From NCBI GenBank assembly GCA_963977015.1, contig CAXBMO010000015.1, positions 96,773 through 160,772 of the forward strand: a stretch of DNA of 64,000 nt. The letters run 5' to 3'. The position numbers and the translations under genes were made by a program. Below, piece by piece: positions 1-64,000 of the stretch; within the stretch, counting starts at the first letter, position 1, and each line of letters starts with the position of its first letter. This stretch comes from an uncultured bacterium (GTDB lineage Bacteria; Verrucomicrobiota; Verrucomicrobiia; Verrucomicrobiales; DEV007). The notes under the pieces are model-generated. The model saw only the letters and a list, made by a program, of their open reading frames with translations. It was not told where the DNA came from and ran no database searches.

Positions 1-1
1 G

Positions 2-850
2 GCGCGGATTCAGGATCAAAACGTGGCGGCCCAGGTTCGCGCATTTGCCTTGCGTCTTTTTCCGGCCAAAGACAAACAACTCAAGCTCTCCCTCCTCAAC
101 GAACTGATCGCGTTGGGTCACGACGAACTGACATTTGAAGCCATTCGCAGCTTGAACGCGAAAAATTCGCCGGAAGCCCGCGGCATTCTCGCGAAGCTGG
201 CCCAAGACGAGAAACTCCCGATTCGCAGTCGCGCGGAAGCGATTCTCGGCCTCGCTGCGGATCCCGGCTCACACCGCGAAGTTCTCGCCGGGTTGGCCCA
301 ATCCAAACACCTGGCGATTCGCGATGAAGCTCGCCGCGCGTCTCCAGCCAACGCGATGAATCTCAGCGGGATTCCGCCCTTCACCGACACCGCCGCCTGG
401 CAAAGCCGGATCGATTCCGCACCGGGAAACGCCGATCGCGAAGCGGGGCGCCGTCTGTTCTTCCACCCGCGTCTGACGCGTTGCCACACCTGCCATCGCC
501 ATTCCGGCCGCGGAGCCGTCGTCGGCCCGGATTTGAGCGCGGTGGCGGATCGCAGCGACCCGACTTGGCTGTTGCAGTCGATTCTCGAGCCAAGCCGCGA
601 AGTCGCGCCGCAATACTATTCCTGGCAGCTCTCGCTGACCGATGGCGCCACGTTCACGGGCATCGCGCTCCGCCAGGGCGGAAACAGCGGCAAAGTGTAT
701 TACCGCGACATCACCGGCGCGGAACAAAGCTTCGTCAAAACCGACATTCACCATCGCCAGGAGCTGCAGACGTCCCTCATGCCCGGCGGGTTGATGTTAG
801 CGCTGACTCCGGCTGAATTGCGCGATCTGATCGCGTTTCTGTCGGAATAA
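2..850 (+). CDS. PVC-type heme-binding CxxCH protein, C-terminal part (5' truncated by window)
   Basis: Frame is open from the window start. HEAT-like helices, then GxxxAGRRLFF...CHTCH...VGPDLS...LLQSILEPSREV...SLMPGGL...LRDLIAFL, the typical C-terminal heme domain. Confidence 0.85.
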   Translation, partial: ARIQDQNVAAQVRAFALRLFPAKDKQLKLSLLNELIALGHDELTFEAIRSLNAKNSPEARGILAKLAQDEKLPIRSRAEAILGLAADPGSHREVLAGLAQSKHLAIRDEARRASPANAMNLSGIPPFTDTAAWQSRIDSAPGNADREAGRRLFFHPRLTRCHTCHRHSGRGAVVGPDLSAVADRSDPTWLLQSILEPSREVAPQYYSWQLSLTDGATFTGIALRQGGNSGKVYYRDITGAEQSFVKTDIHHRQELQTSLMPGGLMLALTPAELRDLIAFLSE

Positions 851-932
851 CGGGTTTCAAGAGAAGCTCCGTCTTTCCGGTTTCTATTTGGTAAACAAAG
901 GTAAACGACTTTCTGTTTACCAATTGCTTCTT

Positions 933-3479
933 CTATTCTTGGAACCGGAACGACTCTGAGGAAAAAATGCCGAGGCAAACCCGGCTCCAGGCATCGCGTT
1001 CCGAAAGCTTTTCGTTCGATCGCAGATGCGCGAGGTAGGCCTGGGTTTTGGCGATCGTTCCAGCTTGGGGGCGTTTTCCCAAGGCGATCCGGAATGCGGC
1101 GGCGATCCTTTCCGGCTCGTCCCGTTCCTTCATCGCGAGCAGGCGGTCGGCAAACTGATCGGCGTAATGTTTGGGCAGCGGATTGTTGAGCCAGAACAAG
1201 GCCTGGGCCGGCGTTTCCGACTGGGAACGCTCGCTCATCGGAACGCCGGATTCGTCGAAACCGAACAGCGGGAACATCTTGCGAATTTCCAGTCCCAACC
1301 CCAACGGCGAACGACCGGAAGTCAGGATGTAGAGCGCGCGATCTTTCGAGAGATCGGGATGGAGCGGTTCTCCCGATTCCTGAATTGGCAACACTCCCGC
1401 GGCAACCAACATCGAATCGTAAATCGCCTCCGCCTCCAGACGATAACGCGGAAACCGCCAATGAAGCTGGCTGTCCGGATCGATGAGCGCATTTCGTTCT
1501 TCCGTTTCACTGCTGAGTCGGTAGGTCGCGCTAGTCATGATTTTGCGATGCAGTTCCTTGATCGACCATCCGTTTGCGATGAACTCCGAAGCTAACCACT
1601 CAAGTAACTCCGGATGGGAAGGTTCGGCGCCCAATTCGCCAAACTCCGAGGTGGTCGCGACAATGCCCCGGCCAAAATGCCAATGCCAAACCCGATTCAC
1701 GAAAACCCGCGCCGGAAGCGGATTCGCCGGGTTCGTCAGCCATTCGGCGAGTTGTTTGCGACCGCTTGCCGAAGTGGGAACTTGGGGTGTTCCCAGCTTC
1801 CCTAACGTGGGAACTCCGCGAGGGACCAATTCTTCTTCCGTCTGATAAACCTGGCCCCCAATGTGGATGGGAACGTCCTGCGGTTGATCTTCCGCCACCT
1901 TCAATGCGACCGGCCGATTGCGCAGCTGTTCCCGCAATTCCTGGATTTCGCGGTCGAGTTTTTCCAGCTGACTGGAGGGAGATATCAACCATTCGGTTTC
2001 GGCGACACTCGGCGGCCAGGCCTCGGGATGACTGCGTCGAAACTCCAGAATTTTCGGATCGAGAGAAAGAGCCTCGCCGCGTTCCGGTTCCAACTCGTTG
2101 ACACGAATCAACTTCAACCGATCCAGCCGCGGAAACCATTCGTGCCGTTGTGCGAGCAGCCGGATGAGGTTTCTGCCGCGGTGCAAGGTGTAGCTTCCCG
2201 CCGAAACCCAGCCCTGGTGCGCTTCGTCCCAACCTCCGGTCGCTGCGGTGATGGCCGCCTCACCTTTGAGCTTCCCGTTGATCTCGACGTTCGTCGAAAC
2301 CGGCTCGTCGGCGGCATAACGAACCTGCAAGGCGTAGGAACCCGCTTCCGGCACGTCCACATAGTATTTTGCCCACTGGTCCTGACGTTTTCGCGTTCCA
2401 ATCGTCGGGCCATTCTCGTCCGGATATCCCCGCAGATTCCGTTGTCCCGCATAATCCTCCGCCTCAAACTTGGCGGTGATCAGTTGGGGAAGGCTGTGCA
2501 AAGCCGCCTGATATTCCGACTCCCGCTGCGAGACTCGGGAAACCAGTTGCTCGCGTTCGCGGCTGAGAATCCGCCAGCGTTCCTCGAGTTTTTGACTGAG
2601 AATCCGGGCTTCCGAAGAACCCAAATCATCCACCAAAGGCTGGATCAATCGGGGCCGGCCATCGCGCCATTCCTCCGAAAAACGGCTCGTGATCCGGGTG
2701 CTGCGAAAAATCCCCGCCAGTGCGTAATAATCGCGGGTCGGGATCGGGTCGAATTTATGATCGTGGCAACGGGCACAGGCGAAATCGAGCCCGAGGACCG
2801 CCTTCGTCAGCGTCGAAATCTGTTCGTCGATGATGTCGAGTCGGAGCTTGTTGGGATCCGTGCATTCGTCGAACCACGGCCCGATCGCCAAAAACGCGGG
2901 CGCGACCTTTTGATCGAGCTTCGCGGTTTCGTTCTCGGATTCAGGAAGCAGATCTCCCGCGACCTGCTCCGTCAAAAAGCGGTCATACGGTTTGTCCTGG
3001 TTGAAGGCGCGAACCACGTAATCGCGATAGGGCGCGGCGAGATCGATTTGATCGACTCCATCCACCTTGATCGTCCCCTGGATGTAGCGCGCCACATCAA
3101 GCCAATGCCTTCCCCAACGTTCTCCGTAGTGCGGAGACACCAACAGACGATCGACCAATCGCTCATAGGCGTCGGGCGAATCATCGGCGAGAAAAGCATC
3201 GATTTCCTCAATGGTCGGGGGCAACCCAATCAATGCGAGGCTGGCTCGCCGAATCAGCGCTTCGCGATCCGCCGACTCGACGGGTTTCACGTCATTGCGC
3301 TCCATGTTCGCGAGGATGAAGCGATCGATCTCGTTTTTCACCCAAACGCGGTCTTCGACCTGCGGCAAATCCGGACTCGTCAGCGGTTGATACGACCAAT
3401 GCGGGCTTTCTTCCGCCACACCGGCCATGCGGCACAGGAGGAGGAAGAGCAACATCGCTGGGGAGATCCAAGATCGCAT
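933..3479 (-). CDS. DUF1549/DUF1553 (PSCyt2/PSD1) protein with inserted CBM6/CBM35-like domain
   Basis: Signal peptide from ATG 3479; HWSYQP, IDRFI, YGERWGRHWLDVARY, CARCHDHKFDP, ARVFVNRVWHWHFGRG, PSHPELL. Central FEAEDY...YALQVRYA...TGGW...GRNLIRL beta-sandwich. Confidence 0.85.
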   Translation of the reverse strand: MRSWISPAMLLFLLLCRMAGVAEESPHWSYQPLTSPDLPQVEDRVWVKNEIDRFILANMERNDVKPVESADREALIRRASLALIGLPPTIEEIDAFLADDSPDAYERLVDRLLVSPHYGERWGRHWLDVARYIQGTIKVDGVDQIDLAAPYRDYVVRAFNQDKPYDRFLTEQVAGDLLPESENETAKLDQKVAPAFLAIGPWFDECTDPNKLRLDIIDEQISTLTKAVLGLDFACARCHDHKFDPIPTRDYYALAGIFRSTRITSRFSEEWRDGRPRLIQPLVDDLGSSEARILSQKLEERWRILSREREQLVSRVSQRESEYQAALHSLPQLITAKFEAEDYAGQRNLRGYPDENGPTIGTRKRQDQWAKYYVDVPEAGSYALQVRYAADEPVSTNVEINGKLKGEAAITAATGGWDEAHQGWVSAGSYTLHRGRNLIRLLAQRHEWFPRLDRLKLIRVNELEPERGEALSLDPKILEFRRSHPEAWPPSVAETEWLISPSSQLEKLDREIQELREQLRNRPVALKVAEDQPQDVPIHIGGQVYQTEEELVPRGVPTLGKLGTPQVPTSASGRKQLAEWLTNPANPLPARVFVNRVWHWHFGRGIVATTSEFGELGAEPSHPELLEWLASEFIANGWSIKELHRKIMTSATYRLSSETEERNALIDPDSQLHWRFPRYRLEAEAIYDSMLVAAGVLPIQESGEPLHPDLSKDRALYILTSGRSPLGLGLEIRKMFPLFGFDESGVPMSERSQSETPAQALFWLNNPLPKHYADQFADRLLAMKERDEPERIAAAFRIALGKRPQAGTIAKTQAYLAHLRSNEKLSERDAWSRVCLGIFSSESFRFQE

Positions 3480-3510
3480 TCCGGCAACTTGCCTCCTCTC
3501 CAGCCACCTC

Positions 3511-4521
3511 TCAAGCAGCTTCGGAAAGGAGATGCCGGGGGACAAAAAGCTGGACCGTTCCCTGGCGAGGCCGAAGCAGAACGTGTTGGGCGGTAATGCT
3601 TTGCGCGACATTGGGTTCACTGAGCAGATACAACAGTTCCTCGTCGGCCGGATTTCGATCCGTGCCCGTTTTCGCGAAATAATCGCGAATGTAATCGTAA
3701 CGACGGCAGGTGGTTTCGTAGATCTCGAGCGATGCGACCGTGGAGCGCTTGTTTTCGAGCATCCGGTAGTCGTTCGTGGTGATCAGCACTTCATCCGGCT
3801 TCGCCCATCGCAAGGCATGTCGCCGCGGGCTTCGCTCGATCACGACGCGTTCGTCGTTTTCCGTTCCCACCAGGGTCAGCAGTCCGGGAGCGATCATCCT
3901 AGTGTCGCGCAGCATCTTCAGGGCATCCTCAAAGCCTCGCGCCTCCTCCAACACCCGCCGAATCAGGAGCAGAACCGGATAACCGGTTTTGCAGGTCGGC
4001 TCGCTGCCCATCACCGCATTCAAAATCACGGCAAACCCGTTGGCGGATTGCCCGGTCACCACGCCGGAGAACCCCGGCCAACCCGCGTTGGTGAAACAGG
4101 CGCGCTCGTTGTTGCGGTAGTGCACGAGGCAGCTGGCCTGAGCCAGGGCATGCTCCGGAAACCAATCCATGTTTCGCGCGATAACGGGACCATTCGGAGT
4201 CGGGATCGAGATCGTGGAGCATCCCAGCTGCAGGATCATGAGATCGTAGGACACGTTTGCGATCGCCACTTTTCGCCAATCCTGATCGACCAGTTTCGCA
4301 AATGCCCGGATTTCGCCGTGAAAGCGGCCTCCGGTTCGCATTCTGAGCAGATCGGCGACGAGATCGAGGCCCGTGGGAATCTCCGAAATGATCTCACCAA
4401 GCAGCCTCCGCGAACCTGAGATCAGGGGATCCGCGAGACTCGAGAATCGCTCCGATACGGGGATGGAGAGATCAACAACGGCGGAAGGCGTTTCCACCCA
4501 TGGCGGGTTGGGAGATGGCAT
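3511..4521 (-). CDS. Ntn-hydrolase, acid ceramidase/NAAA or C45 family
   Basis: Autoprocessing motif GC(S)TI...VIARNMDW, GVVTG, TNDY. Start taken at ATG 4521. Confidence 0.75.
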   Translation of the reverse strand: MPSPNPPWVETPSAVVDLSIPVSERFSSLADPLISGSRRLLGEIISEIPTGLDLVADLLRMRTGGRFHGEIRAFAKLVDQDWRKVAIANVSYDLMILQLGCSTISIPTPNGPVIARNMDWFPEHALAQASCLVHYRNNERACFTNAGWPGFSGVVTGQSANGFAVILNAVMGSEPTCKTGYPVLLLIRRVLEEARGFEDALKMLRDTRMIAPGLLTLVGTENDERVVIERSPRRHALRWAKPDEVLITTNDYRMLENKRSTVASLEIYETTCRRYDYIRDYFAKTGTDRNPADEELLYLLSEPNVAQSITAQHVLLRPRQGTVQLFVPRHLLSEAA

Positions 4522-4712
4522 CAAAGGGTTGGGCTTAGGGTTCAAACGTTAGACGAAAACTGCGACATTTTCTCAACTTTTCCGAGGATCCACCTCCAAC
4601 AAAAAGCCGATCCGGTGACGATTCCATTTTCAAATGAGATCTCTTTCCTCTGTAGTCCCGGCCCGAAAACGGACTGGTCTAAGTTGGAATTTCCGCTAGG
4701 GTCCTCGCAAGC

Positions 4713-7475
4713 ATGGTCGTTTTTCAGTCCCCCCAATGGTTTTTCCTCATCCCGGCCCTGGCCGCGGTGGGTTGGTATTGGAAAGAACTGAAGTTCTGGT
4801 CGCCATTTCGCTTTCTGGCCCTGCTTTTCGTGGTCTTGACCCTCGCTGATCCCCAGATTCGCCAATTGAAACGCGGCATGGATCTCTGGGTTCTCGTCGA
4901 TCGCTCGGAATCGGCTCTCGCCATCGTCGACCAGAATTTCGAGGAATGGAAGCGCCTCCTCACCCGCTCAAAACCGACACGCTATGATACGCTGCGTTTC
5001 GTCAATTTTGCCGGGGAAGTCGTGGAGCAAACCGGACCGGAAACGATGAAATACGCGGGAACCCCGGACTACACCCGGACGCGGCTCGCGCTGGAAAGCA
5101 CCATCGCGATGCTCGAACCGGACCGCCATGCCCGCGTCCTCATGTTCACCGATGGTTACGGAACCGAGCCCCTCGGCGACGCCGGCAACAAGTTGGCGGA
5201 TTTGGGCGTCCCGCTCGACTACCGAATGCTTCGGGCGGAGGACGAAACCGATTACCAGGTCGTGAGCGTGAAGGTGCCGACCCGCAAACGCTTGGGGGAA
5301 CCGTTTTTGGTCGAGATCGTGGTGCGCGGGACCGATGACGGACCCGTTGATGTCGAGATTTCGCGCGATGGCGGCGCGCCGGTCACGGAAACGGTCGAAA
5401 TTGCCAAGGGACAGGGCTCACTCCAGTTCGCCACCCGGATCGGAAGTCCGGGAGCACACAAATACCGCGTCGAGCTTCCCATCAACGACGCCTACAAGGG
5501 CAACAACGACTTTGAAAGCTGGATCGAGATCACAGCCGGTCCGCGGGTCGTGCTCGCCAGCAAATACATTGATGATCCCATCGCTCCGATCCTCCAGACC
5601 CAAGGTTTCGACGTCCAGATTGTTTCCGACCCGACCAAACTCCAGGTCGGGATGTTGACCGGGGCCAAGGTTCTGATTCTGAACAACGTTCCCGCCTACG
5701 AGATTCCCCAGGATTTCCTCGCGGCGGTCGATTTCTTCGTCCGCAGCCAGGGTGGGGGACTGCTCATGGTCGGTGGTCAACAGAGTTTTGCCTCGGGCGG
5801 TTACTTCGAATCGTCGATCGACGAATTGCTGCCCGTCTCGATGGAGCTCAAGGCGGAGCATCGCAAGCTGGCCGTAGCCATGGGCATCGTGATGGATCGC
5901 TCCGGTTCCATGAGCATGACCGTTCCCAGCGGCCAGACCAAGATGGATCTCGCCAACGAAGGTTCGGCTCGCGCGGTCGAGCTCCTCGGCCACTTTGATC
6001 AAATCACCGTGTTCGCGATCGACAGCAGCGCGCATCAGGAAGTTCCGCTGATGCCGGTCGGCCCGAAGCGCAAAGAGATCATTCAACGCATTCGCCGGAT
6101 TGGAAGCATGGGCGGCGGAATCTTCGTCTACACCGGGATGAAAGCGTGTTGGGATTCGTTGAAGAAGTCGGAGGTCGGCCAACGCCACATCATCCTGTTT
6201 TCCGATGCGGCGGACTCCGAGGAACCCGGAAACTACAAGGCGTTGCTCAAGGAAATGGTCGAAGACGGAGCGACGACCGTCAGTGTGATCGGCTTGGGAA
6301 CGCCTGCGGACAGCGACGCCGCCTTTCTCGAAGACATCGCCTCGCGCGGCAACGGCCGCATGTTTTTCACGGAAGACGCGACCACGATTCCGAACATCTT
6401 CGCCCAGGAAACGGTCACCGTGGCGCGATCGCTCTTTGTCGAAGATTCGGTCGCGACGGAAACGACCGGCCAATGGCTGGAAATCTCCCGCAACAATTTC
6501 GATTGGCTCACCAGTGTTGACGGTTACAACCTGAGTTATGCGCGTCCCGAGGCCTCGGTCGCTCTGGTCAGTCAGGACGAATACACCGCGCCGATGGTTT
6601 CCTTCGTGCAACGCGGGATTGGTCGTTCCGCCGCGGTTTCGTTTCCGATGGGCGGAAAGTTCTCCGATTCGGTCCGCGCCTGGCCCAAGATTGGCGATTT
6701 CGTCCAAACCATGACCCGCTGGCTCATGGGAGAAACCCTGCCCCCGGGAATCGGCATCCGGACGAGCCTGGATGGAACCGAGTTCACCCTCGACCTGCTT
6801 CATGATGATCAATGGACGAAACGGCTCGCCGAACCACCCCGCATCTTTTTGGCGCAGGAGAAAGCGACGCTGATTGATGGGAAATTCACCAACATCCGCG
6901 AGATCACCTGGCGGCGACTCGCTCCCGGCCATTTTCGAGCCACGACCCAGCTCGAGCACGGTCGCATGGTTCGCGGCGCCATCCAGATTGGCGGGCTTGC
7001 GCTTCCCTTCGGGCCGATTGTGGTCGGTGGCAGTCCGGAATGGGCGTTTGATCCGGTTCGGGTGGAAGAGCTGAAACAGGCGGCAGCGGTCAGCGGAGGT
7101 CAGGAGCTCGTCGACCTCTCCAAGGCCTGGACGCAACCCGAAGTGAAGGAGTTTGCCTCGATCCAGCCCTGGCTGCTCACGATTTTGCTTTGCGCGGTGA
7201 TTCTCGATGCGTTGTTCACGCGGATGGGTTGGCAGATGCCGGTGTTCGCCGGGTTGCCCAAAGTTCTGGCGAATCTCAAACCCAGGGCGCGTGCGAAATC
7301 GGCTCCCAAGGCGAAATCCATTTCGAAAGCGACTCCACCGGCGGTCCCAGGCAGTTCGGAAACGGAAATTCCGGAGCCACCCAGGGTTCCCGACGCTCCC
7401 GAGAAACCGGAAATCACGCCCGACACCAGCGAGCAGCGTCGTTCCCGGTTCGATCGGGCCAAGCGCCGACGTTAG
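4713..7475 (+). CDS. Membrane-anchored double VWA-domain protein with GATase-like domain
   Basis: N-terminal TM; MIDAS motifs DRSES/TDG and DRSGSM/SD; GGGLLMVGG..SFASGGY...LLPV; C-terminal TM and Pro/Lys-rich tail. Confidence 0.8.
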   Translation: MVVFQSPQWFFLIPALAAVGWYWKELKFWSPFRFLALLFVVLTLADPQIRQLKRGMDLWVLVDRSESALAIVDQNFEEWKRLLTRSKPTRYDTLRFVNFAGEVVEQTGPETMKYAGTPDYTRTRLALESTIAMLEPDRHARVLMFTDGYGTEPLGDAGNKLADLGVPLDYRMLRAEDETDYQVVSVKVPTRKRLGEPFLVEIVVRGTDDGPVDVEISRDGGAPVTETVEIAKGQGSLQFATRIGSPGAHKYRVELPINDAYKGNNDFESWIEITAGPRVVLASKYIDDPIAPILQTQGFDVQIVSDPTKLQVGMLTGAKVLILNNVPAYEIPQDFLAAVDFFVRSQGGGLLMVGGQQSFASGGYFESSIDELLPVSMELKAEHRKLAVAMGIVMDRSGSMSMTVPSGQTKMDLANEGSARAVELLGHFDQITVFAIDSSAHQEVPLMPVGPKRKEIIQRIRRIGSMGGGIFVYTGMKACWDSLKKSEVGQRHIILFSDAADSEEPGNYKALLKEMVEDGATTVSVIGLGTPADSDAAFLEDIASRGNGRMFFTEDATTIPNIFAQETVTVARSLFVEDSVATETTGQWLEISRNNFDWLTSVDGYNLSYARPEASVALVSQDEYTAPMVSFVQRGIGRSAAVSFPMGGKFSDSVRAWPKIGDFVQTMTRWLMGETLPPGIGIRTSLDGTEFTLDLLHDDQWTKRLAEPPRIFLAQEKATLIDGKFTNIREITWRRLAPGHFRATTQLEHGRMVRGAIQIGGLALPFGPIVVGGSPEWAFDPVRVEELKQAAAVSGGQELVDLSKAWTQPEVKEFASIQPWLLTILLCAVILDALFTRMGWQMPVFAGLPKVLANLKPRARAKSAPKAKSISKATPPAVPGSSETEIPEPPRVPDAPEKPEITPDTSEQRRSRFDRAKRRR

Positions 7476-7542
7476 CGGCCTGCCGCTGTGTCGGTTCTGT
7501 CACTTGCGGCCAATCTGGGCCTGACTTAGCAGGGCCGGATTG

Positions 7543-8742
7543 ATGAATCGAGTTCTGGAAGTTTTCGTGGTTTTTCTGCGCCTGGGTTTCACCTCCTTCG
7601 GCGGTCCGGTCGCCCACCTCGCCTTTTTTCACGACGCCTTCGTCAAGCGGCTGAAGTGGCTGGACGAGGAAACCTACAGCGACACGCTCGCCCTTTGCCA
7701 GTTTCTCCCGGGGCCGGGAAGTTCGCAGCTGGGGTTCGCGATCGGCTACCTGCGGGCCGGGATTCCTGGCGCCTTTGCCGCGTTTGTCGGCTTCACCGTC
7801 CCGTCGGCCGCGTTGATGATCGGCTTCGGCATGGGGATGCTCCATATTTCACCCGATGCCGACGCGCCCTGGCTGCAAGGTCTCAAGATCGCGGTGGTGG
7901 TGGTCGTGGCGAAAGCCGTTTGGGGAATGGCGAAGCAGCTTTGTCCCGACCGATCCCGCATCACCCTGGCGATCGCCTGCGCGGTGACGATGTTGGCGCT
8001 GGGAATCGCCTGGGCTCAAGTCGCGGTGATCGTGATCGGCGGAGTTTTTGGAGCGATGATCTTTCGCTCGAAAGACGACGCGCCAATCCCAACCAAGGCT
8101 GCGGAAATCGGGAAGCAGGAGAGCCGGCTCAAGTCGAGCTTCTGGCTCGTGCTGTTCTTCGTAATGTTGATTGGGTTGCCTTCCGCCGCGAACATTTTCG
8201 GCTGGGAAGAGGCGACGTTCTTCTCCGGATTTTTCCAAGCTGGCTCCCTCGTTTTTGGGGGCGGTCACGTGATCTTGCCGTTGCTGCGGGATTTCGTGGT
8301 GCCAAACGGTTGGATGACGGACGATGCCTTCATGGCGGGATACGGTGCGGCCCAAGCGATGCCCGGCCCCCTGTTTACCATTGCGGCCTACCTCGGAACG
8401 GTTGCGCAGGATGCGCCATTTGGCGGGATTGTTGGGGGCATCGTCGCCCTGCTCGCCATCTTCGTTCCATCCTGGCTCCTTGTGCTCGGCGCTCTTCCAT
8501 TCTGGAAACGCATGCGGGGAAACCCCGTCTTCGCCGCCGCATTGAAAGGCGCAAACGCGGCGGTGGTCGGAATTTTGATCGCGGCGCTCTATCAACCGGT
8601 TTGGCTTGCCGGAATCCGGGAGCCGAGGCATTTCATCATCGGGCTGATTCTCTTTGGCCTCGTGATGTTCTGGAAACTCCCACCGTGGGCATCCGTCATC
8701 CTGGCCGCGGGACTCGGCTACGGCATTCTTGGCCTCACTTGA
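7543..8742 (+). CDS. chrA: Chromate efflux transporter
   Basis: Two CHR halves: FLRLGFTSFGGP...LPGPGSSQ and FGGGHVILP...AQAMPGP. Confidence 0.92.
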   Translation: MNRVLEVFVVFLRLGFTSFGGPVAHLAFFHDAFVKRLKWLDEETYSDTLALCQFLPGPGSSQLGFAIGYLRAGIPGAFAAFVGFTVPSAALMIGFGMGMLHISPDADAPWLQGLKIAVVVVVAKAVWGMAKQLCPDRSRITLAIACAVTMLALGIAWAQVAVIVIGGVFGAMIFRSKDDAPIPTKAAEIGKQESRLKSSFWLVLFFVMLIGLPSAANIFGWEEATFFSGFFQAGSLVFGGGHVILPLLRDFVVPNGWMTDDAFMAGYGAAQAMPGPLFTIAAYLGTVAQDAPFGGIVGGIVALLAIFVPSWLLVLGALPFWKRMRGNPVFAAALKGANAAVVGILIAALYQPVWLAGIREPRHFIIGLILFGLVMFWKLPPWASVILAAGLGYGILGLT

Positions 8743-10117
8743 CCGGGTTTCCGTAGGCGTCGACCTCGGTCAAGGCCGCCGGCGAGAGGGGAGGCTGGAG
8801 GTAGCGATTGATGGTCGCGAGGAGCTTTTCGCGGGCTTGCTGCGCTTCCGGCGAGAGGTTGTCGAATTCCAGCGGTTCCTCGCGCAGTCCCAATCCCGCA
8901 ATGTCGTAGAATTTATCGTCGAGCAACGAGAGCTTGTAGGAATGATCGAGCGCAAAAATGTGGCGGCCATAAGCCATCTTGTCCCAACCGGGACGGGGAT
9001 CATACCAGAAGAAGGCGACCTCCCGTGGTGTCGCGGGTTTGCCGAGCAGGCGCGGCGCAAAACTGATTCCATCCACAAGGCCCCAATCGTCGGGCAAGGA
9101 TTTTCCGGCCAAATCCACCAACGTCGGTAGGAAGTCCGAGGCATCGACCAAGTCGTCGGTTACCAGTCCGGAGACCGGGCTTTTCGGCCAATTCACGATC
9201 AAGGGAACGCGAATTCCAGCTTGAATCGGCAACGCCTTTCCGCCCTGAACCGGCTTTCCGTTCAAGGTCGAGGTAATGCGTCGATCCGTTCCGTTATCGC
9301 CGTAAAACAGAATCATCGTATCCTCGCGCAACCCCAGTTCATCGAGCTTCGCCATCAAATTCCCCACAATCTTGTCCATGTATTCGACCATGTCCTTGAA
9401 GTAACGGGTATCTTCCTCAAACCGGCGGCTTGGATCCTTCCATTCCTCGGAATCCGGCGTGGGAACCATCGGCCAATGCGGAAGCGCCATCGGGTAGTAG
9501 ACGAACATTCGTTCCTCCCGATTCCGCTTCATGAAATCCGCAATGTAGTCGATCGTCATGTCTTCCCCGTACTTCCCTTCATCGGTCCTGAGCACTCCGT
9601 TCTGGAGATAGGTCGGATCAGCATATCGCGACCCTTTATCCTCCGTTTCCTCAGCATGAAACAGCGAGTATTCGTCAAATCCCGCGTCTTTGGGATGCGT
9701 GCCGGTTCCGCGTCGTTTTTCGGCACCGGGAAAATCGGGCGGGTCGTAGGACGTCAGTTGCCACTTGCCCGCGATGCAGGTTTTGAATCCAAAATCGCTC
9801 ATCAAGTGTCCGAACGTTTTTTCTCCCTGTCGCAAGATTCCAAAATACTGCCAATTCCGGTGGTTGTATTTCCCCGTCATGATCTGAACCCGCGTAGGCG
9901 TGCAGAGCGGTTGGGAATACGCGTGACTGAACCGAACGCCCGTCTTCGCCAAACCATCGAGAACCGGCGTTTTGTAGTCGGAACCGCCGTAACAGCCAAT
10001 CCCGTCAATTCCGATGTCATCCGCGAGGATTAGAATGATGTTTTTCGGTCCTTCATCGGCCAGAATTCCACCGGTGAGAAAGGCCAGAAAGAGGAGGGTT
10101 TGTTTGGCAAGGGGCAT
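8735..10117 (-). CDS. Secreted sulfatase (formylglycine-dependent, arylsulfatase-like)
   Basis: NIILILADD, CTPTR, GKWQL, GDNG; signal peptide from ATG 10117. Confidence 0.92.
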   Translation of the reverse strand: MPLAKQTLLFLAFLTGGILADEGPKNIILILADDIGIDGIGCYGGSDYKTPVLDGLAKTGVRFSHAYSQPLCTPTRVQIMTGKYNHRNWQYFGILRQGEKTFGHLMSDFGFKTCIAGKWQLTSYDPPDFPGAEKRRGTGTHPKDAGFDEYSLFHAEETEDKGSRYADPTYLQNGVLRTDEGKYGEDMTIDYIADFMKRNREERMFVYYPMALPHWPMVPTPDSEEWKDPSRRFEEDTRYFKDMVEYMDKIVGNLMAKLDELGLREDTMILFYGDNGTDRRITSTLNGKPVQGGKALPIQAGIRVPLIVNWPKSPVSGLVTDDLVDASDFLPTLVDLAGKSLPDDWGLVDGISFAPRLLGKPATPREVAFFWYDPRPGWDKMAYGRHIFALDHSYKLSLLDDKFYDIAGLGLREEPLEFDNLSPEAQQAREKLLATINRYLQPPLSPAALTEVDAYGNPVK

Positions 10118-10384
10118 GGCGGAAATCCTAATCCGGTTGAGTTCCAAATTGCAAACCAAGCTCCCGCAAGTTTGCGAAAAGTTTTGCCGAAAACGATTGC
10201 GCATTGCTAGGAACGCCTCGATTTTGCGGCTAGCCGATAATTCAGGTGCGCTAAAGATTAACCCACCACTAACCTTGAGTTGCTGATTTCTATCCCGGCC
10301 CACTTTTCTCTTCTCTGAAGGAATCAGTAGCCAACCACTGGAACTCTCAACTCTATCGGCTCTTAAAAAAATAAGTGTAGTTCA

Positions 10385-10804
10385 ATGAAATTGTATATTG
10401 GGAATATCCCCTATGAAGCCACGGAACTTGAGTTGCGTGAATTGGTCGGCCAACATGGTGAAGTTGTCGATCTCTACTATCCCACCGACCCAGAGACAGG
10501 AAGCCACAAAGGTTTTGCCTTTGCGACTCTAGACAGCAAGGAAGCAGGAACCGCTGCGATGGCAGCGATCAACGGCGCCGAGATCGGCGGACGTGAACTG
10601 CGTTGTAACGAAGCGGAAGAACGCCGAAAACCTCAACGCAACTTCGGTGGCGGTGGTGGCGGAGGAGGAGATCGCCGTGGCGGCGGTGGTGGTGGCTACC
10701 GTGGTGGTGGCGGAGGAGATCGTCGCGGTGGCGGCGGTGGTGGTGGACGCGATCGTCGCGGTGGCGGCGGACGTGATCGACGCCGAAACGATTGGGACGA
10801 TTAA
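10385..10804 (+). CDS. RRM RNA-binding protein with Gly/Arg-rich tail
   Basis: RNP2 LYIGNI, RNP1 KGFAFA; tail of GGGGGG-DRR repeats. Confidence 0.95.
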   Translation: MKLYIGNIPYEATELELRELVGQHGEVVDLYYPTDPETGSHKGFAFATLDSKEAGTAAMAAINGAEIGGRELRCNEAEERRKPQRNFGGGGGGGGDRRGGGGGGYRGGGGGDRRGGGGGGGRDRRGGGGRDRRRNDWDD

Positions 10805-10834
10805 ACCCGGGTCCAGAACCCAAAAAATTTGATC

Positions 10835-10869
10835 AGAGCGGCTTCGAGAAATCGGAGCCGCTCTTTTTT
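10835..10869 (+). terminator. Rho-independent terminator after the RRM gene
   Basis: AGAGCGGCTTCGA-GAAA-TCGGAGCCGCTCT followed by a T run. Confidence 0.85.
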
Positions 10870-10896
10870 GCATCCACTCTTCAGAAGCGACAGAGG

Positions 10897-12192
10897 CTAA
10901 ACGCCTTCGAGCCACAACGCACCGCCTTGGCCACCCCCAACGCAGAGGCTAACCAACGCGCGTTTTCCCCCGGTCCGGCGGAGTTCGCGAAGCGCGGTCA
11001 GCACCAGGCGTGAGCCACTCGCCCCCACCGGATGTCCCAGCGCAATCGCGCCTCCGTTGGGGTTGAGCGATTCCCGGCGGACTGCTCCAATCGCTCCCTC
11101 AAGACCCATGCGTTTCGCGAAATCCTCGCTTTCCAAACACTTCAACGTCGCGAGAACCTGAACGGCAAATGCCTCGTTGATTTCGACAACCTCCGCGTCT
11201 TCCGGGCAAAGTCCGGTCTTCTTCTTCAACTCACCAATCGCATAGGCCGGCCCCAGCCCCATGCGCGCCGGATCACACCCGCTGTAATGATAATCCGTGA
11301 TCCGTCCCAAAGGCTTCAAACCCAGTTGTTCCGCTCGTGCTTCACTCATCACGAGGAGCGCCACCGCTCCATCGGTGATTTGCGAGGAATTGCCGGCGGT
11401 GACCGTTCCGTGGTTGCGGGCAAAGACCGGGCGAAGCTTCGAAAGGGATTCGAGACTCTGTTTTTCGCGAACTCCGTTGTCCTGTTGAACGCAGGATTTT
11501 TCCAGGAAAACCGGCGCGATTTCGCCCTGGAGTCGTTCCCTCGCCAGGGCCGCCTTTTGGTGACTCTTCAACGCGAACTCGTCCTGTTCGCCGCGCGAAA
11601 TATCAAATTCCCTGGCCAACAGTTCTGCCGTATCGCCCATCGATAGCGAGACAACCGGATCCGTTAGCCCGAGTTTCAGTCCGATGACGGGAGAAAAGTC
11701 CTGAATCCGAAAGCGCGACATCGCGGCGAATCGTTGACCTGTGGTTCTTGCCCGCGAGAGCGCCGCAAACTTCGCCGCCGCCGCAAAACTGTAGAGCAGC
11801 GGCACCTGGGACATGTTTTCGGTTCCGCCCACCACGAAGATCTCCCCCCGGCCTGCCGCCATTCGCTCATAAGCGGTCGTCAGGGACTCAAATCCCGAGG
11901 CGCAGTTGCGATGCACCGTCGCTGCGGGTTTCGATTCCGGGATTCCGGATCTCAGGGCAATCACGCGCGCGATGTTTCCGGCATCAGCCGGTTGGCACAC
12001 ATTTCCAATGATGGTCTCATCAACCAGCTCAGGATCCAAACCCGTTCGGGTGAGAAGCGCATTCACTGCCGTTCTTCCCAATTCGACCGCGCTTGTTCGG
12101 GCGAAATCAGTGCCCATTTTGGAAAACGGAGTTCTCACTCCATCGACAATCACGAGTTTGGAATTCGAGACATTCATTGGATAAATTGTCAT
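10897..12192 (-). CDS. Acetyl-CoA C-acyltransferase (thiolase)
   Basis: NCASG, NEAFA, GHPVGASG, SLCVGGGQG. Confidence 0.95.
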   Translation of the reverse strand: MTIYPMNVSNSKLVIVDGVRTPFSKMGTDFARTSAVELGRTAVNALLTRTGLDPELVDETIIGNVCQPADAGNIARVIALRSGIPESKPAATVHRNCASGFESLTTAYERMAAGRGEIFVVGGTENMSQVPLLYSFAAAAKFAALSRARTTGQRFAAMSRFRIQDFSPVIGLKLGLTDPVVSLSMGDTAELLAREFDISRGEQDEFALKSHQKAALARERLQGEIAPVFLEKSCVQQDNGVREKQSLESLSKLRPVFARNHGTVTAGNSSQITDGAVALLVMSEARAEQLGLKPLGRITDYHYSGCDPARMGLGPAYAIGELKKKTGLCPEDAEVVEINEAFAVQVLATLKCLESEDFAKRMGLEGAIGAVRRESLNPNGGAIALGHPVGASGSRLVLTALRELRRTGGKRALVSLCVGGGQGGALWLEGV

Positions 12193-12309
12193 ACAATCAG
12201 ACAGGAATCCACCACTTTCCGGGCTCCTGAAATTCTCACGATTCCGGCTTCTCTAACCTTTCGGCTTTCCTCATTCTGCAACTTCGCGTATCTTCCCCCC
12301 TTCACCATC

Positions 12310-13002
12310 GTGCTCCGTTTTCTCTCTCACAGGTTGGTTTTTGCGTCGCTCGGAGCCTTCGCAATCGGGATCAGCCTCAGCTCCTGCTCCAAAATGTCCG
12401 ATACCCAAACCCATTCCATATCAACGGTCGACGAGGTGAAAGCTCACTTCTCTAAACTCGACAAAGTGGTGCTGACCTTTGTTGGGTATTCCGGTCTCGG
12501 CTATGAAGATGAGGAGGCCCTGGAGAAAATCGTGATCAATCGCTTTCTCAAAACCCTCGACCCCAAGAAGACGCTCATCAATGTGGGCGTCACGCCTGAT
12601 GGCATTGGCGCCGTTTATGAGTGGGCCAGCAAAATGGGATTCGAAACGACCGGGATCGTCTCGAGCCAGGCTCTCGAATATGGCGTTGATGTTTCTCCCT
12701 TTGTGAAAAATGGGACCTTCTTCATCGAAGACGAAACCTGGGGCGGATATCTGGAGGGAACTGAGAAGCTTTCCCCGACCTCGGAAGCGATGGTCTCGGT
12801 TAGCCATCAGATGATTGCGATTGGTGGTGGCGAGGTGGCGCTCGATGAAATGCGGGAGATGAAGAAGCGAAACAAGACGATCACCTACATTCCCGCGGAG
12901 ATGAATCACGAAAAAGCGCAGGCCAAGGCGGCCAAGAAAGGGGATCCTGCACCCACCAGTTTTTGGGGGCCGCTAGAGTCCGAGTTTGAAGCGTCTCTTT
13001 GA
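12310..13002 (+). CDS. Putative lipoprotein with SLOG/LOG-like Rossmann fold
   Basis: GTG 12310 gives a hydrophobic stretch and LSSC lipobox (alternative ATG 12394). TFVGYSG, GVTPDGIGAVY, MIAIGGGEVALDE resemble SLOG motifs. Confidence 0.55.
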   Translation: MLRFLSHRLVFASLGAFAIGISLSSCSKMSDTQTHSISTVDEVKAHFSKLDKVVLTFVGYSGLGYEDEEALEKIVINRFLKTLDPKKTLINVGVTPDGIGAVYEWASKMGFETTGIVSSQALEYGVDVSPFVKNGTFFIEDETWGGYLEGTEKLSPTSEAMVSVSHQMIAIGGGEVALDEMREMKKRNKTITYIPAEMNHEKAQAKAAKKGDPAPTSFWGPLESEFEASL

Positions 13003-13003
13003 G

Positions 13004-13327
13004 ATGAAGATGTTCTTGCTCGGCGGTTTGGCCGTTCTTCTTACCAGTCTCTCCGGATCAGCGCCGGTCGATTCGAGTTGTTCGCTCTCAAAGGACGAAC
13101 TCTCGAAAATTCGGGGCAAAATTCAGTTCGTCGACAGTTTTCCCGACTACAAGGTCAAGGTCGTGACCTCATTTCCAGACCTCAAGGTGAAAAAAGTCAC
13201 CAGCTTTCCGGACTCGCCGGGCGAATGGCAAATCGTCAATAGTTTCCCGGACTACAAAATCCAGATCGTGTCTTCGTTCCCGGATTTCACGATTGAATAT
13301 GTCGACTCGTTTCCCGGCGTTCCGTGA
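13004..13327 (+). CDS. Small secreted (V)xSFPD-repeat protein (7_1 septoil-knot/DUF6150-like)
   Basis: Signal-like N-terminus; six VxSFP(D) units at about 11-aa spacing; ATG 1 nt after the upstream stop. Confidence 0.7.
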   Translation: MKMFLLGGLAVLLTSLSGSAPVDSSCSLSKDELSKIRGKIQFVDSFPDYKVKVVTSFPDLKVKKVTSFPDSPGEWQIVNSFPDYKIQIVSSFPDFTIEYVDSFPGVP

Positions 13328-13900
13328 TCAGGAATCCAGCCGCGCCTTAACCGTTGCCAGAACCTCAACGAAGGCTTCGGATCTCATGGCCGGTTTGAGA
13401 TCCTGTTTCCAGGTTTTGGGCAAACCTTCGTCTTCCGGCATTCCGAGCCACGAACGGCATCCGCCAAATCCTTTTCGATTCGCCAGTTCCCAAGGTTCGC
13501 CCAGTTGGTAAACTCTGACGACGGCCAGGCTGATGCCGTTGTTCTCTCCCCAACCGAACCGGTCTTCGATCACGGACGGCTTCCAGATGTGGAGATCCTG
13601 GAAGCCCTTCGCCAGTTCGAGATCGGTGATCTCCGCAGTAAACTCGATCTTCGCGTATTGCCGAATCTCGATGGTCTCACGTTCCTTGGTCGGCATTTCC
13701 GCCGTTTTATCGGCTTCGTCGAGCTGCAACTGCACTTCCTGCTCGTGAAAATAGGTCGGAAAGAGAAAAAATTCGCGATGCAGCCATTGAAATCCGTGCT
13801 TGCCCTCGGAAATTCCGCCCTTCCGCAAAATTAGGCTCTGTTCACCGCGTTCCATCGCGTCGCACACCAGTTTCCATTCTTTAAAGCCAAAAGCTGACAT
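13328..13900 (-). CDS. DUF1802 family protein
   Basis: KEW...GEQSLILRKGGI.E, FFLFPT..H, GGCRSW. Confidence 0.85.
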   Translation of the reverse strand: MSAFGFKEWKLVCDAMERGEQSLILRKGGISEGKHGFQWLHREFFLFPTYFHEQEVQLQLDEADKTAEMPTKERETIEIRQYAKIEFTAEITDLELAKGFQDLHIWKPSVIEDRFGWGENNGISLAVVRVYQLGEPWELANRKGFGGCRSWLGMPEDEGLPKTWKQDLKPAMRSEAFVEVLATVKARLDS

Positions 13901-14000
13901 AGTTGCAAGCTAACGCCGAAACCAGTCAATTTCGAATTGCAAATCTGGATGAACGCCCCTAAGATTCCCGCCCGAATGCCTTACCGGCAAAAAATCGGAT

Positions 14001-14077
14001 GGTGACCGTAGCTCAGTTGGTAGAGCCCCAGTTTGTGGTATTGGTTGTCGCGGGTTCGAGCCCCGTCGGTCACCCCA
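14001..14077 (+). tRNA. tRNA-His (GTG)
   Basis: Encoded G-1; acceptor GTGACCG/CGGTCAC-C-CCA; D arm AGCTCAGTTGGTAGAGC; anticodon loop TT-GTG-GT; T loop GGTTCGAG. Confidence 0.96.
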
Positions 14078-14125
14078 TTTTCCCTTTGCAAGTAGGCCCA
14101 AGTGAAGATTTCTTGTACCCTTCAC

Positions 14126-14821
14126 ATGGTTTCGTTGGAAGATAAAGTCGGTTACAAGTTTCGCAATTCGCTCCTCCTTGCGGAGGCGCTCACGCATCCC
14201 AGCCTCGCCTACGAAACTCAAAAGCCGCACTTCGACAATCAGCGGCTCGAATTTCTCGGTGACGCGGTGCTCCAGCTCATTTTGACGGAAGAGCTTTACA
14301 ATCTGTTTCCGACGTTCGGGGAAGGCCGGCTCACGAAACTCCGTTCCCGTCTGGTTTCCCGTTCCGCGCTGAAAGTCTACGCGCTTGAGATTGGCCTGGG
14401 CCAATATCTCATGTTGGGCAAAGGCGAAGAAGCCAGTGGTGGCCGGAACCGGTCCTCAACCCTGGCAGATGCCTTTGAGGCTCTGGTGGGTGCCGTCTAT
14501 TTGGATGGCGGCTTTGAAGCGGCGCAGGAATTCCTTGCCGCCCATTGTCGCAAATCGATGGAAGTGATTGAGGCGATGCCGGCCGAAGTGAATCCCAAAG
14601 GCCAGCTCCAGGAAATCCTTCAGGCGATTTCATCATCAAGCCCCAGATACATCGTTCTCTCTCAAAAAGGGCCCGATCACAAAAAGACCTTCATTTGTGG
14701 CGTGGAATGGAACGGCATCAAGTTGGGTGAAGGAAAGGGATCCAGTAAAAAGGAGGCCGAAGCGAACGCCGCTTCCACCGCACTGGAGAGCCGGATTTGG
14801 GAAGAAGAAACCGGGACCTGA
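14126..14821 (+). CDS. rnc: Ribonuclease III
   Basis: ALTHPS, NQRLEFLGDAVL, ADAFEALVGAVYLDGG, C-terminal dsRBD. Confidence 0.97.
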   Translation: MVSLEDKVGYKFRNSLLLAEALTHPSLAYETQKPHFDNQRLEFLGDAVLQLILTEELYNLFPTFGEGRLTKLRSRLVSRSALKVYALEIGLGQYLMLGKGEEASGGRNRSSTLADAFEALVGAVYLDGGFEAAQEFLAAHCRKSMEVIEAMPAEVNPKGQLQEILQAISSSSPRYIVLSQKGPDHKKTFICGVEWNGIKLGEGKGSSKKEAEANAASTALESRIWEEETGT

Positions 14822-14834
14822 AATCCTGACAAAT

Positions 14835-15110
14835 TCCCTATTCCCAACAGCCTGGAATTGAGTGTGAATAGTGCGTGGATGACGGTCTATGACTTGTGAA
14901 AATGTGAAGAAGTTTGAGACTTATTCGCGAGACGGTCGGATATTCACATCCATTGTTCACACGAATGTTTGCGCTACGACTCATTGATCGTAAGAGGGTT
15001 GCGAAAGTTATCGGGACTTATTCACGGATCTAAGAAGAAGAAATAATTTAAAATTTTATTCCCTTCTATCTCTCCAAAAGCGCGTGTTTTAAAAAATCCA
15101 CGCTTTCAGT
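14835..15110. other. Candidate replication origin (oriC)
   Basis: About 370-bp gap between convergent genes. About ten DnaA-box-like 9-mers, an IHF-like site, tandem boxes, then TAAGAAGAAG and an AT-only tract (15041-15060). Confidence 0.65.
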
Positions 15111-15190
15111 TGTAGGCTTGTTAGAGACATGTTAGCGAGTCCCTTCCTGAAACCAAAACCTGCCCTGACAGAACCACAAACCCGCTCTCT

Positions 15191-15967
15191 CTAGCGAATG
15201 ATTCCGCGCTCACTGCCTGCCACAAAATCCGCCAACGTCTTGAGGACGTTTTCCGGTGAATCCTCCATGGCGCGAATCTCCTCGAGAGCTTGGGAAACGT
15301 TCAGGTTTTTCCGATACAACAGGCGGTGGGCCTTTTTGAGGACAGTGACCGATTCTTCGCTGAAGCCACGACGCTGCAGTCCCACGATGTTGACGGAGCG
15401 GACTTCTGCCGGATTCCCATCGGCAATCATGAAGGGAGGTACGTCTTGAACGATCTTGGTACAACCTCCAGTGATCGCGTGAGTGCCAACCCGGCAAAAC
15501 TGGTGAACCGCGCTCAAACCGCCCAGAATCGCGAAATCCTGGACCTCAACGTGACCGGCAAGCGTCCCGTTGTTGGAAAAAATCACGTCGTCTCCAACCG
15601 AGCATTCGTGGGCAATGTGGCTGTAGGCGAGAAAGTTGTTTCGGCTGCCGATCCGGGTCACCTCCTGGTCGTTGGTGCTGCGATGGATCGTGATGAACTC
15701 GCGAAAGGTGTTGTCGTCGCCAATTTCGCAAAACGTGGGCTCACCCTTGTATTTCAAGTCCTGCGTCTGCTGGCCAATCGAGCCGTAGGCGAAAAAGCGA
15801 TTGTTGGATCCAATCTTGGTTGGCCCGGCAATGGTGACGTGGTTCTGCAGCCAGGTTCCTGAGCCTATTTCCACATTCTCGTGGATCACGCAGTAGGGAC
15901 CGATTTCGACGTCCTCTGCGAGTTTCGCAGAGTCATGGATGATTGCTGTTGGGTGGATTTTTGACAT
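15191..15967 (-). CDS. lpxA: Acyl-ACP-UDP-N-acetylglucosamine O-acyltransferase
   Basis: Hexapeptide repeats, QDLKY, HIAHEC, LAGHV, VHQFCRVG, DVPPF. Confidence 0.97.
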   Translation of the reverse strand: MSKIHPTAIIHDSAKLAEDVEIGPYCVIHENVEIGSGTWLQNHVTIAGPTKIGSNNRFFAYGSIGQQTQDLKYKGEPTFCEIGDDNTFREFITIHRSTNDQEVTRIGSRNNFLAYSHIAHECSVGDDVIFSNNGTLAGHVEVQDFAILGGLSAVHQFCRVGTHAITGGCTKIVQDVPPFMIADGNPAEVRSVNIVGLQRRGFSEESVTVLKKAHRLLYRKNLNVSQALEEIRAMEDSPENVLKTLADFVAGSERGIIR

Positions 15968-15989
15968 AACGCCCGCCCTCTAACCTTCC

Positions 15990-17309
15990 TCAACGATCCA
16001 GAAGCGCAAACTTCAGTTCGCCAGAAGACGCGACATCGCCATTGACGATGCAGCGACATCTCGCCTGGCCGATGTTTCGCTTCACCTTCAAAAACTCGGC
16101 TTCAATGAAAAGGGTATCACCCGGCATCACCGGACGGCGAAATTTCACGGAATCCGCACTCACAAAATAGCCGATCTTGCCCTGATTCTCGGGTTTGCGG
16201 AGCATGATGATGCTGGCGACTTGCGCCATCGCCTCAACCTGGAGAACGCCAGGCATGACGGGATGGCCCGGGAAGTGGCCCTGGAAGTATGGCTCGTTGA
16301 TCGTCACCTGCTTCACCCCGGTACACTTCATGTCGCCTTCGAAATCGACGATGCGGTCGACCATGAGGAAGGGATAGCGATGAGGAAGAATCTTCATCAC
16401 CTCGTTCACGTCGAGCACGCCTTTGCCGGTCGGGATATTGAGCGGCTTCGGCGCCGCGGCTTCCACTTCCTTAAAGGCATTGTTCAGGCGTTGGGCCATC
16501 AGGGTGTTTGGCCGATGCCCGGGTTTGATCGCGATGACGTGGCCCATGATGCGGCGTCCGCTCAGCATCAAATCGCCGATGAGATCGAGAATTTTGTGCC
16601 GCACAAATTCTTCCTTAAAGCGCATCGCTTCCTTGCTCATCACTTCTTCACCGCGAATCACCACTGCATTTTCGAGACTTCCGCCCTGAATCAGCCCCTT
16701 GTCCATCAGCGGCTTCACGTCCTCGTAGTAAACAAAGGTGCGCGCCGCGGCGATTTCCTTTTCGTAGGTCTCCGGATTGATCTCGAGACTCTTGTATTGG
16801 GTGAACCGGCCGTCGGGCCCTTCCTGGGTGCAGGAAATCCGGAACTTCTTGTCGGGAACGACCGTGATAATCGAACCATTGGTTTCGAGATGGATCGGTT
16901 CGCGGACCTCATAAACCTTGCGGAGTTGATCCTGCTTTTCGAGCCCCGCCTTTTTCACCAGTTCCACGAAAGGACGCGAACTGCCGTCACCGATGGGAGG
17001 TTCGTTGGCGTCCATCTCGACAATCGCATTATCGACGCCCATTCCGGTGAGAGCGGAGATAACGTGCTCGACGGTGTGCACTTTCACGCTGCCTTCCGCG
17101 ATGGTGGTGGCCCGCTCGACTTCCTGAACCTTGCTAACGTGTGCATCGAGAAATGGCTTATCTTCCAAGTCAACACGGCGGAACTTGATCCCGTGATCGG
17201 TGGGAGCCGGTTGCAGCGTTAGAGAAACTTTTTCACCGGTATGAAGGGAAGTCCCCGCAAGGGTCGCGGATTTGGCAAGAGTATGTTGGTATTCGATTGG
17301 GCCAGCCAT
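15990..17309 (-). CDS. lpxC: Bifunctional LpxC deacetylase / FabZ dehydratase
   Basis: TVEH, ARTF, HKILDLIGD, followed by LPHRYPFLMVD, GHFP..PVMPGV..EAMAQ. Confidence 0.97.
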   Translation of the reverse strand: MAGPIEYQHTLAKSATLAGTSLHTGEKVSLTLQPAPTDHGIKFRRVDLEDKPFLDAHVSKVQEVERATTIAEGSVKVHTVEHVISALTGMGVDNAIVEMDANEPPIGDGSSRPFVELVKKAGLEKQDQLRKVYEVREPIHLETNGSIITVVPDKKFRISCTQEGPDGRFTQYKSLEINPETYEKEIAAARTFVYYEDVKPLMDKGLIQGGSLENAVVIRGEEVMSKEAMRFKEEFVRHKILDLIGDLMLSGRRIMGHVIAIKPGHRPNTLMAQRLNNAFKEVEAAAPKPLNIPTGKGVLDVNEVMKILPHRYPFLMVDRIVDFEGDMKCTGVKQVTINEPYFQGHFPGHPVMPGVLQVEAMAQVASIIMLRKPENQGKIGYFVSADSVKFRRPVMPGDTLFIEAEFLKVKRNIGQARCRCIVNGDVASSGELKFALLDR

Positions 17310-17394
17310 AGCAGCGCACCTCTAAAAGGGTTTTTGATCGGCGTCCAGCTTTTTGACTCGCGTGAGGAGCGATGATCAGCAATCACTTACCGTC

Positions 17395-17856
17395 ATGGCC
17401 CGAATTCTCTCCATCGATCACGGTGACGCACGCGTTGGTTTGGCGTTGAGCGATGAGCTGGAGATGTTGGCTCACCCGTTCGAGACCGTTCACGTCGCGA
17501 AAACCGATCCCATTGAGCGGATCGTCGAGGTAATTCGGGAGCATCACATTTCGACCGTGGTTTTGGGAATGCCGTTCCGGATGGATGGTAGTGAAGGGAC
17601 GGCCGTCGAAAAAGTGCGGGCTTTTGCCGCGGACCTGGGCTCGAAAGTGGAGGGAGTGGAATTTGTCGAAGTCGATGAGCGGCTCACCACCGTCACGGCT
17701 CAATCGCAACTTCACGCCTCCGGCAAGAAAACGCGGGACACCCGAAACATCATCGACCAAGCGGCGGCAACCGTGATTCTCCAGGATTACCTGGATTCGA
17801 AGCAAGGGATGGCAGAACTGCCTCCCGATGAGGATTGGGACGATTTCGAAGATTAA
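17395..17856 (+). CDS. ruvX: YqgF/RuvX pre-16S rRNA nuclease (Holliday-junction resolvase-like)
   Basis: ILSIDHGDARVGLALSD, VDERLTT, IDQAAATVILQ. Confidence 0.93.
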   Translation: MARILSIDHGDARVGLALSDELEMLAHPFETVHVAKTDPIERIVEVIREHHISTVVLGMPFRMDGSEGTAVEKVRAFAADLGSKVEGVEFVEVDERLTTVTAQSQLHASGKKTRDTRNIIDQAAATVILQDYLDSKQGMAELPPDEDWDDFED

Positions 17857-17955
17857 GGCCCCAGACTCATATATAATTATCACAATTTAGATAATAATTA
17901 AATTTGCGGGAATTGTCGCGTCATCGTAGCTTTCTGAAACTCTGCGCCAAATCTT

Positions 17956-18555
17956 ATGGAAGCTTCCAATTCCCAACCTTTCTCCAAAGACAACGATCTC
18001 ACCGAACTCCAGAGAATCCGCCAAGCTCTCTTTGGCGAGGATCTCTGCCGGATAAATCTCCGCCTCAAAAAAATGGAGGAGCAACTTGAGACTTCGATCA
18101 ACGGGTTTTCAGAATACATTGGTCACTTGGAGCGCAAGCTGACGACGCGGCTCGAAGAGTTGGAACGCTCCATGGAGACCGAGTTCCAGACCCGTGATGA
18201 GCAAGTCAGAGGCCTTCAAGTTTCGATCGCCGGAATGCAGAAACTCTACGGAACCTCTCTCGAACAGGTGAAGATTGACCTGGTCGATACGCAAACCGAG
18301 CTTCGTGGCGAAATCAAAGGAGCTGAAACCGCGTTGGCCAAACAGATTCAGGAAACCAGCGACTCCTTCCAATTAGTGGTTGAAGGTCAACACACGAAAT
18401 TCACCCAGGGCCAGGAGGATCTGGGCGAACTCCTCGTCACCTTGGGCGCCAAATTCAAAACCGTGCCCACGGCGGACCCCGAAGAGCCGATCTTCAAAAA
18501 GACCAATGGTCACAACGCTTCCGACAACGATTTCGCAAACTACGTGAACAACTGA
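17956..18555 (+). CDS. Hypothetical coiled-coil protein
   Basis: 199-aa ORF with heptad-rich helical sequence, preceded by an AT-rich promoter-like region. Confidence 0.7.
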   Translation: MEASNSQPFSKDNDLTELQRIRQALFGEDLCRINLRLKKMEEQLETSINGFSEYIGHLERKLTTRLEELERSMETEFQTRDEQVRGLQVSIAGMQKLYGTSLEQVKIDLVDTQTELRGEIKGAETALAKQIQETSDSFQLVVEGQHTKFTQGQEDLGELLVTLGAKFKTVPTADPEEPIFKKTNGHNASDNDFANYVNN

Positions 18556-18632
18556 GCTGTGTTGGTTCGAAACTGAGCCACGAAGCTTGTCTTCTTCGGT
18601 TGGCAAATGCCGCCTGATGGATAGTTTGCCGC

Positions 18633-19907
18633 ATGTTAGATATTCGCATTGTCCGGGACGACCCGGAAATGGTCAAAAAGCGCGTCGCGACCCGTGGTGG
18701 GGATGCACACGCTTTGGTCGATGAAGTGTTGGCGTGTGACGAAACGCGCCGGTCCGCCGAAACCGAAAAGCAGAAGCTGCAAAGCGAGCGCAAGAGCGAG
18801 TCCAAAATGATTGGTCAGCTCAAGGGCAAGGGCGAAGACACTTCCGAAGTCGAAGCAAAGGTCCGGGCGATTGGCGATCGGATCAAAGAAATCGGGGAAA
18901 CCGCCGACGCGGCGGACGAGCGCCAACGCGAGCTTCTTCTCCAGATACCCAATTTGCCACACGAAGCGTGCCCGGTCGGGCTCGACGAAACCGCGAATCC
19001 AGAAGTCCGGGTTTGGGGGGAGAAACCCGTGTTTGACGGTTTTGAGCCGAAAGATCACCTGGAACTGGGCAACGCGCTCGGAATGCTCGATTTCGAGGCC
19101 GGAACCAAGATCAGCACCGGTGGATTTTCGGTCTTCCGCGGCCCCGGCGCCCGGTTGGAACGCAGCTTGATCAATTTCATGCTCAACCTCCACACCGGCG
19201 AGCACGGCTACACCGAAATCAGCCCGCCGTTCATCATCAATCGCGATTGCATGTTCGGCACCGGCCAGCTTCCCAAATTTGAGGACGACATGTATGGAAT
19301 CGAGGACAACAAGTTTTTCCTCGCGCCAACGGCCGAAGTTCCCGTCACCAACTTATGGCGAGACATGATCGTGAAGCAGGAAGAACTCCCGATCAAAGCG
19401 ACTGCCTACACCCCGTGTTTCCGCCGCGAAGCCGGAGCTGCCGGTCGCGAAAATCGCGGCCTCATCCGCATGCACCAATTTGACAAGGTGGAGCTGGTCC
19501 GGATCGTCGACCCGGCAGAATCCACCGCCGCCTTGGAGGAACTGACCGCTGAAGCGGAGAAAGTGCTTCAGCTGCTGGGTCTCCACTATCGCGTGATCGA
19601 GCTTTGCACTGGCGATCTCGGCTTCAGCTCCGCCAAGACCTACGACATTGAAGTCTGGGCACCGGGCCAAAACGCCTATCTGGAAGTCTCCAGCTGCAGC
19701 AACTTTGTCGACTACCAGGCCCGCCGCATGAATCTCCGCTACAAGGACGAGAACGGGAAAAACCGCGTCTGCCATACCCTGAACGGTTCAGGAACCGCCT
19801 TGCCCCGGATCTACGTCGCCCTGATGGAAACCTATCAACAGGCGGATGGATCGATTGAGATCCCGGAAGCGTTGCGGGGAATTTTTGGGTCGGATCGGAT
19901 TTCGTGA
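18633..19907 (+). CDS. serS: Serine--tRNA ligase
   Basis: MLDIR, TGQLPKF, PTAEV, FRREAG, HQFDKVE, EVSSCSN, TLNGSG. Confidence 0.98.
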
Positions 19908-20057
19908 CGCCTGAAAAATTGGTAAAATCGGTGATAGTCTACTCCTGTGAAATCCAACGCTGACGAGTTGACCCACTCAGTCGTCAATCTCGAAGAGACG
20001 ATTTTGGGATCGAAAAGAACGATTTGACCTTTCGCTCCAGACGACCGGGGACTTCAT

Positions 20058-20123
20058 GAACCGCGGATGTCGAAAATGCGTTTCTGAGGCTTTATCTGCG
20101 CCCATCTGCGAAATCTGCGGTTC
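20058..20123. repeat. GCAGAT-type repeat element at the left edge of the defence island
   Basis: ATCTGCGCCCATCTGCGAAATCTGCGGTTC (20094-20123), preceded by a degenerate inverted arm GAACCGCGGAT. Confidence 0.6.
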
Positions 20124-20366
20124 CAATAGATGCATCCGTTGCACCCTCCCGCGTTGAGATAATCAACTTGGGCAATTTGCCGTAAAACCGCGTTTCAGGA
20201 CATAAAGACGGCTTTTCTGTCGCGTATTTACCGTTTTCGCGACAGTTCCGCTCAAATCTGTCTGTCGGATCATCGTCCGGTCTTCGTCAAAAGTCACCCT
20301 GCCTGATACTTCTTAAAGTTCTCCGCTTGCTCGAAGATCTCCTTGTAAACTTCATCGCGATCGACT

Positions 20367-20546
20367 GATCTCCTGCAGCTTGCTGTTGTCCAGGATCACC
20401 TTGGCGGCCCGACCTTCGTAAACGATGGGCACTTTGATCTCGTCGGCCACCGATTCGGTCATCGTGTAGCTGTCCACAACCTCGCCGAAAACATCCAAGG
20501 TCGCATCGATGGGCGTGCAGGTGAAGCCCACATAGGTCGTGTTCGG
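20367..20546 (-). pseudogene. hsdR: Type I restriction subunit R internal fragment
   Basis: PNTTYVGFTCTPIDATLDVFGEVVDSYTMTESVADEI..IVYEGRAAKV matches the HsdR motif III region (GFTGTP, here G to C). No start and no continuation. Confidence 0.8.
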
Positions 20547-20624
20547 CTCGATCGATCCTTCCCGCCCAAAATGCGGCAAAGCCGCACAGCAAATTCAAAA
20601 CTCCGCTCTACTATGTTTAATTCA

Positions 20625-21536
20625 TCACTCATCATTCGAATCTTCAGGTTCGCCTGCCTGCCAGTTTCCCGATGGCGTCCACTGATGGTTGCTGACTTCC
20701 TTCCTGATCACAGGAAGGAGAAACCGGGAAAGATCGTTGACCACTTCATCCAATGGCCGGGGAGCGAGCCTTCCTTTGCGCAGGAAGGCATTCCATTGAA
20801 CTAGTTTCTGATCGTCATTGTAAAACTCCCCGGTGAACACGATGGGAGTTTGTTTCGGAATCCCGGTTCCGCGTCTTGCGAATGTATTGACGACGGCTTC
20901 TGTCAGGACCGCTCCATCGAAGTTCAGGTGGGATTGCAGCCAGTGAAGGTCGAAGAAATCCTTCATGCGGCTGTTGTCGATCCCAAGAGAAACTGCTGCT
21001 TCCAATTTCTCGGCGATCACGGTATCAGGAGGATAGACGAGAAGACTGGCACTGGGAAAATCGAGTAGTTCGTGCCATTCCTTTTCCACCGCTTTGGGAG
21101 TAATGGCGTCGCCGAATCCAACATCGATCTGAATGTGGAGGCGAGCTCCCGCTAGTTGAGCGTCCACTTTAGCCCGAATCCCTCCGTATTCCACATCATC
21201 ACGAATGGATGCCACGGCCACTTTTCCCCACTCAAGACCATCGACGGGATCAATGTCCATCTGAGTCAGCTTGGTGAATATGCTTTGAATGGCTTCTTCC
21301 GTGGCTTCCCCGTATCCGAGGAGGTCCAGATCGCGGGTCGGCCGATGTTTCTCCGCCTCCCAAATTCGGAACAGTTGAGCCCCTTTCAGCACAAAGCGCT
21401 CCCGATACTGGCTCTCGGAAAGTCGATAGAGGAATCGCCCGGTGGCATACTGCTCCATCAAGGCATTGAGCGGCACACCCTCAGCACGTGAAAGGTTGAG
21501 GAGCTTGGCGCGAACGGAAGCAGCTACGTTCTTCAG
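20625..21536 (-). CDS. abiEii: Type IV TA toxin, AbiEii nucleotidyltransferase
   Basis: KNVAASVRAKL, FVLKGAQL, RPTRDLDLL, IDVGFGD, AEKLEA, NSRMKDFFD. Likely CTG start overlapping the antitoxin stop (CTGA). Confidence 0.88.
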   Translation of the reverse strand: MKNVAASVRAKLLNLSRAEGVPLNALMEQYATGRFLYRLSESQYRERFVLKGAQLFRIWEAEKHRPTRDLDLLGYGEATEEAIQSIFTKLTQMDIDPVDGLEWGKVAVASIRDDVEYGGIRAKVDAQLAGARLHIQIDVGFGDAITPKAVEKEWHELLDFPSASLLVYPPDTVIAEKLEAAVSLGIDNSRMKDFFDLHWLQSHLNFDGAVLTEAVVNTFARRGTGIPKQTPIVFTGEFYNDDQKLVQWNAFLRKGRLAPRPLDEVVNDLSRFLLPVIRKEVSNHQWTPSGNWQAGEPEDSNDE

Positions 21537-22138
21537 ATCATCGCCTCCAGATAAGGTTTTATCACGTTGCCGACTCGGAGAAGCCGGGCCATTTCGCTCA
21601 TTTCGCCGATCGTCGCCTTTCGGGCGTTCAGCGTTTCCCTCAGTGCCTCCACGCAGACGTCGATTCCCAGCTTGTTGCGGTGCTTGAAACAATCCGCCAC
21701 CGTCCGTGCCGGCGTCGTGATGGCGACTTCAGTCCCGCCAAGGTGGTGATGCTCCACCCCCTCAGTCTGAAGTGCTTTCACCCGTGTCCTAATGACCCGG
21801 ATCGTGGGCCAGTCGATCTTGGGAACCCGGGTCTGTGCGGGGAGCTGAATCCAAACCTCATAAGCTTGCTGGGTGCCGATCTCGTGAAATCTCAGGGCGC
21901 TGATCAGGACGATCACAGCGCGGGAGGCACTCTTGCGGACCTGGATCAGGTCATGAAACTCGCTGGTCGGAGAGTCCGCATGCTGATAGATTCCACGCCG
22001 CACACGCACCAGCGTTCCCTGGTCGACGAGCCGGGTGATGCTCTGGTCAGAAATGCCAGCGTCCAGAAGCTGCGCCGTCGTCAGCACCTCGTGATCTGAG
22101 ACGAGAGATGAGAGCTTCTTCTGGAGAATAGACGACAT
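21533..22138 (-). CDS. abiEi: Type IV TA antitoxin AbiEi (wHTH regulator)
   Basis: LVRVRRGIY, SALRFHEIGTQ, TTPARTVADCFKHRNK.G.DV..EAL, PYLEA. Confidence 0.88.
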   Translation of the reverse strand: MSSILQKKLSSLVSDHEVLTTAQLLDAGISDQSITRLVDQGTLVRVRRGIYQHADSPTSEFHDLIQVRKSASRAVIVLISALRFHEIGTQQAYEVWIQLPAQTRVPKIDWPTIRVIRTRVKALQTEGVEHHHLGGTEVAITTPARTVADCFKHRNKLGIDVCVEALRETLNARKATIGEMSEMARLLRVGNVIKPYLEAMI

Positions 22139-22149
22139 GGGTTTGTCGG

Positions 22150-22189
22150 TAAATGTCACACATTATAGATTAAGTGTAACATTTAGCAA
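22150..22189 (-). promoter_or_regulatory. sigma70 promoter overlapped by an inverted-repeat operator of abiE
   Basis: Minus strand TTGCTA-N16-TATAAT (22189-22162); arms TAAATGTCACAC / GTGTAACATTTA match 11 of 12. Confidence 0.7.
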
Positions 22190-22218
22190 TGATGAAATTG
22201 GCGTTCGGCCGACGCGTT

Positions 22219-23391
22219 TCACGGCAGTTGATCCGTGGTAACCGATTCGAAAGAATGCGCTTTCAGGTGCTGGCCTACCTCGATAATCGGCCCTTTGAAC
22301 GAGGCCTCCAGCTTTGGAACATAGTTTTTGAACCAATTGATCATATCCTCCCAATTCTGTTCATCATAACCGTCGAAGGGCTTCGTGAAACAAATCCGAC
22401 AGGCTTTTTTCCCCGGTAACAGTTGCCAATCCAGAGGCTCTCCGAAAGCACGCTCGATTTCGTCTTTCTTTTCCAGGAGCCGCTTAAAGGCAAACGTGTT
22501 CTCATCCGCGTTGCTTCGGGAAAAATAGAGTTCTACCCGCACCTCCTTTTTGCCGAAAATCAAATTGTAGGCCACACCTGACAAACCCGAGCCCGCACCA
22601 ATCCAGTGATCCTTTCCCGGATTGATGTTATTGAAAAGGGAACAAGGGTTGCCTTTAAACGCTGTGAGCAACTGCTCCCAGAAAGCAAGCCGCAGGCGAA
22701 AACGCTTTTTCACCTCTTTGCTCACCGCCTTTTCCTCCGCCTCCTTGGCAGCCATCCCGATCATGAACTCAGTGGACTCCGGGGTTGGGATGATCTGTTC
22801 GACATTCAAAAAAAGTTCAGTGCCGGCAAGATAAGGCGTCAGCTTGAAACATTGGCAGGAAATCCCGTGACCAATCAACCAGAGCGCGGTGTTCGTCACC
22901 TCCTTGCGGAATCGTGCCGCGACAAACATCACCCGCTGGGTTTGACTCTTATTCAAGGTGACCTCATCGAAGTCTGCCGCTTCAAGAAATTCGACAATGC
23001 TCTCTCGGGCATCCAGCGGATCATCCGGTGACGGTTTCGCCGCTTTGTTCAGAAACTCCTGATAAATTTCGACCACCTGACCCTTGCTTAAATTTGAGCA
23101 ATACCCCGCATATTTCAACGCTTGCCAAACCACATCCCGACCGCTGTCATCCAGCTTATTCTCGATTATCACCAGATTGCCGTCTTTATCCAGCGCTAAA
23201 AGATCGAGTCGCTCCTTGGTATCATCAAAGCCATCAAACTCTTTCTGAATAATTAAGAGTTCCTCGCCGAGCGCATCGGGTGCATGTGCCAGCCACTCTT
23301 GGAGGTGATGCCTTTCCGTGAACCCCAAGTCACTGAAACTCCTCTCGGCCAAGGGTGCGATCCGGTTCGAATCTTTATCAATTTTATACAT
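22219..23391 (-). CDS. NucS-like PD-(D/E)xK nuclease fused to DUF4268
   Basis: ERHHLQEW, RLDLLALD...LVIIENKL...QALKYA; C-terminal FWEQL...HWIG...VRVELYF...IERAFG..LDW. Confidence 0.85.
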   Translation of the reverse strand: MYKIDKDSNRIAPLAERSFSDLGFTERHHLQEWLAHAPDALGEELLIIQKEFDGFDDTKERLDLLALDKDGNLVIIENKLDDSGRDVVWQALKYAGYCSNLSKGQVVEIYQEFLNKAAKPSPDDPLDARESIVEFLEAADFDEVTLNKSQTQRVMFVAARFRKEVTNTALWLIGHGISCQCFKLTPYLAGTELFLNVEQIIPTPESTEFMIGMAAKEAEEKAVSKEVKKRFRLRLAFWEQLLTAFKGNPCSLFNNINPGKDHWIGAGSGLSGVAYNLIFGKKEVRVELYFSRSNADENTFAFKRLLEKKDEIERAFGEPLDWQLLPGKKACRICFTKPFDGYDEQNWEDMINWFKNYVPKLEASFKGPIIEVGQHLKAHSFESVTTDQLP

Positions 23392-23406
23392 TCAATGTTT
23401 CCTTGG

Positions 23407-23595
23407 TTAGGGTTTCGGCTTCGGGAGGAGGGTGTCGTCGTTGGCATACTGCTCGGCCAGAAAGGCGTGTAGGTCGGACTTGATGAGGACTACCTGCGGC
23501 TGGCCCTCAATCGCCTCGCCCAACATGTGCGGGTAGCCCTCGGCGTCGAGAAGCTCGATGATGGCGGATTCGAGTTGGGCTTCGGTGAATTTCAT
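23407..23595 (-). pseudogene. hsdR: Type I restriction subunit R N-terminal stub
   Basis: MKFTEAQLESAIIELL..EGYPH..GE.I...VLIK.DL.AFL..QY is the HsdR N-terminus. It ends after about 55 aa in DTLLPKPKP*. Confidence 0.8.
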
Positions 23596-25935
23596 CTATG
23601 CCGAGTAACGATTGACCAATTCCAATACCCGTGAACGTTGCACTTTCATGACAGACCCCTTAAAGACGATTTCGTTTTCGTCGATGCTCTCAACGTGTGG
23701 GGCGATTTCATCCATCTCGTCCAACGTGAACCCGTATCGCAGCAAAAAAATCTCGTTCTCGTCAGCGGTGCCGTATCTCATGTAGTTTGCGAACCGTGCC
23801 GCTCTGGGGTCACCTTCCTTTTCATAGAACAGGGTGAAAGCGGCGACATACACATCGGTTAGGGAAAATGAGATTACCTTGTCGAGGTAATCGTAGGTGT
23901 CATAAACAAGCCGATCGTACTCCAGGTCTTCCACGCCTATGCCTTTGAACTCGTTGTAGGAATGCGTGAGTTTCTTGTTTGGCAATGTGTGAGGCGGCAT
24001 GGAGAAGCCCACTTTCATTTCAGATAATCGAGAGGAATATTCCTCGTCATCGATCTCTCCTTCTTCAAGTTGCTGCGCAAGCTTCTGGCGCTCTGAGAGT
24101 TTCGTGATGTAATTGTATCGAATCGCCAAAATTTCCTTGAAGCTGCGCCCCTGAACTCTCATTAGGAGGATTGTAATCCCTGCCGACAGAACCCCTTTTT
24201 CCCCTGCCTCCAATGGACGATTTATAGAGTGTGCAAAAATTAGATGGAATGCGTCCTTCAATTTTTTTCGAATTGGCACCTCCAGCTTGCTGTACTCTCC
24301 GGAAGTCAAAATATCGTCTTCAGGTAACAGGATGCTCAATACGGTTCTAACCGCATCCATCACCGCCTCCCCATTCAAGCGCTCGACTTGGGATTCCGGG
24401 AGGTTTAGGTCTTCATTGATGTTTTCTTTCTTTACAGCCTCTATGAATTCTCGCCAGTCCTCTGGGATTGCGGCCTGATCTCGATCAAGAACTGATTGAG
24501 CTGTAATCAGGCTTTTCTCTTGGAATCTCTCCGTGAAGGACCGTGCATTCTTCACGATCACGAACCCGTAATCGAACTCATTGGTGTTTTGGCTAGTTCG
24601 TCCCGCTCGGCCAATGAGGTTCTTAAGTCCTAGCGCCTTATCTTCCTGAGAGCCATGAAACGCAAAATTGTGGACCCAAACAACCTTGAAAGGCATATTT
24701 ACACCTTGAGCCAATGTCGACGTGGCAAAACAAATTCTCGCAAGCCCCAAACGGGTAAACCTCTCAATCAAAGCCCTAACGGTAAGAGGTATCGAACCGT
24801 GGTGAATGACGACGCCCTTCCGCATCTGAGATACTAGATCCGAATCACGGTCTTCTGCTCCTATTAAGTCCTCAATCTCGTCGATAATCTTGACGCCATC
24901 TTCATCAGTGACCTCATCGCACAGGTCCAAGTAATCCGAGAATTCCTCTTTGTACTTCCCTGAGATGATGGAGGCCTTGGATGTGAACACGAGCAGGCTC
25001 TCACCGTCCCCAATTGCAGCTGCGGCTTGATCGGTTTCATTTAGAAAACAATTCGCCAGCCTATGACCTCCATCGAGGTGCGGAGAAAAAAGATACTGAT
25101 TTCCGTTGGTGTGGATCTGGATGAATAGCTTTCCTACGCTGCCCTGGCGGTAGTTCTCTGAGGTGGCATGATCGGTGAAATCGTGCTTACCCAGCTGAGC
25201 TGAAGGATTCTCTACAAATGGGTGAGCAAAGATCTTCTTCGCACCAGGGAAAAGGGAATCAGCCCTACGGACAAATGTGTCGAACCCAATGCCGCGAATC
25301 TCTTCTTCGGAAATTTGCGCTTCATCGAAGATGATCAATCCTACATCAGAGACGGTGTTGGACTTTGTTGCTTCCAGTGCCCGCTCAGGAGTCACCACAA
25401 AGACTCTCTTACGTGTTCGGTTGAGGTTGATGTAGTCAATAAATTGGAGAATCAGAACACTGGGGTCATTAGCAAAAATACTGTAAACTTCGGCTAGATA
25501 TTCCGCGATCAATGCCCTTGAAGGGACGACAATGATCACGTCGCTCGCTTCATCGCGCAATATCTCTCGAAGGAGGTAGGACTTGCCAGCGCTAGTAGGA
25601 GCGGAAAAGGAAAAGTAGCGGTTTTCTAGAATTTTCTGCCGGATGCTGGCCTGTACGGGTGTGAGGAAGTGACCCGTCTCATCTTTTATCTCATCCCTAT
25701 ACTGGCTATAGACGAACGAAATAAAGTCGTCGGGAGGCTCCGTTTTGTAAAATAGACCCAAAAGGTACATTAGCTTGGGCTCTACTTTCCGAAGCTCCTC
25801 CGGGTGGAAGATCTTGAAGCACGCAAGTTCATACAGGTCTTGTTGGTCCACGGGGCCGTCAGCATGGATTCGCGCGAGGATCTTAGAGATACCGGCCATT
25901 GGGTCTTGAGCCCCCTGTATTTCTTTTGGGCTCAT
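23596..25935 (-). CDS. hamB: Ski2-like SF2 helicase, Hachiman HamB-like
   Basis: SAPTSAGKS, TPER, DEAQ, HHGS, ATSTLAQGVNMP, NLIGRAGR; ATGA-coupled to the upstream nuclease-like gene. Confidence 0.8.
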   Translation of the reverse strand: MSPKEIQGAQDPMAGISKILARIHADGPVDQQDLYELACFKIFHPEELRKVEPKLMYLLGLFYKTEPPDDFISFVYSQYRDEIKDETGHFLTPVQASIRQKILENRYFSFSAPTSAGKSYLLREILRDEASDVIIVVPSRALIAEYLAEVYSIFANDPSVLILQFIDYINLNRTRKRVFVVTPERALEATKSNTVSDVGLIIFDEAQISEEEIRGIGFDTFVRRADSLFPGAKKIFAHPFVENPSAQLGKHDFTDHATSENYRQGSVGKLFIQIHTNGNQYLFSPHLDGGHRLANCFLNETDQAAAAIGDGESLLVFTSKASIISGKYKEEFSDYLDLCDEVTDEDGVKIIDEIEDLIGAEDRDSDLVSQMRKGVVIHHGSIPLTVRALIERFTRLGLARICFATSTLAQGVNMPFKVVWVHNFAFHGSQEDKALGLKNLIGRAGRTSQNTNEFDYGFVIVKNARSFTERFQEKSLITAQSVLDRDQAAIPEDWREFIEAVKKENINEDLNLPESQVERLNGEAVMDAVRTVLSILLPEDDILTSGEYSKLEVPIRKKLKDAFHLIFAHSINRPLEAGEKGVLSAGITILLMRVQGRSFKEILAIRYNYITKLSERQKLAQQLEEGEIDDEEYSSRLSEMKVGFSMPPHTLPNKKLTHSYNEFKGIGVEDLEYDRLVYDTYDYLDKVISFSLTDVYVAAFTLFYEKEGDPRAARFANYMRYGTADENEIFLLRYGFTLDEMDEIAPHVESIDENEIVFKGSVMKVQRSRVLELVNRYSA

Positions 25936-26633
25936 GATCTAATTCCGATGATGTACAGAGCGATAGCATCTTCCGACAACCGGATTACGTCGGAATTGGC
26001 GAGGGCATTTACGAGGATTTGCTCGAGGTCAGCGCTATTGACTGAAAACGCTAGGCAAAATCCCCGTTCTCTATTGTCCACGAGTTTGTTAACGGCAACT
26101 TCGCTGGCGAAGTGGGGTAGATGCGGGAGATCAACGAGATCTTTCTCGTCGTCAATAAATTCACAAACCTGCCTCGCAGCAGATCCATAAGCGTTGGCAT
26201 TGCTATTGAATTTTGCCTCTCCGCAATTTATTAAATTGCCTGTGCACTCTGTGTAGTAGTCAAAGCCGTGATTGCCAGTAAGCTTCTCCTTCCAAATCTC
26301 CGAAAGAGGCAAATTGGTGTGCCCTAATTCGTCTACTAGCGTTTGAGCAGCGGAAAGGGAAACCATGAATTCTCCGAAATCTCTTGAAATCTGCCCGTTC
26401 GTTGAATTGAAGATCTCAACTAGGGCTGCAATTGTTCGAATGGCGGTCGCCTCGTAAGAGGCCTTTCCTAAAGGGTTCAGCTTTTGAATCCAGTTAGTGT
26501 CGCTTACGATTGAGACCATTTCTTCTGCGAACGCATTGACATCGTCAACATCGACACCCAAGAGGTGAATCTGGGCTTGCGCGTTGTCTGGCATCTCATC
26601 CGAGGTTGGCTGCCTGTTTACAATGACATTCAT
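25932..26633 (-). CDS. hamA: PD-(D/E)xK nuclease-like protein, Hachiman HamA (DUF1837)-like
   Basis: FGEFMV...K...HGFD...GEAKF motif series; lies directly upstream of a Ski2-like helicase. Confidence 0.65.
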   Translation of the reverse strand: MNVIVNRQPTSDEMPDNAQAQIHLLGVDVDDVNAFAEEMVSIVSDTNWIQKLNPLGKASYEATAIRTIAALVEIFNSTNGQISRDFGEFMVSLSAAQTLVDELGHTNLPLSEIWKEKLTGNHGFDYYTECTGNLINCGEAKFNSNANAYGSAARQVCEFIDDEKDLVDLPHLPHFASEVAVNKLVDNRERGFCLAFSVNSADLEQILVNALANSDVIRLSEDAIALYIIGIRS

Positions 26634-26637
26634 TTGA

Positions 26638-27336
26638 TCACGCGTTTCTCGGGTAGGTATCCTCGGGGATCTCAAGATTTCCGGAAATGAGCTTAGGCTG
26701 GAGTGTCTCGCGAAGTTTAGTTAGACTCAGGAACTCGATGGCATTCCGATTGATTTTTTCGAATAGAGTCCCGGCAATTTCGGTGAATCTAGAGACAACA
26801 GCATCAGCTGGTAGATGCTGACTGATGTTGCTATTGTGGTTGCGATTTAGGGTTGCAACTGCAGATCCTGCATTATAACGCTCCAATCCAACGGTCTTAG
26901 GAAGGAAGTATGCGTGGTAGGGGGAGGATCGTTTGTATTCCTTCACCCATAGTGTGGTATTAAGGGGCCAGAAATCTTGGTGCACGAAGGACACAACGCT
27001 CAATTTTCCGCTTCGGCCTGTAGCAACGGCGGGGAAGAGTGATTTGGGATCAGACAGGGTTGGGTGGTCGATGGAACCCTGTTGGGGGGTGCCGTTGGCA
27101 AGGGCTTGGCGGCGGACTTCGGCGCGGGGAGAGAGTTCGTCGGGGATCGGAATGCCGACTTCGAGGGCATTGTCGATCACCGGGTCAAAGTCCACAAACC
27201 AGCTTTTGAAGAGCGCCTGCGCCATCCCTTCCAGCTTCGCATTCTTCCGTCGATTCAACTCAATCTTGTCATCCAAGGTGTCCCAGAGGGTTTCCTCGAA
27301 GGATTTCGTGGGTTTTTTTGGGGAAACGTTCGCCAT
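26638..27336 (-). pseudogene. hsdS: Chimeric hsdM'-'hsdS deletion remnant
   Basis: First about 20 aa ([10 protein letters not shown]) are an HsdM N-terminus, joined in frame to the HsdS spacer [26 protein letters not shown], a partial TRD and [12 protein letters not shown]. Confidence 0.75.
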
Positions 27337-27440
27337 TCTTGCTGCCTTTGCCGTGGATTCGCTCACTGAGTGGAGTTATTCACAACCCTGACTGACGTTC
27401 AATCCATTTATTTTGGAAATCTAAAGGATTTGGGGAGCGT

Positions 27441-27470
27441 GAATCGTAGATTCGGCAGATGGGCGCAGAT
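27441..27470. repeat. GCAGAT-type repeat at the right edge of the defence island
   Basis: GAATCGTAGATTCGGCAGATGGGCGCAGAT matches the reverse complement of 20094-20123 at 26 of 30 positions. Confidence 0.6.
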
Positions 27471-27707
27471 CCTTTGGGAGGTGGTTGCCGAAAGGGTTGA
27501 GTTGGGCATGCCGATCGCCCGCGCCACAGGTCCGGGTTGGGTTGGGTTGCCCGAAGCGCGCTTTTGATGGCAAATCGCGACATTTTGGAGGTGGTCGTCA
27601 AACACTCGAAGTCTCTGATTCTTTTATATATACAAATAATTGTGGAAAACTAAATTATGGAAATTATAATCTGCCATGCTTGCTCATTCTTTTGATGACC
27701 AGGAACC

Positions 27708-29378
27708 ATGAAAACTACTTTCACTCCCCAGCGGACCACAGAAATTCTCAAGGAAGTCTATTCCAAGGCATCACTCGACGAAGTCACGGATCGCATCTTG
27801 AAGGCTGCCTGCGAAATCAGCAATTGCGTTCACGGCTCGTTTATCCGCGTTTGTTGGAAAACTCGCCTTCTCAGTATTGAATCGACAATCGGCCCGCACT
27901 GGAATGAGAACTTGCGAGCGCAGAAAATTCCTCTCGGTGAGGGGATCACCGGACATTGTGCCTTAACCGGCCAAACCTACGTCTGCAATGATGCCCAGAA
28001 CGATCCCAACTACATTCAGCTTTTTCCCTTCATTCAAAGCGAACTCGCTGTCCCGGTCGAAGTCGAAGGCAAAGTCTGGGGCATCATCAATTTGGATGGA
28101 ATGAACGTCCATGAATACGGCCGGGAAGTGGTCGCTGAAATTGAAATGTTTGCTGGCTTGATCGCCGCTGCGATCGAGTACCGGCTGAAGAACGAAAACG
28201 ATCGTCAGATTCATTTGCGCCTCGCTCAAGCGGAGAAACTCTCCACGGCTGGCGAGCTGTTGGCGGGAATCGCGCATGAGGTGAACAACCCATTGGCGGC
28301 CATCTTGGGAACGTCTTCGATGCTGGCCACGGAGTTGACGGATCCTGAGCACTACGAAGCGGCGAAGCTCATCGAAAAACAAGCTCAGCGGGCCGGCAAT
28401 CTGATTCACCAATTGCTTGCCTTCTCCCGCAAATCCGAAGGCGACAACCGGAAGGAAGACAACTTGATCGATGTCGTTCGCGAATCGATCGAATTTGTCC
28501 GTCCCCAACTTCGGCTCAAACGTTCGACCCTGGAGTTCACCCTGCCGGATGGTTCGGAGCTGCGTTCCAAGTTGAATCGCGTTCAAATCCAACAGGTTTT
28601 GGTCAACCTGATGACCAATGCTCAACACGCGATCGCCGATCGGGGGGAGGACGGCAGAATCTCCGTCAGCATTGAGAGTGATCAATCGAACGCCTACGTG
28701 GTTGTGCAGGACAACGGCACAGGAATGAGCCGCGAAGTTCGGAACAAGCTCTTTCAGCCGTTCTTCACCACCAAGGAAGAGGGTTCAGGAACGGGCCTGG
28801 GGCTTTCCATCTGTCAGGACATCGCGAATCGCCACCTCGGGACGCTCGAATGCACCAGCACGGAGGGTAGGGGATCGTCCTTTCAGTTTCGGCTTCCTCT
28901 CAACGAGCCTGACGGAGGTAGTGAATCGACTGCACCCGCCCAACTCCCTTCAGTCCCGTCAGAAAAATCGCGATCCAAGTCGGATCAGCATTTTGCGATT
29001 CTGATTGTGGAAGATGAGGACTCCATCCGCTGGATGTTGGCGAAACTCTTCCGCAAAATCAGCGAGGATGTTTCCGTTGCGGCCTCGGCAGAGGAAGCGC
29101 TTGAACTGTGCCAACAACAAGACTTTGACATCATTGTCAGCGACATGCATATGCCGGGTCTCAGCGGGGTTGAGCTCTTCCACCGAATCCATCAGCAGAA
29201 TGCGGCACAACATCCGAATTTCGTGCTCATCACCGGCGACATCTCGGATCCGAAAATCCAGCAGCTTGCGTCGGAATCTGAGATCGAGGTCGTCAACAAG
29301 CCGTTTTCACCAATCGACCTCTTGGAGCACATCAATCGGGTTCGCGAAGCTCCTTCGGCACTGCGATTGGCAGCGTGA
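27708..29378 (+). CDS. Cytoplasmic hybrid histidine kinase (GAF-HisKA-HATPase-REC)
   Basis: GEGITG...SELAVP GAF; AHEVNNPL; NLMTNA, DNGTG, FFTTK, GTGLGL; REC IVEDE/SDMHMP/KP. Confidence 0.92.
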   Translation: MKTTFTPQRTTEILKEVYSKASLDEVTDRILKAACEISNCVHGSFIRVCWKTRLLSIESTIGPHWNENLRAQKIPLGEGITGHCALTGQTYVCNDAQNDPNYIQLFPFIQSELAVPVEVEGKVWGIINLDGMNVHEYGREVVAEIEMFAGLIAAAIEYRLKNENDRQIHLRLAQAEKLSTAGELLAGIAHEVNNPLAAILGTSSMLATELTDPEHYEAAKLIEKQAQRAGNLIHQLLAFSRKSEGDNRKEDNLIDVVRESIEFVRPQLRLKRSTLEFTLPDGSELRSKLNRVQIQQVLVNLMTNAQHAIADRGEDGRISVSIESDQSNAYVVVQDNGTGMSREVRNKLFQPFFTTKEEGSGTGLGLSICQDIANRHLGTLECTSTEGRGSSFQFRLPLNEPDGGSESTAPAQLPSVPSEKSRSKSDQHFAILIVEDEDSIRWMLAKLFRKISEDVSVAASAEEALELCQQQDFDIIVSDMHMPGLSGVELFHRIHQQNAAQHPNFVLITGDISDPKIQQLASESEIEVVNKPFSPIDLLEHINRVREAPSALRLAA

Positions 29379-29527
29379 CGATTTGAGAATTTCGAGCAGC
29401 CGGTCCCACCGGCAGTGGCAGGGGATTCCATCATGAACCGGATCCCCGGCCTTTTGCCCACTGTGGTCGCCTAACCGCAGGTCTGGAATTGCTTGAGTCT
29501 TTCCCTGAGCCAGGTAATTAGAGCGGC

Positions 29528-31132
29528 ATGAAAACCGCCTCCGCCTACTCGTTCCTCTTCCTGTTGATCCTGTTCACCGGAGGCGTCGCCCGGCTTGAGG
29601 CGGGCGATCTGGTTCGTCCGGACGGCCGCATTGTATTCATCGGGGACAGCATTACGGGGCAGGGCGGTCGCGGAACGAACGGATGGATGGCGTTGATCGG
29701 CCGGGCATTGCAGGAGACGAATCCGGCGAATCAGCAGACGCTGGTGCCCCTGGGTGGAAGCGGGCACCGGGTGGGTTCGTGGGCAAACGTGGAACGGAAG
29801 AGCCGGGAAGCGGATGTCTTTCTGGATATCAAGGAGTTCAACGTGCGCGAAGAACTGGACCAACCCGCCGGAATCGTGGTGATCATGTTGGGAATGAATG
29901 ATGTCTTGTCAGCCGGGTTGGCAGACACAGACGAAGGCTTGGAAAATTGGAAGGAGGCTTATCGCGGCCTGATCCAGGCGGTGCGCAAACGGGCCACGCC
30001 CCGGGTGCTGGCGTTGGCCACACCGACTCCCTGCACGGAGGATCCCGCGTCTCCCAAGAACCGGGTCATGGACCGGATGGTGGAAAAAATGACGATCCTG
30101 GCAGGGGAAGAGAACTGCCTCCTGCTTCCGACCCGCGCAGTGGCCTGGGAAATCCTGGATGCGGGGCGTGGGCGGAACTCGAACTTTCACATCACCAGCG
30201 ATCAGGTGCATCCCAACAGAGCCGGACACGCCATGATTGCCGCGGGAATGCTACGGGGACTCGGCGAGAAAGCGGCGTCCGATTGGGCACGGCAACTGGC
30301 CATTCCCTCGAATCCGGAGTCCCTCACCGCGACATTTACGCCGCTGGTTGGGGAGAACCCGGCTGAGCCGGCACGTTACCAGGTGACGGTGTCTCATCCC
30401 GAGGATGGCCAGGTTTCGTTGGAGCTTCCGGAAGGCTGGAAATCGATCAGCCGCGAAACAGGCGACGGTGAATCGGCTTACGTCATTGAGGAGGCTGAGG
30501 ACGGCGGGCCGGCGCAACGAAGGCTGGTGGTTCGCCAGGGCGAGGCGAGTTGCGCGCTGCAAATCCCGGCCCCGTGGCTTGTCGGGTTCGGCAACGCGGG
30601 TGCTCAGGGTTGGAAGGGAGGGAAGTTCGAGGTGGAAACCGGTCGGCTCCCCAGCGACGAGTTCGTGAGAACAGGATCTGGAATCCGGGAGGCGATCGTG
30701 GCGGGGATGGAGCTGAGTTCCGGGGCGCCAGTGGCCTGGCAGCGGTTCACGGGGAATCTCAACTACGGCGGAGGCGGTGCTCCGGAGGTGGTCGATTTTG
30801 CGGCCCTGACCTATTTCCGCTCCGGGCACACCGGATACGGAATGCGTTGGATTCACAGTCCCGCAGAGCAGCCGGTGCTGGTTCGCGTTTCGAGACCCGG
30901 GTTTGCCGGTGTGACTCACGCGGAGGTCTGGCTGAACGGTGCAACCGTCTACAGCGGTCCGCCGGAGAAGGCCAACAAGCAGGATTTCCCGGCTACGTTG
31001 CAGAGCGGCTGGAATCTGGTCTCGTTCAAAAGCAACTTCCTCCAGTGGCAATGGCAGTTGTCGGTCGGCGTGGTTGGTGCCGATGGGGAGGAACTGGACG
31101 GGCTGCGTTACGCGATTCTGCCGGCGCGGTAG
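29528..31132 (+). CDS. Secreted SGNH/GDSL hydrolase with C-terminal beta domain
   Basis: Signal peptide, FIGDSIT, MLGMND, DQVHPN. Confidence 0.85.
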   Translation: MKTASAYSFLFLLILFTGGVARLEAGDLVRPDGRIVFIGDSITGQGGRGTNGWMALIGRALQETNPANQQTLVPLGGSGHRVGSWANVERKSREADVFLDIKEFNVREELDQPAGIVVIMLGMNDVLSAGLADTDEGLENWKEAYRGLIQAVRKRATPRVLALATPTPCTEDPASPKNRVMDRMVEKMTILAGEENCLLLPTRAVAWEILDAGRGRNSNFHITSDQVHPNRAGHAMIAAGMLRGLGEKAASDWARQLAIPSNPESLTATFTPLVGENPAEPARYQVTVSHPEDGQVSLELPEGWKSISRETGDGESAYVIEEAEDGGPAQRRLVVRQGEASCALQIPAPWLVGFGNAGAQGWKGGKFEVETGRLPSDEFVRTGSGIREAIVAGMELSSGAPVAWQRFTGNLNYGGGGAPEVVDFAALTYFRSGHTGYGMRWIHSPAEQPVLVRVSRPGFAGVTHAEVWLNGATVYSGPPEKANKQDFPATLQSGWNLVSFKSNFLQWQWQLSVGVVGADGEELDGLRYAILPAR

Positions 31133-31177
31133 GATATCGTCGCAGAATTCGACGCAGTTTAAGGAACGATCGAACGA

Positions 31178-31213
31178 AAAATCCCGACCCCAACGAATTG
31201 GGATCGGGATTTT
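31178..31213. terminator. Bidirectional terminator between convergent genes
   Basis: AAAATCCCGACCCCAA-CGAA-TTGGGATCGGGATTTT. Confidence 0.75.
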
Positions 31214-31241
31214 CACGTGTCTTGAATGTTGAGCCTCGATG

Positions 31242-32300
31242 CTAACCAGCAAACTTGGCCACATCGGCAGCGGCACTCATCTCCAAGGCTTGAAGGTTTT
31301 TCCGGAGTTGCCGGAAGCTGATGAGCTTCTTGGAGTTCTTGTCCCAGAGGCGATAGGTGAGGGTTTTGAGACTGGCCCACATGGTGAGAGGCTCGACCTC
31401 CTTGAACATGGTGTGGGAATGGTGGCAGCGCTCCAGATTGTAGTTTGGAATCCGTGAGCTGAGGTGGTGAATGTGATGGAAGCCAATATTGCCACTGAAC
31501 CATTGCAGGACCTTGGGCAACTTGTAGTAGGAGCTTCCCTTCATCGCCGCATCGAAGTGGTTCCATTCGTCGCCGTTCTCCCAGTAGGCGTCTTCGAACT
31601 GGTGTTGAACATAGAACAGCCACACACCCGTTGTTCCAGCCACGGCCAGAATCGTCAGCTGGATGATCAACCAGGGCAGAAATCCGAATACCCAGCTCAA
31701 GCCGAAAGACATCGCCACCAAGGCGAGGCTGGTGATCCAGACGGAGGCCTTGGCGCGACCTTTGGCCCGTGCGAGCGGGATGCGGTGCTGGACCAGAAAG
31801 AGGTAGAGCGGCGCAATGACGAACAGGACAAACGGGTTGCGGGCCAAGCGGTAGGCAAACCGCTTCCAGGGTGATGACTTGAGGTACTCCTCAACGGTCA
31901 TGGTCCAGATGTCGCCGACGCCGCGTCGTTCGAGGTGTCCGGTGGTGGCGTGATGCACGCTGTGCTCCCACTTCCAATGGTGATAGGGCGTGAAGCTGAG
32001 CACACCGGTAATGCAGCCCCAGAATTCATTGGCTCGGCTGGATTTGAAGAACGAGCCGTGACCGCAGTCGTGGAAAATAATGAAGGTTCGAATGATCAAT
32101 CCGCCGGCCAGAACTGCGAGTGGAATGGTGAGCCACCAGGAAACGGAAACGGTGAAATACATGAGGACCCAGAGTGCGACATAGGGAACGAGTGTGTTCA
32201 GGAGTTGCCAACTGGCCCGCCAGGCGTCCGGTTTTTGATATTGGGCCACAATGGCCTTCCAATTGGGATTGGGATGATGGTTGGATTCTTGAGTTGTCAT
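31242..32300 (-). CDS. des: Acyl-lipid fatty acid desaturase (B. subtilis Des-like)
   Basis: His boxes HDCGH, HSVHH, YVQHQF, FHHIHH. Confidence 0.92.
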   Translation of the reverse strand: MTTQESNHHPNPNWKAIVAQYQKPDAWRASWQLLNTLVPYVALWVLMYFTVSVSWWLTIPLAVLAGGLIIRTFIIFHDCGHGSFFKSSRANEFWGCITGVLSFTPYHHWKWEHSVHHATTGHLERRGVGDIWTMTVEEYLKSSPWKRFAYRLARNPFVLFVIAPLYLFLVQHRIPLARAKGRAKASVWITSLALVAMSFGLSWVFGFLPWLIIQLTILAVAGTTGVWLFYVQHQFEDAYWENGDEWNHFDAAMKGSSYYKLPKVLQWFSGNIGFHHIHHLSSRIPNYNLERCHHSHTMFKEVEPLTMWASLKTLTYRLWDKNSKKLISFRQLRKNLQALEMSAAADVAKFAG

Positions 32301-32341
32301 TGGAGATTGCTTTCTTTTTGGAATGAAATTGATGGGTTTGG

Positions 32342-33037
32342 TTAGGGAGCGACAAATTTGTAGCCAAGGCGGGGCATGGTTTTGATCAGCGCTCGGGTGC
32401 CGAGCTTTTTGCGAAGGCTGGTGACGAAGTTGTCGACCGTTCTCTCTGTGCCTTCGTAACTCCAGCCCCAGACCCGTTGCAGGATGGTTCCCCTGGAAAA
32501 GACCTGCCCCGGTGAATTGGCGAGGAGGCAGAGGATTTCGAATTCTTTTGCCGAGAGATCGATGTTGTTGTTCTCGACCGTAACCTGTCGGGTCGATTGG
32601 CGAATCACGACGTCGCCAAATTGGAGGTCAGGCAGGGCAGCCTGTTCCGCCTGTTGCCTTCGCAACATGACTTCGATCCGGGCGAGCAGTTCCGGAAGGT
32701 CGAACGGTTTGGTCAGGTAATCGTCGGCACCGAGCTTCAGTCCTTCGACCTTGTTGAGGGTCGTGTCCCGCGCCGAGAGGATCAAGACCGGGACGCGTTC
32801 GCCCTGTTCCCGAAGTTCCTCGAGAATGTCCAGCCCCGTGAGGCCGGGCATCATGATGTCGAGCACGATTAAATCGGGGCGGTCGTCGAACGCCATGCGC
32901 ACGCCTTCGTTTCCGTCGGAAGCCGTGAGGACTTTGTAACCTTCCATGCGCAGGTTCAACGCCAGTCCATCCCGGAGCGACCGGTCATCTTCCACGATGA
33001 GAATGGTTCCACTTGGTTGGTATTCCTGGTTGCTCAT
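32342..33037 (-). CDS. OmpR-family response regulator
   Basis: IVEDD, LDIMMP, ADDYLTKPF; wHTH with VWG...ERTVDNF..LRKK, GYKF. Confidence 0.95.
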   Translation of the reverse strand: MSNQEYQPSGTILIVEDDRSLRDGLALNLRMEGYKVLTASDGNEGVRMAFDDRPDLIVLDIMMPGLTGLDILEELREQGERVPVLILSARDTTLNKVEGLKLGADDYLTKPFDLPELLARIEVMLRRQQAEQAALPDLQFGDVVIRQSTRQVTVENNNIDLSAKEFEILCLLANSPGQVFSRGTILQRVWGWSYEGTERTVDNFVTSLRKKLGTRALIKTMPRLGYKFVAP

Positions 33038-33996
33038 TTCGTCTGTTCGGCGGCTGGCAGGTGAATCGAAAAGGTGGTCCCTTTGCCCACTTCGCTTTCG
33101 ACGGTGATGGTACCCTTGTGTCTGCTGACCAGATTGTGGGCAATGGCCAGCCCCAAACCTGTTCCGCTGGCTCCTTCGCGGTGTTCGTCTTTCGCGCGGT
33201 AAAATGGCTGGAAAATCCGCCGCTGATCCTGGGCGGAAATCCCGATTCCATTGTCCGTTACCTCGATGATCACCTCGTCCTCAAGATCTCGAACCGACAC
33301 CCGGATTTCCTTTTCCTTACCCGTGTACTTGTAGGCGTTCGTGATCAGGTTGAGAACGACGGTATGCAGGGCGTGCTCGTCGTGTTCCACGTTGGTGTGG
33401 CTTTCCGTTTCGCTGGTGAGGGTGACTTCTCCAGGAGCGATCATCCCGCGAAAACGCTCGAGAGCCTTGTCCACCACGCAGGTTACCGGGCGGCATTCCA
33501 AATTCAGCGGCATCATCCCTTTCGACGACGCCCGCCAGGTCAGCACCCGGTCGACCATGACGTCCAGCCATTCGGTTTCGCGCAAAATCGTTGCCAGGCA
33601 GTTCGCGGTTTGCTCGGGGTCGTCGGCGAGTTTGCCGGATTGAAGGGTTTGGGCGTAGAGGCGGATGGCGCTGAGTGGCGTCCGGAATTCGTGTGAGACA
33701 TTGGCGACAAAATCGGCCTGAGACCGGGCCAACCGGGCTTTGTGTCCCGTCAATACCAGGGCGACAAGCGCGCTTCCGATGGTCGCGACCGCAAACGAGA
33801 TCACCAGCACACCCGTGACGATTCCACCGGTGTCCTTGGCGAGGACCAGGGCCACGATTCCGACCGCCGTGGACAGCAACACTGGCAACAGTACGCCGAC
33901 GGCAAGAGTCACCATGACTCCGGTCAAATTCAGGTTGAGGTGAAATCGTCTCACAGGGTTCGGTTTTTGCTGCGAAGGAGGGGTGTCAGTCCGCAT
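33034..33996 (-). CDS. Two-TM (intramembrane-sensing) histidine kinase
   Basis: Two TM helices with a loop of about 5 aa; SHEFRTPL, NAYKY, DNGIG, GTGLGL; ATGA-coupled to the RR. Confidence 0.9.
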   Translation of the reverse strand: MRTDTPPSQQKPNPVRRFHLNLNLTGVMVTLAVGVLLPVLLSTAVGIVALVLAKDTGGIVTGVLVISFAVATIGSALVALVLTGHKARLARSQADFVANVSHEFRTPLSAIRLYAQTLQSGKLADDPEQTANCLATILRETEWLDVMVDRVLTWRASSKGMMPLNLECRPVTCVVDKALERFRGMIAPGEVTLTSETESHTNVEHDEHALHTVVLNLITNAYKYTGKEKEIRVSVRDLEDEVIIEVTDNGIGISAQDQRRIFQPFYRAKDEHREGASGTGLGLAIAHNLVSRHKGTITVESEVGKGTTFSIHLPAAEQTK

Positions 33997-34382
33997 CGTT
34001 CGGGACCGGTTTGCAGCTCCGTTAGGAGTCCGGAAACTTGGGATTGGGAGGTAGGAATGTTCATGAGTTGCTACCTTTTCGGTCTTGAGTTCAGCGAAAG
34101 GTTGCAAATCGATGTCATGGATTTGTCACAAGCCGGATCTTTTTTTAAAGAAAAAGCCAGGTTCCTGCAGTTCTCCCAATACACGGTTGCCCTGTCATAC
34201 CTCAGATGACAGGGAATCCGCTCCAATTCATTTTGCCCAAAGTTGCCCCTCGCCGAACGATGAAATGGGGCACGCTATCGCCCCATTTCCCTATCCGGCT
34301 CAACCTCGCCTCCCAAGGCAAACCGGCCGCCCCCCTCCAGTGCAGCCTCGGCGAGGGGGGCGGGGAGTCAGTCTATGGTCTG

Positions 34383-34862
34383 TTACGATTGCGACGAAGT
34401 TTGCTTCATCTCGCTTACCTGAATTTCATCGCAAGCCGCCTGCAGGTTGCGGTAGGACGCAATGAACCCGAGGCGCAGATAATCCCACGAATCGGCGCTT
34501 GCCACCTTCAATTCGTCGAGCTTCCTCCGCGCATCCTGGAGTTGGCTTTGCGCTTTGGCGCGCAGGAGACGGGTTTCGTCCCGGACTCGCTCGGTTGAGT
34601 CTTCGGCGCCTTCGCGCAATTCGTCAAATTTCAGCTTGGCAGCCTGCAGGGCGTCCCTCGCCGCTTCCTCAAATTGCTGCTTCTTCTCGAAGGATACAGC
34701 TTGAACCTCCTCCATTTTTTCCTCCGCCTCTTGTCGGGCTCGATCCTTCTGCAGTTGAAGTGCATCGACGGCATCGTGCGCCTTTTCTTTGATGAAGTCG
34801 CCGGTTGTTTCCGCGGCATCCTTGATCTTATCCGTTACGTCCGTCAGGTTGGTATTTGTCAT
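34383..34862 (-). CDS. LEA/YtxH-like helical stress protein
   Basis: A/K/E/D-rich amphipathic helices; sigma54 promoter upstream. Confidence 0.65.
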   Translation of the reverse strand: MTNTNLTDVTDKIKDAAETTGDFIKEKAHDAVDALQLQKDRARQEAEEKMEEVQAVSFEKKQQFEEAARDALQAAKLKFDELREGAEDSTERVRDETRLLRAKAQSQLQDARRKLDELKVASADSWDYLRLGFIASYRNLQAACDEIQVSEMKQTSSQS

Positions 34863-34895
34863 GATGATTGAGAGTTGAGTTTCAACTGTTTGTGG

Positions 34896-34911
34896 CGCAG
34901 TAGCTGTGCCG
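34896..34911 (-). promoter_or_regulatory. sigma54 -24/-12 promoter (LEA-like gene)
   Basis: CGGCACAGCTACTGC (GG-N10-GC). Confidence 0.7.
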
Positions 34912-35043
34912 CTGAATTGTGGGGTTCCACAACTCGTTTATAATCAGCGGGTTGGCGAAGTGATCCCATTTCCCTGAAATGCAGAAGTCTTGCAGGGTGC
35001 CCTGAGTGATTCCGGCGAAGCTTGCAAATCGCAATGCGGTACA

Positions 35044-35997
35044 TCAACTCTTCCCGATCTCTTCAGGAAGCGGCCCCTTAAATGTTAACGTGCGATATGG
35101 GAAAGGAATTTCGATCCCGGCATCGTCGAGCGCTTTCTTGATGGCGGTGACGACTTCGCCGCAGGAACGCCGCCCCTCGCGCGGACTGCTGTCGGTCCAC
35201 CACGACACGTCGATGTCGATGCTGCTGCTGCCGAAAGCTTCGGGGAACACGTCGATTGGCTGCGAGCCGTCGACCGTTTCGCAACTTGCAACCGCTTTTT
35301 CGATGATGGGGAGGGCTTCGCTGACGTTCTCGTCATAGCCGATTCCGGTGGTGAGATGGATGCGCCGCTTCGGTTTCGATGTCACCACCTCAACGGCATT
35401 CTTGAAAAGGGATGCGTTGGGGATGACCACCAATTCGCCGGTCGATCGCCGGATGATCGTGTTGCGGATCTCCACTTTTTCAACCCGGCCATCCACGTCG
35501 CCACATTTGATAAAGTCGCCGTCCTCGAAGGCAAAACGCCATAAGAGGAGAATCCCGGCAAAGAAGTTCTCGAAGATGTCCTTGAACGCAAAACCAATGG
35601 CGACGGAGAGCAGGCCCAATCCCCCCAACGCCTTGGCCGGGGTGAGCCCGGGAAAGATGATCATGGCCGTTAGCATCAAACCCACGAGCCAGACGACGAT
35701 GACGATGAACCGCTGGAACAATTGCTTGAGCGACTTGCGCATTCGCTTGCGCCCTCGCAAGCTGCGTTGCGCGATGGATCCTGCGATTCCGGCAGCGAGC
35801 CAGGTAAATAACAGGGCAACAAGGCCGGCAACCAAAAAGGGAATATGGCCCACGAAATCAACCCAAACGCCGCCCAGGGTCTCAAGAAGGGTTTCTTTGA
35901 TTTCGTCCAGTGAGTCCGGCAAGGCTTCCGAACCTGATTCTTCCTCAGAGGGTTGAGAGCCTTGCGCAAGAAGGGTGGGAGAGAACGCAGCAATCAT
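35044..35997 (-). CDS. mscS: Small-conductance mechanosensitive channel
   Basis: AIGFAFKDIFENFFAGI, GD.I, VVIPNA, AGIEIPFP. Start placed downstream of the sigma54 promoter. Confidence 0.9.
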   Translation of the reverse strand: MIAAFSPTLLAQGSQPSEEESGSEALPDSLDEIKETLLETLGGVWVDFVGHIPFLVAGLVALLFTWLAAGIAGSIAQRSLRGRKRMRKSLKQLFQRFIVIVVWLVGLMLTAMIIFPGLTPAKALGGLGLLSVAIGFAFKDIFENFFAGILLLWRFAFEDGDFIKCGDVDGRVEKVEIRNTIIRRSTGELVVIPNASLFKNAVEVVTSKPKRRIHLTTGIGYDENVSEALPIIEKAVASCETVDGSQPIDVFPEAFGSSSIDIDVSWWTDSSPREGRRSCGEVVTAIKKALDDAGIEIPFPYRTLTFKGPLPEEIGKS

Positions 35998-36011
35998 ATC
36001 ATTCACGGTCA

Positions 36012-36027
36012 TGCAAAAGCTGTGCCA
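36012..36027 (-). promoter_or_regulatory. sigma54 promoter (mscS)
   Basis: TGGCACAGCTTTTGCA, a near-perfect consensus. Confidence 0.85.
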
Positions 36028-36147
36028 ATGGCCTGCAGGGGAAAATGCACCAGTGTGAGGGGTGGAAGCCTTGCGCATTGCAAGCTCTCGGGCCTTGCAT
36101 TCGTGCGGATTGCAAGCGTTGCCTGACATCGGCCGGGAGTTTCCGGG

Positions 36148-36163
36148 TGGCATAAGTACCGCT
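36148..36163 (+). promoter_or_regulatory. sigma54 promoter (baeRF gene)
   Basis: TGGCATAAGTACCGCT. Confidence 0.65.
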
Positions 36164-36177
36164 CTTTAAGGTTGATT

Positions 36178-37308
36178 ATGACTACAGCTATCAACCAACG
36201 GTCTGCGGTACGGGTTCACGATCTCATCGAGGTTCTGGATGCCCTTCTCGAAGAGAATCAAAACCCGGGAAACCGCCTCACGATCTATTTGCCTTCGGCA
36301 GAGCCGGATCAACTTTCCAGTCTGCTGTCGTCGGCACGGAAAACGGCGAGGGAATCCGTTCACCACGCCCAAAACGCCAACGCAAAGGCAAGTGACGCGA
36401 TCATGCAGCAAGTCAATGCCGTGTTCGAAGACGAGGACGATTTCGTTCCCTATCACTGCGCCGCAGTCTTCATCGAACCCGAACAAACCCGGGTGTTTCG
36501 GCTCGGGGCGAACTTCTCCCCTGCGTCGTTCTACTCTCACCGGTGGCATCTGACGCCGATGATGGATTTGGCGGCAAATGTTCATGCTTTCAACGTGTTG
36601 TTGTTGAGCCAGAATGCGGTGCGCCTGTTTCGCGGTTCGCGGCTGGGAATACGCGACATTTCGACCCCGAAGATGCCCAAGTCGTTCGACGAATCCAAAG
36701 TCGCGTCTCTCAGGGCAGGTGGTGATGATCCCAAAGCGGAACGGCAAAGCTCGCCGGACAAGGAACTGATGGCGCGCTTCTTCCAGGAAATTGACCGCGA
36801 GGTCGTTGCGGCCACTGCCGGGCTGCAAGGTCCGCTCATCCTGGCGGGCGCTGCCTTTTACCTTCCAATTTATGAGGAAATCACCAAGCACCCGAAGTTC
36901 TCCGGAAAAATCCTCGAAGGAAACCACGAGCATAGTTCGCCGGTTCAACTGCAGGAGCTTGCGATGGAAGCCTTGCATCACGAATTGATTGAAAGCCGGA
37001 AAGCCCAGCTTTTGCATCTTCACCAGTTGGATGGCCAGGGTAAACTGGAGTCCAATCCAGATCACGCGCTCCTCGCGGCACACCAGGGCCGTATCAAATC
37101 TCTCGTCGTGCCTTCCGATGTCGTGCGCTGGGGACGGTTCGACTCACAGGGTGGGACGGTTGAAGAAACGGATCCCCACGATTTCCTGGGAAGCGATCTT
37201 CATCAGCTGACGGCGGAGTTCGCGCTACAGAATGGTGCGGAGCTGTTCTATCTCCGGCACTCCAAAATGCCTTCCAGCCACCCATTGGCCGCTGCATTGA
37301 GATACTAA
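36178..37308 (+). CDS. Bacterial archaeo-eukaryotic release factor-like protein (baeRF3/7 type)
   Basis: LTIYLP, VLLLSQNAVRLFRG, FFQEIDREV...PLILAG, AAHQGRI..L, GA...AAALRY C-terminus. Confidence 0.75.
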   Translation: MTTAINQRSAVRVHDLIEVLDALLEENQNPGNRLTIYLPSAEPDQLSSLLSSARKTARESVHHAQNANAKASDAIMQQVNAVFEDEDDFVPYHCAAVFIEPEQTRVFRLGANFSPASFYSHRWHLTPMMDLAANVHAFNVLLLSQNAVRLFRGSRLGIRDISTPKMPKSFDESKVASLRAGGDDPKAERQSSPDKELMARFFQEIDREVVAATAGLQGPLILAGAAFYLPIYEEITKHPKFSGKILEGNHEHSSPVQLQELAMEALHHELIESRKAQLLHLHQLDGQGKLESNPDHALLAAHQGRIKSLVVPSDVVRWGRFDSQGGTVEETDPHDFLGSDLHQLTAEFALQNGAELFYLRHSKMPSSHPLAAALRY

Positions 37309-37341
37309 CAACAAGAGAAACGACCAAACCCAAGACAAAAA

Positions 37342-37373
37342 GAAAACCGGGAAGTTGATACCTCCCGGTTTTC
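37342..37373. terminator. Bidirectional terminator
   Basis: GAAAACCGGGA...TCCCGGTTTTC between convergent genes. Confidence 0.75.
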
Positions 37374-37396
37374 CTGGGTCATGAGATCAATCGACT

Positions 37397-37582
37397 TCAC
37401 AGTTGATCGATCATCTTCTTAACTTCCTCCTTCGATTTTCCGAGCTTGCGTTGCAGTCGGCCGAAAAGCTCTTCTTCCTTACCTTCTACATAGTTCAGGT
37501 CGTCATCGGTCAGGTTGGCGAATTTTTGCTTCAGCTTTCCGCGAACGATGTTCCAATTGCCTTTAATTTGTTCTTTGGTCAT
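37397..37582 (-). CDS. csbD: CsbD/YjbJ general stress protein
   Basis: IKGNW...GKLKQKFANLTDDDL...EGKEEEL.GRLQ.KLGK. Confidence 0.93.
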   Translation of the reverse strand: MTKEQIKGNWNIVRGKLKQKFANLTDDDLNYVEGKEEELFGRLQRKLGKSKEEVKKMIDQL

Positions 37583-37615
37583 GGTCTTAAGATAGGTTGT
37601 TCGGAGGACTTAAAG

Positions 37616-37631
37616 GGCATGATTCATGCCA
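37616..37631 (-). promoter_or_regulatory. sigma54 promoter (csbD)
   Basis: TGGCATGAATCATGC. Confidence 0.8.
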
Positions 37632-37673
37632 GGCGATTCCTCCCTGAATTCTCGTGAGGGAGGGCGGAGAACA

Positions 37674-37708
37674 ATGCAATTCGCAAGCCTTCCCCATGCA
37701 ATTCGCAA
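37674..37708. promoter_or_regulatory. Paired enhancer (UAS) motif between divergent sigma54 promoters
   Basis: ATGCAATTCGCAA occurs twice, with starts 22 bp apart. Confidence 0.7.
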
Positions 37709-37750
37709 TTGCATCCACCAGGTTTCGCCAACGTGTCGGTGGTCGTGATC

Positions 37751-37766
37751 TGGCATGATTCATGCG
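37751..37766 (+). promoter_or_regulatory. sigma54 promoter (DUF1328)
   Basis: TGGCATGATTCATGC. Confidence 0.8.
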
Positions 37767-37799
37767 CTTTATGAAGCCGAACCTCTACTTTCTATTGCT

Positions 37800-37961
37800 A
37801 TGTTATATTGGACTCTGCTGTTTCTTCTCGTCGCGATGGTCTCCGGCGTTCTCGGCTTCGGAGGCGTTGCCGGTGCCGCAACGACCATTGCCAAAGTGTG
37901 TTTCGTCATCTTTCTCATTCTTTTTCTGATCAGCCTTATTGCTGGACGACGGAGCACGTAA
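37800..37961 (+). CDS. DUF1328 (YtjA) small membrane protein
   Basis: MLYW.L.FLLVA...[19 protein letters not shown]. Confidence 0.92.
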
Positions 37962-37978
37962 TTGGTCGTGGAAACGGT

Positions 37979-37994
37979 TGGCACAATCCCTGCA
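37979..37994 (+). promoter_or_regulatory. sigma54 promoter (yqaE-PRC)
   Basis: TGGCACAATCCCTGCA. Confidence 0.75.
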
Positions 37995-38010
37995 ATGGAA
38001 GAACCCAGTT

Positions 38011-38223
38011 ATGAAAGAAGAAACTAAAGATGTCTTACGTATCCTCCTGGCAATTATTCTCCCGCCGGTTGGCGTCTTCCTCCAGGTTGGCATCAGGTTG
38101 CATTTCTGGATCAACCTGATTCTGACGATTCTGGGATATATCCCGGGAATTATCCACGCGATCTACATCATCGTGACCCGAAAGCCCAAGTTGGCCGATT
38201 CACCGCTAAGTCGTTCCGTCTAA
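38011..38223 (+). CDS. YqaE/Pmp3 family membrane protein
   Basis: ILLAIILPPVGVFL..G....FWINLILTILGYIPGIIHA. Confidence 0.93.
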   Translation: MKEETKDVLRILLAIILPPVGVFLQVGIRLHFWINLILTILGYIPGIIHAIYIIVTRKPKLADSPLSRSV

Positions 38224-38254
38224 CAGAAGTCGATTCCGATTTCAAACAATTACC

Positions 38255-38998
38255 ATGTTTCGAACCACCAAATCAGTCATCGGCGATCCTGTTGATGCGA
38301 CGGACGGGCGTTGTGGGAGGTGCAGCGATTTGTTGTTTGACGATGATTCGCTCACCATCCGCTACGTTGTCGTCGATACCGGCGGCATTCTCACGAGGCA
38401 CGAAGTTCTGGTGAGCCCGTTCCTAGTGGGGGAACTGGAAACAGGTCAGATCAGCCAGCATATCCGGCTCAAGGCGACCAAGGATCAAATTGAAAAATCC
38501 CCGCCTATTTCCACAGATGCGCCGGTTTCACGGAAGGCCGAAGAAGCGCTGGCCAAGCACTTTGGTCATCCGCCCTACTGGACCCAGGGGCCATCAGTCG
38601 TCCCCGCGACCGGGGAGACCAAGATCGCCTCCGATCTGGCCGAGGCTCGCGAAACCCATCTCCGCTCCGCCAAAGAAGTGACCGGTTATGAAGTATGCTC
38701 TTCCGAAGAGGCCGAGCCCGAGCCTCTGGGAACGATATCCGATATCGTGTTCCAGACGAACAATTGGACCTTGCGCTACTTCGTCGTGAACACGGGATCG
38801 TGGTTCAATCGTAAACCGGTCATCGTATCGCCACGCTGGACCAAAACGATTCACTGGTCGAACCACACGGTCGTTTTGGACCAGATCACCAAGGAACATC
38901 TCAAGGGTGCTCCGCTTTTTGATCCACATTCAGGGATCAACCGGGATTACGAAGGCCGCCTTTTCGATTACTACGGCAAGCCCGTCTACTGGGAATAA
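38255..38998 (+). CDS. Tandem PRC-barrel domain protein
   Basis: Two repeats of G..V...G..D..F....RY.VV.TG....V.VSP; HLRSAKEVTGY; ends YYGKPVYW. Confidence 0.88.
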   Translation: MFRTTKSVIGDPVDATDGRCGRCSDLLFDDDSLTIRYVVVDTGGILTRHEVLVSPFLVGELETGQISQHIRLKATKDQIEKSPPISTDAPVSRKAEEALAKHFGHPPYWTQGPSVVPATGETKIASDLAEARETHLRSAKEVTGYEVCSSEEAEPEPLGTISDIVFQTNNWTLRYFVVNTGSWFNRKPVIVSPRWTKTIHWSNHTVVLDQITKEHLKGAPLFDPHSGINRDYEGRLFDYYGKPVYWE

Positions 38999-39016
38999 CA
39001 TTCGATCGGTCAGACG

Positions 39017-39050
39017 AAAATCGCCAGCCTGTGGGCAACAGGCTGGCGAT
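39017..39050 (-). terminator. Terminator hairpin between the PRC gene and sodC
   Basis: ATCGCCAGCCTGT-GGGCA-ACAGGCTGGCGAT, with an A run on the left (U tail for the minus strand). Confidence 0.7.
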
Positions 39051-39092
39051 CCTTGGTTTCCTATCGTGGTGCAGTGGGTCGGCCTTTCGGCC

Positions 39093-39773
39093 TTATTCGA
39101 GCTTGTCTTTGAGCTCTTGCACAGCGTCTGAGATCTTTTCGCCAATCTTCTCGGCGGCTTTCTCCAGCTTGTCGCCCGCCTGGTCCAGCTTGGACGATGG
39201 AGGGCTCACTCCAATCACGCCAACCGCAGCTCGGCTTCCGGCTTCACCGCTCGGTTGGGCACCGGTGTCGGCTCGATGGTGAACCACCACGCTACGCCCG
39301 ATAATGGCGTTGTAATCTGTCAGGGTAATGTTGGCCACCAGTTTGTCGATCCTGGCAACGCCTTCGCTGTCCGCCTTCAGATTTCCCAAGTCCCCGGCAT
39401 GGCGCATCACCTGTCCAGGGAGTCCGTGGTCGTGGCCCTGCGGGTTGAAGTGGCCGCCGACCGTGGAACCGTCCGGTGCAGAAGTATCGGCATATTGGTG
39501 GATGTGGAATCCGTGCTCCGAATTCGGAATCAGCCCCTCGACCATGCCGGTTACCTTCACCCCGGCCTCGGCTTGGTGAAAGTAGACTGCGCCGCGAACC
39601 GGGCTGTCCTTGGTGGGCTGAAGTACAGCCATGAGGCTGTCGATGGGAGCCTGAGCCTCGGTTTGGGAGGGATTCGCTTCCGAATCGTCCTGAGCCATGG
39701 CTCGTTCGGAGAGGAAGATCAGCGGAGTCGCGATCAGAAGAGCGACTCGGAGTTTGGTAGGGTAGGTATTCAT
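39093..39773 (-). CDS. sodC: Periplasmic Cu/Zn superoxide dismutase
   Basis: HGFHIH, GGHFNP...HG, HAGDLGN, GRSVVVH, GEAGSR; signal peptide. Confidence 0.9.
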   Translation of the reverse strand: MNTYPTKLRVALLIATPLIFLSERAMAQDDSEANPSQTEAQAPIDSLMAVLQPTKDSPVRGAVYFHQAEAGVKVTGMVEGLIPNSEHGFHIHQYADTSAPDGSTVGGHFNPQGHDHGLPGQVMRHAGDLGNLKADSEGVARIDKLVANITLTDYNAIIGRSVVVHHRADTGAQPSGEAGSRAAVGVIGVSPPSSKLDQAGDKLEKAAEKIGEKISDAVQELKDKLE

Positions 39774-39895
39774 GGGGAAGTGTGTGGTTGTTGGTAAAGT
39801 GGATTGGTTAAGAATCGGTTTGAAAAGGAAAGGCAGCGGCCACCAACGGTGTGACGAATGGTGACCGCTACCCGGGTTGGGCTTGGGATAATAGG

Positions 39896-40153
39896 TTAAC
39901 GGTAATTGTGTCGGTGATTTCCGTAGCGGCGATCCTTGCCGCTCCCGATGGCCGCTCCGGCGGCTGCTCCGATAGCTCCGCCGATCAGGGCTCCTTCACC
40001 GCGGCGTCCGTCATCAGCGGCTACTGCTCCGATTGCGGCTCCGCTCAATCCACCGGCCACTGCTCCGCGTTGGGTATGGGTTTGGCAGCTGGTAAAAGTT
40101 AGCGCGCCGCAGGCAGCGGTGACGGCTAGTGTTTTATGCAGGGTTGTTTTCAT
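39896..40153 (-). CDS. Glycine-zipper lipoprotein
   Basis: FTSC lipobox, GAVAGGLSGAAIG...GALIGGAIGAAAGAAIG. Confidence 0.85.
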   Translation of the reverse strand: MKTTLHKTLAVTAACGALTFTSCQTHTQRGAVAGGLSGAAIGAVAADDGRRGEGALIGGAIGAAAGAAIGSGKDRRYGNHRHNYR

Positions 40154-40203
40154 TGTTGTAGTTTGGGTCAGGTTTAGGGTTGTTCTTGTCCTCCTGTATA
40201 ATA

Positions 40204-40219
40204 TGCAGATGCCGTGCCA
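40204..40219 (-). promoter_or_regulatory. sigma54 promoter (glycine zipper-sodC)
   Basis: TGGCACGGCATCTGCA. Confidence 0.8.
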
Positions 40220-40415
40220 ATCGGAATTCTCCCGACGGATGGCTTTCGAGCCGGGTCGAAAGCTTGCGAAGTGCAAGAAACCGTTGCGAGTTGCACAGGA
40301 CACCTCACCCGGCGCTTTGCTCGACTGAATAGAAAAGGATTGGCGCAGGCCACTCACGATCTATTCGTGCGGCCTACGCCAATCGGGTTGGGGAGGAGTT
40401 TGTGAGGGGAGAAGA

Positions 40416-41081
40416 TTAGGTTTCGTCGATTTCCTCAACGTCCACCTCGGTATCGGCCTCAACTTCAAGCTCAGCTTCCGGCTGGGGCTCGACTTCCGGT
40501 TCTTGTTCGATGGTTATCTCGGATTCGGGGCTTTGAGGCCCAGCTTTCATCGCTTCGCCCTCCAGTGTTACGCCCCAATAGGCGTAGACTTGATGAGCTT
40601 CGATGGTGTCGACCTCGGTTGCGTTGAATTCGAACCCGTTTTCCATTTTGTCTTTGGTGGCATCCAGGTTCAGGTGCAACTCGCCTTCTACTTCCAGATT
40701 CTCGACCACATTGAACGACTTCCAGGGAATGAGGTAGTGTTTCTCGCCGAGACCCAGGAAGCCGCCAGCTTCCACGACTCCAAAATGGAGGCGTCCGTCG
40801 TCAGAGTCGAAAACGAACTCAGTAAGGGTGCCGATTTTTTCACCGCCCAAGTCTTTCACGGGAGCACCGCGAAGTTTCCCGGTGCTCATGAAGTTGGCGG
40901 TGTAGGTTTTGGGAGCCTTCTCGGCTTCGGCAATCGGCTTGACGGGTTCAGGTTTGGCGGGATCGGCCGCTGTGGGATCGACGGGGCCAGGAAGAACCAC
41001 GTTGGTTTCATTCTGCGCCAAGGCGGGATAAGCACTCAACGCGAACAGTATCGTTAGGATGGTTGTGAGTTTGGTTTTCAT
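40416..41081 (-). CDS. Secreted PRC-barrel protein with acidic tail
   Basis: Signal peptide; LRGAPV....GEKIG...GGFLGLGEKHYLIPW. Confidence 0.85.
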   Translation of the reverse strand: MKTKLTTILTILFALSAYPALAQNETNVVLPGPVDPTAADPAKPEPVKPIAEAEKAPKTYTANFMSTGKLRGAPVKDLGGEKIGTLTEFVFDSDDGRLHFGVVEAGGFLGLGEKHYLIPWKSFNVVENLEVEGELHLNLDATKDKMENGFEFNATEVDTIEAHQVYAYWGVTLEGEAMKAGPQSPESEITIEQEPEVEPQPEAELEVEADTEVDVEEIDET

Positions 41082-41147
41082 TATATAGGGAGGTTGGTAT
41101 TAGGACGGGACGTGTTGGTTTGATAGTCCTGTCACTAGTTGTTGTTT

Positions 41148-41163
41148 TGCATCAATCGTGCCA
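41148..41163 (-). promoter_or_regulatory. sigma54 promoter (PRC-barrel)
   Basis: TGGCACGATTGATGCA. Confidence 0.85.
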
Positions 41164-41294
41164 ACCTGGGGAACCGTGATTCCTCCCGTTAAACGCGCAT
41201 GCCCGGTGGGGAGAAACCACTTTTGGCACTGGGCGGATTGCAAATGTCCGATGCAGGTTGCAACTGCGGTGTGCAAGCCGCAATGCTCCCTTGG

Positions 41295-42398
41295 TTAGCC
41301 GCTGCCAAGAGTCGGTTTGGGCAGCCACAATTTGGCACCGGCTGACCAGGCGTCCGGAGCAAGATGGATCCAAACCAAACGCAGTGTCGCCATCAACGGA
41401 ACGGCGATCAGCACTCCACCGATTCCCCAAAGCCAGCCCCAAAGGAGAATGCCGGCGTATACGATCAGCACGTGCAGTTCCATCGCCTTACCCAGCAGAA
41501 CGGGAGTGATCGCATTGGCTTCCACCATATTGGCGCCGAGGTAGATTGCCGGCGCGAGGAGCGCGTAGAGAGGGGAGTCAAAGGTAACGAACGCAACAAA
41601 GAACACGATGCAGGAACCGGTTAGCAATCCAAGGTAGGGGATGAAGTTGAGGCACGCCGCCATCACTCCCCACAAGAGCGGGTTGGGCATGCCGATGGCC
41701 CACAGTCCCAGGCCGATGACCGTGCCGAGGCCCGCGTTGATGAGGGAAAAGGTGAAAAGATAACGCGAGACGATGTTCTCGGCAGTGGCGGCCAATCCGG
41801 TCGCGCGGCTTTGTCGGCCGCTGGCTGCAGCCAAGTCGGAAAGTCGCTTCAGCGCATCATCGCCAAAGGCGAGCAACAGGAACAGGCAACTGATGGCGAT
41901 GCCAACTTGCAACAATGCCTCGGTTGTGGCGTTGAGGACGGCAGTGGTCAAGGCGGGCCTGGCCACCTCCACCTTCAAAACCTTCGGCGTCTTGTCACCC
42001 TCAGTCAGTTTTTCCAACTCGCCTGCAGCCTTGTTGAAGTCTTCGACGGATTTTTTGACCGGGTAGATTTTACGTTCAACCTTTTCGAACTGGGTTGGAG
42101 CATTGTGAATCCATTTGGCCGCCGGGCCGCTGAGCAGATAGACGCCGTTGATTCCGGCCACGAGGATGGCCAGCACCACAACGGCTGAAGCGACGACCGT
42201 GGGCAAGCGAAGCTTGTTGTAGAGAAAGCGCACGACGGGCCCCAGCGCCAACGCCACCAGAATTGCCAGGACGATGGGGAATAGCAGCGCTTTGGCGACG
42301 AAGAGGATGGCAAGAGCCCCCATCACCGCGAGGGTGATGAGGGCGATGTCTGCGGCGCGCGATAGCGCGGTGTCCTGGGAAGAGGGGATCTCGTTCAT
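41295..42398 (-). CDS. AI-2E family transporter
   Basis: Multi-TM; LNFIPYLG, WGWLWGIGGVLIAVP. Confidence 0.9.
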   Translation of the reverse strand: MNEIPSSQDTALSRAADIALITLAVMGALAILFVAKALLFPIVLAILVALALGPVVRFLYNKLRLPTVVASAVVVLAILVAGINGVYLLSGPAAKWIHNAPTQFEKVERKIYPVKKSVEDFNKAAGELEKLTEGDKTPKVLKVEVARPALTTAVLNATTEALLQVGIAISCLFLLLAFGDDALKRLSDLAAASGRQSRATGLAATAENIVSRYLFTFSLINAGLGTVIGLGLWAIGMPNPLLWGVMAACLNFIPYLGLLTGSCIVFFVAFVTFDSPLYALLAPAIYLGANMVEANAITPVLLGKAMELHVLIVYAGILLWGWLWGIGGVLIAVPLMATLRLVWIHLAPDAWSAGAKLWLPKPTLGSG

Positions 42399-42577
42399 GC
42401 CTTGGGAGTTCGACGGTTTGCTGGATCAAAACCTTGCCGACGATAACGCGAAGCGGCGCAAGATGGCAACAACGAGGAACATGAGGCTAGATTCCGGCAA
42501 TTGGTGGAGAGGTCGTTGTCAACAGGTCTGGTACGATGAGAGTTTATTGTGGTGGGTTCAGAGATTGAGAGGCAGGC

Positions 42578-42859
42578 TCACACCCTCCGGGCCGGACGGG
42601 AAATGAGGCCGAAGACCAGCGAAACAATTGCTGCGCCGATGACGGACCAAACGATGGGGAAGGGCTCCCCTTGAATATTGACGGACAGGATGGTGGGCAG
42701 GCCCAGGGCGCCAGCGAGCCAGAGACCGACAAACGCGCCCACAAAGCCGAGCACGATCGAAACCAGGCATCCGCCAGCAGAGTAACCACCGAGCATTTGC
42801 CCGGCACCGCCGCAGAGCGCCGCTACGAGTAAGAGGAGGAGGAAACCGCCGATTGTCAT
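42578..42859 (-). CDS. GlsB/YeaQ/YmgE stress membrane protein
   Basis: VAALCG..GQ.L.G...GGCL.SIVLGFVGAFVG...WSVIGA. Confidence 0.85.
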   Translation of the reverse strand: MTIGGFLLLLLVAALCGGAGQMLGGYSAGGCLVSIVLGFVGAFVGLWLAGALGLPTILSVNIQGEPFPIVWSVIGAAIVSLVFGLISRPARRV

Positions 42860-42907
42860 GGTTGGTTCGGGTAGAGAGTTGGTAGGCTGTGATCCGCAAC
42901 TCTAAGA

Positions 42908-42923
42908 TGCATGACTCGTGCCA
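42908..42923 (-). promoter_or_regulatory. sigma54 promoter (GlsB/YeaQ-AI-2E)
   Basis: TGGCACGAGTCATGCA. Confidence 0.85.
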
Positions 42924-43022
42924 CGGCGTGTTTCCCGTGAATTCGGTGGATCGCCGGGCTTGTTCCGAGCGATTTGCATGACCCGGTTTGCAATTCGCAA
43001 GGGATCGGTGCGCGGCCGGTGC

Positions 43023-44765
43023 CTACTGCGCGATGGGCTTGGCAATCAGCACCTGGTTGCCGGAGGCACGGTGTTTGACGAGCTTCGCTTCGTAATCATC
43101 CCGTCCGTAGATGTCGAAGTAATGGCGAATCTCCTTGGTTTCGGGATGAGGAAAGGCGGTGAAATAGGTCACGTAAACCGGAATTGGCTCCTCAATGGTG
43201 ACGGAGTTTCGCGAGCCGCGGCGCATTGCCTGGGCGACTCGATCCTTACTCCAGCCTTGCGGACCCAACACCCACTCGGCAAAGGCAGCGGGTTTCTCCA
43301 ACCGAATGCAGCCGTGGCTGAAGTCGCGTTCCGATTGGGAAAACAGATGGTCTTCGGGCGTGTCGTGCAGGTAAACGGAGTGATCGTTGGGAAAGAGAAA
43401 CTTCACTGCGCCAAGGGCGTTGTGCCGACCCGGAGTTTGTCGGATTTTCAGCGTCCCGTCTTTCAGGGCCCAGAAGGTGGAACGAGAAAGCGGGAGTGGG
43501 CGCGCGTTCCAATCAAAGCTGCGGACGATCTCGTAACCGTTTCGGCTTAGATAGCTTGGGTCGCGGGCGACCTTCGGCAGAATCTCGCCTTGGAGGATGG
43601 AGTCGGGAACATTCCAATAGGGTCGAAACACGACATAACGCATGGTCTCGCGGAACAGTGGCGTGCTTCGAGCGCCGCTTTTGCCAAAGACGACGCGCAT
43701 GCTGACCTCGAGCTTGGGCCCGTTGAATCCATAGACTTCACCCGAGGGCAGGTTGACCATGACGTAGCGCTTCCCGGGGGCGTCCGGCATCAGGCGGGCC
43801 CGCTGCAGATTCAAGTGGACCAACTCGAGTTTGCGGGCAGGGCTTCGGTTGAGTGCTGCGTGAGTGTCAGGGCCGAGAATCCCGTCGGCTTTCAGATTGT
43901 GCGCTTGTTGGTAGAGGAGCAAGGCGTCCGACAGTTCTTTCGTTACCGTCGATTCGGGGGTCTCGCCGTCGTAGAACCCTTCCTCCTTCAGTCGGCCCGC
44001 CAACAGCGCCGCGCTGGCAAAACCATCACCCGCACGAAGGTACTTTCCCGGCTCCAATTCCGGCAACGGAGCAAAGCTTTCTTGCTCAGCGGCGGCGGTT
44101 TCTTTGCGGACCATCCACTCGGCGTGCAATTGGCGATAAATCCAATGGGTCGGGACAAAGGCCGTCAGGAGGTTGTCGAACTCCAACCCATTCCCCGTCG
44201 TTTGCCACGCATTCAGTTGCTGGTGAATGTCGTCCAACCGCGTCTCGTTATCGAAGCTGCCCGGTGTGTCACCCCGGTCCCAATGAGCCCACAACTCGTT
44301 GGGTCGCACTTGACCGAATCGTACTCGCAAACCGGCATCCAGGACACACACCGTCGTCGCCATATCCGCAGCGGGAACGGCCAGCTCCGTGGATTCCAGC
44401 GCGCGCATCAGCTCGTCCCGCGACGCCTGCCCGATGGGCGATACGCCTTCGCGCTCGGCAAACCGGGAGAGTCGTGTCGCCAGGTCATCGATCTTCTGTT
44501 CCCAGAGCGGCTGGAACTCGGCCCGCGCATAGAGTTGTGTCGCCAATTCGATCAAGGCACCAGGTTCGTAGGGCGTGTCCTTCAACACCGCGCGGATGGG
44601 AGACGCGATCGTGTCGGCCAGAATCTCCGCCGTCAGCACCGGCTCGAGTTCCGGATCAGGTTCAGCTTCGGTGGCAACGGGACTGAGAGGGTTGGCGCCA
44701 TTCACAAAGAGCGGCAACCACACCAAGGGGATTATCCAGGCGATCGCTTTCATAGCTAAACTCAT
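43023..44765 (-). CDS. L,D-transpeptidase, YcbB/LdtD-like, with PG-binding domain
   Basis: YQ..HNL.ADGILGP.T, PYWNVP.SI, NALG.VKFLFPN, YLHDTP, SHGCIR. Confidence 0.92.
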   Translation of the reverse strand: MSLAMKAIAWIIPLVWLPLFVNGANPLSPVATEAEPDPELEPVLTAEILADTIASPIRAVLKDTPYEPGALIELATQLYARAEFQPLWEQKIDDLATRLSRFAEREGVSPIGQASRDELMRALESTELAVPAADMATTVCVLDAGLRVRFGQVRPNELWAHWDRGDTPGSFDNETRLDDIHQQLNAWQTTGNGLEFDNLLTAFVPTHWIYRQLHAEWMVRKETAAAEQESFAPLPELEPGKYLRAGDGFASAALLAGRLKEEGFYDGETPESTVTKELSDALLLYQQAHNLKADGILGPDTHAALNRSPARKLELVHLNLQRARLMPDAPGKRYVMVNLPSGEVYGFNGPKLEVSMRVVFGKSGARSTPLFRETMRYVVFRPYWNVPDSILQGEILPKVARDPSYLSRNGYEIVRSFDWNARPLPLSRSTFWALKDGTLKIRQTPGRHNALGAVKFLFPNDHSVYLHDTPEDHLFSQSERDFSHGCIRLEKPAAFAEWVLGPQGWSKDRVAQAMRRGSRNSVTIEEPIPVYVTYFTAFPHPETKEIRHYFDIYGRDDYEAKLVKHRASGNQVLIAKPIAQ

Positions 44766-44777
44766 CTCATTCTTATC

Positions 44778-44793
44778 AGCAAGGTGCCTGCCA
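44778..44793 (-). promoter_or_regulatory. sigma54 promoter (L,D-transpeptidase)
   Basis: TGGCAGGCACCTTGCT. Confidence 0.75.
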
Positions 44794-44896
44794 AACCAGC
44801 CACAAGGCTCGACCGCGATGAATCACGCGTTCCAATCGCGCGGAATGCATCGCCGGTTTGCGTTTCGCAAGGGCGTTGGGGGTTGTGCGGACCAAG

Positions 44897-45442
44897 TCAG
44901 CCGATCTTGGGATCCAGGATCAGATCGACGAAGTATTTGATCTTCCGGTAAGCATTGGAGCGGACCGAAAAACCATATCGCTCGCACGCCACGTCCTTGA
45001 TCCAATCCAGCAACGACGAGCCAAACTCATCGCTGCGCGCCTTCCAATCGCAGACCATCTCCGCGAGCTGAACCCGGCTCATGTCTTCCACCCCGGAAGT
45101 GAAGTATTCCGGGTGATGGTTGTTGCGTTGCTGGTGCTGATGTACGGCCAGGAGCAGTTTATCCTGATTTTCCTGGTCGCTTGGGTCGATGTCGAGAAAG
45201 TCCCACTCAATGCCCTCAAACTTGCTTGCATCGTGGCAAAGGCTGCGCTGCACCAGACGACGCGCCAGATCGAACTCTCCGCGTTCCGCAAGGCGCCCGG
45301 CCAATAAAATCGCGGTGTCTTGAACGTGCTGAATGTGCCGGATCCGAAAATTCAGCTTCTTCTGAAACGCCGCGATTTGTTCGGCGGAAACGTCCGGCGT
45401 TTGTTCGGCTTGAGCGCCGCCGTTGGAGGGTTGTTGGCTCAT
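44897..45442 (-). CDS. HD-like phosphohydrolase (DUF5662-like)
   Basis: HIQHV, HDASK, H...N.HHPEY, EMVCDW. Confidence 0.75.
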   Translation of the reverse strand: MSQQPSNGGAQAEQTPDVSAEQIAAFQKKLNFRIRHIQHVQDTAILLAGRLAERGEFDLARRLVQRSLCHDASKFEGIEWDFLDIDPSDQENQDKLLLAVHQHQQRNNHHPEYFTSGVEDMSRVQLAEMVCDWKARSDEFGSSLLDWIKDVACERYGFSVRSNAYRKIKYFVDLILDPKIG

Positions 45443-45499
45443 CTGGGAAGTGAAGTTCGGGAGGTTGGCATCGTTTTGGTTTTGGTGAGGGAACGAAAT

Positions 45500-46207
45500 T
45501 TACGGTTCGTTGTCCACGTTATACGCCAAATGTCCCAGCAAATTGGCAGCTCGATAAAATCGACTGCTGGCAAACTTGGATTCGTTGTCCTTACCTTGCT
45601 CGAAGGCCTTCAGGTGATGCACGATCAGGTTCCACAGGTTCTGTTTGTCGGGTTTTTCGTCCCGTTCCTCTGCCTGGTCGAGCACTTCAATTGCCTCATT
45701 GAGCCGTTGTCGTCTTAGGAAGTAGCGCACGCGACTCAGCAGCGGCCTTTTGTGGTCCGGCTCACTGGCGTTGGCCTCTTCGCTGAGAACCTTTTGGACG
45801 ACTCCCCAGATTTGGGGAGGCAGGACCGGTTTGCAGAGAAAGTCGACCACGCCCAACTGCACGGCCTCGATCGCGGTGACCGAATCCATGTAGGCGCTGC
45901 AAAGGATGGTGGGTAGGTAGTTTCCATCAGCGCGCAGTTTCCTCAGGACCTGGATGCCGTCGAGGCCCGGCATGCGGACGTCCAGAAGCATGACGCCGTA
46001 GTAGTTTTCACCCTTTTTTTCCAGAATCTGCAAAGCTTCCTCTCCATCTTCGGCATAACTGGTTTCATAACCCTCGGACTCCAATGCCATCCGAAATCCA
46101 ATCCGAAGAGACTTTTCATCGTCTACAATGAGAATTTTTGTGGGATCGTTTTCGGTCGACTCAGAGGCTTGGCCTGAAGCGGTGGATGTTGGGCTCGGAT
46201 TTTTCAT
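45500..46207 (-). CDS. Response regulator (REC plus helical C-terminus, no obvious HTH)
   Basis: IVDDE, LLDVRMP, FLCKP; ATGA-coupled to the HK. Confidence 0.88.
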   Translation of the reverse strand: MKNPSPTSTASGQASESTENDPTKILIVDDEKSLRIGFRMALESEGYETSYAEDGEEALQILEKKGENYYGVMLLDVRMPGLDGIQVLRKLRADGNYLPTILCSAYMDSVTAIEAVQLGVVDFLCKPVLPPQIWGVVQKVLSEEANASEPDHKRPLLSRVRYFLRRQRLNEAIEVLDQAEERDEKPDKQNLWNLIVHHLKAFEQGKDNESKFASSRFYRAANLLGHLAYNVDNEP

Positions 46208-48030
46208 GTCGCGAGAGGAAGGCTAAAGTAGAATTCGGTTGATTGGCCGGGACTGCTGTTGACGCCGATTCTGCCTCCATGCGCATAAATTATTTCGCGG
46301 CAAATCGACAAGCCCAAGCCCACGCCGTCACTTTTTTGATTCGGGAGGCGGTAGAACTTGTCGAAGACGCGATCCTGCAGCTCGTAGGGAACGCCCGGTC
46401 CATCGTCGAGCACGGAGAAGCGGACAAACTCGGAGCCATTCTTGGAGGCGCGCAGGCGAATGCGGCCTTTCTCCGGACCATACTTCACCGCGTTGGAAAT
46501 CAAATTGTCCAGGACCTGCATCGCCCGGCCCCGATCCGCAAAAACCCGGGGTAAATCATCAGCAATTTCCGTGCTTAAGATAATATCCTGTTCCTCCGCC
46601 AGGGCGGAAAAATGCTCCACGGCACCATCGATAAGACTTTGGGGGGTAACGGGTACGGTTTCCAGTTGTTTGGCGCCGCTCTCCCACCGTGCCATCTGCA
46701 GGTGGTGTTCGAGGGTCTGAAGCAACCGCTCGCAGTCTTCGCAGGAAGTGTCGACCATCTGCTGTTGGCGGTCGGTCATGGGACCCAGTTTCTTGGAGCG
46801 GAGAAGATGGAGGGCCATCCGAATGCTCGTCAGCGGCGTCTTGATCTCGTGGCTGACGGTGGCGATCATGTCGGTCTTCAAATCGTCCATCCAGCGAAAA
46901 CGGGTGACATCATTGAGGACAACTGCCCAGCCAGCCGGAATCCCGGTCTCATCCTCAATCTGGAAGATGCCGGGGAGGTAGTAGTATTCTTTTTCGCCAA
47001 CGCGTTTGAGAATGGCGTCGTTCAGGTCTTCCGGAAGATAGTCTTCGTTGCTTTCCAAAACCCGATCGACCAGGGCGCGAATCTTTTTCGGCAAGCGGCC
47101 GGGTGTGGCCAGCTTTTCAATCAACTCCTCCGCTACCGAGTTTACCTGTGAAATTTCTCCATCCCGATTCAGGATAATGATGGGGTGCGGGAAGGTTGCC
47201 AGAATTGCCCGGCTTTCCAGGTTGGCGCGAATCACAATCTGGTCGTTGGCATGGAGCAATTCGCGCATTTCCGCAGCCATGTCGTTGAACGCAACCGTCA
47301 GTTCTCCCAGCTCGTCGGATTTCTCCACCGGGATTGCGAGCTCGAACTTGCGCTCGCGCACCTGTCGAATCGACTCGGTGAGTTTCGATACCGGGCCGAC
47401 GATCGACCGGCCAAACTGGAAGTAGATTAGAATGGCCACCATGCACGCCGCAGTGACGACGACAATCATGAGGCGCACCGATTCTCGAGCATGGCGCACC
47501 GCCAGATTGCGCTCGGTCAGCATGGTTTGCTCAAACAGGGAAACGGCCTGCTCGGACTCCGATGCGACTTGTTGTGTCAGGGCCAAAATCCGATCGTGAT
47601 ATTCTTTCCGGGCGGAAAGGTCGGATTCGGCATCGAGGACCTCTTCGTACTCCGTCAGGTAGGTTTGCAAACTGGTGTCCAGCCGTTGAACGACTTCCCT
47701 TTCGGCCGGGCGAAGTCCATTTCGCTCCAGAATGGAAAACGCGGTATCGATCCGCTTGCGATAATCTTCAAAGAGTTGCGGGCCGGGGTTCAAACCGTCA
47801 GTCTCCACCAAGGTAGGTAGATAATTGGCATTGAGCGTAACGATATAGAGGCGCAGGTCGTTTGCCGCGCGGATTGCGTCGTAGTCTTTTGCCAGGATTT
47901 GGTCCGTGCGCTGGGCGTGTTGGCGCAGAAAGGAAACGCCAAAACTGCCAAGAATCATCAGGAGGACGATCATCACAATCAGTCCGGCCAAAACGCGATT
48001 GCGAATTTTGTAGGGAGAAAACATTGTCAT
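46204..48030 (-). CDS. Sensor histidine kinase, KinB-like (periplasmic helical-HAMP-PAS-HisKA-HATPase)
   Basis: Two TMs, DELGEL..AFNDM, SHEIKTPLTS, NAVKY, DDGPG, GVGLGL. Confidence 0.9.
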   Translation of the reverse strand: MTMFSPYKIRNRVLAGLIVMIVLLMILGSFGVSFLRQHAQRTDQILAKDYDAIRAANDLRLYIVTLNANYLPTLVETDGLNPGPQLFEDYRKRIDTAFSILERNGLRPAEREVVQRLDTSLQTYLTEYEEVLDAESDLSARKEYHDRILALTQQVASESEQAVSLFEQTMLTERNLAVRHARESVRLMIVVVTAACMVAILIYFQFGRSIVGPVSKLTESIRQVRERKFELAIPVEKSDELGELTVAFNDMAAEMRELLHANDQIVIRANLESRAILATFPHPIIILNRDGEISQVNSVAEELIEKLATPGRLPKKIRALVDRVLESNEDYLPEDLNDAILKRVGEKEYYYLPGIFQIEDETGIPAGWAVVLNDVTRFRWMDDLKTDMIATVSHEIKTPLTSIRMALHLLRSKKLGPMTDRQQQMVDTSCEDCERLLQTLEHHLQMARWESGAKQLETVPVTPQSLIDGAVEHFSALAEEQDIILSTEIADDLPRVFADRGRAMQVLDNLISNAVKYGPEKGRIRLRASKNGSEFVRFSVLDDGPGVPYELQDRVFDKFYRLPNQKSDGVGLGLSICREIIYAHGGRIGVNSSPGQSTEFYFSLPLAT

Positions 48031-49394
48031 TCGATCCCGAGTTTTTTGCGTTTGCGATAGAGTGTGGCCTGGTCGATTCCGAGGATTCTTGCCGCTTCGA
48101 CCATGCTGCTGGCCCGGCCCAAAATGCGGCGCAAGTGTTCTTCTTCCAATTGCTCCAACGTGGCGTCCGAACCGACCTCCGGGCCGAATTCCGCAGAATG
48201 GGGTGCGGATTGCGTTTTGCTGACATGTGGAGCTCCATCGCCAGCCGGCAAATCCTCAACCCGAACCGTACTGTCGCGGCAGAGAATCGCGGCCCGTTCA
48301 ATCGAATTGCGAAGTTCGCGCAGGTTGCCCGGCCAGTTGTAGGTCGTGAGCCAGGCCTTTGCGTTCTCGCTAAAGCCGGTGATCTCGCGCCCGGTTTGCC
48401 GCGCGAAAAAGCGCAGGTATTGTTCCGCAAAGTAAACCAGATCCTTGGGCCGGCTCCGCAGCGGCGGCATTTCGACCGCGATGACGTGGAGCCGGTAGTA
48501 GAGATCTTCGCGAAACTCACCTTCCTCGACCAATTCTTTCAGGTTGCGATTCGAGGCGGCGATGATCCGGACGTCCGCCTGGCGGGTCTTGTTCTCACCC
48601 AGCCGTTCGTATTCGCGTTCCTGAAGGAGGCGTAGCAACTTGGGTTGAATGTCGAGTGGCAGCTCGCCAATTTCGTCCAAAAACAAGGTTCCTCCATGGG
48701 CGGCGTGGACCTTTCCCCATTTATCCTTAATGGCCCCCGTAAACGAGCCTTTGACGTGGCCGAAGAGCTCGCTCTCGAGCAATTCCTTGGACAAACTGGG
48801 GCAGCTGATCGTAACCAGGGGTTTCGACTTCAGGTGGCTGCGTTGATGGACCGCCTTGGCAACGACGCTTTTGCCCGTCCCGCTTTCGCCGAGAACCAAG
48901 ATCGAAGCAGGCGTCTGCGCGGCGCGAAACAGCACTTCGTAGACCTCCGTCATCAAACTGTCCTGCGATTCGAAGACCGGCTCGGGAGATTTCTCGGCCA
49001 CCTCCACCTCCAGTTCTTCGATCCGGCTCTGCATTTGGCGATGCTTCTGGAGCCGTGCCAGCAGTCCGTTCAACGCGTCCGGGGTAAACGGTTTTTCCAA
49101 AAAATCAAACGCGCCCAGATGCATGGCTTTGACCGCAGTTTCAACCGTGCCGTAGGCGGTGAAGACGACCACGTCGGTGTTCTTGTACCGCTTTTTGATG
49201 TCTCGCAGAACGTCGAGTCCGTTTTCTTCGCCCAAGCGTAGATCAAGAAGGACCAAGTCGAAAAAGTCTTCGTTGAGCCGCATTAACGCCACCGGTCCGC
49301 CATCGACGCCCTCAGCATAGTGATCCTCCGCCTCCAAAGCCATAATGGTGGCGTCACGAATATTTTTTTCGTCATCAACTACAAGGACATCCAT
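48027..49394 (-). CDS. sigma54-dependent response regulator (NtrC/AlgB-like bEBP)
   Basis: REC; GESGTGKS, ESELFGH..GSFTGA, LFLDEIG, WPGNLREL; Fis HTH AARILGID.ATLYRK. Confidence 0.95.
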   Translation of the reverse strand: MDVLVVDDEKNIRDATIMALEAEDHYAEGVDGGPVALMRLNEDFFDLVLLDLRLGEENGLDVLRDIKKRYKNTDVVVFTAYGTVETAVKAMHLGAFDFLEKPFTPDALNGLLARLQKHRQMQSRIEELEVEVAEKSPEPVFESQDSLMTEVYEVLFRAAQTPASILVLGESGTGKSVVAKAVHQRSHLKSKPLVTISCPSLSKELLESELFGHVKGSFTGAIKDKWGKVHAAHGGTLFLDEIGELPLDIQPKLLRLLQEREYERLGENKTRQADVRIIAASNRNLKELVEEGEFREDLYYRLHVIAVEMPPLRSRPKDLVYFAEQYLRFFARQTGREITGFSENAKAWLTTYNWPGNLRELRNSIERAAILCRDSTVRVEDLPAGDGAPHVSKTQSAPHSAEFGPEVGSDATLEQLEEEHLRRILGRASSMVEAARILGIDQATLYRKRKKLGIE

Positions 49395-49410
49395 ATGAAA
49401 ACGCCTCAGA

Positions 49411-49426
49411 TGCAGGAATTGAGCCA
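49411..49426 (-). promoter_or_regulatory. sigma54 promoter (bEBP operon)
   Basis: TGGCTCAATTCCTGCA. Enhancer pair GTGCAAAACGCAA (49507) and TTGCAAAGTGCAA (49539) lies upstream. Confidence 0.65.
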
Positions 49427-49667
49427 GATGTTACGCCATGCGCGATAACGCCTTGATAATCTGCGGGTTGGGAAGGTTCGTGAGGTTGTAAAACCCCTAT
49501 CATGTAGTGCAAAACGCAAGGTATTGTGAACCTCTTCATTGCAAAGTGCAATGCTCGACCGAAAATCGCGGCCGCCAGGTTTTCAGGAACCGTCCCTCGC
49601 AAGCCTGATTGACTCGCCACGCAACTTGCCGCTTTGCGGGAGCGGGGATCGGTGAAAGGTTGGTTGG

Positions 49668-50609
49668 ATGGTCACGACCGGGATGCTCAGTTTTCCAGAT
49701 TCCTTTTCTCCGGAAGGGCGTTTTTTGCTGGGAATTTCCGGAGGACGGGATTCGGTGGCGTTGCTTGGCTTGCTGCGGGGGGCGGGGTTTGGAGACCTGG
49801 TGCTTTGTCATTTGAACCATGAGCTGCGGGGCGCGGATTCGGATGCGGATGCGGCATGGGTCCGGGATGTGGCGGAGAAGCTGGGTTTGCCGTCAAAAGT
49901 GGCGAATCGCGCGGTATCGGAACTCGCGCGGGAGGCGGAGTTGTCGGTCGAAGCGGCGGCGCGGCGGGCGCGGTTGGAGTTCTTTGCCGATTGCGCACGC
50001 GAGTTCGGGACGAACCGGGTTTTTCTCGCCCATCATGCCAATGACCAGGCGGAGACGGTGCTGATCAATCTGATCCGAGGATCCGGGAGCAAGGGACTTG
50101 GCGCGATGGAGCCGATTTCCACCCTGAAAGTTGGCGACACCGAGTTGGAGTTGATTCGCCCATTGCTCCACGTGGAACGCGATCAGATTCCGGAGCCGCC
50201 GGAGTTTCGGGAGGATGCGTCGAATGCTTCAGATGCGTTTCTCCGCAATCGGATCCGCAATCGGCTGATCCCTGAGATGGAGAAGCAAAGCCGGCGTCCC
50301 CTGGTTCCGGCTCTTCTTCGCAGTGCCGAGATTCTGGGGGAGGAAGATCGTTTTCTCGAAGAGTTGGTGGCCGAGAGAATTGATGTTCATCAGGACGAGC
50401 TGCTGGTTGCCGACCTCCGCGCGTTGCCGATCGCGTTGCAACGACGGGCGATTCAACATTGGCTGAGGTTTCTGGGAATTCCGAATTTCGGCTTTGAGGA
50501 AATCGAGCGGGTCCGGAGCCTGATTGAACCGGAAGCGAAGGTCGCCAAAATCAATCTCCCGGCGGATCGCCATGTCCGGCGTCGGGAGAAGCGATTGTTC
50601 GTGGAATAG
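49668..50609 (+). CDS. tilS: tRNA(Ile)-lysidine synthase
   Basis: SGGRDS, HLNH.LRG, AHHANDQAET, IRPLL, EDASN...RNRIR. Confidence 0.93.
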   Translation: MVTTGMLSFPDSFSPEGRFLLGISGGRDSVALLGLLRGAGFGDLVLCHLNHELRGADSDADAAWVRDVAEKLGLPSKVANRAVSELAREAELSVEAAARRARLEFFADCAREFGTNRVFLAHHANDQAETVLINLIRGSGSKGLGAMEPISTLKVGDTELELIRPLLHVERDQIPEPPEFREDASNASDAFLRNRIRNRLIPEMEKQSRRPLVPALLRSAEILGEEDRFLEELVAERIDVHQDELLVADLRALPIALQRRAIQHWLRFLGIPNFGFEEIERVRSLIEPEAKVAKINLPADRHVRRREKRLFVE

Positions 50610-50623
50610 CGGTTGGTGGTAAG

Positions 50624-51277
50624 TTAGGCCTGTCGCCGTCCCGGAAGCACCATCCAGAGAATCGCGAACACACAGACGAGCGCTCCTCCCCCCATGATTC
50701 CGAAGGTGATGCCGGCTGGGGTAGGGGTGCGGGCTTTGTCGAGGAGCAGGACCTTTTCCGGATCGATCGCGGGATAGGAATCCTTCAACAAATCAATCTC
50801 GTCCTTGTCCAGCTTCTCGATCTTGTTGACGAAGAGTCCCTGGACCTGCTTTTCCAAGATCATGTCTTCCGGGATATCGGCGATGGTCGGAAATTGTTCC
50901 GTTTTCACGAGGACGGAAATGACCCCCATGTCGGGGAGGGGAATTTCCTCAGGAATCCCCTCGGGATGTTGCTCATACAGCCGATTCATCCCAACCACGT
51001 AGGGATGTTGGCTCGAGAGAATGGGATAGTAGGCGTAGGTGACTTTGTCAGTATCCTTCATCTCGTTGCCGCCTTCGTACTCGAAAATGCACTCGTAATA
51101 GTCGGCAACATGCGGCCCAATCACGACATGGGCGTTCGACAAGTCCGCGGTGCCCGACTCGATCTCGGCGAGTTCCAGCGTGGTGGGTTCGTCAGAGGCG
51201 GCTTTGCTGAGTCTGAATTCGCTAAAGCCGTAGAAGATGACGGCGATCCCGACGATGAACATTCCAATTTTAAACAT
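50624..51277 (-). CDS. Hypothetical membrane protein (TM at both ends)
   Basis: 217-aa ORF with N- and C-terminal hydrophobic helices and an acidic core. Confidence 0.7.
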   Translation of the reverse strand: MFKIGMFIVGIAVIFYGFSEFRLSKAASDEPTTLELAEIESGTADLSNAHVVIGPHVADYYECIFEYEGGNEMKDTDKVTYAYYPILSSQHPYVVGMNRLYEQHPEGIPEEIPLPDMGVISVLVKTEQFPTIADIPEDMILEKQVQGLFVNKIEKLDKDEIDLLKDSYPAIDPEKVLLLDKARTPTPAGITFGIMGGGALVCVFAILWMVLPGRRQA

Positions 51278-51436
51278 GGTTCCGTGGTTTGATGGCGACG
51301 CCCGAACCGAGCCAGCCTTCGCCGAGCTTTGGGATGTTTGTCAGAAAGGTCAAGCTGATAAAATCAACGTGGCGGTTTCTTGAAAAACCGTCAAAACGCG
51401 GGACAGGTTCGAGTTCTGGTTTAGAACGAACAGACG

Positions 51437-52813
51437 ATGACGAACACTCGCCAATTTTTTGGAACGGATGGCATTCGCGGAATGGCGAACGTTGAACCTC
51501 TCACCCCGGAAACGGCCCTTCGGCTGGGACAGGCTGCCGCCCAGGTTTTGCTGAAGGACAGCAACTCGATGGATTGGCCACGTTGCATCATTGGTCGCGA
51601 TACGCGTTCCAGCGGAGATATGTTGGAAGCTGCCTTTGCCGCAGGAATGGCTTCGGTTGGGGTCGATGTCCAGTTGGCCGGCGTGATTCCGACACCGGCG
51701 GTTGCGTATTTGACCCGAACTTCCGGGGCTGCGGTTGGCGTCGTCATCTCGGCCTCGCACAACCCCTTTCACGACAACGGGATCAAGTTTTTCGGCGGTG
51801 ATGGCTACAAGTTGGCGGATGCGACCGAGTTGGCGATCGAGCAATCGCTGCTTTCCTCGGATCGCATCGAGGAAAGCACGCGGGCAAAACCGGGAAAGGT
51901 CGGGCGAATCAGCCAGCTGGAAGGGGCCGTCGATCAATACATTCATTCAGTGATCGATGGCTTGAGTACGGACACCAAGTTTTTGTCCGGAATCAAGGTG
52001 GCGTTGGATTGCGCGAACGGTGCCTCCTACAAGAGCAGCCCGGCCGTGTTGGAGCACCTGGGGGCGGAGTTGGAAGTTCGTTTCAACGAGCCTAACGGCG
52101 TCAACATCAACGCGGATTGCGGTGCGACGCATGATGAAGCGATCTCCGCGCTCGTTCGCGAATCCGGTGCCCAAGTCGGTATCTCTCACGATGGCGACGC
52201 CGACCGCCTGATCATGTGCGACGAGACCGGCAGCGCGCTGGATGGCGATGAGGTGTTGGCGATTGCGGCGACTTCCCTGGCGAAACGCGGACTCCTCACC
52301 GACAACTCGATCGTGGCCACGATCATGTCGAACTTCGGGCTCAACGACACACTTTCCGCGTTAGGTGGTCAGGTGATTCGGACCGGGGTGGGGGACCGTT
52401 ACGTGATCGAGGCGATGCGCGAAAAGGGTCTCAATGTCGGAGGCGAGCAAAGCGGTCACCTGATTTTCCACGATTTTTCAACGACGGGAGACGGCATCGT
52501 CGCCGCGGTCCAGATTCTGCAGATCATGGCGGCGGAAGAGCAGCCGCTCAGCGAATTGCGCAAATGCCTGACCAAGTTTCCGCAGGCCAAACGCAATCTC
52601 GCGATCAACGCGAAGCCACCGGTTGAGGAACTGAAAGCGGCGGGCCAACTCATCGCCGAAACGGAGTCCAAGCTCGGATCGGAAGGCCGCGTGCTTCTGC
52701 GGTATTCCGGAACCGAGCCGAAAATCCGCTTGTTGATCGAAGGTCGCGACGCGGATTACATTGAAGGTCAGGCTGAGAAAATCGCCGAGGCGATTCTCGA
52801 GCAGATCGGGTAG
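51437..52813 (+). CDS. glmM: Phosphoglucosamine mutase
   Basis: FGTDGIRG, SASHNP, DGDADR, GGEQSGH, RYSGTEP. Confidence 0.97.
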   Translation: MTNTRQFFGTDGIRGMANVEPLTPETALRLGQAAAQVLLKDSNSMDWPRCIIGRDTRSSGDMLEAAFAAGMASVGVDVQLAGVIPTPAVAYLTRTSGAAVGVVISASHNPFHDNGIKFFGGDGYKLADATELAIEQSLLSSDRIEESTRAKPGKVGRISQLEGAVDQYIHSVIDGLSTDTKFLSGIKVALDCANGASYKSSPAVLEHLGAELEVRFNEPNGVNINADCGATHDEAISALVRESGAQVGISHDGDADRLIMCDETGSALDGDEVLAIAATSLAKRGLLTDNSIVATIMSNFGLNDTLSALGGQVIRTGVGDRYVIEAMREKGLNVGGEQSGHLIFHDFSTTGDGIVAAVQILQIMAAEEQPLSELRKCLTKFPQAKRNLAINAKPPVEELKAAGQLIAETESKLGSEGRVLLRYSGTEPKIRLLIEGRDADYIEGQAEKIAEAILEQIG

Positions 52814-52839
52814 GGAACCTGGCCTTGCTTGACCTCTTT

Positions 52840-52909
52840 CCGTAAATCGGGTCACCGGCCCGATCGTGCACAGCCTTTGCAGGGATCGGGCCGGTGACCC
52901 GATTTACGG
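52840..52909. repeat. REP doublet (perfect 26-bp inverted repeat)
   Basis: CCGTAAATCGGGTCACCGGCCCGATC-N18-GATCGGGCCGGTGACCCGATTTACGG; each arm has its own internal hairpin. Confidence 0.8.
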
Positions 52910-52919
52910 CTTGTTCGAC

Positions 52920-54416
52920 CTACCGCGCTCCGGGAAGCGCGAGATCGATGGCGTAGAATCCGGTGCGCGCGGTGATGTAGAGCGTTTGGTTGTCCGGACC
53001 GCCGAAGGTGACGTTGGCCGGGTGTTCCGGGCAAACGATGTCGGCAAGCTGCTCGCCTTCCGGAGAAATGACGAGGACGGTGCCGGACGTGAGGTAGACG
53101 TTGCCGAGAACATCGACCGTCATTCCATCGCTGCCGCTGTCGAAGAATTCGCGCTTGTTGGTGAGCTTGCCCTCTCCCTTGACGTCGAACGCGAAGATCT
53201 TTTTCTCGTCGGTATCGGAAACGTAGAGGGTCTTGTAGTCGGGGCTGAAGATGACGCCGTTGGGCTTGGTGACATCATCCGTGGCGAGGCTGATTTTGCC
53301 TCTGCGGTTCACGTAGTAGACGCTCATGGATTCCAACTCGCGATCGTCGTTGGAGCCATAGCGCGGATCGGTGAAGAAGAACCCGCCAATCCAGTCGAGC
53401 GCCACGTCATTGGGGCTGTTGAGCTTCTTGCCTTCAAACGAATCGACGACCGTGGTGATCTCATCGCCGAGTTGGCTGGAAATGCGTCGAGCTCCGCCTT
53501 CGCAATAGAGGAGTCTGCCGCCGGGAGTCCACCAGAGTCCATTGGCTCGGCCGGTGCCTTCCCGCCAGACAACCGTCTCGCCGGTTTTCGGATCGTAGAC
53601 GTGGGTGAGTTCGTTGGGAATGTCGTTGAAGTAGATGCGACCGTCCGGTCCCCGGGCGGGTCCTTCGGTGAAGGTGAATCCGTCGGCCAACTTGCGAACT
53701 TCGGCGCCATCGGGAACCAGATTTTCCGGGGAAACAGTCGGCGCGTCGGTGCTCGGTTCAGGGCTCGGCTCAAGTTTTTCCGTCTGGATCCGAATGTTCC
53801 GCCAGCGATTCTGCGGGCGATCCTCGCGCCCACCGATTCCGTGAACCTGGAGAGCGATGAATCCTTTCGGCGTCATAAAATCCTTCAAATCGGCTGCCGG
53901 AACTCCGTTGATCCAAGTGCGAATGCGGTCGCCAATCGCCTCGATGCGATAGTGATTCCAGTCGCTCTGTTTGAAGGCGTAACGCGCGGCATCGTTGTCG
54001 GCGAGGTCGTTGAGCCATCCACGGCGGCTTTCGTCATAAATGCCGCCACTCCATCCGCGATCGCTCGGATCGATTTCGACCTGATACCCATGAACCCGGC
54101 CATCCTTGTAATCTTCAAGGCTCTGGCTGCGAATCTGGATTCCGGAATTGAGCGTCGAATCGACCTTGAACTCGACTTCGAAGATGAAGTCGCCGTAGTC
54201 CTGATCCGTGCAGAGGAAACTGTTCGGGGAATTCGGAACGCCTATCCCGATGATTTCGCCATTCTCGACCGAGTATTCCGCTTTTCCGCCGCGTTGAACC
54301 CAGCCATCCAGGGTTTTGCCGTCGAAAAGCGGCTTCCACTCGGCAGCGGATGCCGGGTGGCTGATGAAGAGGGCGAGGAGGAGGATACCAGGGCGGGCTG
54401 CGTAGAACAATTTCAT
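52920..54416 (-). CDS. DUF1080 (3-keto-disaccharide hydrolase-like) plus SMP-30/gluconolactonase fusion, secreted
   Basis: LFDGKTLDGW, NSGIQIRS, GYQVEID, GFIALQVH; then FTEGP, NSPND, PNG, DGMTVD. Confidence 0.88.
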   Translation of the reverse strand: MKLFYAARPGILLLALFISHPASAAEWKPLFDGKTLDGWVQRGGKAEYSVENGEIIGIGVPNSPNSFLCTDQDYGDFIFEVEFKVDSTLNSGIQIRSQSLEDYKDGRVHGYQVEIDPSDRGWSGGIYDESRRGWLNDLADNDAARYAFKQSDWNHYRIEAIGDRIRTWINGVPAADLKDFMTPKGFIALQVHGIGGREDRPQNRWRNIRIQTEKLEPSPEPSTDAPTVSPENLVPDGAEVRKLADGFTFTEGPARGPDGRIYFNDIPNELTHVYDPKTGETVVWREGTGRANGLWWTPGGRLLYCEGGARRISSQLGDEITTVVDSFEGKKLNSPNDVALDWIGGFFFTDPRYGSNDDRELESMSVYYVNRRGKISLATDDVTKPNGVIFSPDYKTLYVSDTDEKKIFAFDVKGEGKLTNKREFFDSGSDGMTVDVLGNVYLTSGTVLVISPEGEQLADIVCPEHPANVTFGGPDNQTLYITARTGFYAIDLALPGAR

Positions 54417-54565
54417 GGAAGGGTTGCTGCGGCTAAGGGACGGAAAATCAACGGCTTTGTCAACGGTTCCTCGAACACTCTTGCGCGAATCGTGTCTATC
54501 AGAGAAGATTGAGGGAGGCGAAGTGCGCGTCGACGACGCTTTGCTCCGATCGTTTTGAATCCTCT

Positions 54566-55216
54566 ATGAACCTTTTCATCACCGGCACCAATACCGGCGT
54601 AGGCAAAACCTACGTCTCCTCCCTCATTTGCAAAGCGCTGGCCGCCCGTGGCGATCGGGTGGCTCCCTTTAAGCCGATTGTTTGTGGGGAACGCGACGAC
54701 GCCCAGCTTCTGTTGGCCGCGTCCGGTCGCGACGATTTGAGCCTCGACCAGGTCAATCCGCTCCACTTCAAGTCTCCGGTCGCGCCGATGACCGCCGCCA
54801 TGATCGAAAATCGCGAAATCGATGTCGATGATTTGGTTCGAAAAGCACGTGACCTGGAAGCCGATTCCGATCACCTCATTGTGGAAGGCGTGGGAGGATG
54901 GGAAGTTCCGATCTCCGCCGATCTGTCGATGGCTGATTTCGCCGCGAAACTGGATTATCCGGTGGTCGTCGTGGTCGATAACCGGCTTGGAGCGCTGAAC
55001 CACACCATTCTCACTGTGCGAAGCGTCGAGATCTTCGAGTTGTCTTGTCTGGGCCTGATTTTGAATTCCACGGAGGAATCCCGCGATGCCGCCTCGATCA
55101 GCAATCGCGTTGTTCTGGAGCAGTTTCTCGGTTCTCCCATTTTGGCCGAACTGCTGTTCGATCAGGAGGAGATCGACGTGACGCCGCTTCTCGAATTGGT
55201 GTCGAGTTCGAGCTAA
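54566..55216 (+). CDS. bioD: Dethiobiotin synthase
   Basis: FITGTNTGVGKT, FKP, VEGVGG, LGALNHT. Confidence 0.93.
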   Translation: MNLFITGTNTGVGKTYVSSLICKALAARGDRVAPFKPIVCGERDDAQLLLAASGRDDLSLDQVNPLHFKSPVAPMTAAMIENREIDVDDLVRKARDLEADSDHLIVEGVGGWEVPISADLSMADFAAKLDYPVVVVVDNRLGALNHTILTVRSVEIFELSCLGLILNSTEESRDAASISNRVVLEQFLGSPILAELLFDQEEIDVTPLLELVSSSS

Positions 55217-55258
55217 ATCCTAACTTGCGCCGAAAATCGGGGGAGGTAAGCTAAAGTC

Positions 55259-55534
55259 ATGGCGAAAGGAGACCGTCGAGTTGAAATTTACTGCCCGAAA
55301 TGCAGTTGGGAGCCACGCGAGAAGGATCGTTGGGGATGCTGCAAGTGTCACCACGCGTGGAACACGTTCGACACCGCAGGCGTATGTCCGGAGTGTGGCA
55401 ATGTTCACGAAGACACCCAGTGCCCATCCTGTCACGCCTGGTCGCCCCATCGTTCCTGGTACCACAATTTCGGATTCGATGAGGAAAGCGAGTCGGTCGA
55501 GGAAGTGAAGCTCGACGAGATCAAGCTTCGCTAG
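55259..55534 (+). CDS. Small Cys-rich zinc-ribbon protein
   Basis: CPKC, C..C...WNTFDT.GVCPEC, TQCPSC..WSPH..WY. Confidence 0.75.
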   Translation: MAKGDRRVEIYCPKCSWEPREKDRWGCCKCHHAWNTFDTAGVCPECGNVHEDTQCPSCHAWSPHRSWYHNFGFDEESESVEEVKLDEIKLR

Positions 55535-56438
55535 CCGATGCCGGTTTCCCGGCCTGGTGTTTGCGTTTCTGAGTGACCAGATAGGCGTGCAGCGATTCCG
55601 CAGCCAGGCCGTGAAGCATGAGCCGATGCGCGGCACCGAGCGTTGATTCGGGAATGATCGGGTGGCGATTATTAACTAAGCCGAGAAACTGGCTGTCGCC
55701 GATGAGGCGGGTCGCGTAAAGCGCAATCGTTTCATCCAGTTGCAGCGAATTGCAGGCGCGCCAAAAATCGCTGTCGGTCAGCAGCATTTGATACATCGGC
55801 GTGTAGATTTCGATCGCCGATTCCAAATCGATTTTGTTGAAGAAGCCATTGGGCATTTCCTCCATCTCAAACTCCCCATGGTCGCTGATGCAGCTGAAAT
55901 CGAGTTCCTCCCGGGCGGTGAACTCCAGGTTCTTTTCCTTGAGCTGACGATTGATCTCAATAATGAAGTTATAAATGTTGAGATCGTGCTGGAGGAAGAC
56001 GTCGTCCTTCAAGTCCGCCAGGTTTTTGGGACGGAGCGGATGAAGCTTCATCTCGACGCTCTGGGTGTTTTTGGCGATGAACTCGAGAATCTCCGATCCT
56101 ATGTTGAAGTGCCGCACGATCATGAAGTTGGCGTGGGGCGAAACGAATCCCCGCAATCCGAGGTAGATCGATTGATGGAGAATCCAGGATGAGGTGAAGG
56201 CGTTGGGAATGATCGTCTTGAGCACCTTCAGGATGCAGATGGCCAATCGGCAGAACGGGCGAATCAGGGGAAAGAGAAATTGGCGCGAACGGGATGAGAC
56301 ATCAACGAGGATGCTCGCCTTGGCTTTCTCGTTGATCGGGACGCTGGTATCGAGATAGAGCGCGACCCAGGGGCTGGGATCCCGGTTGTCGTGGATGCTC
56401 TCCTCGAGTTGTTTGATGGCGTCGGCTGGTGAGCTCAT
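55521..56438 (-). CDS. Conserved hypothetical protein (DUF6999-like), coupled to the ketosynthase gene
   Basis: 305-aa ORF 3 nt downstream of the KS fusion; DPSPW.ALYLD, RHF..GSE, HDLN, SLQLDET. Confidence 0.65.
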   Translation of the reverse strand: MSSPADAIKQLEESIHDNRDPSPWVALYLDTSVPINEKAKASILVDVSSRSRQFLFPLIRPFCRLAICILKVLKTIIPNAFTSSWILHQSIYLGLRGFVSPHANFMIVRHFNIGSEILEFIAKNTQSVEMKLHPLRPKNLADLKDDVFLQHDLNIYNFIIEINRQLKEKNLEFTAREELDFSCISDHGEFEMEEMPNGFFNKIDLESAIEIYTPMYQMLLTDSDFWRACNSLQLDETIALYATRLIGDSQFLGLVNNRHPIIPESTLGAAHRLMLHGLAAESLHAYLVTQKRKHQAGKPASASEA

Positions 56439-56441
56439 GGG

Positions 56442-58319
56442 TCAGAAATTTCCGATTTCCTCGAGTTGAAGCAGGTAGAGGCGTGCCACGACTTTGGCGG
56501 TCTTGATGACGGACTGGACGACCTTCTCATCCAGGATACCGGACTGCACCGCCAAGTCCAGGCGTTGAAAGTGAATGTCGTCGCTCTCCGAGTGATACAT
56601 GAGGAACGAGACCTGGTTGTCTTCCAGATCCAACTGCTCCTTGATTCGAACCGCCCAGCGGCGCGCTACCCGGCGTCCCAACCCTTCAATGATGAACATC
56701 GCGCCAATCAGATCGAACGGGTTCTCCCGGCTCGCGCGGCTGAGGATGTATTCGGAAAGCGCTTCGCTGCCGATGTTCTTGGTTCCGGTTTGGATGGCCT
56801 CCAAGTCACCGCCGACGGCGACGTAGTTGCGCTCCAGCATTTCAAAATCGCGATGTTCGTCACTGGAATGACCGATGAAGGCGGAGCGAATGGGAAAGTT
56901 CTCGCGCGTGATGTTCGACGCCGCGCGCGAAATCCAGCGCGAACCGTCAATCACCTGTTGGCGGAGATTGAAGAGCAATTCGCGATAGTCCTGCATCGTG
57001 AGTTTGCCTTCGTTCATCTTCGCGATGATCGGAACGCGATTGATTCCGGTCTCAAAATCGTTCCAAACGTGGGTGAGTTGACGCACGAGCGACTCTTCGA
57101 TCTCCGCCCCGGAAGTCTTGATCTCGGGAGCGATGACCGGATCCGAAACATTCATCGAAACGGCCTTGGCGGATGGCTTGGGGCAGTCGCCTTCAACGAC
57201 GGTCAGGAGCGCGTAGGAGAAGGTGAACCGGCCGCTTTCCGGGACGATACAAAAGATGTTCTGACCGGGCTCGAGTTTGCCGGAGTAGAGCAACTCCTCC
57301 AGCATGACGTAGGCGGAAGCGCAGCCGAGATTGCCTTTGGTCGCGAGATTGGAGAACACGCGGTCGGGCGGAAGAATGAGCCCGCCGCGCTCGAGCAAAT
57401 CCAACGCCTGAACGCGAAAAATATCGGAGGAATAGTGGGTTGCATACCAATCGATGGATTTGGGATCCAGCTTCCCTTTCTCGATCAATTGAAAGACGCC
57501 TTCCACGGTCAGCCGGACGACGTCCTCCAGCATCCCGACATTCTGTCGCAGATTGATCGCGCCGGCCGCGGCCGCGGTTGCGTAGTCCGGGTAGTCCAAC
57601 CAACCGCGAACGTCTTCGGCACTCGCCTCTTCCTTCGTCCCGACAAACATGCAGGGATCAAACTGGCTCGCGTAGGACGTTGCCGTGATCCATTGGATCT
57701 CCAGTGACAGCCCGGTTTGCGCCGGTCGATCCTGAAGCACAAACGCCCCCGCACCGTCGGAAAGCATCCACCGCAGGAACTCGGTTTCGAAGGGGAGCCT
57801 GCGATCATCGCCAAAGCCCTGCGCTTGAAATCGGGAAGCTTTTAACAAGCGACTTGGGAACTCACTTGCGGCACAAACCGCGTTTGAGACTTGCTCGGTC
57901 TGGATGAGTGAAGCCGCGTGACGCAACCCGACCATCCCGGAGGCACAAATACCGTGAGTCGTCGCAATTTCGCACGGCGGCATGTCGAGCTTGCCGTGAA
58001 CCATGCTCGCAAAACCGGGCAAGGGGAGGTCCGGGCAGGAGGTGGAAGCCACGAGGAGCTCGATCGCGTTGAGGTCGAGGCCGGACGTTGCAATGGCAGC
58101 TTCGATCGCCTTTGCCGCCATCCCCGCGTTCGAGATGGTGGTGGTCTGGCTTTCGTCGATCGCGTAGTGGCGCGTCTCGATCTTGTTTTGATTCAGAATG
58201 CGCTTTCGACTCCGCGAGGGCTTGGAGCCGACCTGTCCGAGGACCGTCTCCATGTCGTCATTGCCGATGGCCTTCCCGGGGAGGTAAGCACCTGCAGAGG
58301 TGATGAAGCTGGGTTTCAC
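56442..58319 (-). CDS. StlD/DarB-like ketosynthase III fused to a heme-oxygenase-like diiron domain
   Basis: Cys-His-Asn triad (GICASG, THYSS, KGNLG), FLRWMLSDGAGA, VPESGRF; C-terminal H..DEHRD...IIEG...H..SD..H. Confidence 0.82.
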   Translation of the reverse strand: MKPSFITSAGAYLPGKAIGNDDMETVLGQVGSKPSRSRKRILNQNKIETRHYAIDESQTTTISNAGMAAKAIEAAIATSGLDLNAIELLVASTSCPDLPLPGFASMVHGKLDMPPCEIATTHGICASGMVGLRHAASLIQTEQVSNAVCAASEFPSRLLKASRFQAQGFGDDRRLPFETEFLRWMLSDGAGAFVLQDRPAQTGLSLEIQWITATSYASQFDPCMFVGTKEEASAEDVRGWLDYPDYATAAAAGAINLRQNVGMLEDVVRLTVEGVFQLIEKGKLDPKSIDWYATHYSSDIFRVQALDLLERGGLILPPDRVFSNLATKGNLGCASAYVMLEELLYSGKLEPGQNIFCIVPESGRFTFSYALLTVVEGDCPKPSAKAVSMNVSDPVIAPEIKTSGAEIEESLVRQLTHVWNDFETGINRVPIIAKMNEGKLTMQDYRELLFNLRQQVIDGSRWISRAASNITRENFPIRSAFIGHSSDEHRDFEMLERNYVAVGGDLEAIQTGTKNIGSEALSEYILSRASRENPFDLIGAMFIIEGLGRRVARRWAVRIKEQLDLEDNQVSFLMYHSESDDIHFQRLDLAVQSGILDEKVVQSVIKTAKVVARLYLLQLEEIGNF

Positions 58320-58371
58320 GGCTGAGGTTTGTGGGGAATTGAACGTATTGGAAAGCAGGTGAAGGCGTTGT

Positions 58372-59067
58372 CTATTGAGAGATCGCCGCCTGCGGTGGAA
58401 GTATCACGATCGCACGGGGATCGACTCGAATCCGGTTGTTGGAAAGCTGGACGACGTAGCCGAGCGCGGTGGAAAGCGGAACATTGTTCAGGCGAAGCGA
58501 GATAGGCAGTTCCCGATTCACGCCGTCGCCGATGACGAAGTTGATCCCCCGTCTGGAGGGATCCAGTTCCATGCTCTTGCCTTCCAGAAATTCGATGGCG
58601 ATGGAAAGCGGGGTGTCGCTCAACTCGATGCTCGCCAAATTCATCGCCTTCATTTGTCGGGTGAGCTTTCCGGCGGTTCGCGATGTCGAAGACTTGGTCG
58701 GCACCGAAACCTGGGGATCCCGCGGCTCGATTTGCACGGCGATCCGATCGACCTTGAAACTGGTGCGGCTTAGCTCGGTAATATAGCGAAGTACATCGCC
58801 CAACGGGGCATGGCGCAGGCGAAGCGTGACCGGAACACTCTTGTCGACCGCGTTCGAGACGACGAAGTTCACGCCGATGCCCGCCGGGTCGAGATCGACA
58901 CTCTTGGAGCGGAGAAAATCGATGGCCGTTCCCAGCGGCGTCTCCTCGAACTCGAGCTCCGGAATCGTCAGGTTCGTCAGCTTCTGGACGGGAGTCATTT
59001 GCTGCTGGGCAAAGCCGAGCGGGCCAAGGAGCAGCCAAACGAGGGCGATGGAAAAACGCAGGTTCAT
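58372..59067 (-). CDS. Secreted protein with two secretin N-terminal/STN-like domains
   Basis: Signal peptide; duplicated TPL..AI.FL..KS..LDP...G.NFV...LRL...PL...L.Y. Confidence 0.7.
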   Translation of the reverse strand: MNLRFSIALVWLLLGPLGFAQQQMTPVQKLTNLTIPELEFEETPLGTAIDFLRSKSVDLDPAGIGVNFVVSNAVDKSVPVTLRLRHAPLGDVLRYITELSRTSFKVDRIAVQIEPRDPQVSVPTKSSTSRTAGKLTRQMKAMNLASIELSDTPLSIAIEFLEGKSMELDPSRRGINFVIGDGVNRELPISLRLNNVPLSTALGYVVQLSNNRIRVDPRAIVILPPQAAISQ

Positions 59068-59119
59068 GGTTGGGAGCTAACCAAATTTGAAGACGCAGGG
59101 CAATGCGATTTGCAGGATC

Positions 59120-61021
59120 TCATGCTTGGAGCAGGCGTTTGGCCCAGGCATCGAGGAAATTCCGGCGATCCGGTTGGGATTCCGGCCACAGGCGCATTTT
59201 GAGGGGACCGACTTCGAGGCGGCGATACTCAGGCCTGGCGAGGTGGAGGAGATCATTCCCGTCGGCGCGACTCGCGACACAGGCGTCGTTTTCGAGGCGA
59301 TCCAGCACCTTGGGATGAAGGACGGAATCCTCCTCGGAAGCAAAGGAGAAGCGCTCGGCGGCGCCAAGCTTGTAGACGAGCCATGCGGCGACGGCGGTGT
59401 TGGATCGAGCGGCGTGGAGATGAGGGATCTGGCGTTTTCTCAGCAACTCCGCCAGGTGGAGAGCCCGTCGCGCATCCAGAAAATACTGTTCCGTGGAAAT
59501 GGCGTTTCCAAGCTTTTGCCGAAGCCGGATGATCCGGTCCACCTCCTCGGGATGATGACGCCAATTGGCTTCCAGAACCATTCCATCGGGAAGAAACTCG
59601 ATCGACTTGTCCGAGAGAAGGATTTTCCGCTCCTCGTGACTGAGGTGCCCGGTTTTGAGCGGGGCTTCACAGGCGATCATGCGGATGGCTGGTTGGTGTT
59701 CCAAAAGGTGGTCCAACTCGACGGATAGGGATTCGTCCGGCGCGGGCCATTGATCGACGAGATAGAGGAGCTGGGTTTCCGAAGTCCAGGTTGGTTTGGG
59801 CTCGGCTGTCGGAAACAGGTTCAGCAATTGGCCGGTCGTTACGGTTCGATCGAAACGTTTCGCGGCGAGCGCATGACCGGCTTCGCCGAGCGTTTTGCGA
59901 AGCTCGGGATCCTTGGCCAGCTTCTCAAGGGCGTTGGCCAGTTCCTCCTCATTGGCGCTCTCCACCAGAAGTCCGGTTTTCTGATGTTCGACCATCTCCG
60001 GCACGCCGACCAACCACGTTGAAACGACGGGAAGTCGAACCGCCATCGCTTCCATGATGACCGTGGGCAGGATGTCGGAAGCGCCCTTGGAATCGACGAT
60101 GCAGGGCAGGACAAAAACGTGGCTTTCCTCCAACTGCCGTTTCACCTCTTCCTGGGTGCCGATGCCGGCGAACGTGACGTGATCGACCAGTCCGAGCTTT
60201 TCCCGCTGATCCAGAAGCCGGTGATGCCACGGGCCTTCGCCGATGATGGTGCATTCAAACTCAATGCCGCGATCGCGGAGTTTGGCGCAGGATTCGAGAA
60301 GGACATGAAAGCCTTTGAACTCGATCAACCGGCCGATCGCGACCATCTTCAGCGGCCCGGGAGAATCCGTCTTCGCCGTCGGGAAATCATCGAGGCGAAT
60401 TCCGTTGTAGATGCGTTGGATCTTGCTGGCGGAATCCGGGCAGGTCTTGGCGAGGAGGTCGCGACTCCAGTCGCTGACGGCAACGATGAATTCGGCTTCG
60501 TGACACATCTCGCGAAGCAGGTCGTCATTGCCGAGATCCACCATGAAATCCTGGGCATGCGCCGTGAAACTGAAGGGAATTCCCGCGAGTTCCTTGATGA
60601 AGAGCGCGGTGTGGGTGGCCCGGTTCGCGAAATGCACGTGAATGTGTTCGACGCCGCGCCGAAGAAATTCCTCGGCGAAGAAGGCCGCATTCCGGGCCCG
60701 GGTTCTCGGTTTGTAGACCGCCCCGTACTCCTTTTCATGGCGGGTGATCATCGGCGTTAAGTTTTCCTCCCAATCATGGGTCTCGTGCATCAGCTTCTCT
60801 TTCGCCTTGAGGATGGCTGGTGGGGGAGGGTAGACGATCTCCGCCTGGAAGTTCTGGAGTCGCTCGTGCCGAAACGTGTTGGCCGGCGGATTCAGAGAGG
60901 CGATCGTCAACTCAACCTGGGAGGCTTCCAATTCGAGCATCTCGGAATCGCAGAACGTGTAGGAAACGACCGGGTAACGGGAGAAAAGGTAAGCGATACG
61001 ATTCGCAGAATCTGGATTCAT
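59120..61021 (-). CDS. Glycosyltransferase family 4 (WcaL-like) with C-terminal extension
   Basis: HIHVHFA, FSFTAHA.D, GRLIEFKG, LPTVIMEAMA. Confidence 0.88.
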   Translation of the reverse strand: MNPDSANRIAYLFSRYPVVSYTFCDSEMLELEASQVELTIASLNPPANTFRHERLQNFQAEIVYPPPPAILKAKEKLMHETHDWEENLTPMITRHEKEYGAVYKPRTRARNAAFFAEEFLRRGVEHIHVHFANRATHTALFIKELAGIPFSFTAHAQDFMVDLGNDDLLREMCHEAEFIVAVSDWSRDLLAKTCPDSASKIQRIYNGIRLDDFPTAKTDSPGPLKMVAIGRLIEFKGFHVLLESCAKLRDRGIEFECTIIGEGPWHHRLLDQREKLGLVDHVTFAGIGTQEEVKRQLEESHVFVLPCIVDSKGASDILPTVIMEAMAVRLPVVSTWLVGVPEMVEHQKTGLLVESANEEELANALEKLAKDPELRKTLGEAGHALAAKRFDRTVTTGQLLNLFPTAEPKPTWTSETQLLYLVDQWPAPDESLSVELDHLLEHQPAIRMIACEAPLKTGHLSHEERKILLSDKSIEFLPDGMVLEANWRHHPEEVDRIIRLRQKLGNAISTEQYFLDARRALHLAELLRKRQIPHLHAARSNTAVAAWLVYKLGAAERFSFASEEDSVLHPKVLDRLENDACVASRADGNDLLHLARPEYRRLEVGPLKMRLWPESQPDRRNFLDAWAKRLLQA

Positions 61022-61238
61022 TGGGGTGTTGATGGGTTCCACCGTAGGTGCGCTTTACCGTGGGTCAACCGGCTCCGTTTGACCGGCTTTGCTCGGGTGC
61101 GATTCAAAAGTGGCCCCTCCCTTCATTTGCGATGGTGGGGCGGAAAAACCCGGGATCGAATCTTCCGCGATCACAATTGGCATTCCTCCCCTTGCTTCCA
61201 CCACCCGTTCCTGCTAAACCAACCCCAGGACAGGCATC

Positions 61239-63389
61239 ATGAGCGCAGAAGACAGATCCCCCGATACCGGCGAGTCCCTCACCACCCCCGAAGACCTGCG
61301 CCCGGAATACTGGGCCTTCATCAGCTACCGTCACCTGGATAACCAGCAGCTCGGCCGCCAATGGGCCACCTGGCTGCACCAACAGCTCGAATCCTACGAA
61401 ATCCCCGAGGACCTCGTCGATACCGCCAACGAACGCGGCGACACCATCCCCGAACGCCTCTTCCCCATCTTCCGCGACGAAGAAGAGTTGCCCGCCGACG
61501 CCGATCTCTCCACCGCGATCCGCGCCGCGGTCGAGCGCAGCAAATACATGATCGTGCTCTGCAGCCCCCGCGCCGCCGAATCCACCTACGTCGCCGAGGA
61601 GATCCGCTATTTTAAAGAGCTCGGCCGCGCCGATCGCATCCTCGCCGTCCTGATCGAGGGCGAGCCGAACGCAAGCTGGGACGAAGGCAAGCAACGCGCC
61701 GGGTTCAGCCCGTATCAGGAATGTTTCCCCACGCCGCTGATGCACCCCGTCGCGCAAGACGGCGCGCTCGACGAAACCCAACGCGCCGAACCCATCGCCG
61801 CCGATCTGCGCATCCAGCCCGGCGGCCAACAGGGCTGGACTAACCCCGCAGCCTATCGCGAAGCGCTCCTCGTCCAAGGCACCCACAAAACCAAGGCGGT
61901 CCGCGAACTGGTCGACGGCTACGACGACCGCCTCACCCTCGGGCTCAACAAAGTCATCGCCGGCGCCCTCGGCCTGCCGCTCAACACCGTGACCGAGCGT
62001 GGCAAAGCCTGGGAGTTGGAAAAAGCCAGACGCCGCGCCCGCCGTCTCGCGCTTTGGCTCAGTTTGACCGGGGTTTTGGCCTTTCTCGCGATTCTGGCGG
62101 GTGGATTCGGCCTCACCCAGATGGGAATCGCCCAAATCCGCGCCACCGAAGCCCTCCAGGCAAAGGAACGCGCCGATAATGCCCGGATTCGCGCCGAAAC
62201 CGGAGAAGCCGAGGCCAAAAAGCAGCAACAACTCGCCGAAGCCGCCCAACAGCGCGCCGAGGCCGGGGAAAAAGCGGCCGCCGAGCAAAAAGAACGCGCC
62301 GAAACCGAGCGCGCCCAGGCCGAGGAGATTCTGGAGTTCATGACCTTCGAAGTGCGCGACAAGCTGGAGCCCTACGTCCCCGTCGCGATTCGCCGCGAGA
62401 TTTTGCAGACCGTGGAGAATTACTACGAGAAGACCGGGCGGGATCGGGGTGGGGCGGCGAAGAACCGGATGCTTTCTCATTTTGGTTCGCTCGGCGACCA
62501 AGCCCTGGCCGTGGGCGACACCGAAACTGCGCTGGAAAACTACCAGAAAGTCCACGAACTCGCCCGGGAACTCGTGGCCGAAGAACCCGACGAACCCACC
62601 TGGAAACGCAACCTGAACAGTAGTTACGAACGCCTCGGGGATGTGAAGCTGAAGTTGGGCCAAACCGAAGCCGCCCTCGGCCATTACGAGGCGGCCTTGA
62701 AGGTGGCCGAGGAGTTGGTCCAGCTCGACCCGGAGAATGCCGAATACTGCCGGGATCTCTCGGTCAGTTACAAAAAGCTCGGGGATGTGAAGCTGAAGTT
62801 GGGCCAAACCGAAGCCGCCCTCGACCATTACGAGGCGGACTTGAAGATCATGGAGGAGTTGGTCCGGCTCGACCCGGAGAATGCCGGATACCGCCGGGAT
62901 CTCTCGGTCAGTTACAACAGGCTCGGGGATGTGAAGCTGCAGTTGGGCCAAACTGAAGCCGCCCTCGACCATTACGAGGCGGACTTGAAGGTGGCCGAGG
63001 AGTTGGTCAGGCTCGACCCGGAGAATGCTGAATACCGCCGGGATCTCTCGGTCAGTTACGATCGTCTCGGGAATGTGAAGCTGCAGTTGGGCCAAACCGA
63101 AGCCGCCCTCGGCCATTACGAGGCTCTTCTGAAGAATGCCGAGGAGTTGGTGCGGCTCGACCCGGAGAATGCGGGATACCGCCGGGATTTGTTTATCTCG
63201 AATGCCAAATTGGGGTTGTTCGCCGAGCAGCAGGGCGATTTGGACAAGGCGATCACGCTCTTCGCGAAGATGGTCGTGATGATGGAGGAATTGGTGGCGA
63301 TGGATCCGGGCAACGCGCAGTGGAAAACGGATTTTGGGAACGCCAACCAAGTTCTCGAACGCCTGAAGCAAAAGCGCGGCGGCGAGTAG
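61239..63389 (+). CDS. TIR domain-TM-coiled coil-TPR repeat protein
   Basis: AFISYRH, FRDEEEL, IVLCSP...YVAEEI; hydrophobic helix; 48-aa TPR-like repeats. Confidence 0.88.
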   Translation: MSAEDRSPDTGESLTTPEDLRPEYWAFISYRHLDNQQLGRQWATWLHQQLESYEIPEDLVDTANERGDTIPERLFPIFRDEEELPADADLSTAIRAAVERSKYMIVLCSPRAAESTYVAEEIRYFKELGRADRILAVLIEGEPNASWDEGKQRAGFSPYQECFPTPLMHPVAQDGALDETQRAEPIAADLRIQPGGQQGWTNPAAYREALLVQGTHKTKAVRELVDGYDDRLTLGLNKVIAGALGLPLNTVTERGKAWELEKARRRARRLALWLSLTGVLAFLAILAGGFGLTQMGIAQIRATEALQAKERADNARIRAETGEAEAKKQQQLAEAAQQRAEAGEKAAAEQKERAETERAQAEEILEFMTFEVRDKLEPYVPVAIRREILQTVENYYEKTGRDRGGAAKNRMLSHFGSLGDQALAVGDTETALENYQKVHELARELVAEEPDEPTWKRNLNSSYERLGDVKLKLGQTEAALGHYEAALKVAEELVQLDPENAEYCRDLSVSYKKLGDVKLKLGQTEAALDHYEADLKIMEELVRLDPENAGYRRDLSVSYNRLGDVKLQLGQTEAALDHYEADLKVAEELVRLDPENAEYRRDLSVSYDRLGNVKLQLGQTEAALGHYEALLKNAEELVRLDPENAGYRRDLFISNAKLGLFAEQQGDLDKAITLFAKMVVMMEELVAMDPGNAQWKTDFGNANQVLERLKQKRGGE
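62620..63190 (+). repeat. Four near-identical 144-bp intragenic repeats
   Basis: CTCGGG(G/A)ATGTGAAGCTG.AGTTGGGCCAAAC at 62634, 62778, 62922 and 63066. Confidence 0.92.
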
Positions 63390-63456
63390 CTTCGATTGGC
63401 AATCGAAGGACCACGGAACCTCCGGATTTCGGGCCACGATTGCCAAACGTGGCTAC
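63386..63456. repeat. GTAG-type REP doublet
   Basis: GTAG-CTTCGATTGGCAATCGAAG, and the inverted copy GTAG-CCACGTTTGGCAATCGTGG. Confidence 0.7.
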
Positions 63457-63460
63457 ATCG

Positions 63461-63637
63461 GGGCTGAAAGCCCCAAAGCGCAAAGCCCGGGCGTTCACGC
63501 CCGGGACGGCCGATGGTCCCGGAATGTGGCCTGAAAGGTCACGAGCGAGTTTGCTGGCCACCTTTCAGGCGGCATTCTCGTTTCCTGCGCGAACCGGGCC
63601 TGAAGACCCGGCCTTTGTGCTTTTGGGCCTTCAGCCC
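63461..63637. mobile_element. About 177-bp non-autonomous palindromic element (REP/MITE-like)
   Basis: Imperfect 31-bp terminal inverted repeats GGGCTGAAAGCCCCAAAGCGCAAAGCCCGGG / GGGCTGAAGGCCCAAAAGCACAAAGGCCGGG; internal GCCTGAAAGGT / ACCTTTCAGGC. Confidence 0.65.
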
Positions 63638-63638
63638 A

Positions 63639-63924
63639 CCAAAGCGAAGCCGCCCTCGGCCATTACGAGGCGGACTTGAAGGTGGCCGAGGATTTGGTCC
63701 GGCTCGACCCGGAGAATGCCGAATACCGCCGGGATCTCGCGGTTTCGCATGCGAAGCTGGGCGGGGTGTACGAACAAGCCGGCGAACCGGCCAAGGCGAA
63801 GGCGGCGTATCTCAAGGTGGTGGAGATTTTCGAAAAGATGAAGGCGGATGGCGTCCTGGCACCGGCAGATGAGGGATTTATCGCAACCTTTCAGCAAAAG
63901 GCGGATGCGATGAACCGGGAATGA
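63639..63924 (+). pseudogene. Orphan TPR repeat with an alternative C-terminus of the TIR-TPR gene
   Basis: GAAGCCGCCCTCGGCCATTACGAGGCGGACTTGAAGGTGGCCGAG...CGGGATCTC copies the 144-bp unit, then continues into a different terminal helix. Confidence 0.8.
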
Positions 63925-63931
63925 CTGCGTT

Positions 63932-63954
63932 GTAAAACGGGACACCGGCCCGTT
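63932..63954. repeat. REP arm of the same family as 52840-52909
   Basis: GTAAAACGGGACACCGGCCCGTT versus GTAAATCGGGTCACCGGCCCGAT. Confidence 0.65.
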
Positions 63955-64000
63955 CCCCGGAGACTCCCGCCGGTCGACCGGCAGGTCGTCCGCAGGAACG

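Follow-up and report, generated by a model that had tools for sequence, protein, structure and literature searches.

A cluster of stress-protective genes in a Verrucomicrobiales bacterium as a probable sigma-54 regulon of an adjacent two-component activator

How does a soil or water bacterium of the Verrucomicrobiales switch on its "survival" genes, such as those for CsbD, small membrane proteins, superoxide dismutase and cell-wall remodelling? In other bacteria the equivalent wiring is done by RpoS, SigB or EcfG; here, these genes are apparently turned on via sigma-54 and one neighbouring two-component activator. To answer this question we analysed in silico the window, i.e. the whole 64-kb stretch of DNA, with the cluster interval 34383-49560, and the genome of 6,885,723 bp to which it belongs. 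Our reading is that the stress-protective genes, which mostly encode envelope and small-membrane proteins, are likely a sigma-54-dependent regulon activated by the two-component system at the cluster edge. By its gene content, it probably helps the cell to survive osmotic, desiccation, oxidative or stationary-phase stress. The cluster comprises the following genes ahead of the regulator operon:

34383..34862, minus strand: LEA-like protein, helical and charged, weak sll1863 stress-family match
35044..35997, minus strand: MscS-type mechanosensitive channel (start taken as the ATG at 35997)
36178..37308, plus strand: baeRF family 3 protein
37397..37582, minus strand: CsbD, followed by a terminator with a 16-bp stem (37375-37340)
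37800..37961, plus strand: DUF1328/YtjA
38011..38223, plus strand: Pmp3/YqaE proteolipid
38255..38998, plus strand: first PRC-barrel protein, followed by a strong hairpin (39020-39050)
39093..39773, minus strand: Cu/Zn superoxide dismutase SodC
39896..40153, minus strand: Gly-zipper lipoprotein
40416..41081, minus strand: second PRC-barrel protein
41295..42398, minus strand: AI-2E family transporter
42578..42859, minus strand: GlsB/YeaQ (Transgly_assoc) small membrane protein
43023..44765, minus strand: L,D-transpeptidase (Scaffold, PG_binding_1 and YkuD domains)

The gene families named in an earlier note on this DNA were recovered for MscS, baeRF, CsbD, DUF1328, Pmp3, both PRC-barrels, SodC, Gly-zipper, AI-2E, Transgly_assoc (GlsB/YeaQ) and YkuD, as well as for the REC-AAA+-HTH_8 bEBP and the histidine kinase described below; the "LEA-like" label corresponds to a sub-threshold match to the sll1863 stress family. 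The note had further reported eleven GG-N10-GC sites just upstream of these genes, and all eleven are present at the coordinates and on the strands given there, correctly oriented. Each is intergenic given downstream in-frame start codons, with 14-68 nt between the -12 GC and the start. Most of the listed genes are indeed headed by a site; SodC, AI-2E and the first PRC-barrel gene have none of their own and lie second behind Gly-zipper, GlsB and Pmp3, respectively. In five promoters the -12 GC is just 14-18 nt from the start codon, which implies leaders of 2-6 nt, an unusual length, or else wrongly assigned start codons. For an independent scoring we used the canonical consensus TGGCACG-N4-TTGCW, which was not trained on the cluster, with GG and GC obligatory. 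The candidate promoters are given below, where "composite" marks a match together with an upstream enhancer site in the scan described further on:

34896..34911, minus strand: LEA-like/sll1863-like gene; sigma-54-type, weaker CGGCAC-N6-CTGCG; GC to ATG 35 nt; composite with the enhancer site at 35020
36012..36027, minus strand: MscS; TGGCACAGCTTTTGCA, exact, 11/12 to the canonical consensus; composite
36148..36163, plus strand: baeRF; weaker sigma-54-type TGGCATAAGTACCGCT; GC to ATG 16 nt; composite
37616..37631, minus strand: CsbD; exact TGGCAY-N6-TGC; composite
37751..37766, plus strand: DUF1328; exact TGGCAY-N6-TGC; composite
37979..37994, plus strand: Pmp3, then PRC-barrel gene; exact TGGCAY-N6-TGC; not among the composite matches
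40204..40219, minus strand: Gly-zipper lipoprotein gene, then SodC; exact, also found by canonical-consensus scoring; composite
41148..41163, minus strand: second PRC-barrel gene; exact, also found by canonical-consensus scoring; composite
42908..42923, minus strand: GlsB/YeaQ, then AI-2E transporter; exact, also found by canonical-consensus scoring; composite
44778..44793, minus strand: YkuD L,D-transpeptidase; sigma-54-type TGGCAGGCACCTTGCT, also found by canonical-consensus scoring; composite
49411..49426, minus strand: activator operon (putative autoregulation); sigma-54-type TGGCTCAATTCCTGCA; GC to ATG 18 nt; composite

The description of most sites as TGGCA(C/T)-N6-TGC is borne out by seven exact cases (36027-, 37631-, 37751+, 37979+, 40219-, 41163- and 42923-), which are the sole matches in the 64-kb window; 119 occur genome-wide. 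The remaining four fit less well: 34911- (CGGCAC..CTGCG), 36148+ (TGGCAT..CCGCT), 44793- (TGGCAG..TTGCT) and 49426- (TGGCTC..CTGCA). Could the sites match by chance or belong to sigma-70 or ECF promoters, so that no sigma-54 regulon exists? Loose GG-N10-GC patterns are common: TGG-N9-TGC is found 50 times in the window versus 33.7 expected, and at ≥9/12 matches to the canonical consensus the interval holds 12 sites versus 6.3, a weak excess of about 2-fold. Strict matches, however, are concentrated far beyond expectation: The seven TGGCAY-N6-TGC sites compare with a mean of 0.98 and a maximum of 4 in shuffled DNA (0 of 100 shuffles reach 7), and of the 54 genomic sites with ≥11/12 matches five fall into the interval versus 0.119 expected (Poisson P 1.8e-7). 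A sigma-70-like consensus has two matches in 16 kb versus a shuffle mean of 5.7, and none in the promoter-bearing intergenic regions. Moreover, the genome encodes both a bEBP and sigma-54 itself, the latter as a single rpoN copy (484-aa ORF). With the composite matches and their retention in other genera ahead of the same gene families, both presented below, this leaves chance a very improbable explanation.

Beyond the -24/-12 elements, ten of the eleven promoters have one to three copies of a 15-bp palindrome with the consensus CTTGCRAWTYGCAAG 40-120 nt upstream. In total there are 16 such sites across eight intergenic regions, and six of the seven exact TTGC-N5-GCAA matches of the window lie within these regions. 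The copies are mostly paired at a spacing of 20-22 or 32 bp, so that both would face the same side of the helix. At several promoters, their centres are about 50 and 71 nt away from the -24 GG on its upstream side. The exception is 37979+, which has no palindrome of its own up to 200 nt away, the closest pair being ~270 nt upstream. The palindrome is not known to match a described bEBP site. The putative enhancers (UAS) are arranged as follows:

34988..35036: UAS for 34911-; strong dyad 35020-35036 (21.3 bits) and weak dyad 34988-35004 (9.2 bits)
36069..36117: UAS pair common to the divergent 36027- and 36148+; dyads 36069-36085 and 36101-36117, spacing 32 bp
37672..37710: UAS pair between the divergent 37631- and 37751+; dyads 37672-37688 and 37694-37710, spacing 22 bp, symmetric, 41 nt from each
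40262..40298: UAS pair for 40219-; spacing 20 bp
41229..41285: three weaker UAS dyads for 41163-; spacing 20 bp
42965..43002: UAS pair for 42923-; spacing 21 bp
44856..44872: UAS dyad for 44793-; 17.1 bits, with a degenerate second copy ~22 bp closer to the promoter
49505..49553: UAS pair for the activator promoter 49426-; spacing 32 bp

A single palindrome does not discriminate, with 83 genome-wide matches at ≥14 bits versus 58 in the control. We scanned for composites, i.e. a promoter PWM match of ≥14 bits with a palindrome of ≥11 bits 25-200 nt upstream, using the reversed genome as control, and obtained 16 matches versus 0, nine inside the cluster and seven outside. Because the cluster supplied the training sites of both PWMs, its own matches are circular, and only those outside it and in other genomes count as independent. 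Five credible outside matches head a second DUF1328 gene, a DUF2383 gene, a PRC-barrel gene, an amino-acid permease gene and an unassigned 48-aa ORF; a sixth, with a lower score, heads dodecin followed by aconitase. Two others (C1:158414 and C43:3771) seem to lie within genes and are probably false. With at least five further composite promoters on other contigs, the label "self-contained" of the earlier note is not supported: The regulon would comprise about ten promoters in the cluster and at least five elsewhere in the genome.

Which protein would act on the palindrome? The same palindrome precedes the operon that closes the cluster:

48027..49394, minus strand: bEBP (activator) with REC, sigma-54-interaction AAA+ and Fis-type HTH (HTH_8) domains; GSFTGA at residue 216, Walker A at 169
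46204..48030, minus strand: sensor histidine kinase with two TM segments, periplasmic four-helix-bundle sensor, HAMP, PAS, HisKA and HATPase
45500..46207, minus strand: receiver-only protein of the same operon with a ~100-aa tail of no known family
44897..45442, minus strand: DUF5662 protein, last gene of the regulator operon

Relatives of the receiver-only protein also follow the bEBP and kinase genes in G005, G017 and the MAG locus L069. The activator does not reach the cut-off of any named NCBIfam equivalog (AtoC 379/714, NtrC 365/559, PEP-CTERM regulator 359/503, ZraR 317/760) and is a generic NtrC-family regulator; the label "AlgB/KinB-like" is not supported.

Orthologues of the activator with 52-70% identity are present in other Verrucomicrobiales: full-length ones (54-70%) in 15 of the 40 relatives searched, plus one partial, and others at 65-68% in four Verrucomicrobiales or Verrucomicrobiia MAG loci. 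A comparison of orthologous promoters revealed composites in 13 of the 19 loci scanned; six had none at the thresholds used, and conservation is thus uneven, and two loci of more distant homologues (44-47%) had none either. The composite directly heads the activator gene in six loci (G005, G008, G016, L067, L068, L069) and the kinase gene in two further ones, G038, where the kinase gene directly precedes that of the activator, and G034. Other genes so headed in relatives encode CsbD (3), Pmp3 (2), DUF1328, DUF2383 (2), SodC, PRC-barrel, HSP20, entericidin, OmpA, DUF892, YkuD, a PBP, an ECF sigma factor and a second rpoN. The latter, found in G038 and G034 of one genus, lies inside the cluster and is divergent, with 40% identity to the housekeeping copy. 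Six CsbD loci away from the activator, from four orthologue-bearing genomes, gave one composite, one strong sigma-54 site preceded by another kind of repeat, and four cases of neither.

These data also bear on whether the palindrome is bound by another protein, be it another of the ~8 bEBPs or a non-bEBP regulator, while the sigma-54 promoters are real and the neighbouring two-component system controls something else. The genome has eight strong PF00158 matches, the half-site TTGCA resembles a -12 element, and binding by the adjacent activator is a prediction from adjacency, autoregulation and a conserved helix. Against this stand the pair upstream of the activator operon here and in the eight orthologous loci just named, to which G006 and G017 may be added by eye, and the recognition helix ..LGID(Q/A/I/H)AT(L/I)YR(K/W)R(K/R)K, which is common to 18 of 18 aligned orthologues and absent from the seven paralogues of the genome. 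Furthermore, a loose composite pattern is enriched in 17 orthologue-bearing genomes (208 matches versus 51 in the control), compared with 77 versus 41 in 24 genomes without an orthologue. We consequently consider a different binder improbable and the adjacent activator the probable one.

In the mechanism that we propose, the membrane kinase would perceive a signal through its periplasmic four-helix bundle and, via HAMP and PAS domains, phosphorylate the receiver domain of the activator. Activator dimers would then bind the tandem palindromes and oligomerise, and ATP use would open closed complexes of RNA polymerase and sigma-54 at TGGCAC-N5-(A/C/T)TGCA promoters. At two places, a single enhancer pair would work for two divergent promoters. 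Positive feedback is expected, as the operon for bEBP, kinase, REC and DUF5662 proteins would be under the same enhancer and promoter type. That genes of RpoS-, SigB- and EcfG-type families form one sigma-54 regulon under the adjacent REC-AAA+-Fis activator and kinase, as the earlier note had proposed, is strongly supported in silico by the shared palindromic enhancer, the apparent autoregulation, the conservation in relatives and the rpoN gene of the genome, and has a firmer basis than the -24/-12 sites alone had given it.

Is this the general stress response of the organism? Such a claim is not supported as it stands: Just one periplasmic sensor is present in the kinase, and a 323-aa RpoS/RpoD-like group-2 sigma factor (317.8 bits versus an rpoS cut-off of 378.7) is encoded elsewhere in the genome. 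The same mechanism might instead serve a narrow envelope or osmotic response to one periplasmic cue, with a scope like Cpx, Rcs or Psp, general stress control residing with the group-2 factor or one of ~54 other sigma-70-family factors of mostly ECF size; sigma-70 region 2 has 56 matches in the genome. Most products belong to the envelope or membrane (MscS, L,D-transpeptidase, SodC, Gly-zipper, Pmp3, DUF1328, GlsB), and the module is patchy in the lineage: The three same-genus genomes searched lack an activator orthologue (best 39-40% identity), which one would not expect of a core general stress response. Cytoplasmic "general stress" proteins are encoded as well, however, with CsbD, LEA-like, dodecin and DUF2383 proteins here and HSP20 and DUF892 in relatives; the module with its own rpoN in one genus suggests a larger programme, and the content fits the small-protein core of sigma-S regulons (PMC5437024). 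On balance, we regard the narrow response as a serious possibility that is somewhat doubtful, and the stress-protective regulon described above as the preferred reading.

Among known systems, the Desulfovibrio vulgaris bEBP DVU3305 resembles this one in its description: It belongs to a two-component system, and its small regulon in this deltaproteobacterium, made up of two operons, bears the label "General stress response, transmembrane transport"; CsbD is not mentioned in the available part of the source (PMC4641369). In Bradyrhizobium sp. DOA9, the plasmid-borne sigma-54 paralogue RpoNp is tied to stress adaptation, in an account whose available part is silent on CsbD, osmotic stress and desiccation (PMC13207237). 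This recalls G038 and G034 with their second rpoN, whereas the genome studied here has a single one. The NtrC-family two-component regulons (NtrB/NtrC, AtoS/AtoC, ZraS/ZraR, PrsK/PrsR) are alike in the REC-AAA+-Fis HTH activator with adjacent histidine kinase, the tandem dyad enhancers upstream of -24/-12 promoters and the autoregulation of the regulator operon, but they control nitrogen, acetoacetate, zinc or exopolysaccharide genes rather than stress-protective small proteins. In chlamydiae, which also belong to the PVC group, the two-component bEBP CtcC of the CtcB/CtcC pair acts with sigma-54 on a set of developmental or survival genes. CtcC is described as having no DNA-binding domain (PMC3162934). 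The activator studied here, in contrast, has an HTH and conserved enhancer sites, and the gene content differs.

In Alphaproteobacteria, EcfG-NepR-PhyR likewise couples a two-component-type input to an alternative sigma-dependent regulon, and many genes of the CsbD, PRC-barrel, DUF1328 and dodecin types belong to the EcfG regulon; no paper on this combination turned up in a literature search. EcfG control relies on an ECF sigma factor and partner switching, whereas here sigma-54 and a bEBP would act, and NepR was not found in the genome. The RpoS regulon of Enterobacteria overlaps with this one in gene families, among them YeaQ, SodC and YciE/F-type ferritin-like proteins. According to PMC5437024, the small ORFs under tight sigma-S control in Salmonella include CsbD (yjbJ), DUF1328 (ytjA), Pmp3 (yqaE) and entericidin (ecnB), families that are shared with the regulon described here and its relatives. 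RpoS, however, is a sigma-70-family factor set by proteolysis and translation, whereas here the corresponding genes would depend on sigma-54 and an ATP-dependent activator under phosphorylation control.

Eleven sites of the form GG-N10-GC, all between positions 34383 and 49560 of the window (contig C15:96773-160772 of a genome of 6.89 Mb, 51 contigs and 56% GC), had been proposed as the promoters of a sigma-54-driven stress regulon. All eleven are present at the coordinates and strands claimed for them, and each is intergenic and ahead of a gene when the first in-frame downstream start codon is taken, with 14-68 nt between the -12 GC and that codon. Seven are exact matches to TGGCAY-N6-TGC, spanning 36013 to 42923, and four (34911-, 36148+, 44793- and 49426-, named by position and strand) are weaker variants. 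This pattern occurs nowhere else in the 64-kb window and 119 times in the entire genome; in dinucleotide-shuffled DNA its mean count was 0.98 and its maximum 4, so that none of 100 shuffles reached seven. Because a pattern derived from the cluster was to be avoided in testing, we used as a second score a canonical sigma-54 consensus (TGGCACG-N4-TTGCW; 12 positions, GG and GC obligatory):

Matches to the canonical consensus in the genome and in the interval 34383-49560
At least 11 of 12 positions: genome 54; interval 5; expected 0.119; Poisson P 1.8e-7
At least 10 of 12 positions: genome 454; interval 6; expected 1.0; Poisson P 6e-4
At least 9 of 12 positions: genome 2847; interval 12; expected 6.3; Poisson P 0.027

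The enrichment of the interval therefore resides in the good matches. Another 15-kb stretch of the genome, C1:103642-118800, carries six sites matching at least 10 of 12 positions, a density equal to that of the cluster. At five promoters only 14-18 nt separate the -12 GC from the start codon (49394-49426 for the activator, 44765-44793 for the L,D-transpeptidase, 38011-37979 for Pmp3, 36148-36178 for baeRF and 35997-36027 for MscS), which predicts leaders of 2-6 nt and thus near-leaderless mRNAs; by the same arithmetic, a spacing of 15-17 nt is found again before the activator gene in four orthologous loci of relatives (L053, L054, L067 and L068).

The gene families named in the earlier note were recovered by Pfam and NCBIfam for MscS, baeRF family 3, CsbD, DUF1328, Pmp3, two PRC-barrel proteins, SodC, a Gly-zipper lipoprotein, an AI-2E transporter, Transgly_assoc (GlsB/YeaQ) and the L,D-transpeptidase (Scaffold-PG_binding-YkuD). 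The protein described as LEA-like is indeed charged and helical, and its match to the sll1863 stress family stays below threshold (25.9 bits versus a cut-off of 35). SodC, AI-2E and the first PRC-barrel protein, likewise listed as headed by sites, have no promoter of their own: their genes lie downstream of Gly-zipper, GlsB and Pmp3, respectively. Strong hairpins are found 3' of CsbD and of the first PRC-barrel gene. On the regulatory side, the cluster encodes a DUF5662 protein, a receiver-only protein, a 4HB_MCP-HAMP-PAS-HisKA-HATPase kinase and a REC-AAA+-HTH_8 activator. A separate OmpR-type response regulator and cytoplasmic-type histidine kinase adjoin the cluster (window 32342-34107, minus strand) without a composite promoter and are probably unrelated to it.

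Inspection of the 220 nt upstream of the sites revealed a recurring palindrome, TTGCR-N3-YGCAA, and an iterative PWM over eight intergenic regions yielded 16 such sites with the consensus CCTTGCAAATTGCAAGG. Palindromes lie 40-120 nt upstream of ten of the eleven promoters, the exception being 37979+ with none within 200 nt upstream. Most of them are paired, either 20-22 bp apart (37672/37694, 40262/40282, 42965/42986) or 32 bp apart (36069/36101, 49505/49537), which corresponds to two or three turns of the helix; the dyads at 37631-, 37751+, 40219- and 42923- are centred about 50 and 71 nt upstream of the GG. In two places a single pair is common to divergent promoters: 36027-/36148+ and 37631-/37751+, the pair of the latter being exactly 41 nt from either promoter. 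The exact form TTGC-N5-GCAA occurs seven times in the window, six times within these promoter regions. A pair also precedes 49426-, the promoter of the activator itself, which predicts positive autoregulation. The baeRF family 3 gene (window 36178-37308, plus strand), whose bacterial product is homologous to the archaeo-eukaryotic release factor, stands under a sigma-54 promoter whose enhancer also serves MscS; a search of 19 orthologous loci found no baeRF homologue.

The genome encodes the sigma factor that such promoters presuppose: rpoN, a 484-aa ORF, gives the single match to PF04552 (203 bits). Eight strong sigma-54-activator domains are also encoded in the genome. The activator of the cluster (48027-49394, minus strand) matches PF00072 (86.8 bits), PF00158 (223 bits) and PF02954 (25.3 bits), retains the acidic residues of the receiver and a Walker A motif (GESGTGKS, residue 169), and carries at residue 216 the sigma-54 contact loop GSFTGA, a variant of GAFTGA that is also given for the D. 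vulgaris regulator DVU3220 (PMC4641369). The kinase gene (46204-48030, minus strand) overlaps the activator's stop codon by 4 nt, thus placing the cognate kinase in the same operon, and the order activator-kinase-receiver protein is kept in relatives G005 and G017 and in the MAG locus L069. Two transmembrane segments of the kinase enclose a periplasmic sensor of about 145 aa. The designation of this pair as AlgB/KinB-like did not hold: The activator misses all NCBIfam equivalog cut-offs (best scores against cut-off: AtoC 379/714, NtrC 365/559, PEP-CTERM regulator 359/503), and the AlgB model is not among its 25 best NCBIfam models. We rejected the label, as the model scores lend it no support beyond NtrC family membership.

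A single palindrome does not tell real from control sequence (83 genome matches of at least 14 bits versus 58 in the reversed genome), and for this reason we used it exclusively in composites, in which the promoter had to reach a PWM score of 14 and the palindrome, 25-200 nt upstream of the promoter, had to reach 11 bits. The genome contains 16 composites versus none in the reversed-genome control, and 28 versus 8 at looser thresholds. The cluster's own 9-10 matches are circular, because the cluster itself supplied the training sites of both PWMs; the informative part consists of the matches elsewhere:

Composite promoters outside the cluster
C2:385190, plus strand: heads a second DUF1328 gene
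C6:211193, plus strand: heads a DUF2383 gene
C6:214025, minus strand: heads a PRC-barrel protein gene
C14:23896, minus strand: heads an APC-type amino-acid permease gene
C31:60487, plus strand: heads a 48-aa ORF of no family
C6:208934, plus strand, lower score: heads dodecin, then aconitase

Since these composites stand on other contigs, the regulon is mostly clustered, yet not self-contained as had been claimed. Two further composites, C1:158414- and C43:3771-, appear to lie within genes and are probably false.

Among named homologues, those nearest to the activator (64-68% identity) come from MAGs titled Verrucomicrobiales or Verrucomicrobiia, which confirms the lineage. A full-length orthologue (54-70% identity) is present in 15 of the 40 relatives searched and a partial one in one more; the three same-genus genomes searched (completeness 87, 92 and 59%) yielded none, their best matches reaching 39-40%. 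In a synteny comparison directed at island insertion, no gene of the window, TilS included, recurs in the 19 kb that precede the GlmM orthologue on its upstream side in same-genus G001, and the contig of G002 ends at the region compared; this pattern is compatible with insertion and with deletion alike. All 18 aligned orthologues have in common a C-terminal helix, ..LGID(Q/A/I/H)AT(L/I)YR(K/W)R(K/R)K, that the seven paralogues of the studied genome lack. Composite promoters accompany the orthologues in 13 of 19 loci, six having none at the thresholds used, and are found in neither of two loci of distant homologues (44-47% identity). They head the activator gene itself in six cases (G005, G008, G016, L067, L068, L069) and the gene of the kinase in two (G038, G034), of which G038 has that gene directly before the activator. 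Further genes headed by them encode CsbD (3), Pmp3 (2), DUF1328, DUF2383 (2), SodC, a PRC-barrel protein, HSP20, entericidin, OmpA, DUF892, DUF1236, a YkuD transpeptidase, a PBP-type transpeptidase and transglutaminases. By tblastn, CsbD, DUF1328 or Pmp3 lies near the activator gene within the fetched stretches of 11 of the 19 loci.

A loose composite pattern gave 208 matches versus 51 in the control across 17 genomes with an orthologue (the studied genome and the partial case included) and 77 versus 41 across 24 genomes without, in a comparison of non-independent relatives with unequal genome sizes. CsbD is present in four of five genomes with an activator orthologue versus one of five without, a co-occurrence that is suggestive only in so small and non-independent a sample. 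Among six dispersed CsbD loci in four orthologue-bearing genomes, one has a composite, one a strong sigma-54 site behind a different repeat and four neither. Upstream of CsbD in G016 (contig C263, locus L148), a strong sigma-54 site, TGGCACGAACCTTGCA, without the 15-bp palindrome is preceded by two copies of a distinct repeat of about 40 nt, ATTTTGCAA...GAGCAAAATGCCA, which may act as a variant enhancer or bind a different activator. In G017, an ECF sigma factor gene (L051:9113-9703) stands behind a composite promoter, which suggests a cascade from sigma-54 to ECF. In G038 and G034, which belong to one genus and have two rpoN genes each, a composite heads an rpoN gene inside the orthologous stress cluster (L057:8523-9923 and L060:13082-14482, respectively). 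The cluster copy shares 40% identity with both housekeeping copies, whose mutual identity, between families, is 52%; the cluster copy may be a dedicated stress sigma-54 paralogue.

The best-supported mechanism, as predicted from sequence, would be a standard two-component activator/sigma-54 switch that acts through a specific enhancer, reinforces itself by positive feedback and controls about 15 target promoters; the unusual aspect of the regulon is its cargo and not the type of switch. The enhancer motif, the predicted autoregulation, the members outside the cluster and the conservation support the core of the earlier interpretation and make it more precise, whereas its self-containment, its AlgB/KinB-like pair and its standing as the general stress response are not established. 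As to breadth, the stress-type content detected by Pfam here and in the relatives comprises CsbD, DUF1328, Pmp3, YeaQ, SodC, ferritin-like proteins, entericidin and HSP20; YeaQ, SodC, YciE/F-type ferritin-like proteins, PRC-barrels and dodecin are recurrent members of RpoS or EcfG regulons. The kinase carries one periplasmic sensor, and the cluster may instead serve a narrower envelope or osmotic response. The genome, in which NepR was searched for and not found, gives 56 sigma-70 region-2 matches and encodes a 323-aa RpoS/RpoD-like group-2 factor (317.8 bits versus the rpoS cut-off of 378.7), the sole sigma-70-family gene with region 3 apart from RpoD. This factor (C1, about 177.5-178.5 kb; L066:1129-2100, minus strand) could serve as an alternative sigma factor for stress. 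The boldest reading, which we put forward tentatively and regard as rather doubtful in its full extent, is that some Verrucomicrobiales would run their general stress or dormancy programme, which in other phyla depends on RpoS, SigB or EcfG, through sigma-54, a dedicated phosphorylation-controlled activator and the enhancer CTTGCRAWTYGCAAG, with a divergent sigma-54 paralogue of its own acquired in one genus: It would constitute a fourth, mechanistically distinct general-stress architecture, ATP-gated and of near-zero basal expression, with regulator and regulon on a transferable module.

To our knowledge, the organisation of the general stress response has been worked out in a minority of bacterial phyla; the three master regulators RpoS, SigB and EcfG cover only some lineages. 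For the Verrucomicrobiales, the present system offers a concrete testable candidate: its activator and its 15-bp enhancer are defined, its target promoters number about 15, and its target set is conserved. Sigma-54 promoters stay silent unless their activator is present; survival genes wired in the predicted way would therefore be switched in an all-or-none, ATP-dependent manner, which would differ in kind from sigma-factor competition. Palindrome and conserved recognition helix together make the regulon predictable in uncultured relatives, and the second rpoN that one genus carries inside the module illustrates how a dedicated sigma-54 paralogue may come about. The advance is limited, since the mechanism class is textbook and the analysis wholly in silico.

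In our literature searches, which covered papers outside subscription-only access, no stress regulon of CsbD or small proteins driven by sigma-54 turned up, either for Verrucomicrobia or for other bacteria. Among known sigma-54 systems, the D. vulgaris activator DVU3305 has a two-operon regulon labelled 'general stress response' (PMC4641369), and a plasmid-borne RpoN of Bradyrhizobium DOA9 has been tied to stress adaptation (PMC13207237). The proposal of Francke et al. (2011) that sigma-54 controls the bacterial exterior (PMC3162934), a paper in which neither Verrucomicrob* nor Planctomyc* occurs, agrees with much of the cluster's cargo. With the sigma-S regulon of Salmonella, the cluster and its relatives share the CsbD, DUF1328/YtjA, Pmp3/YqaE and entericidin families, which there belong to the small ORFs under the tightest sigma-S control (PMC5437024).
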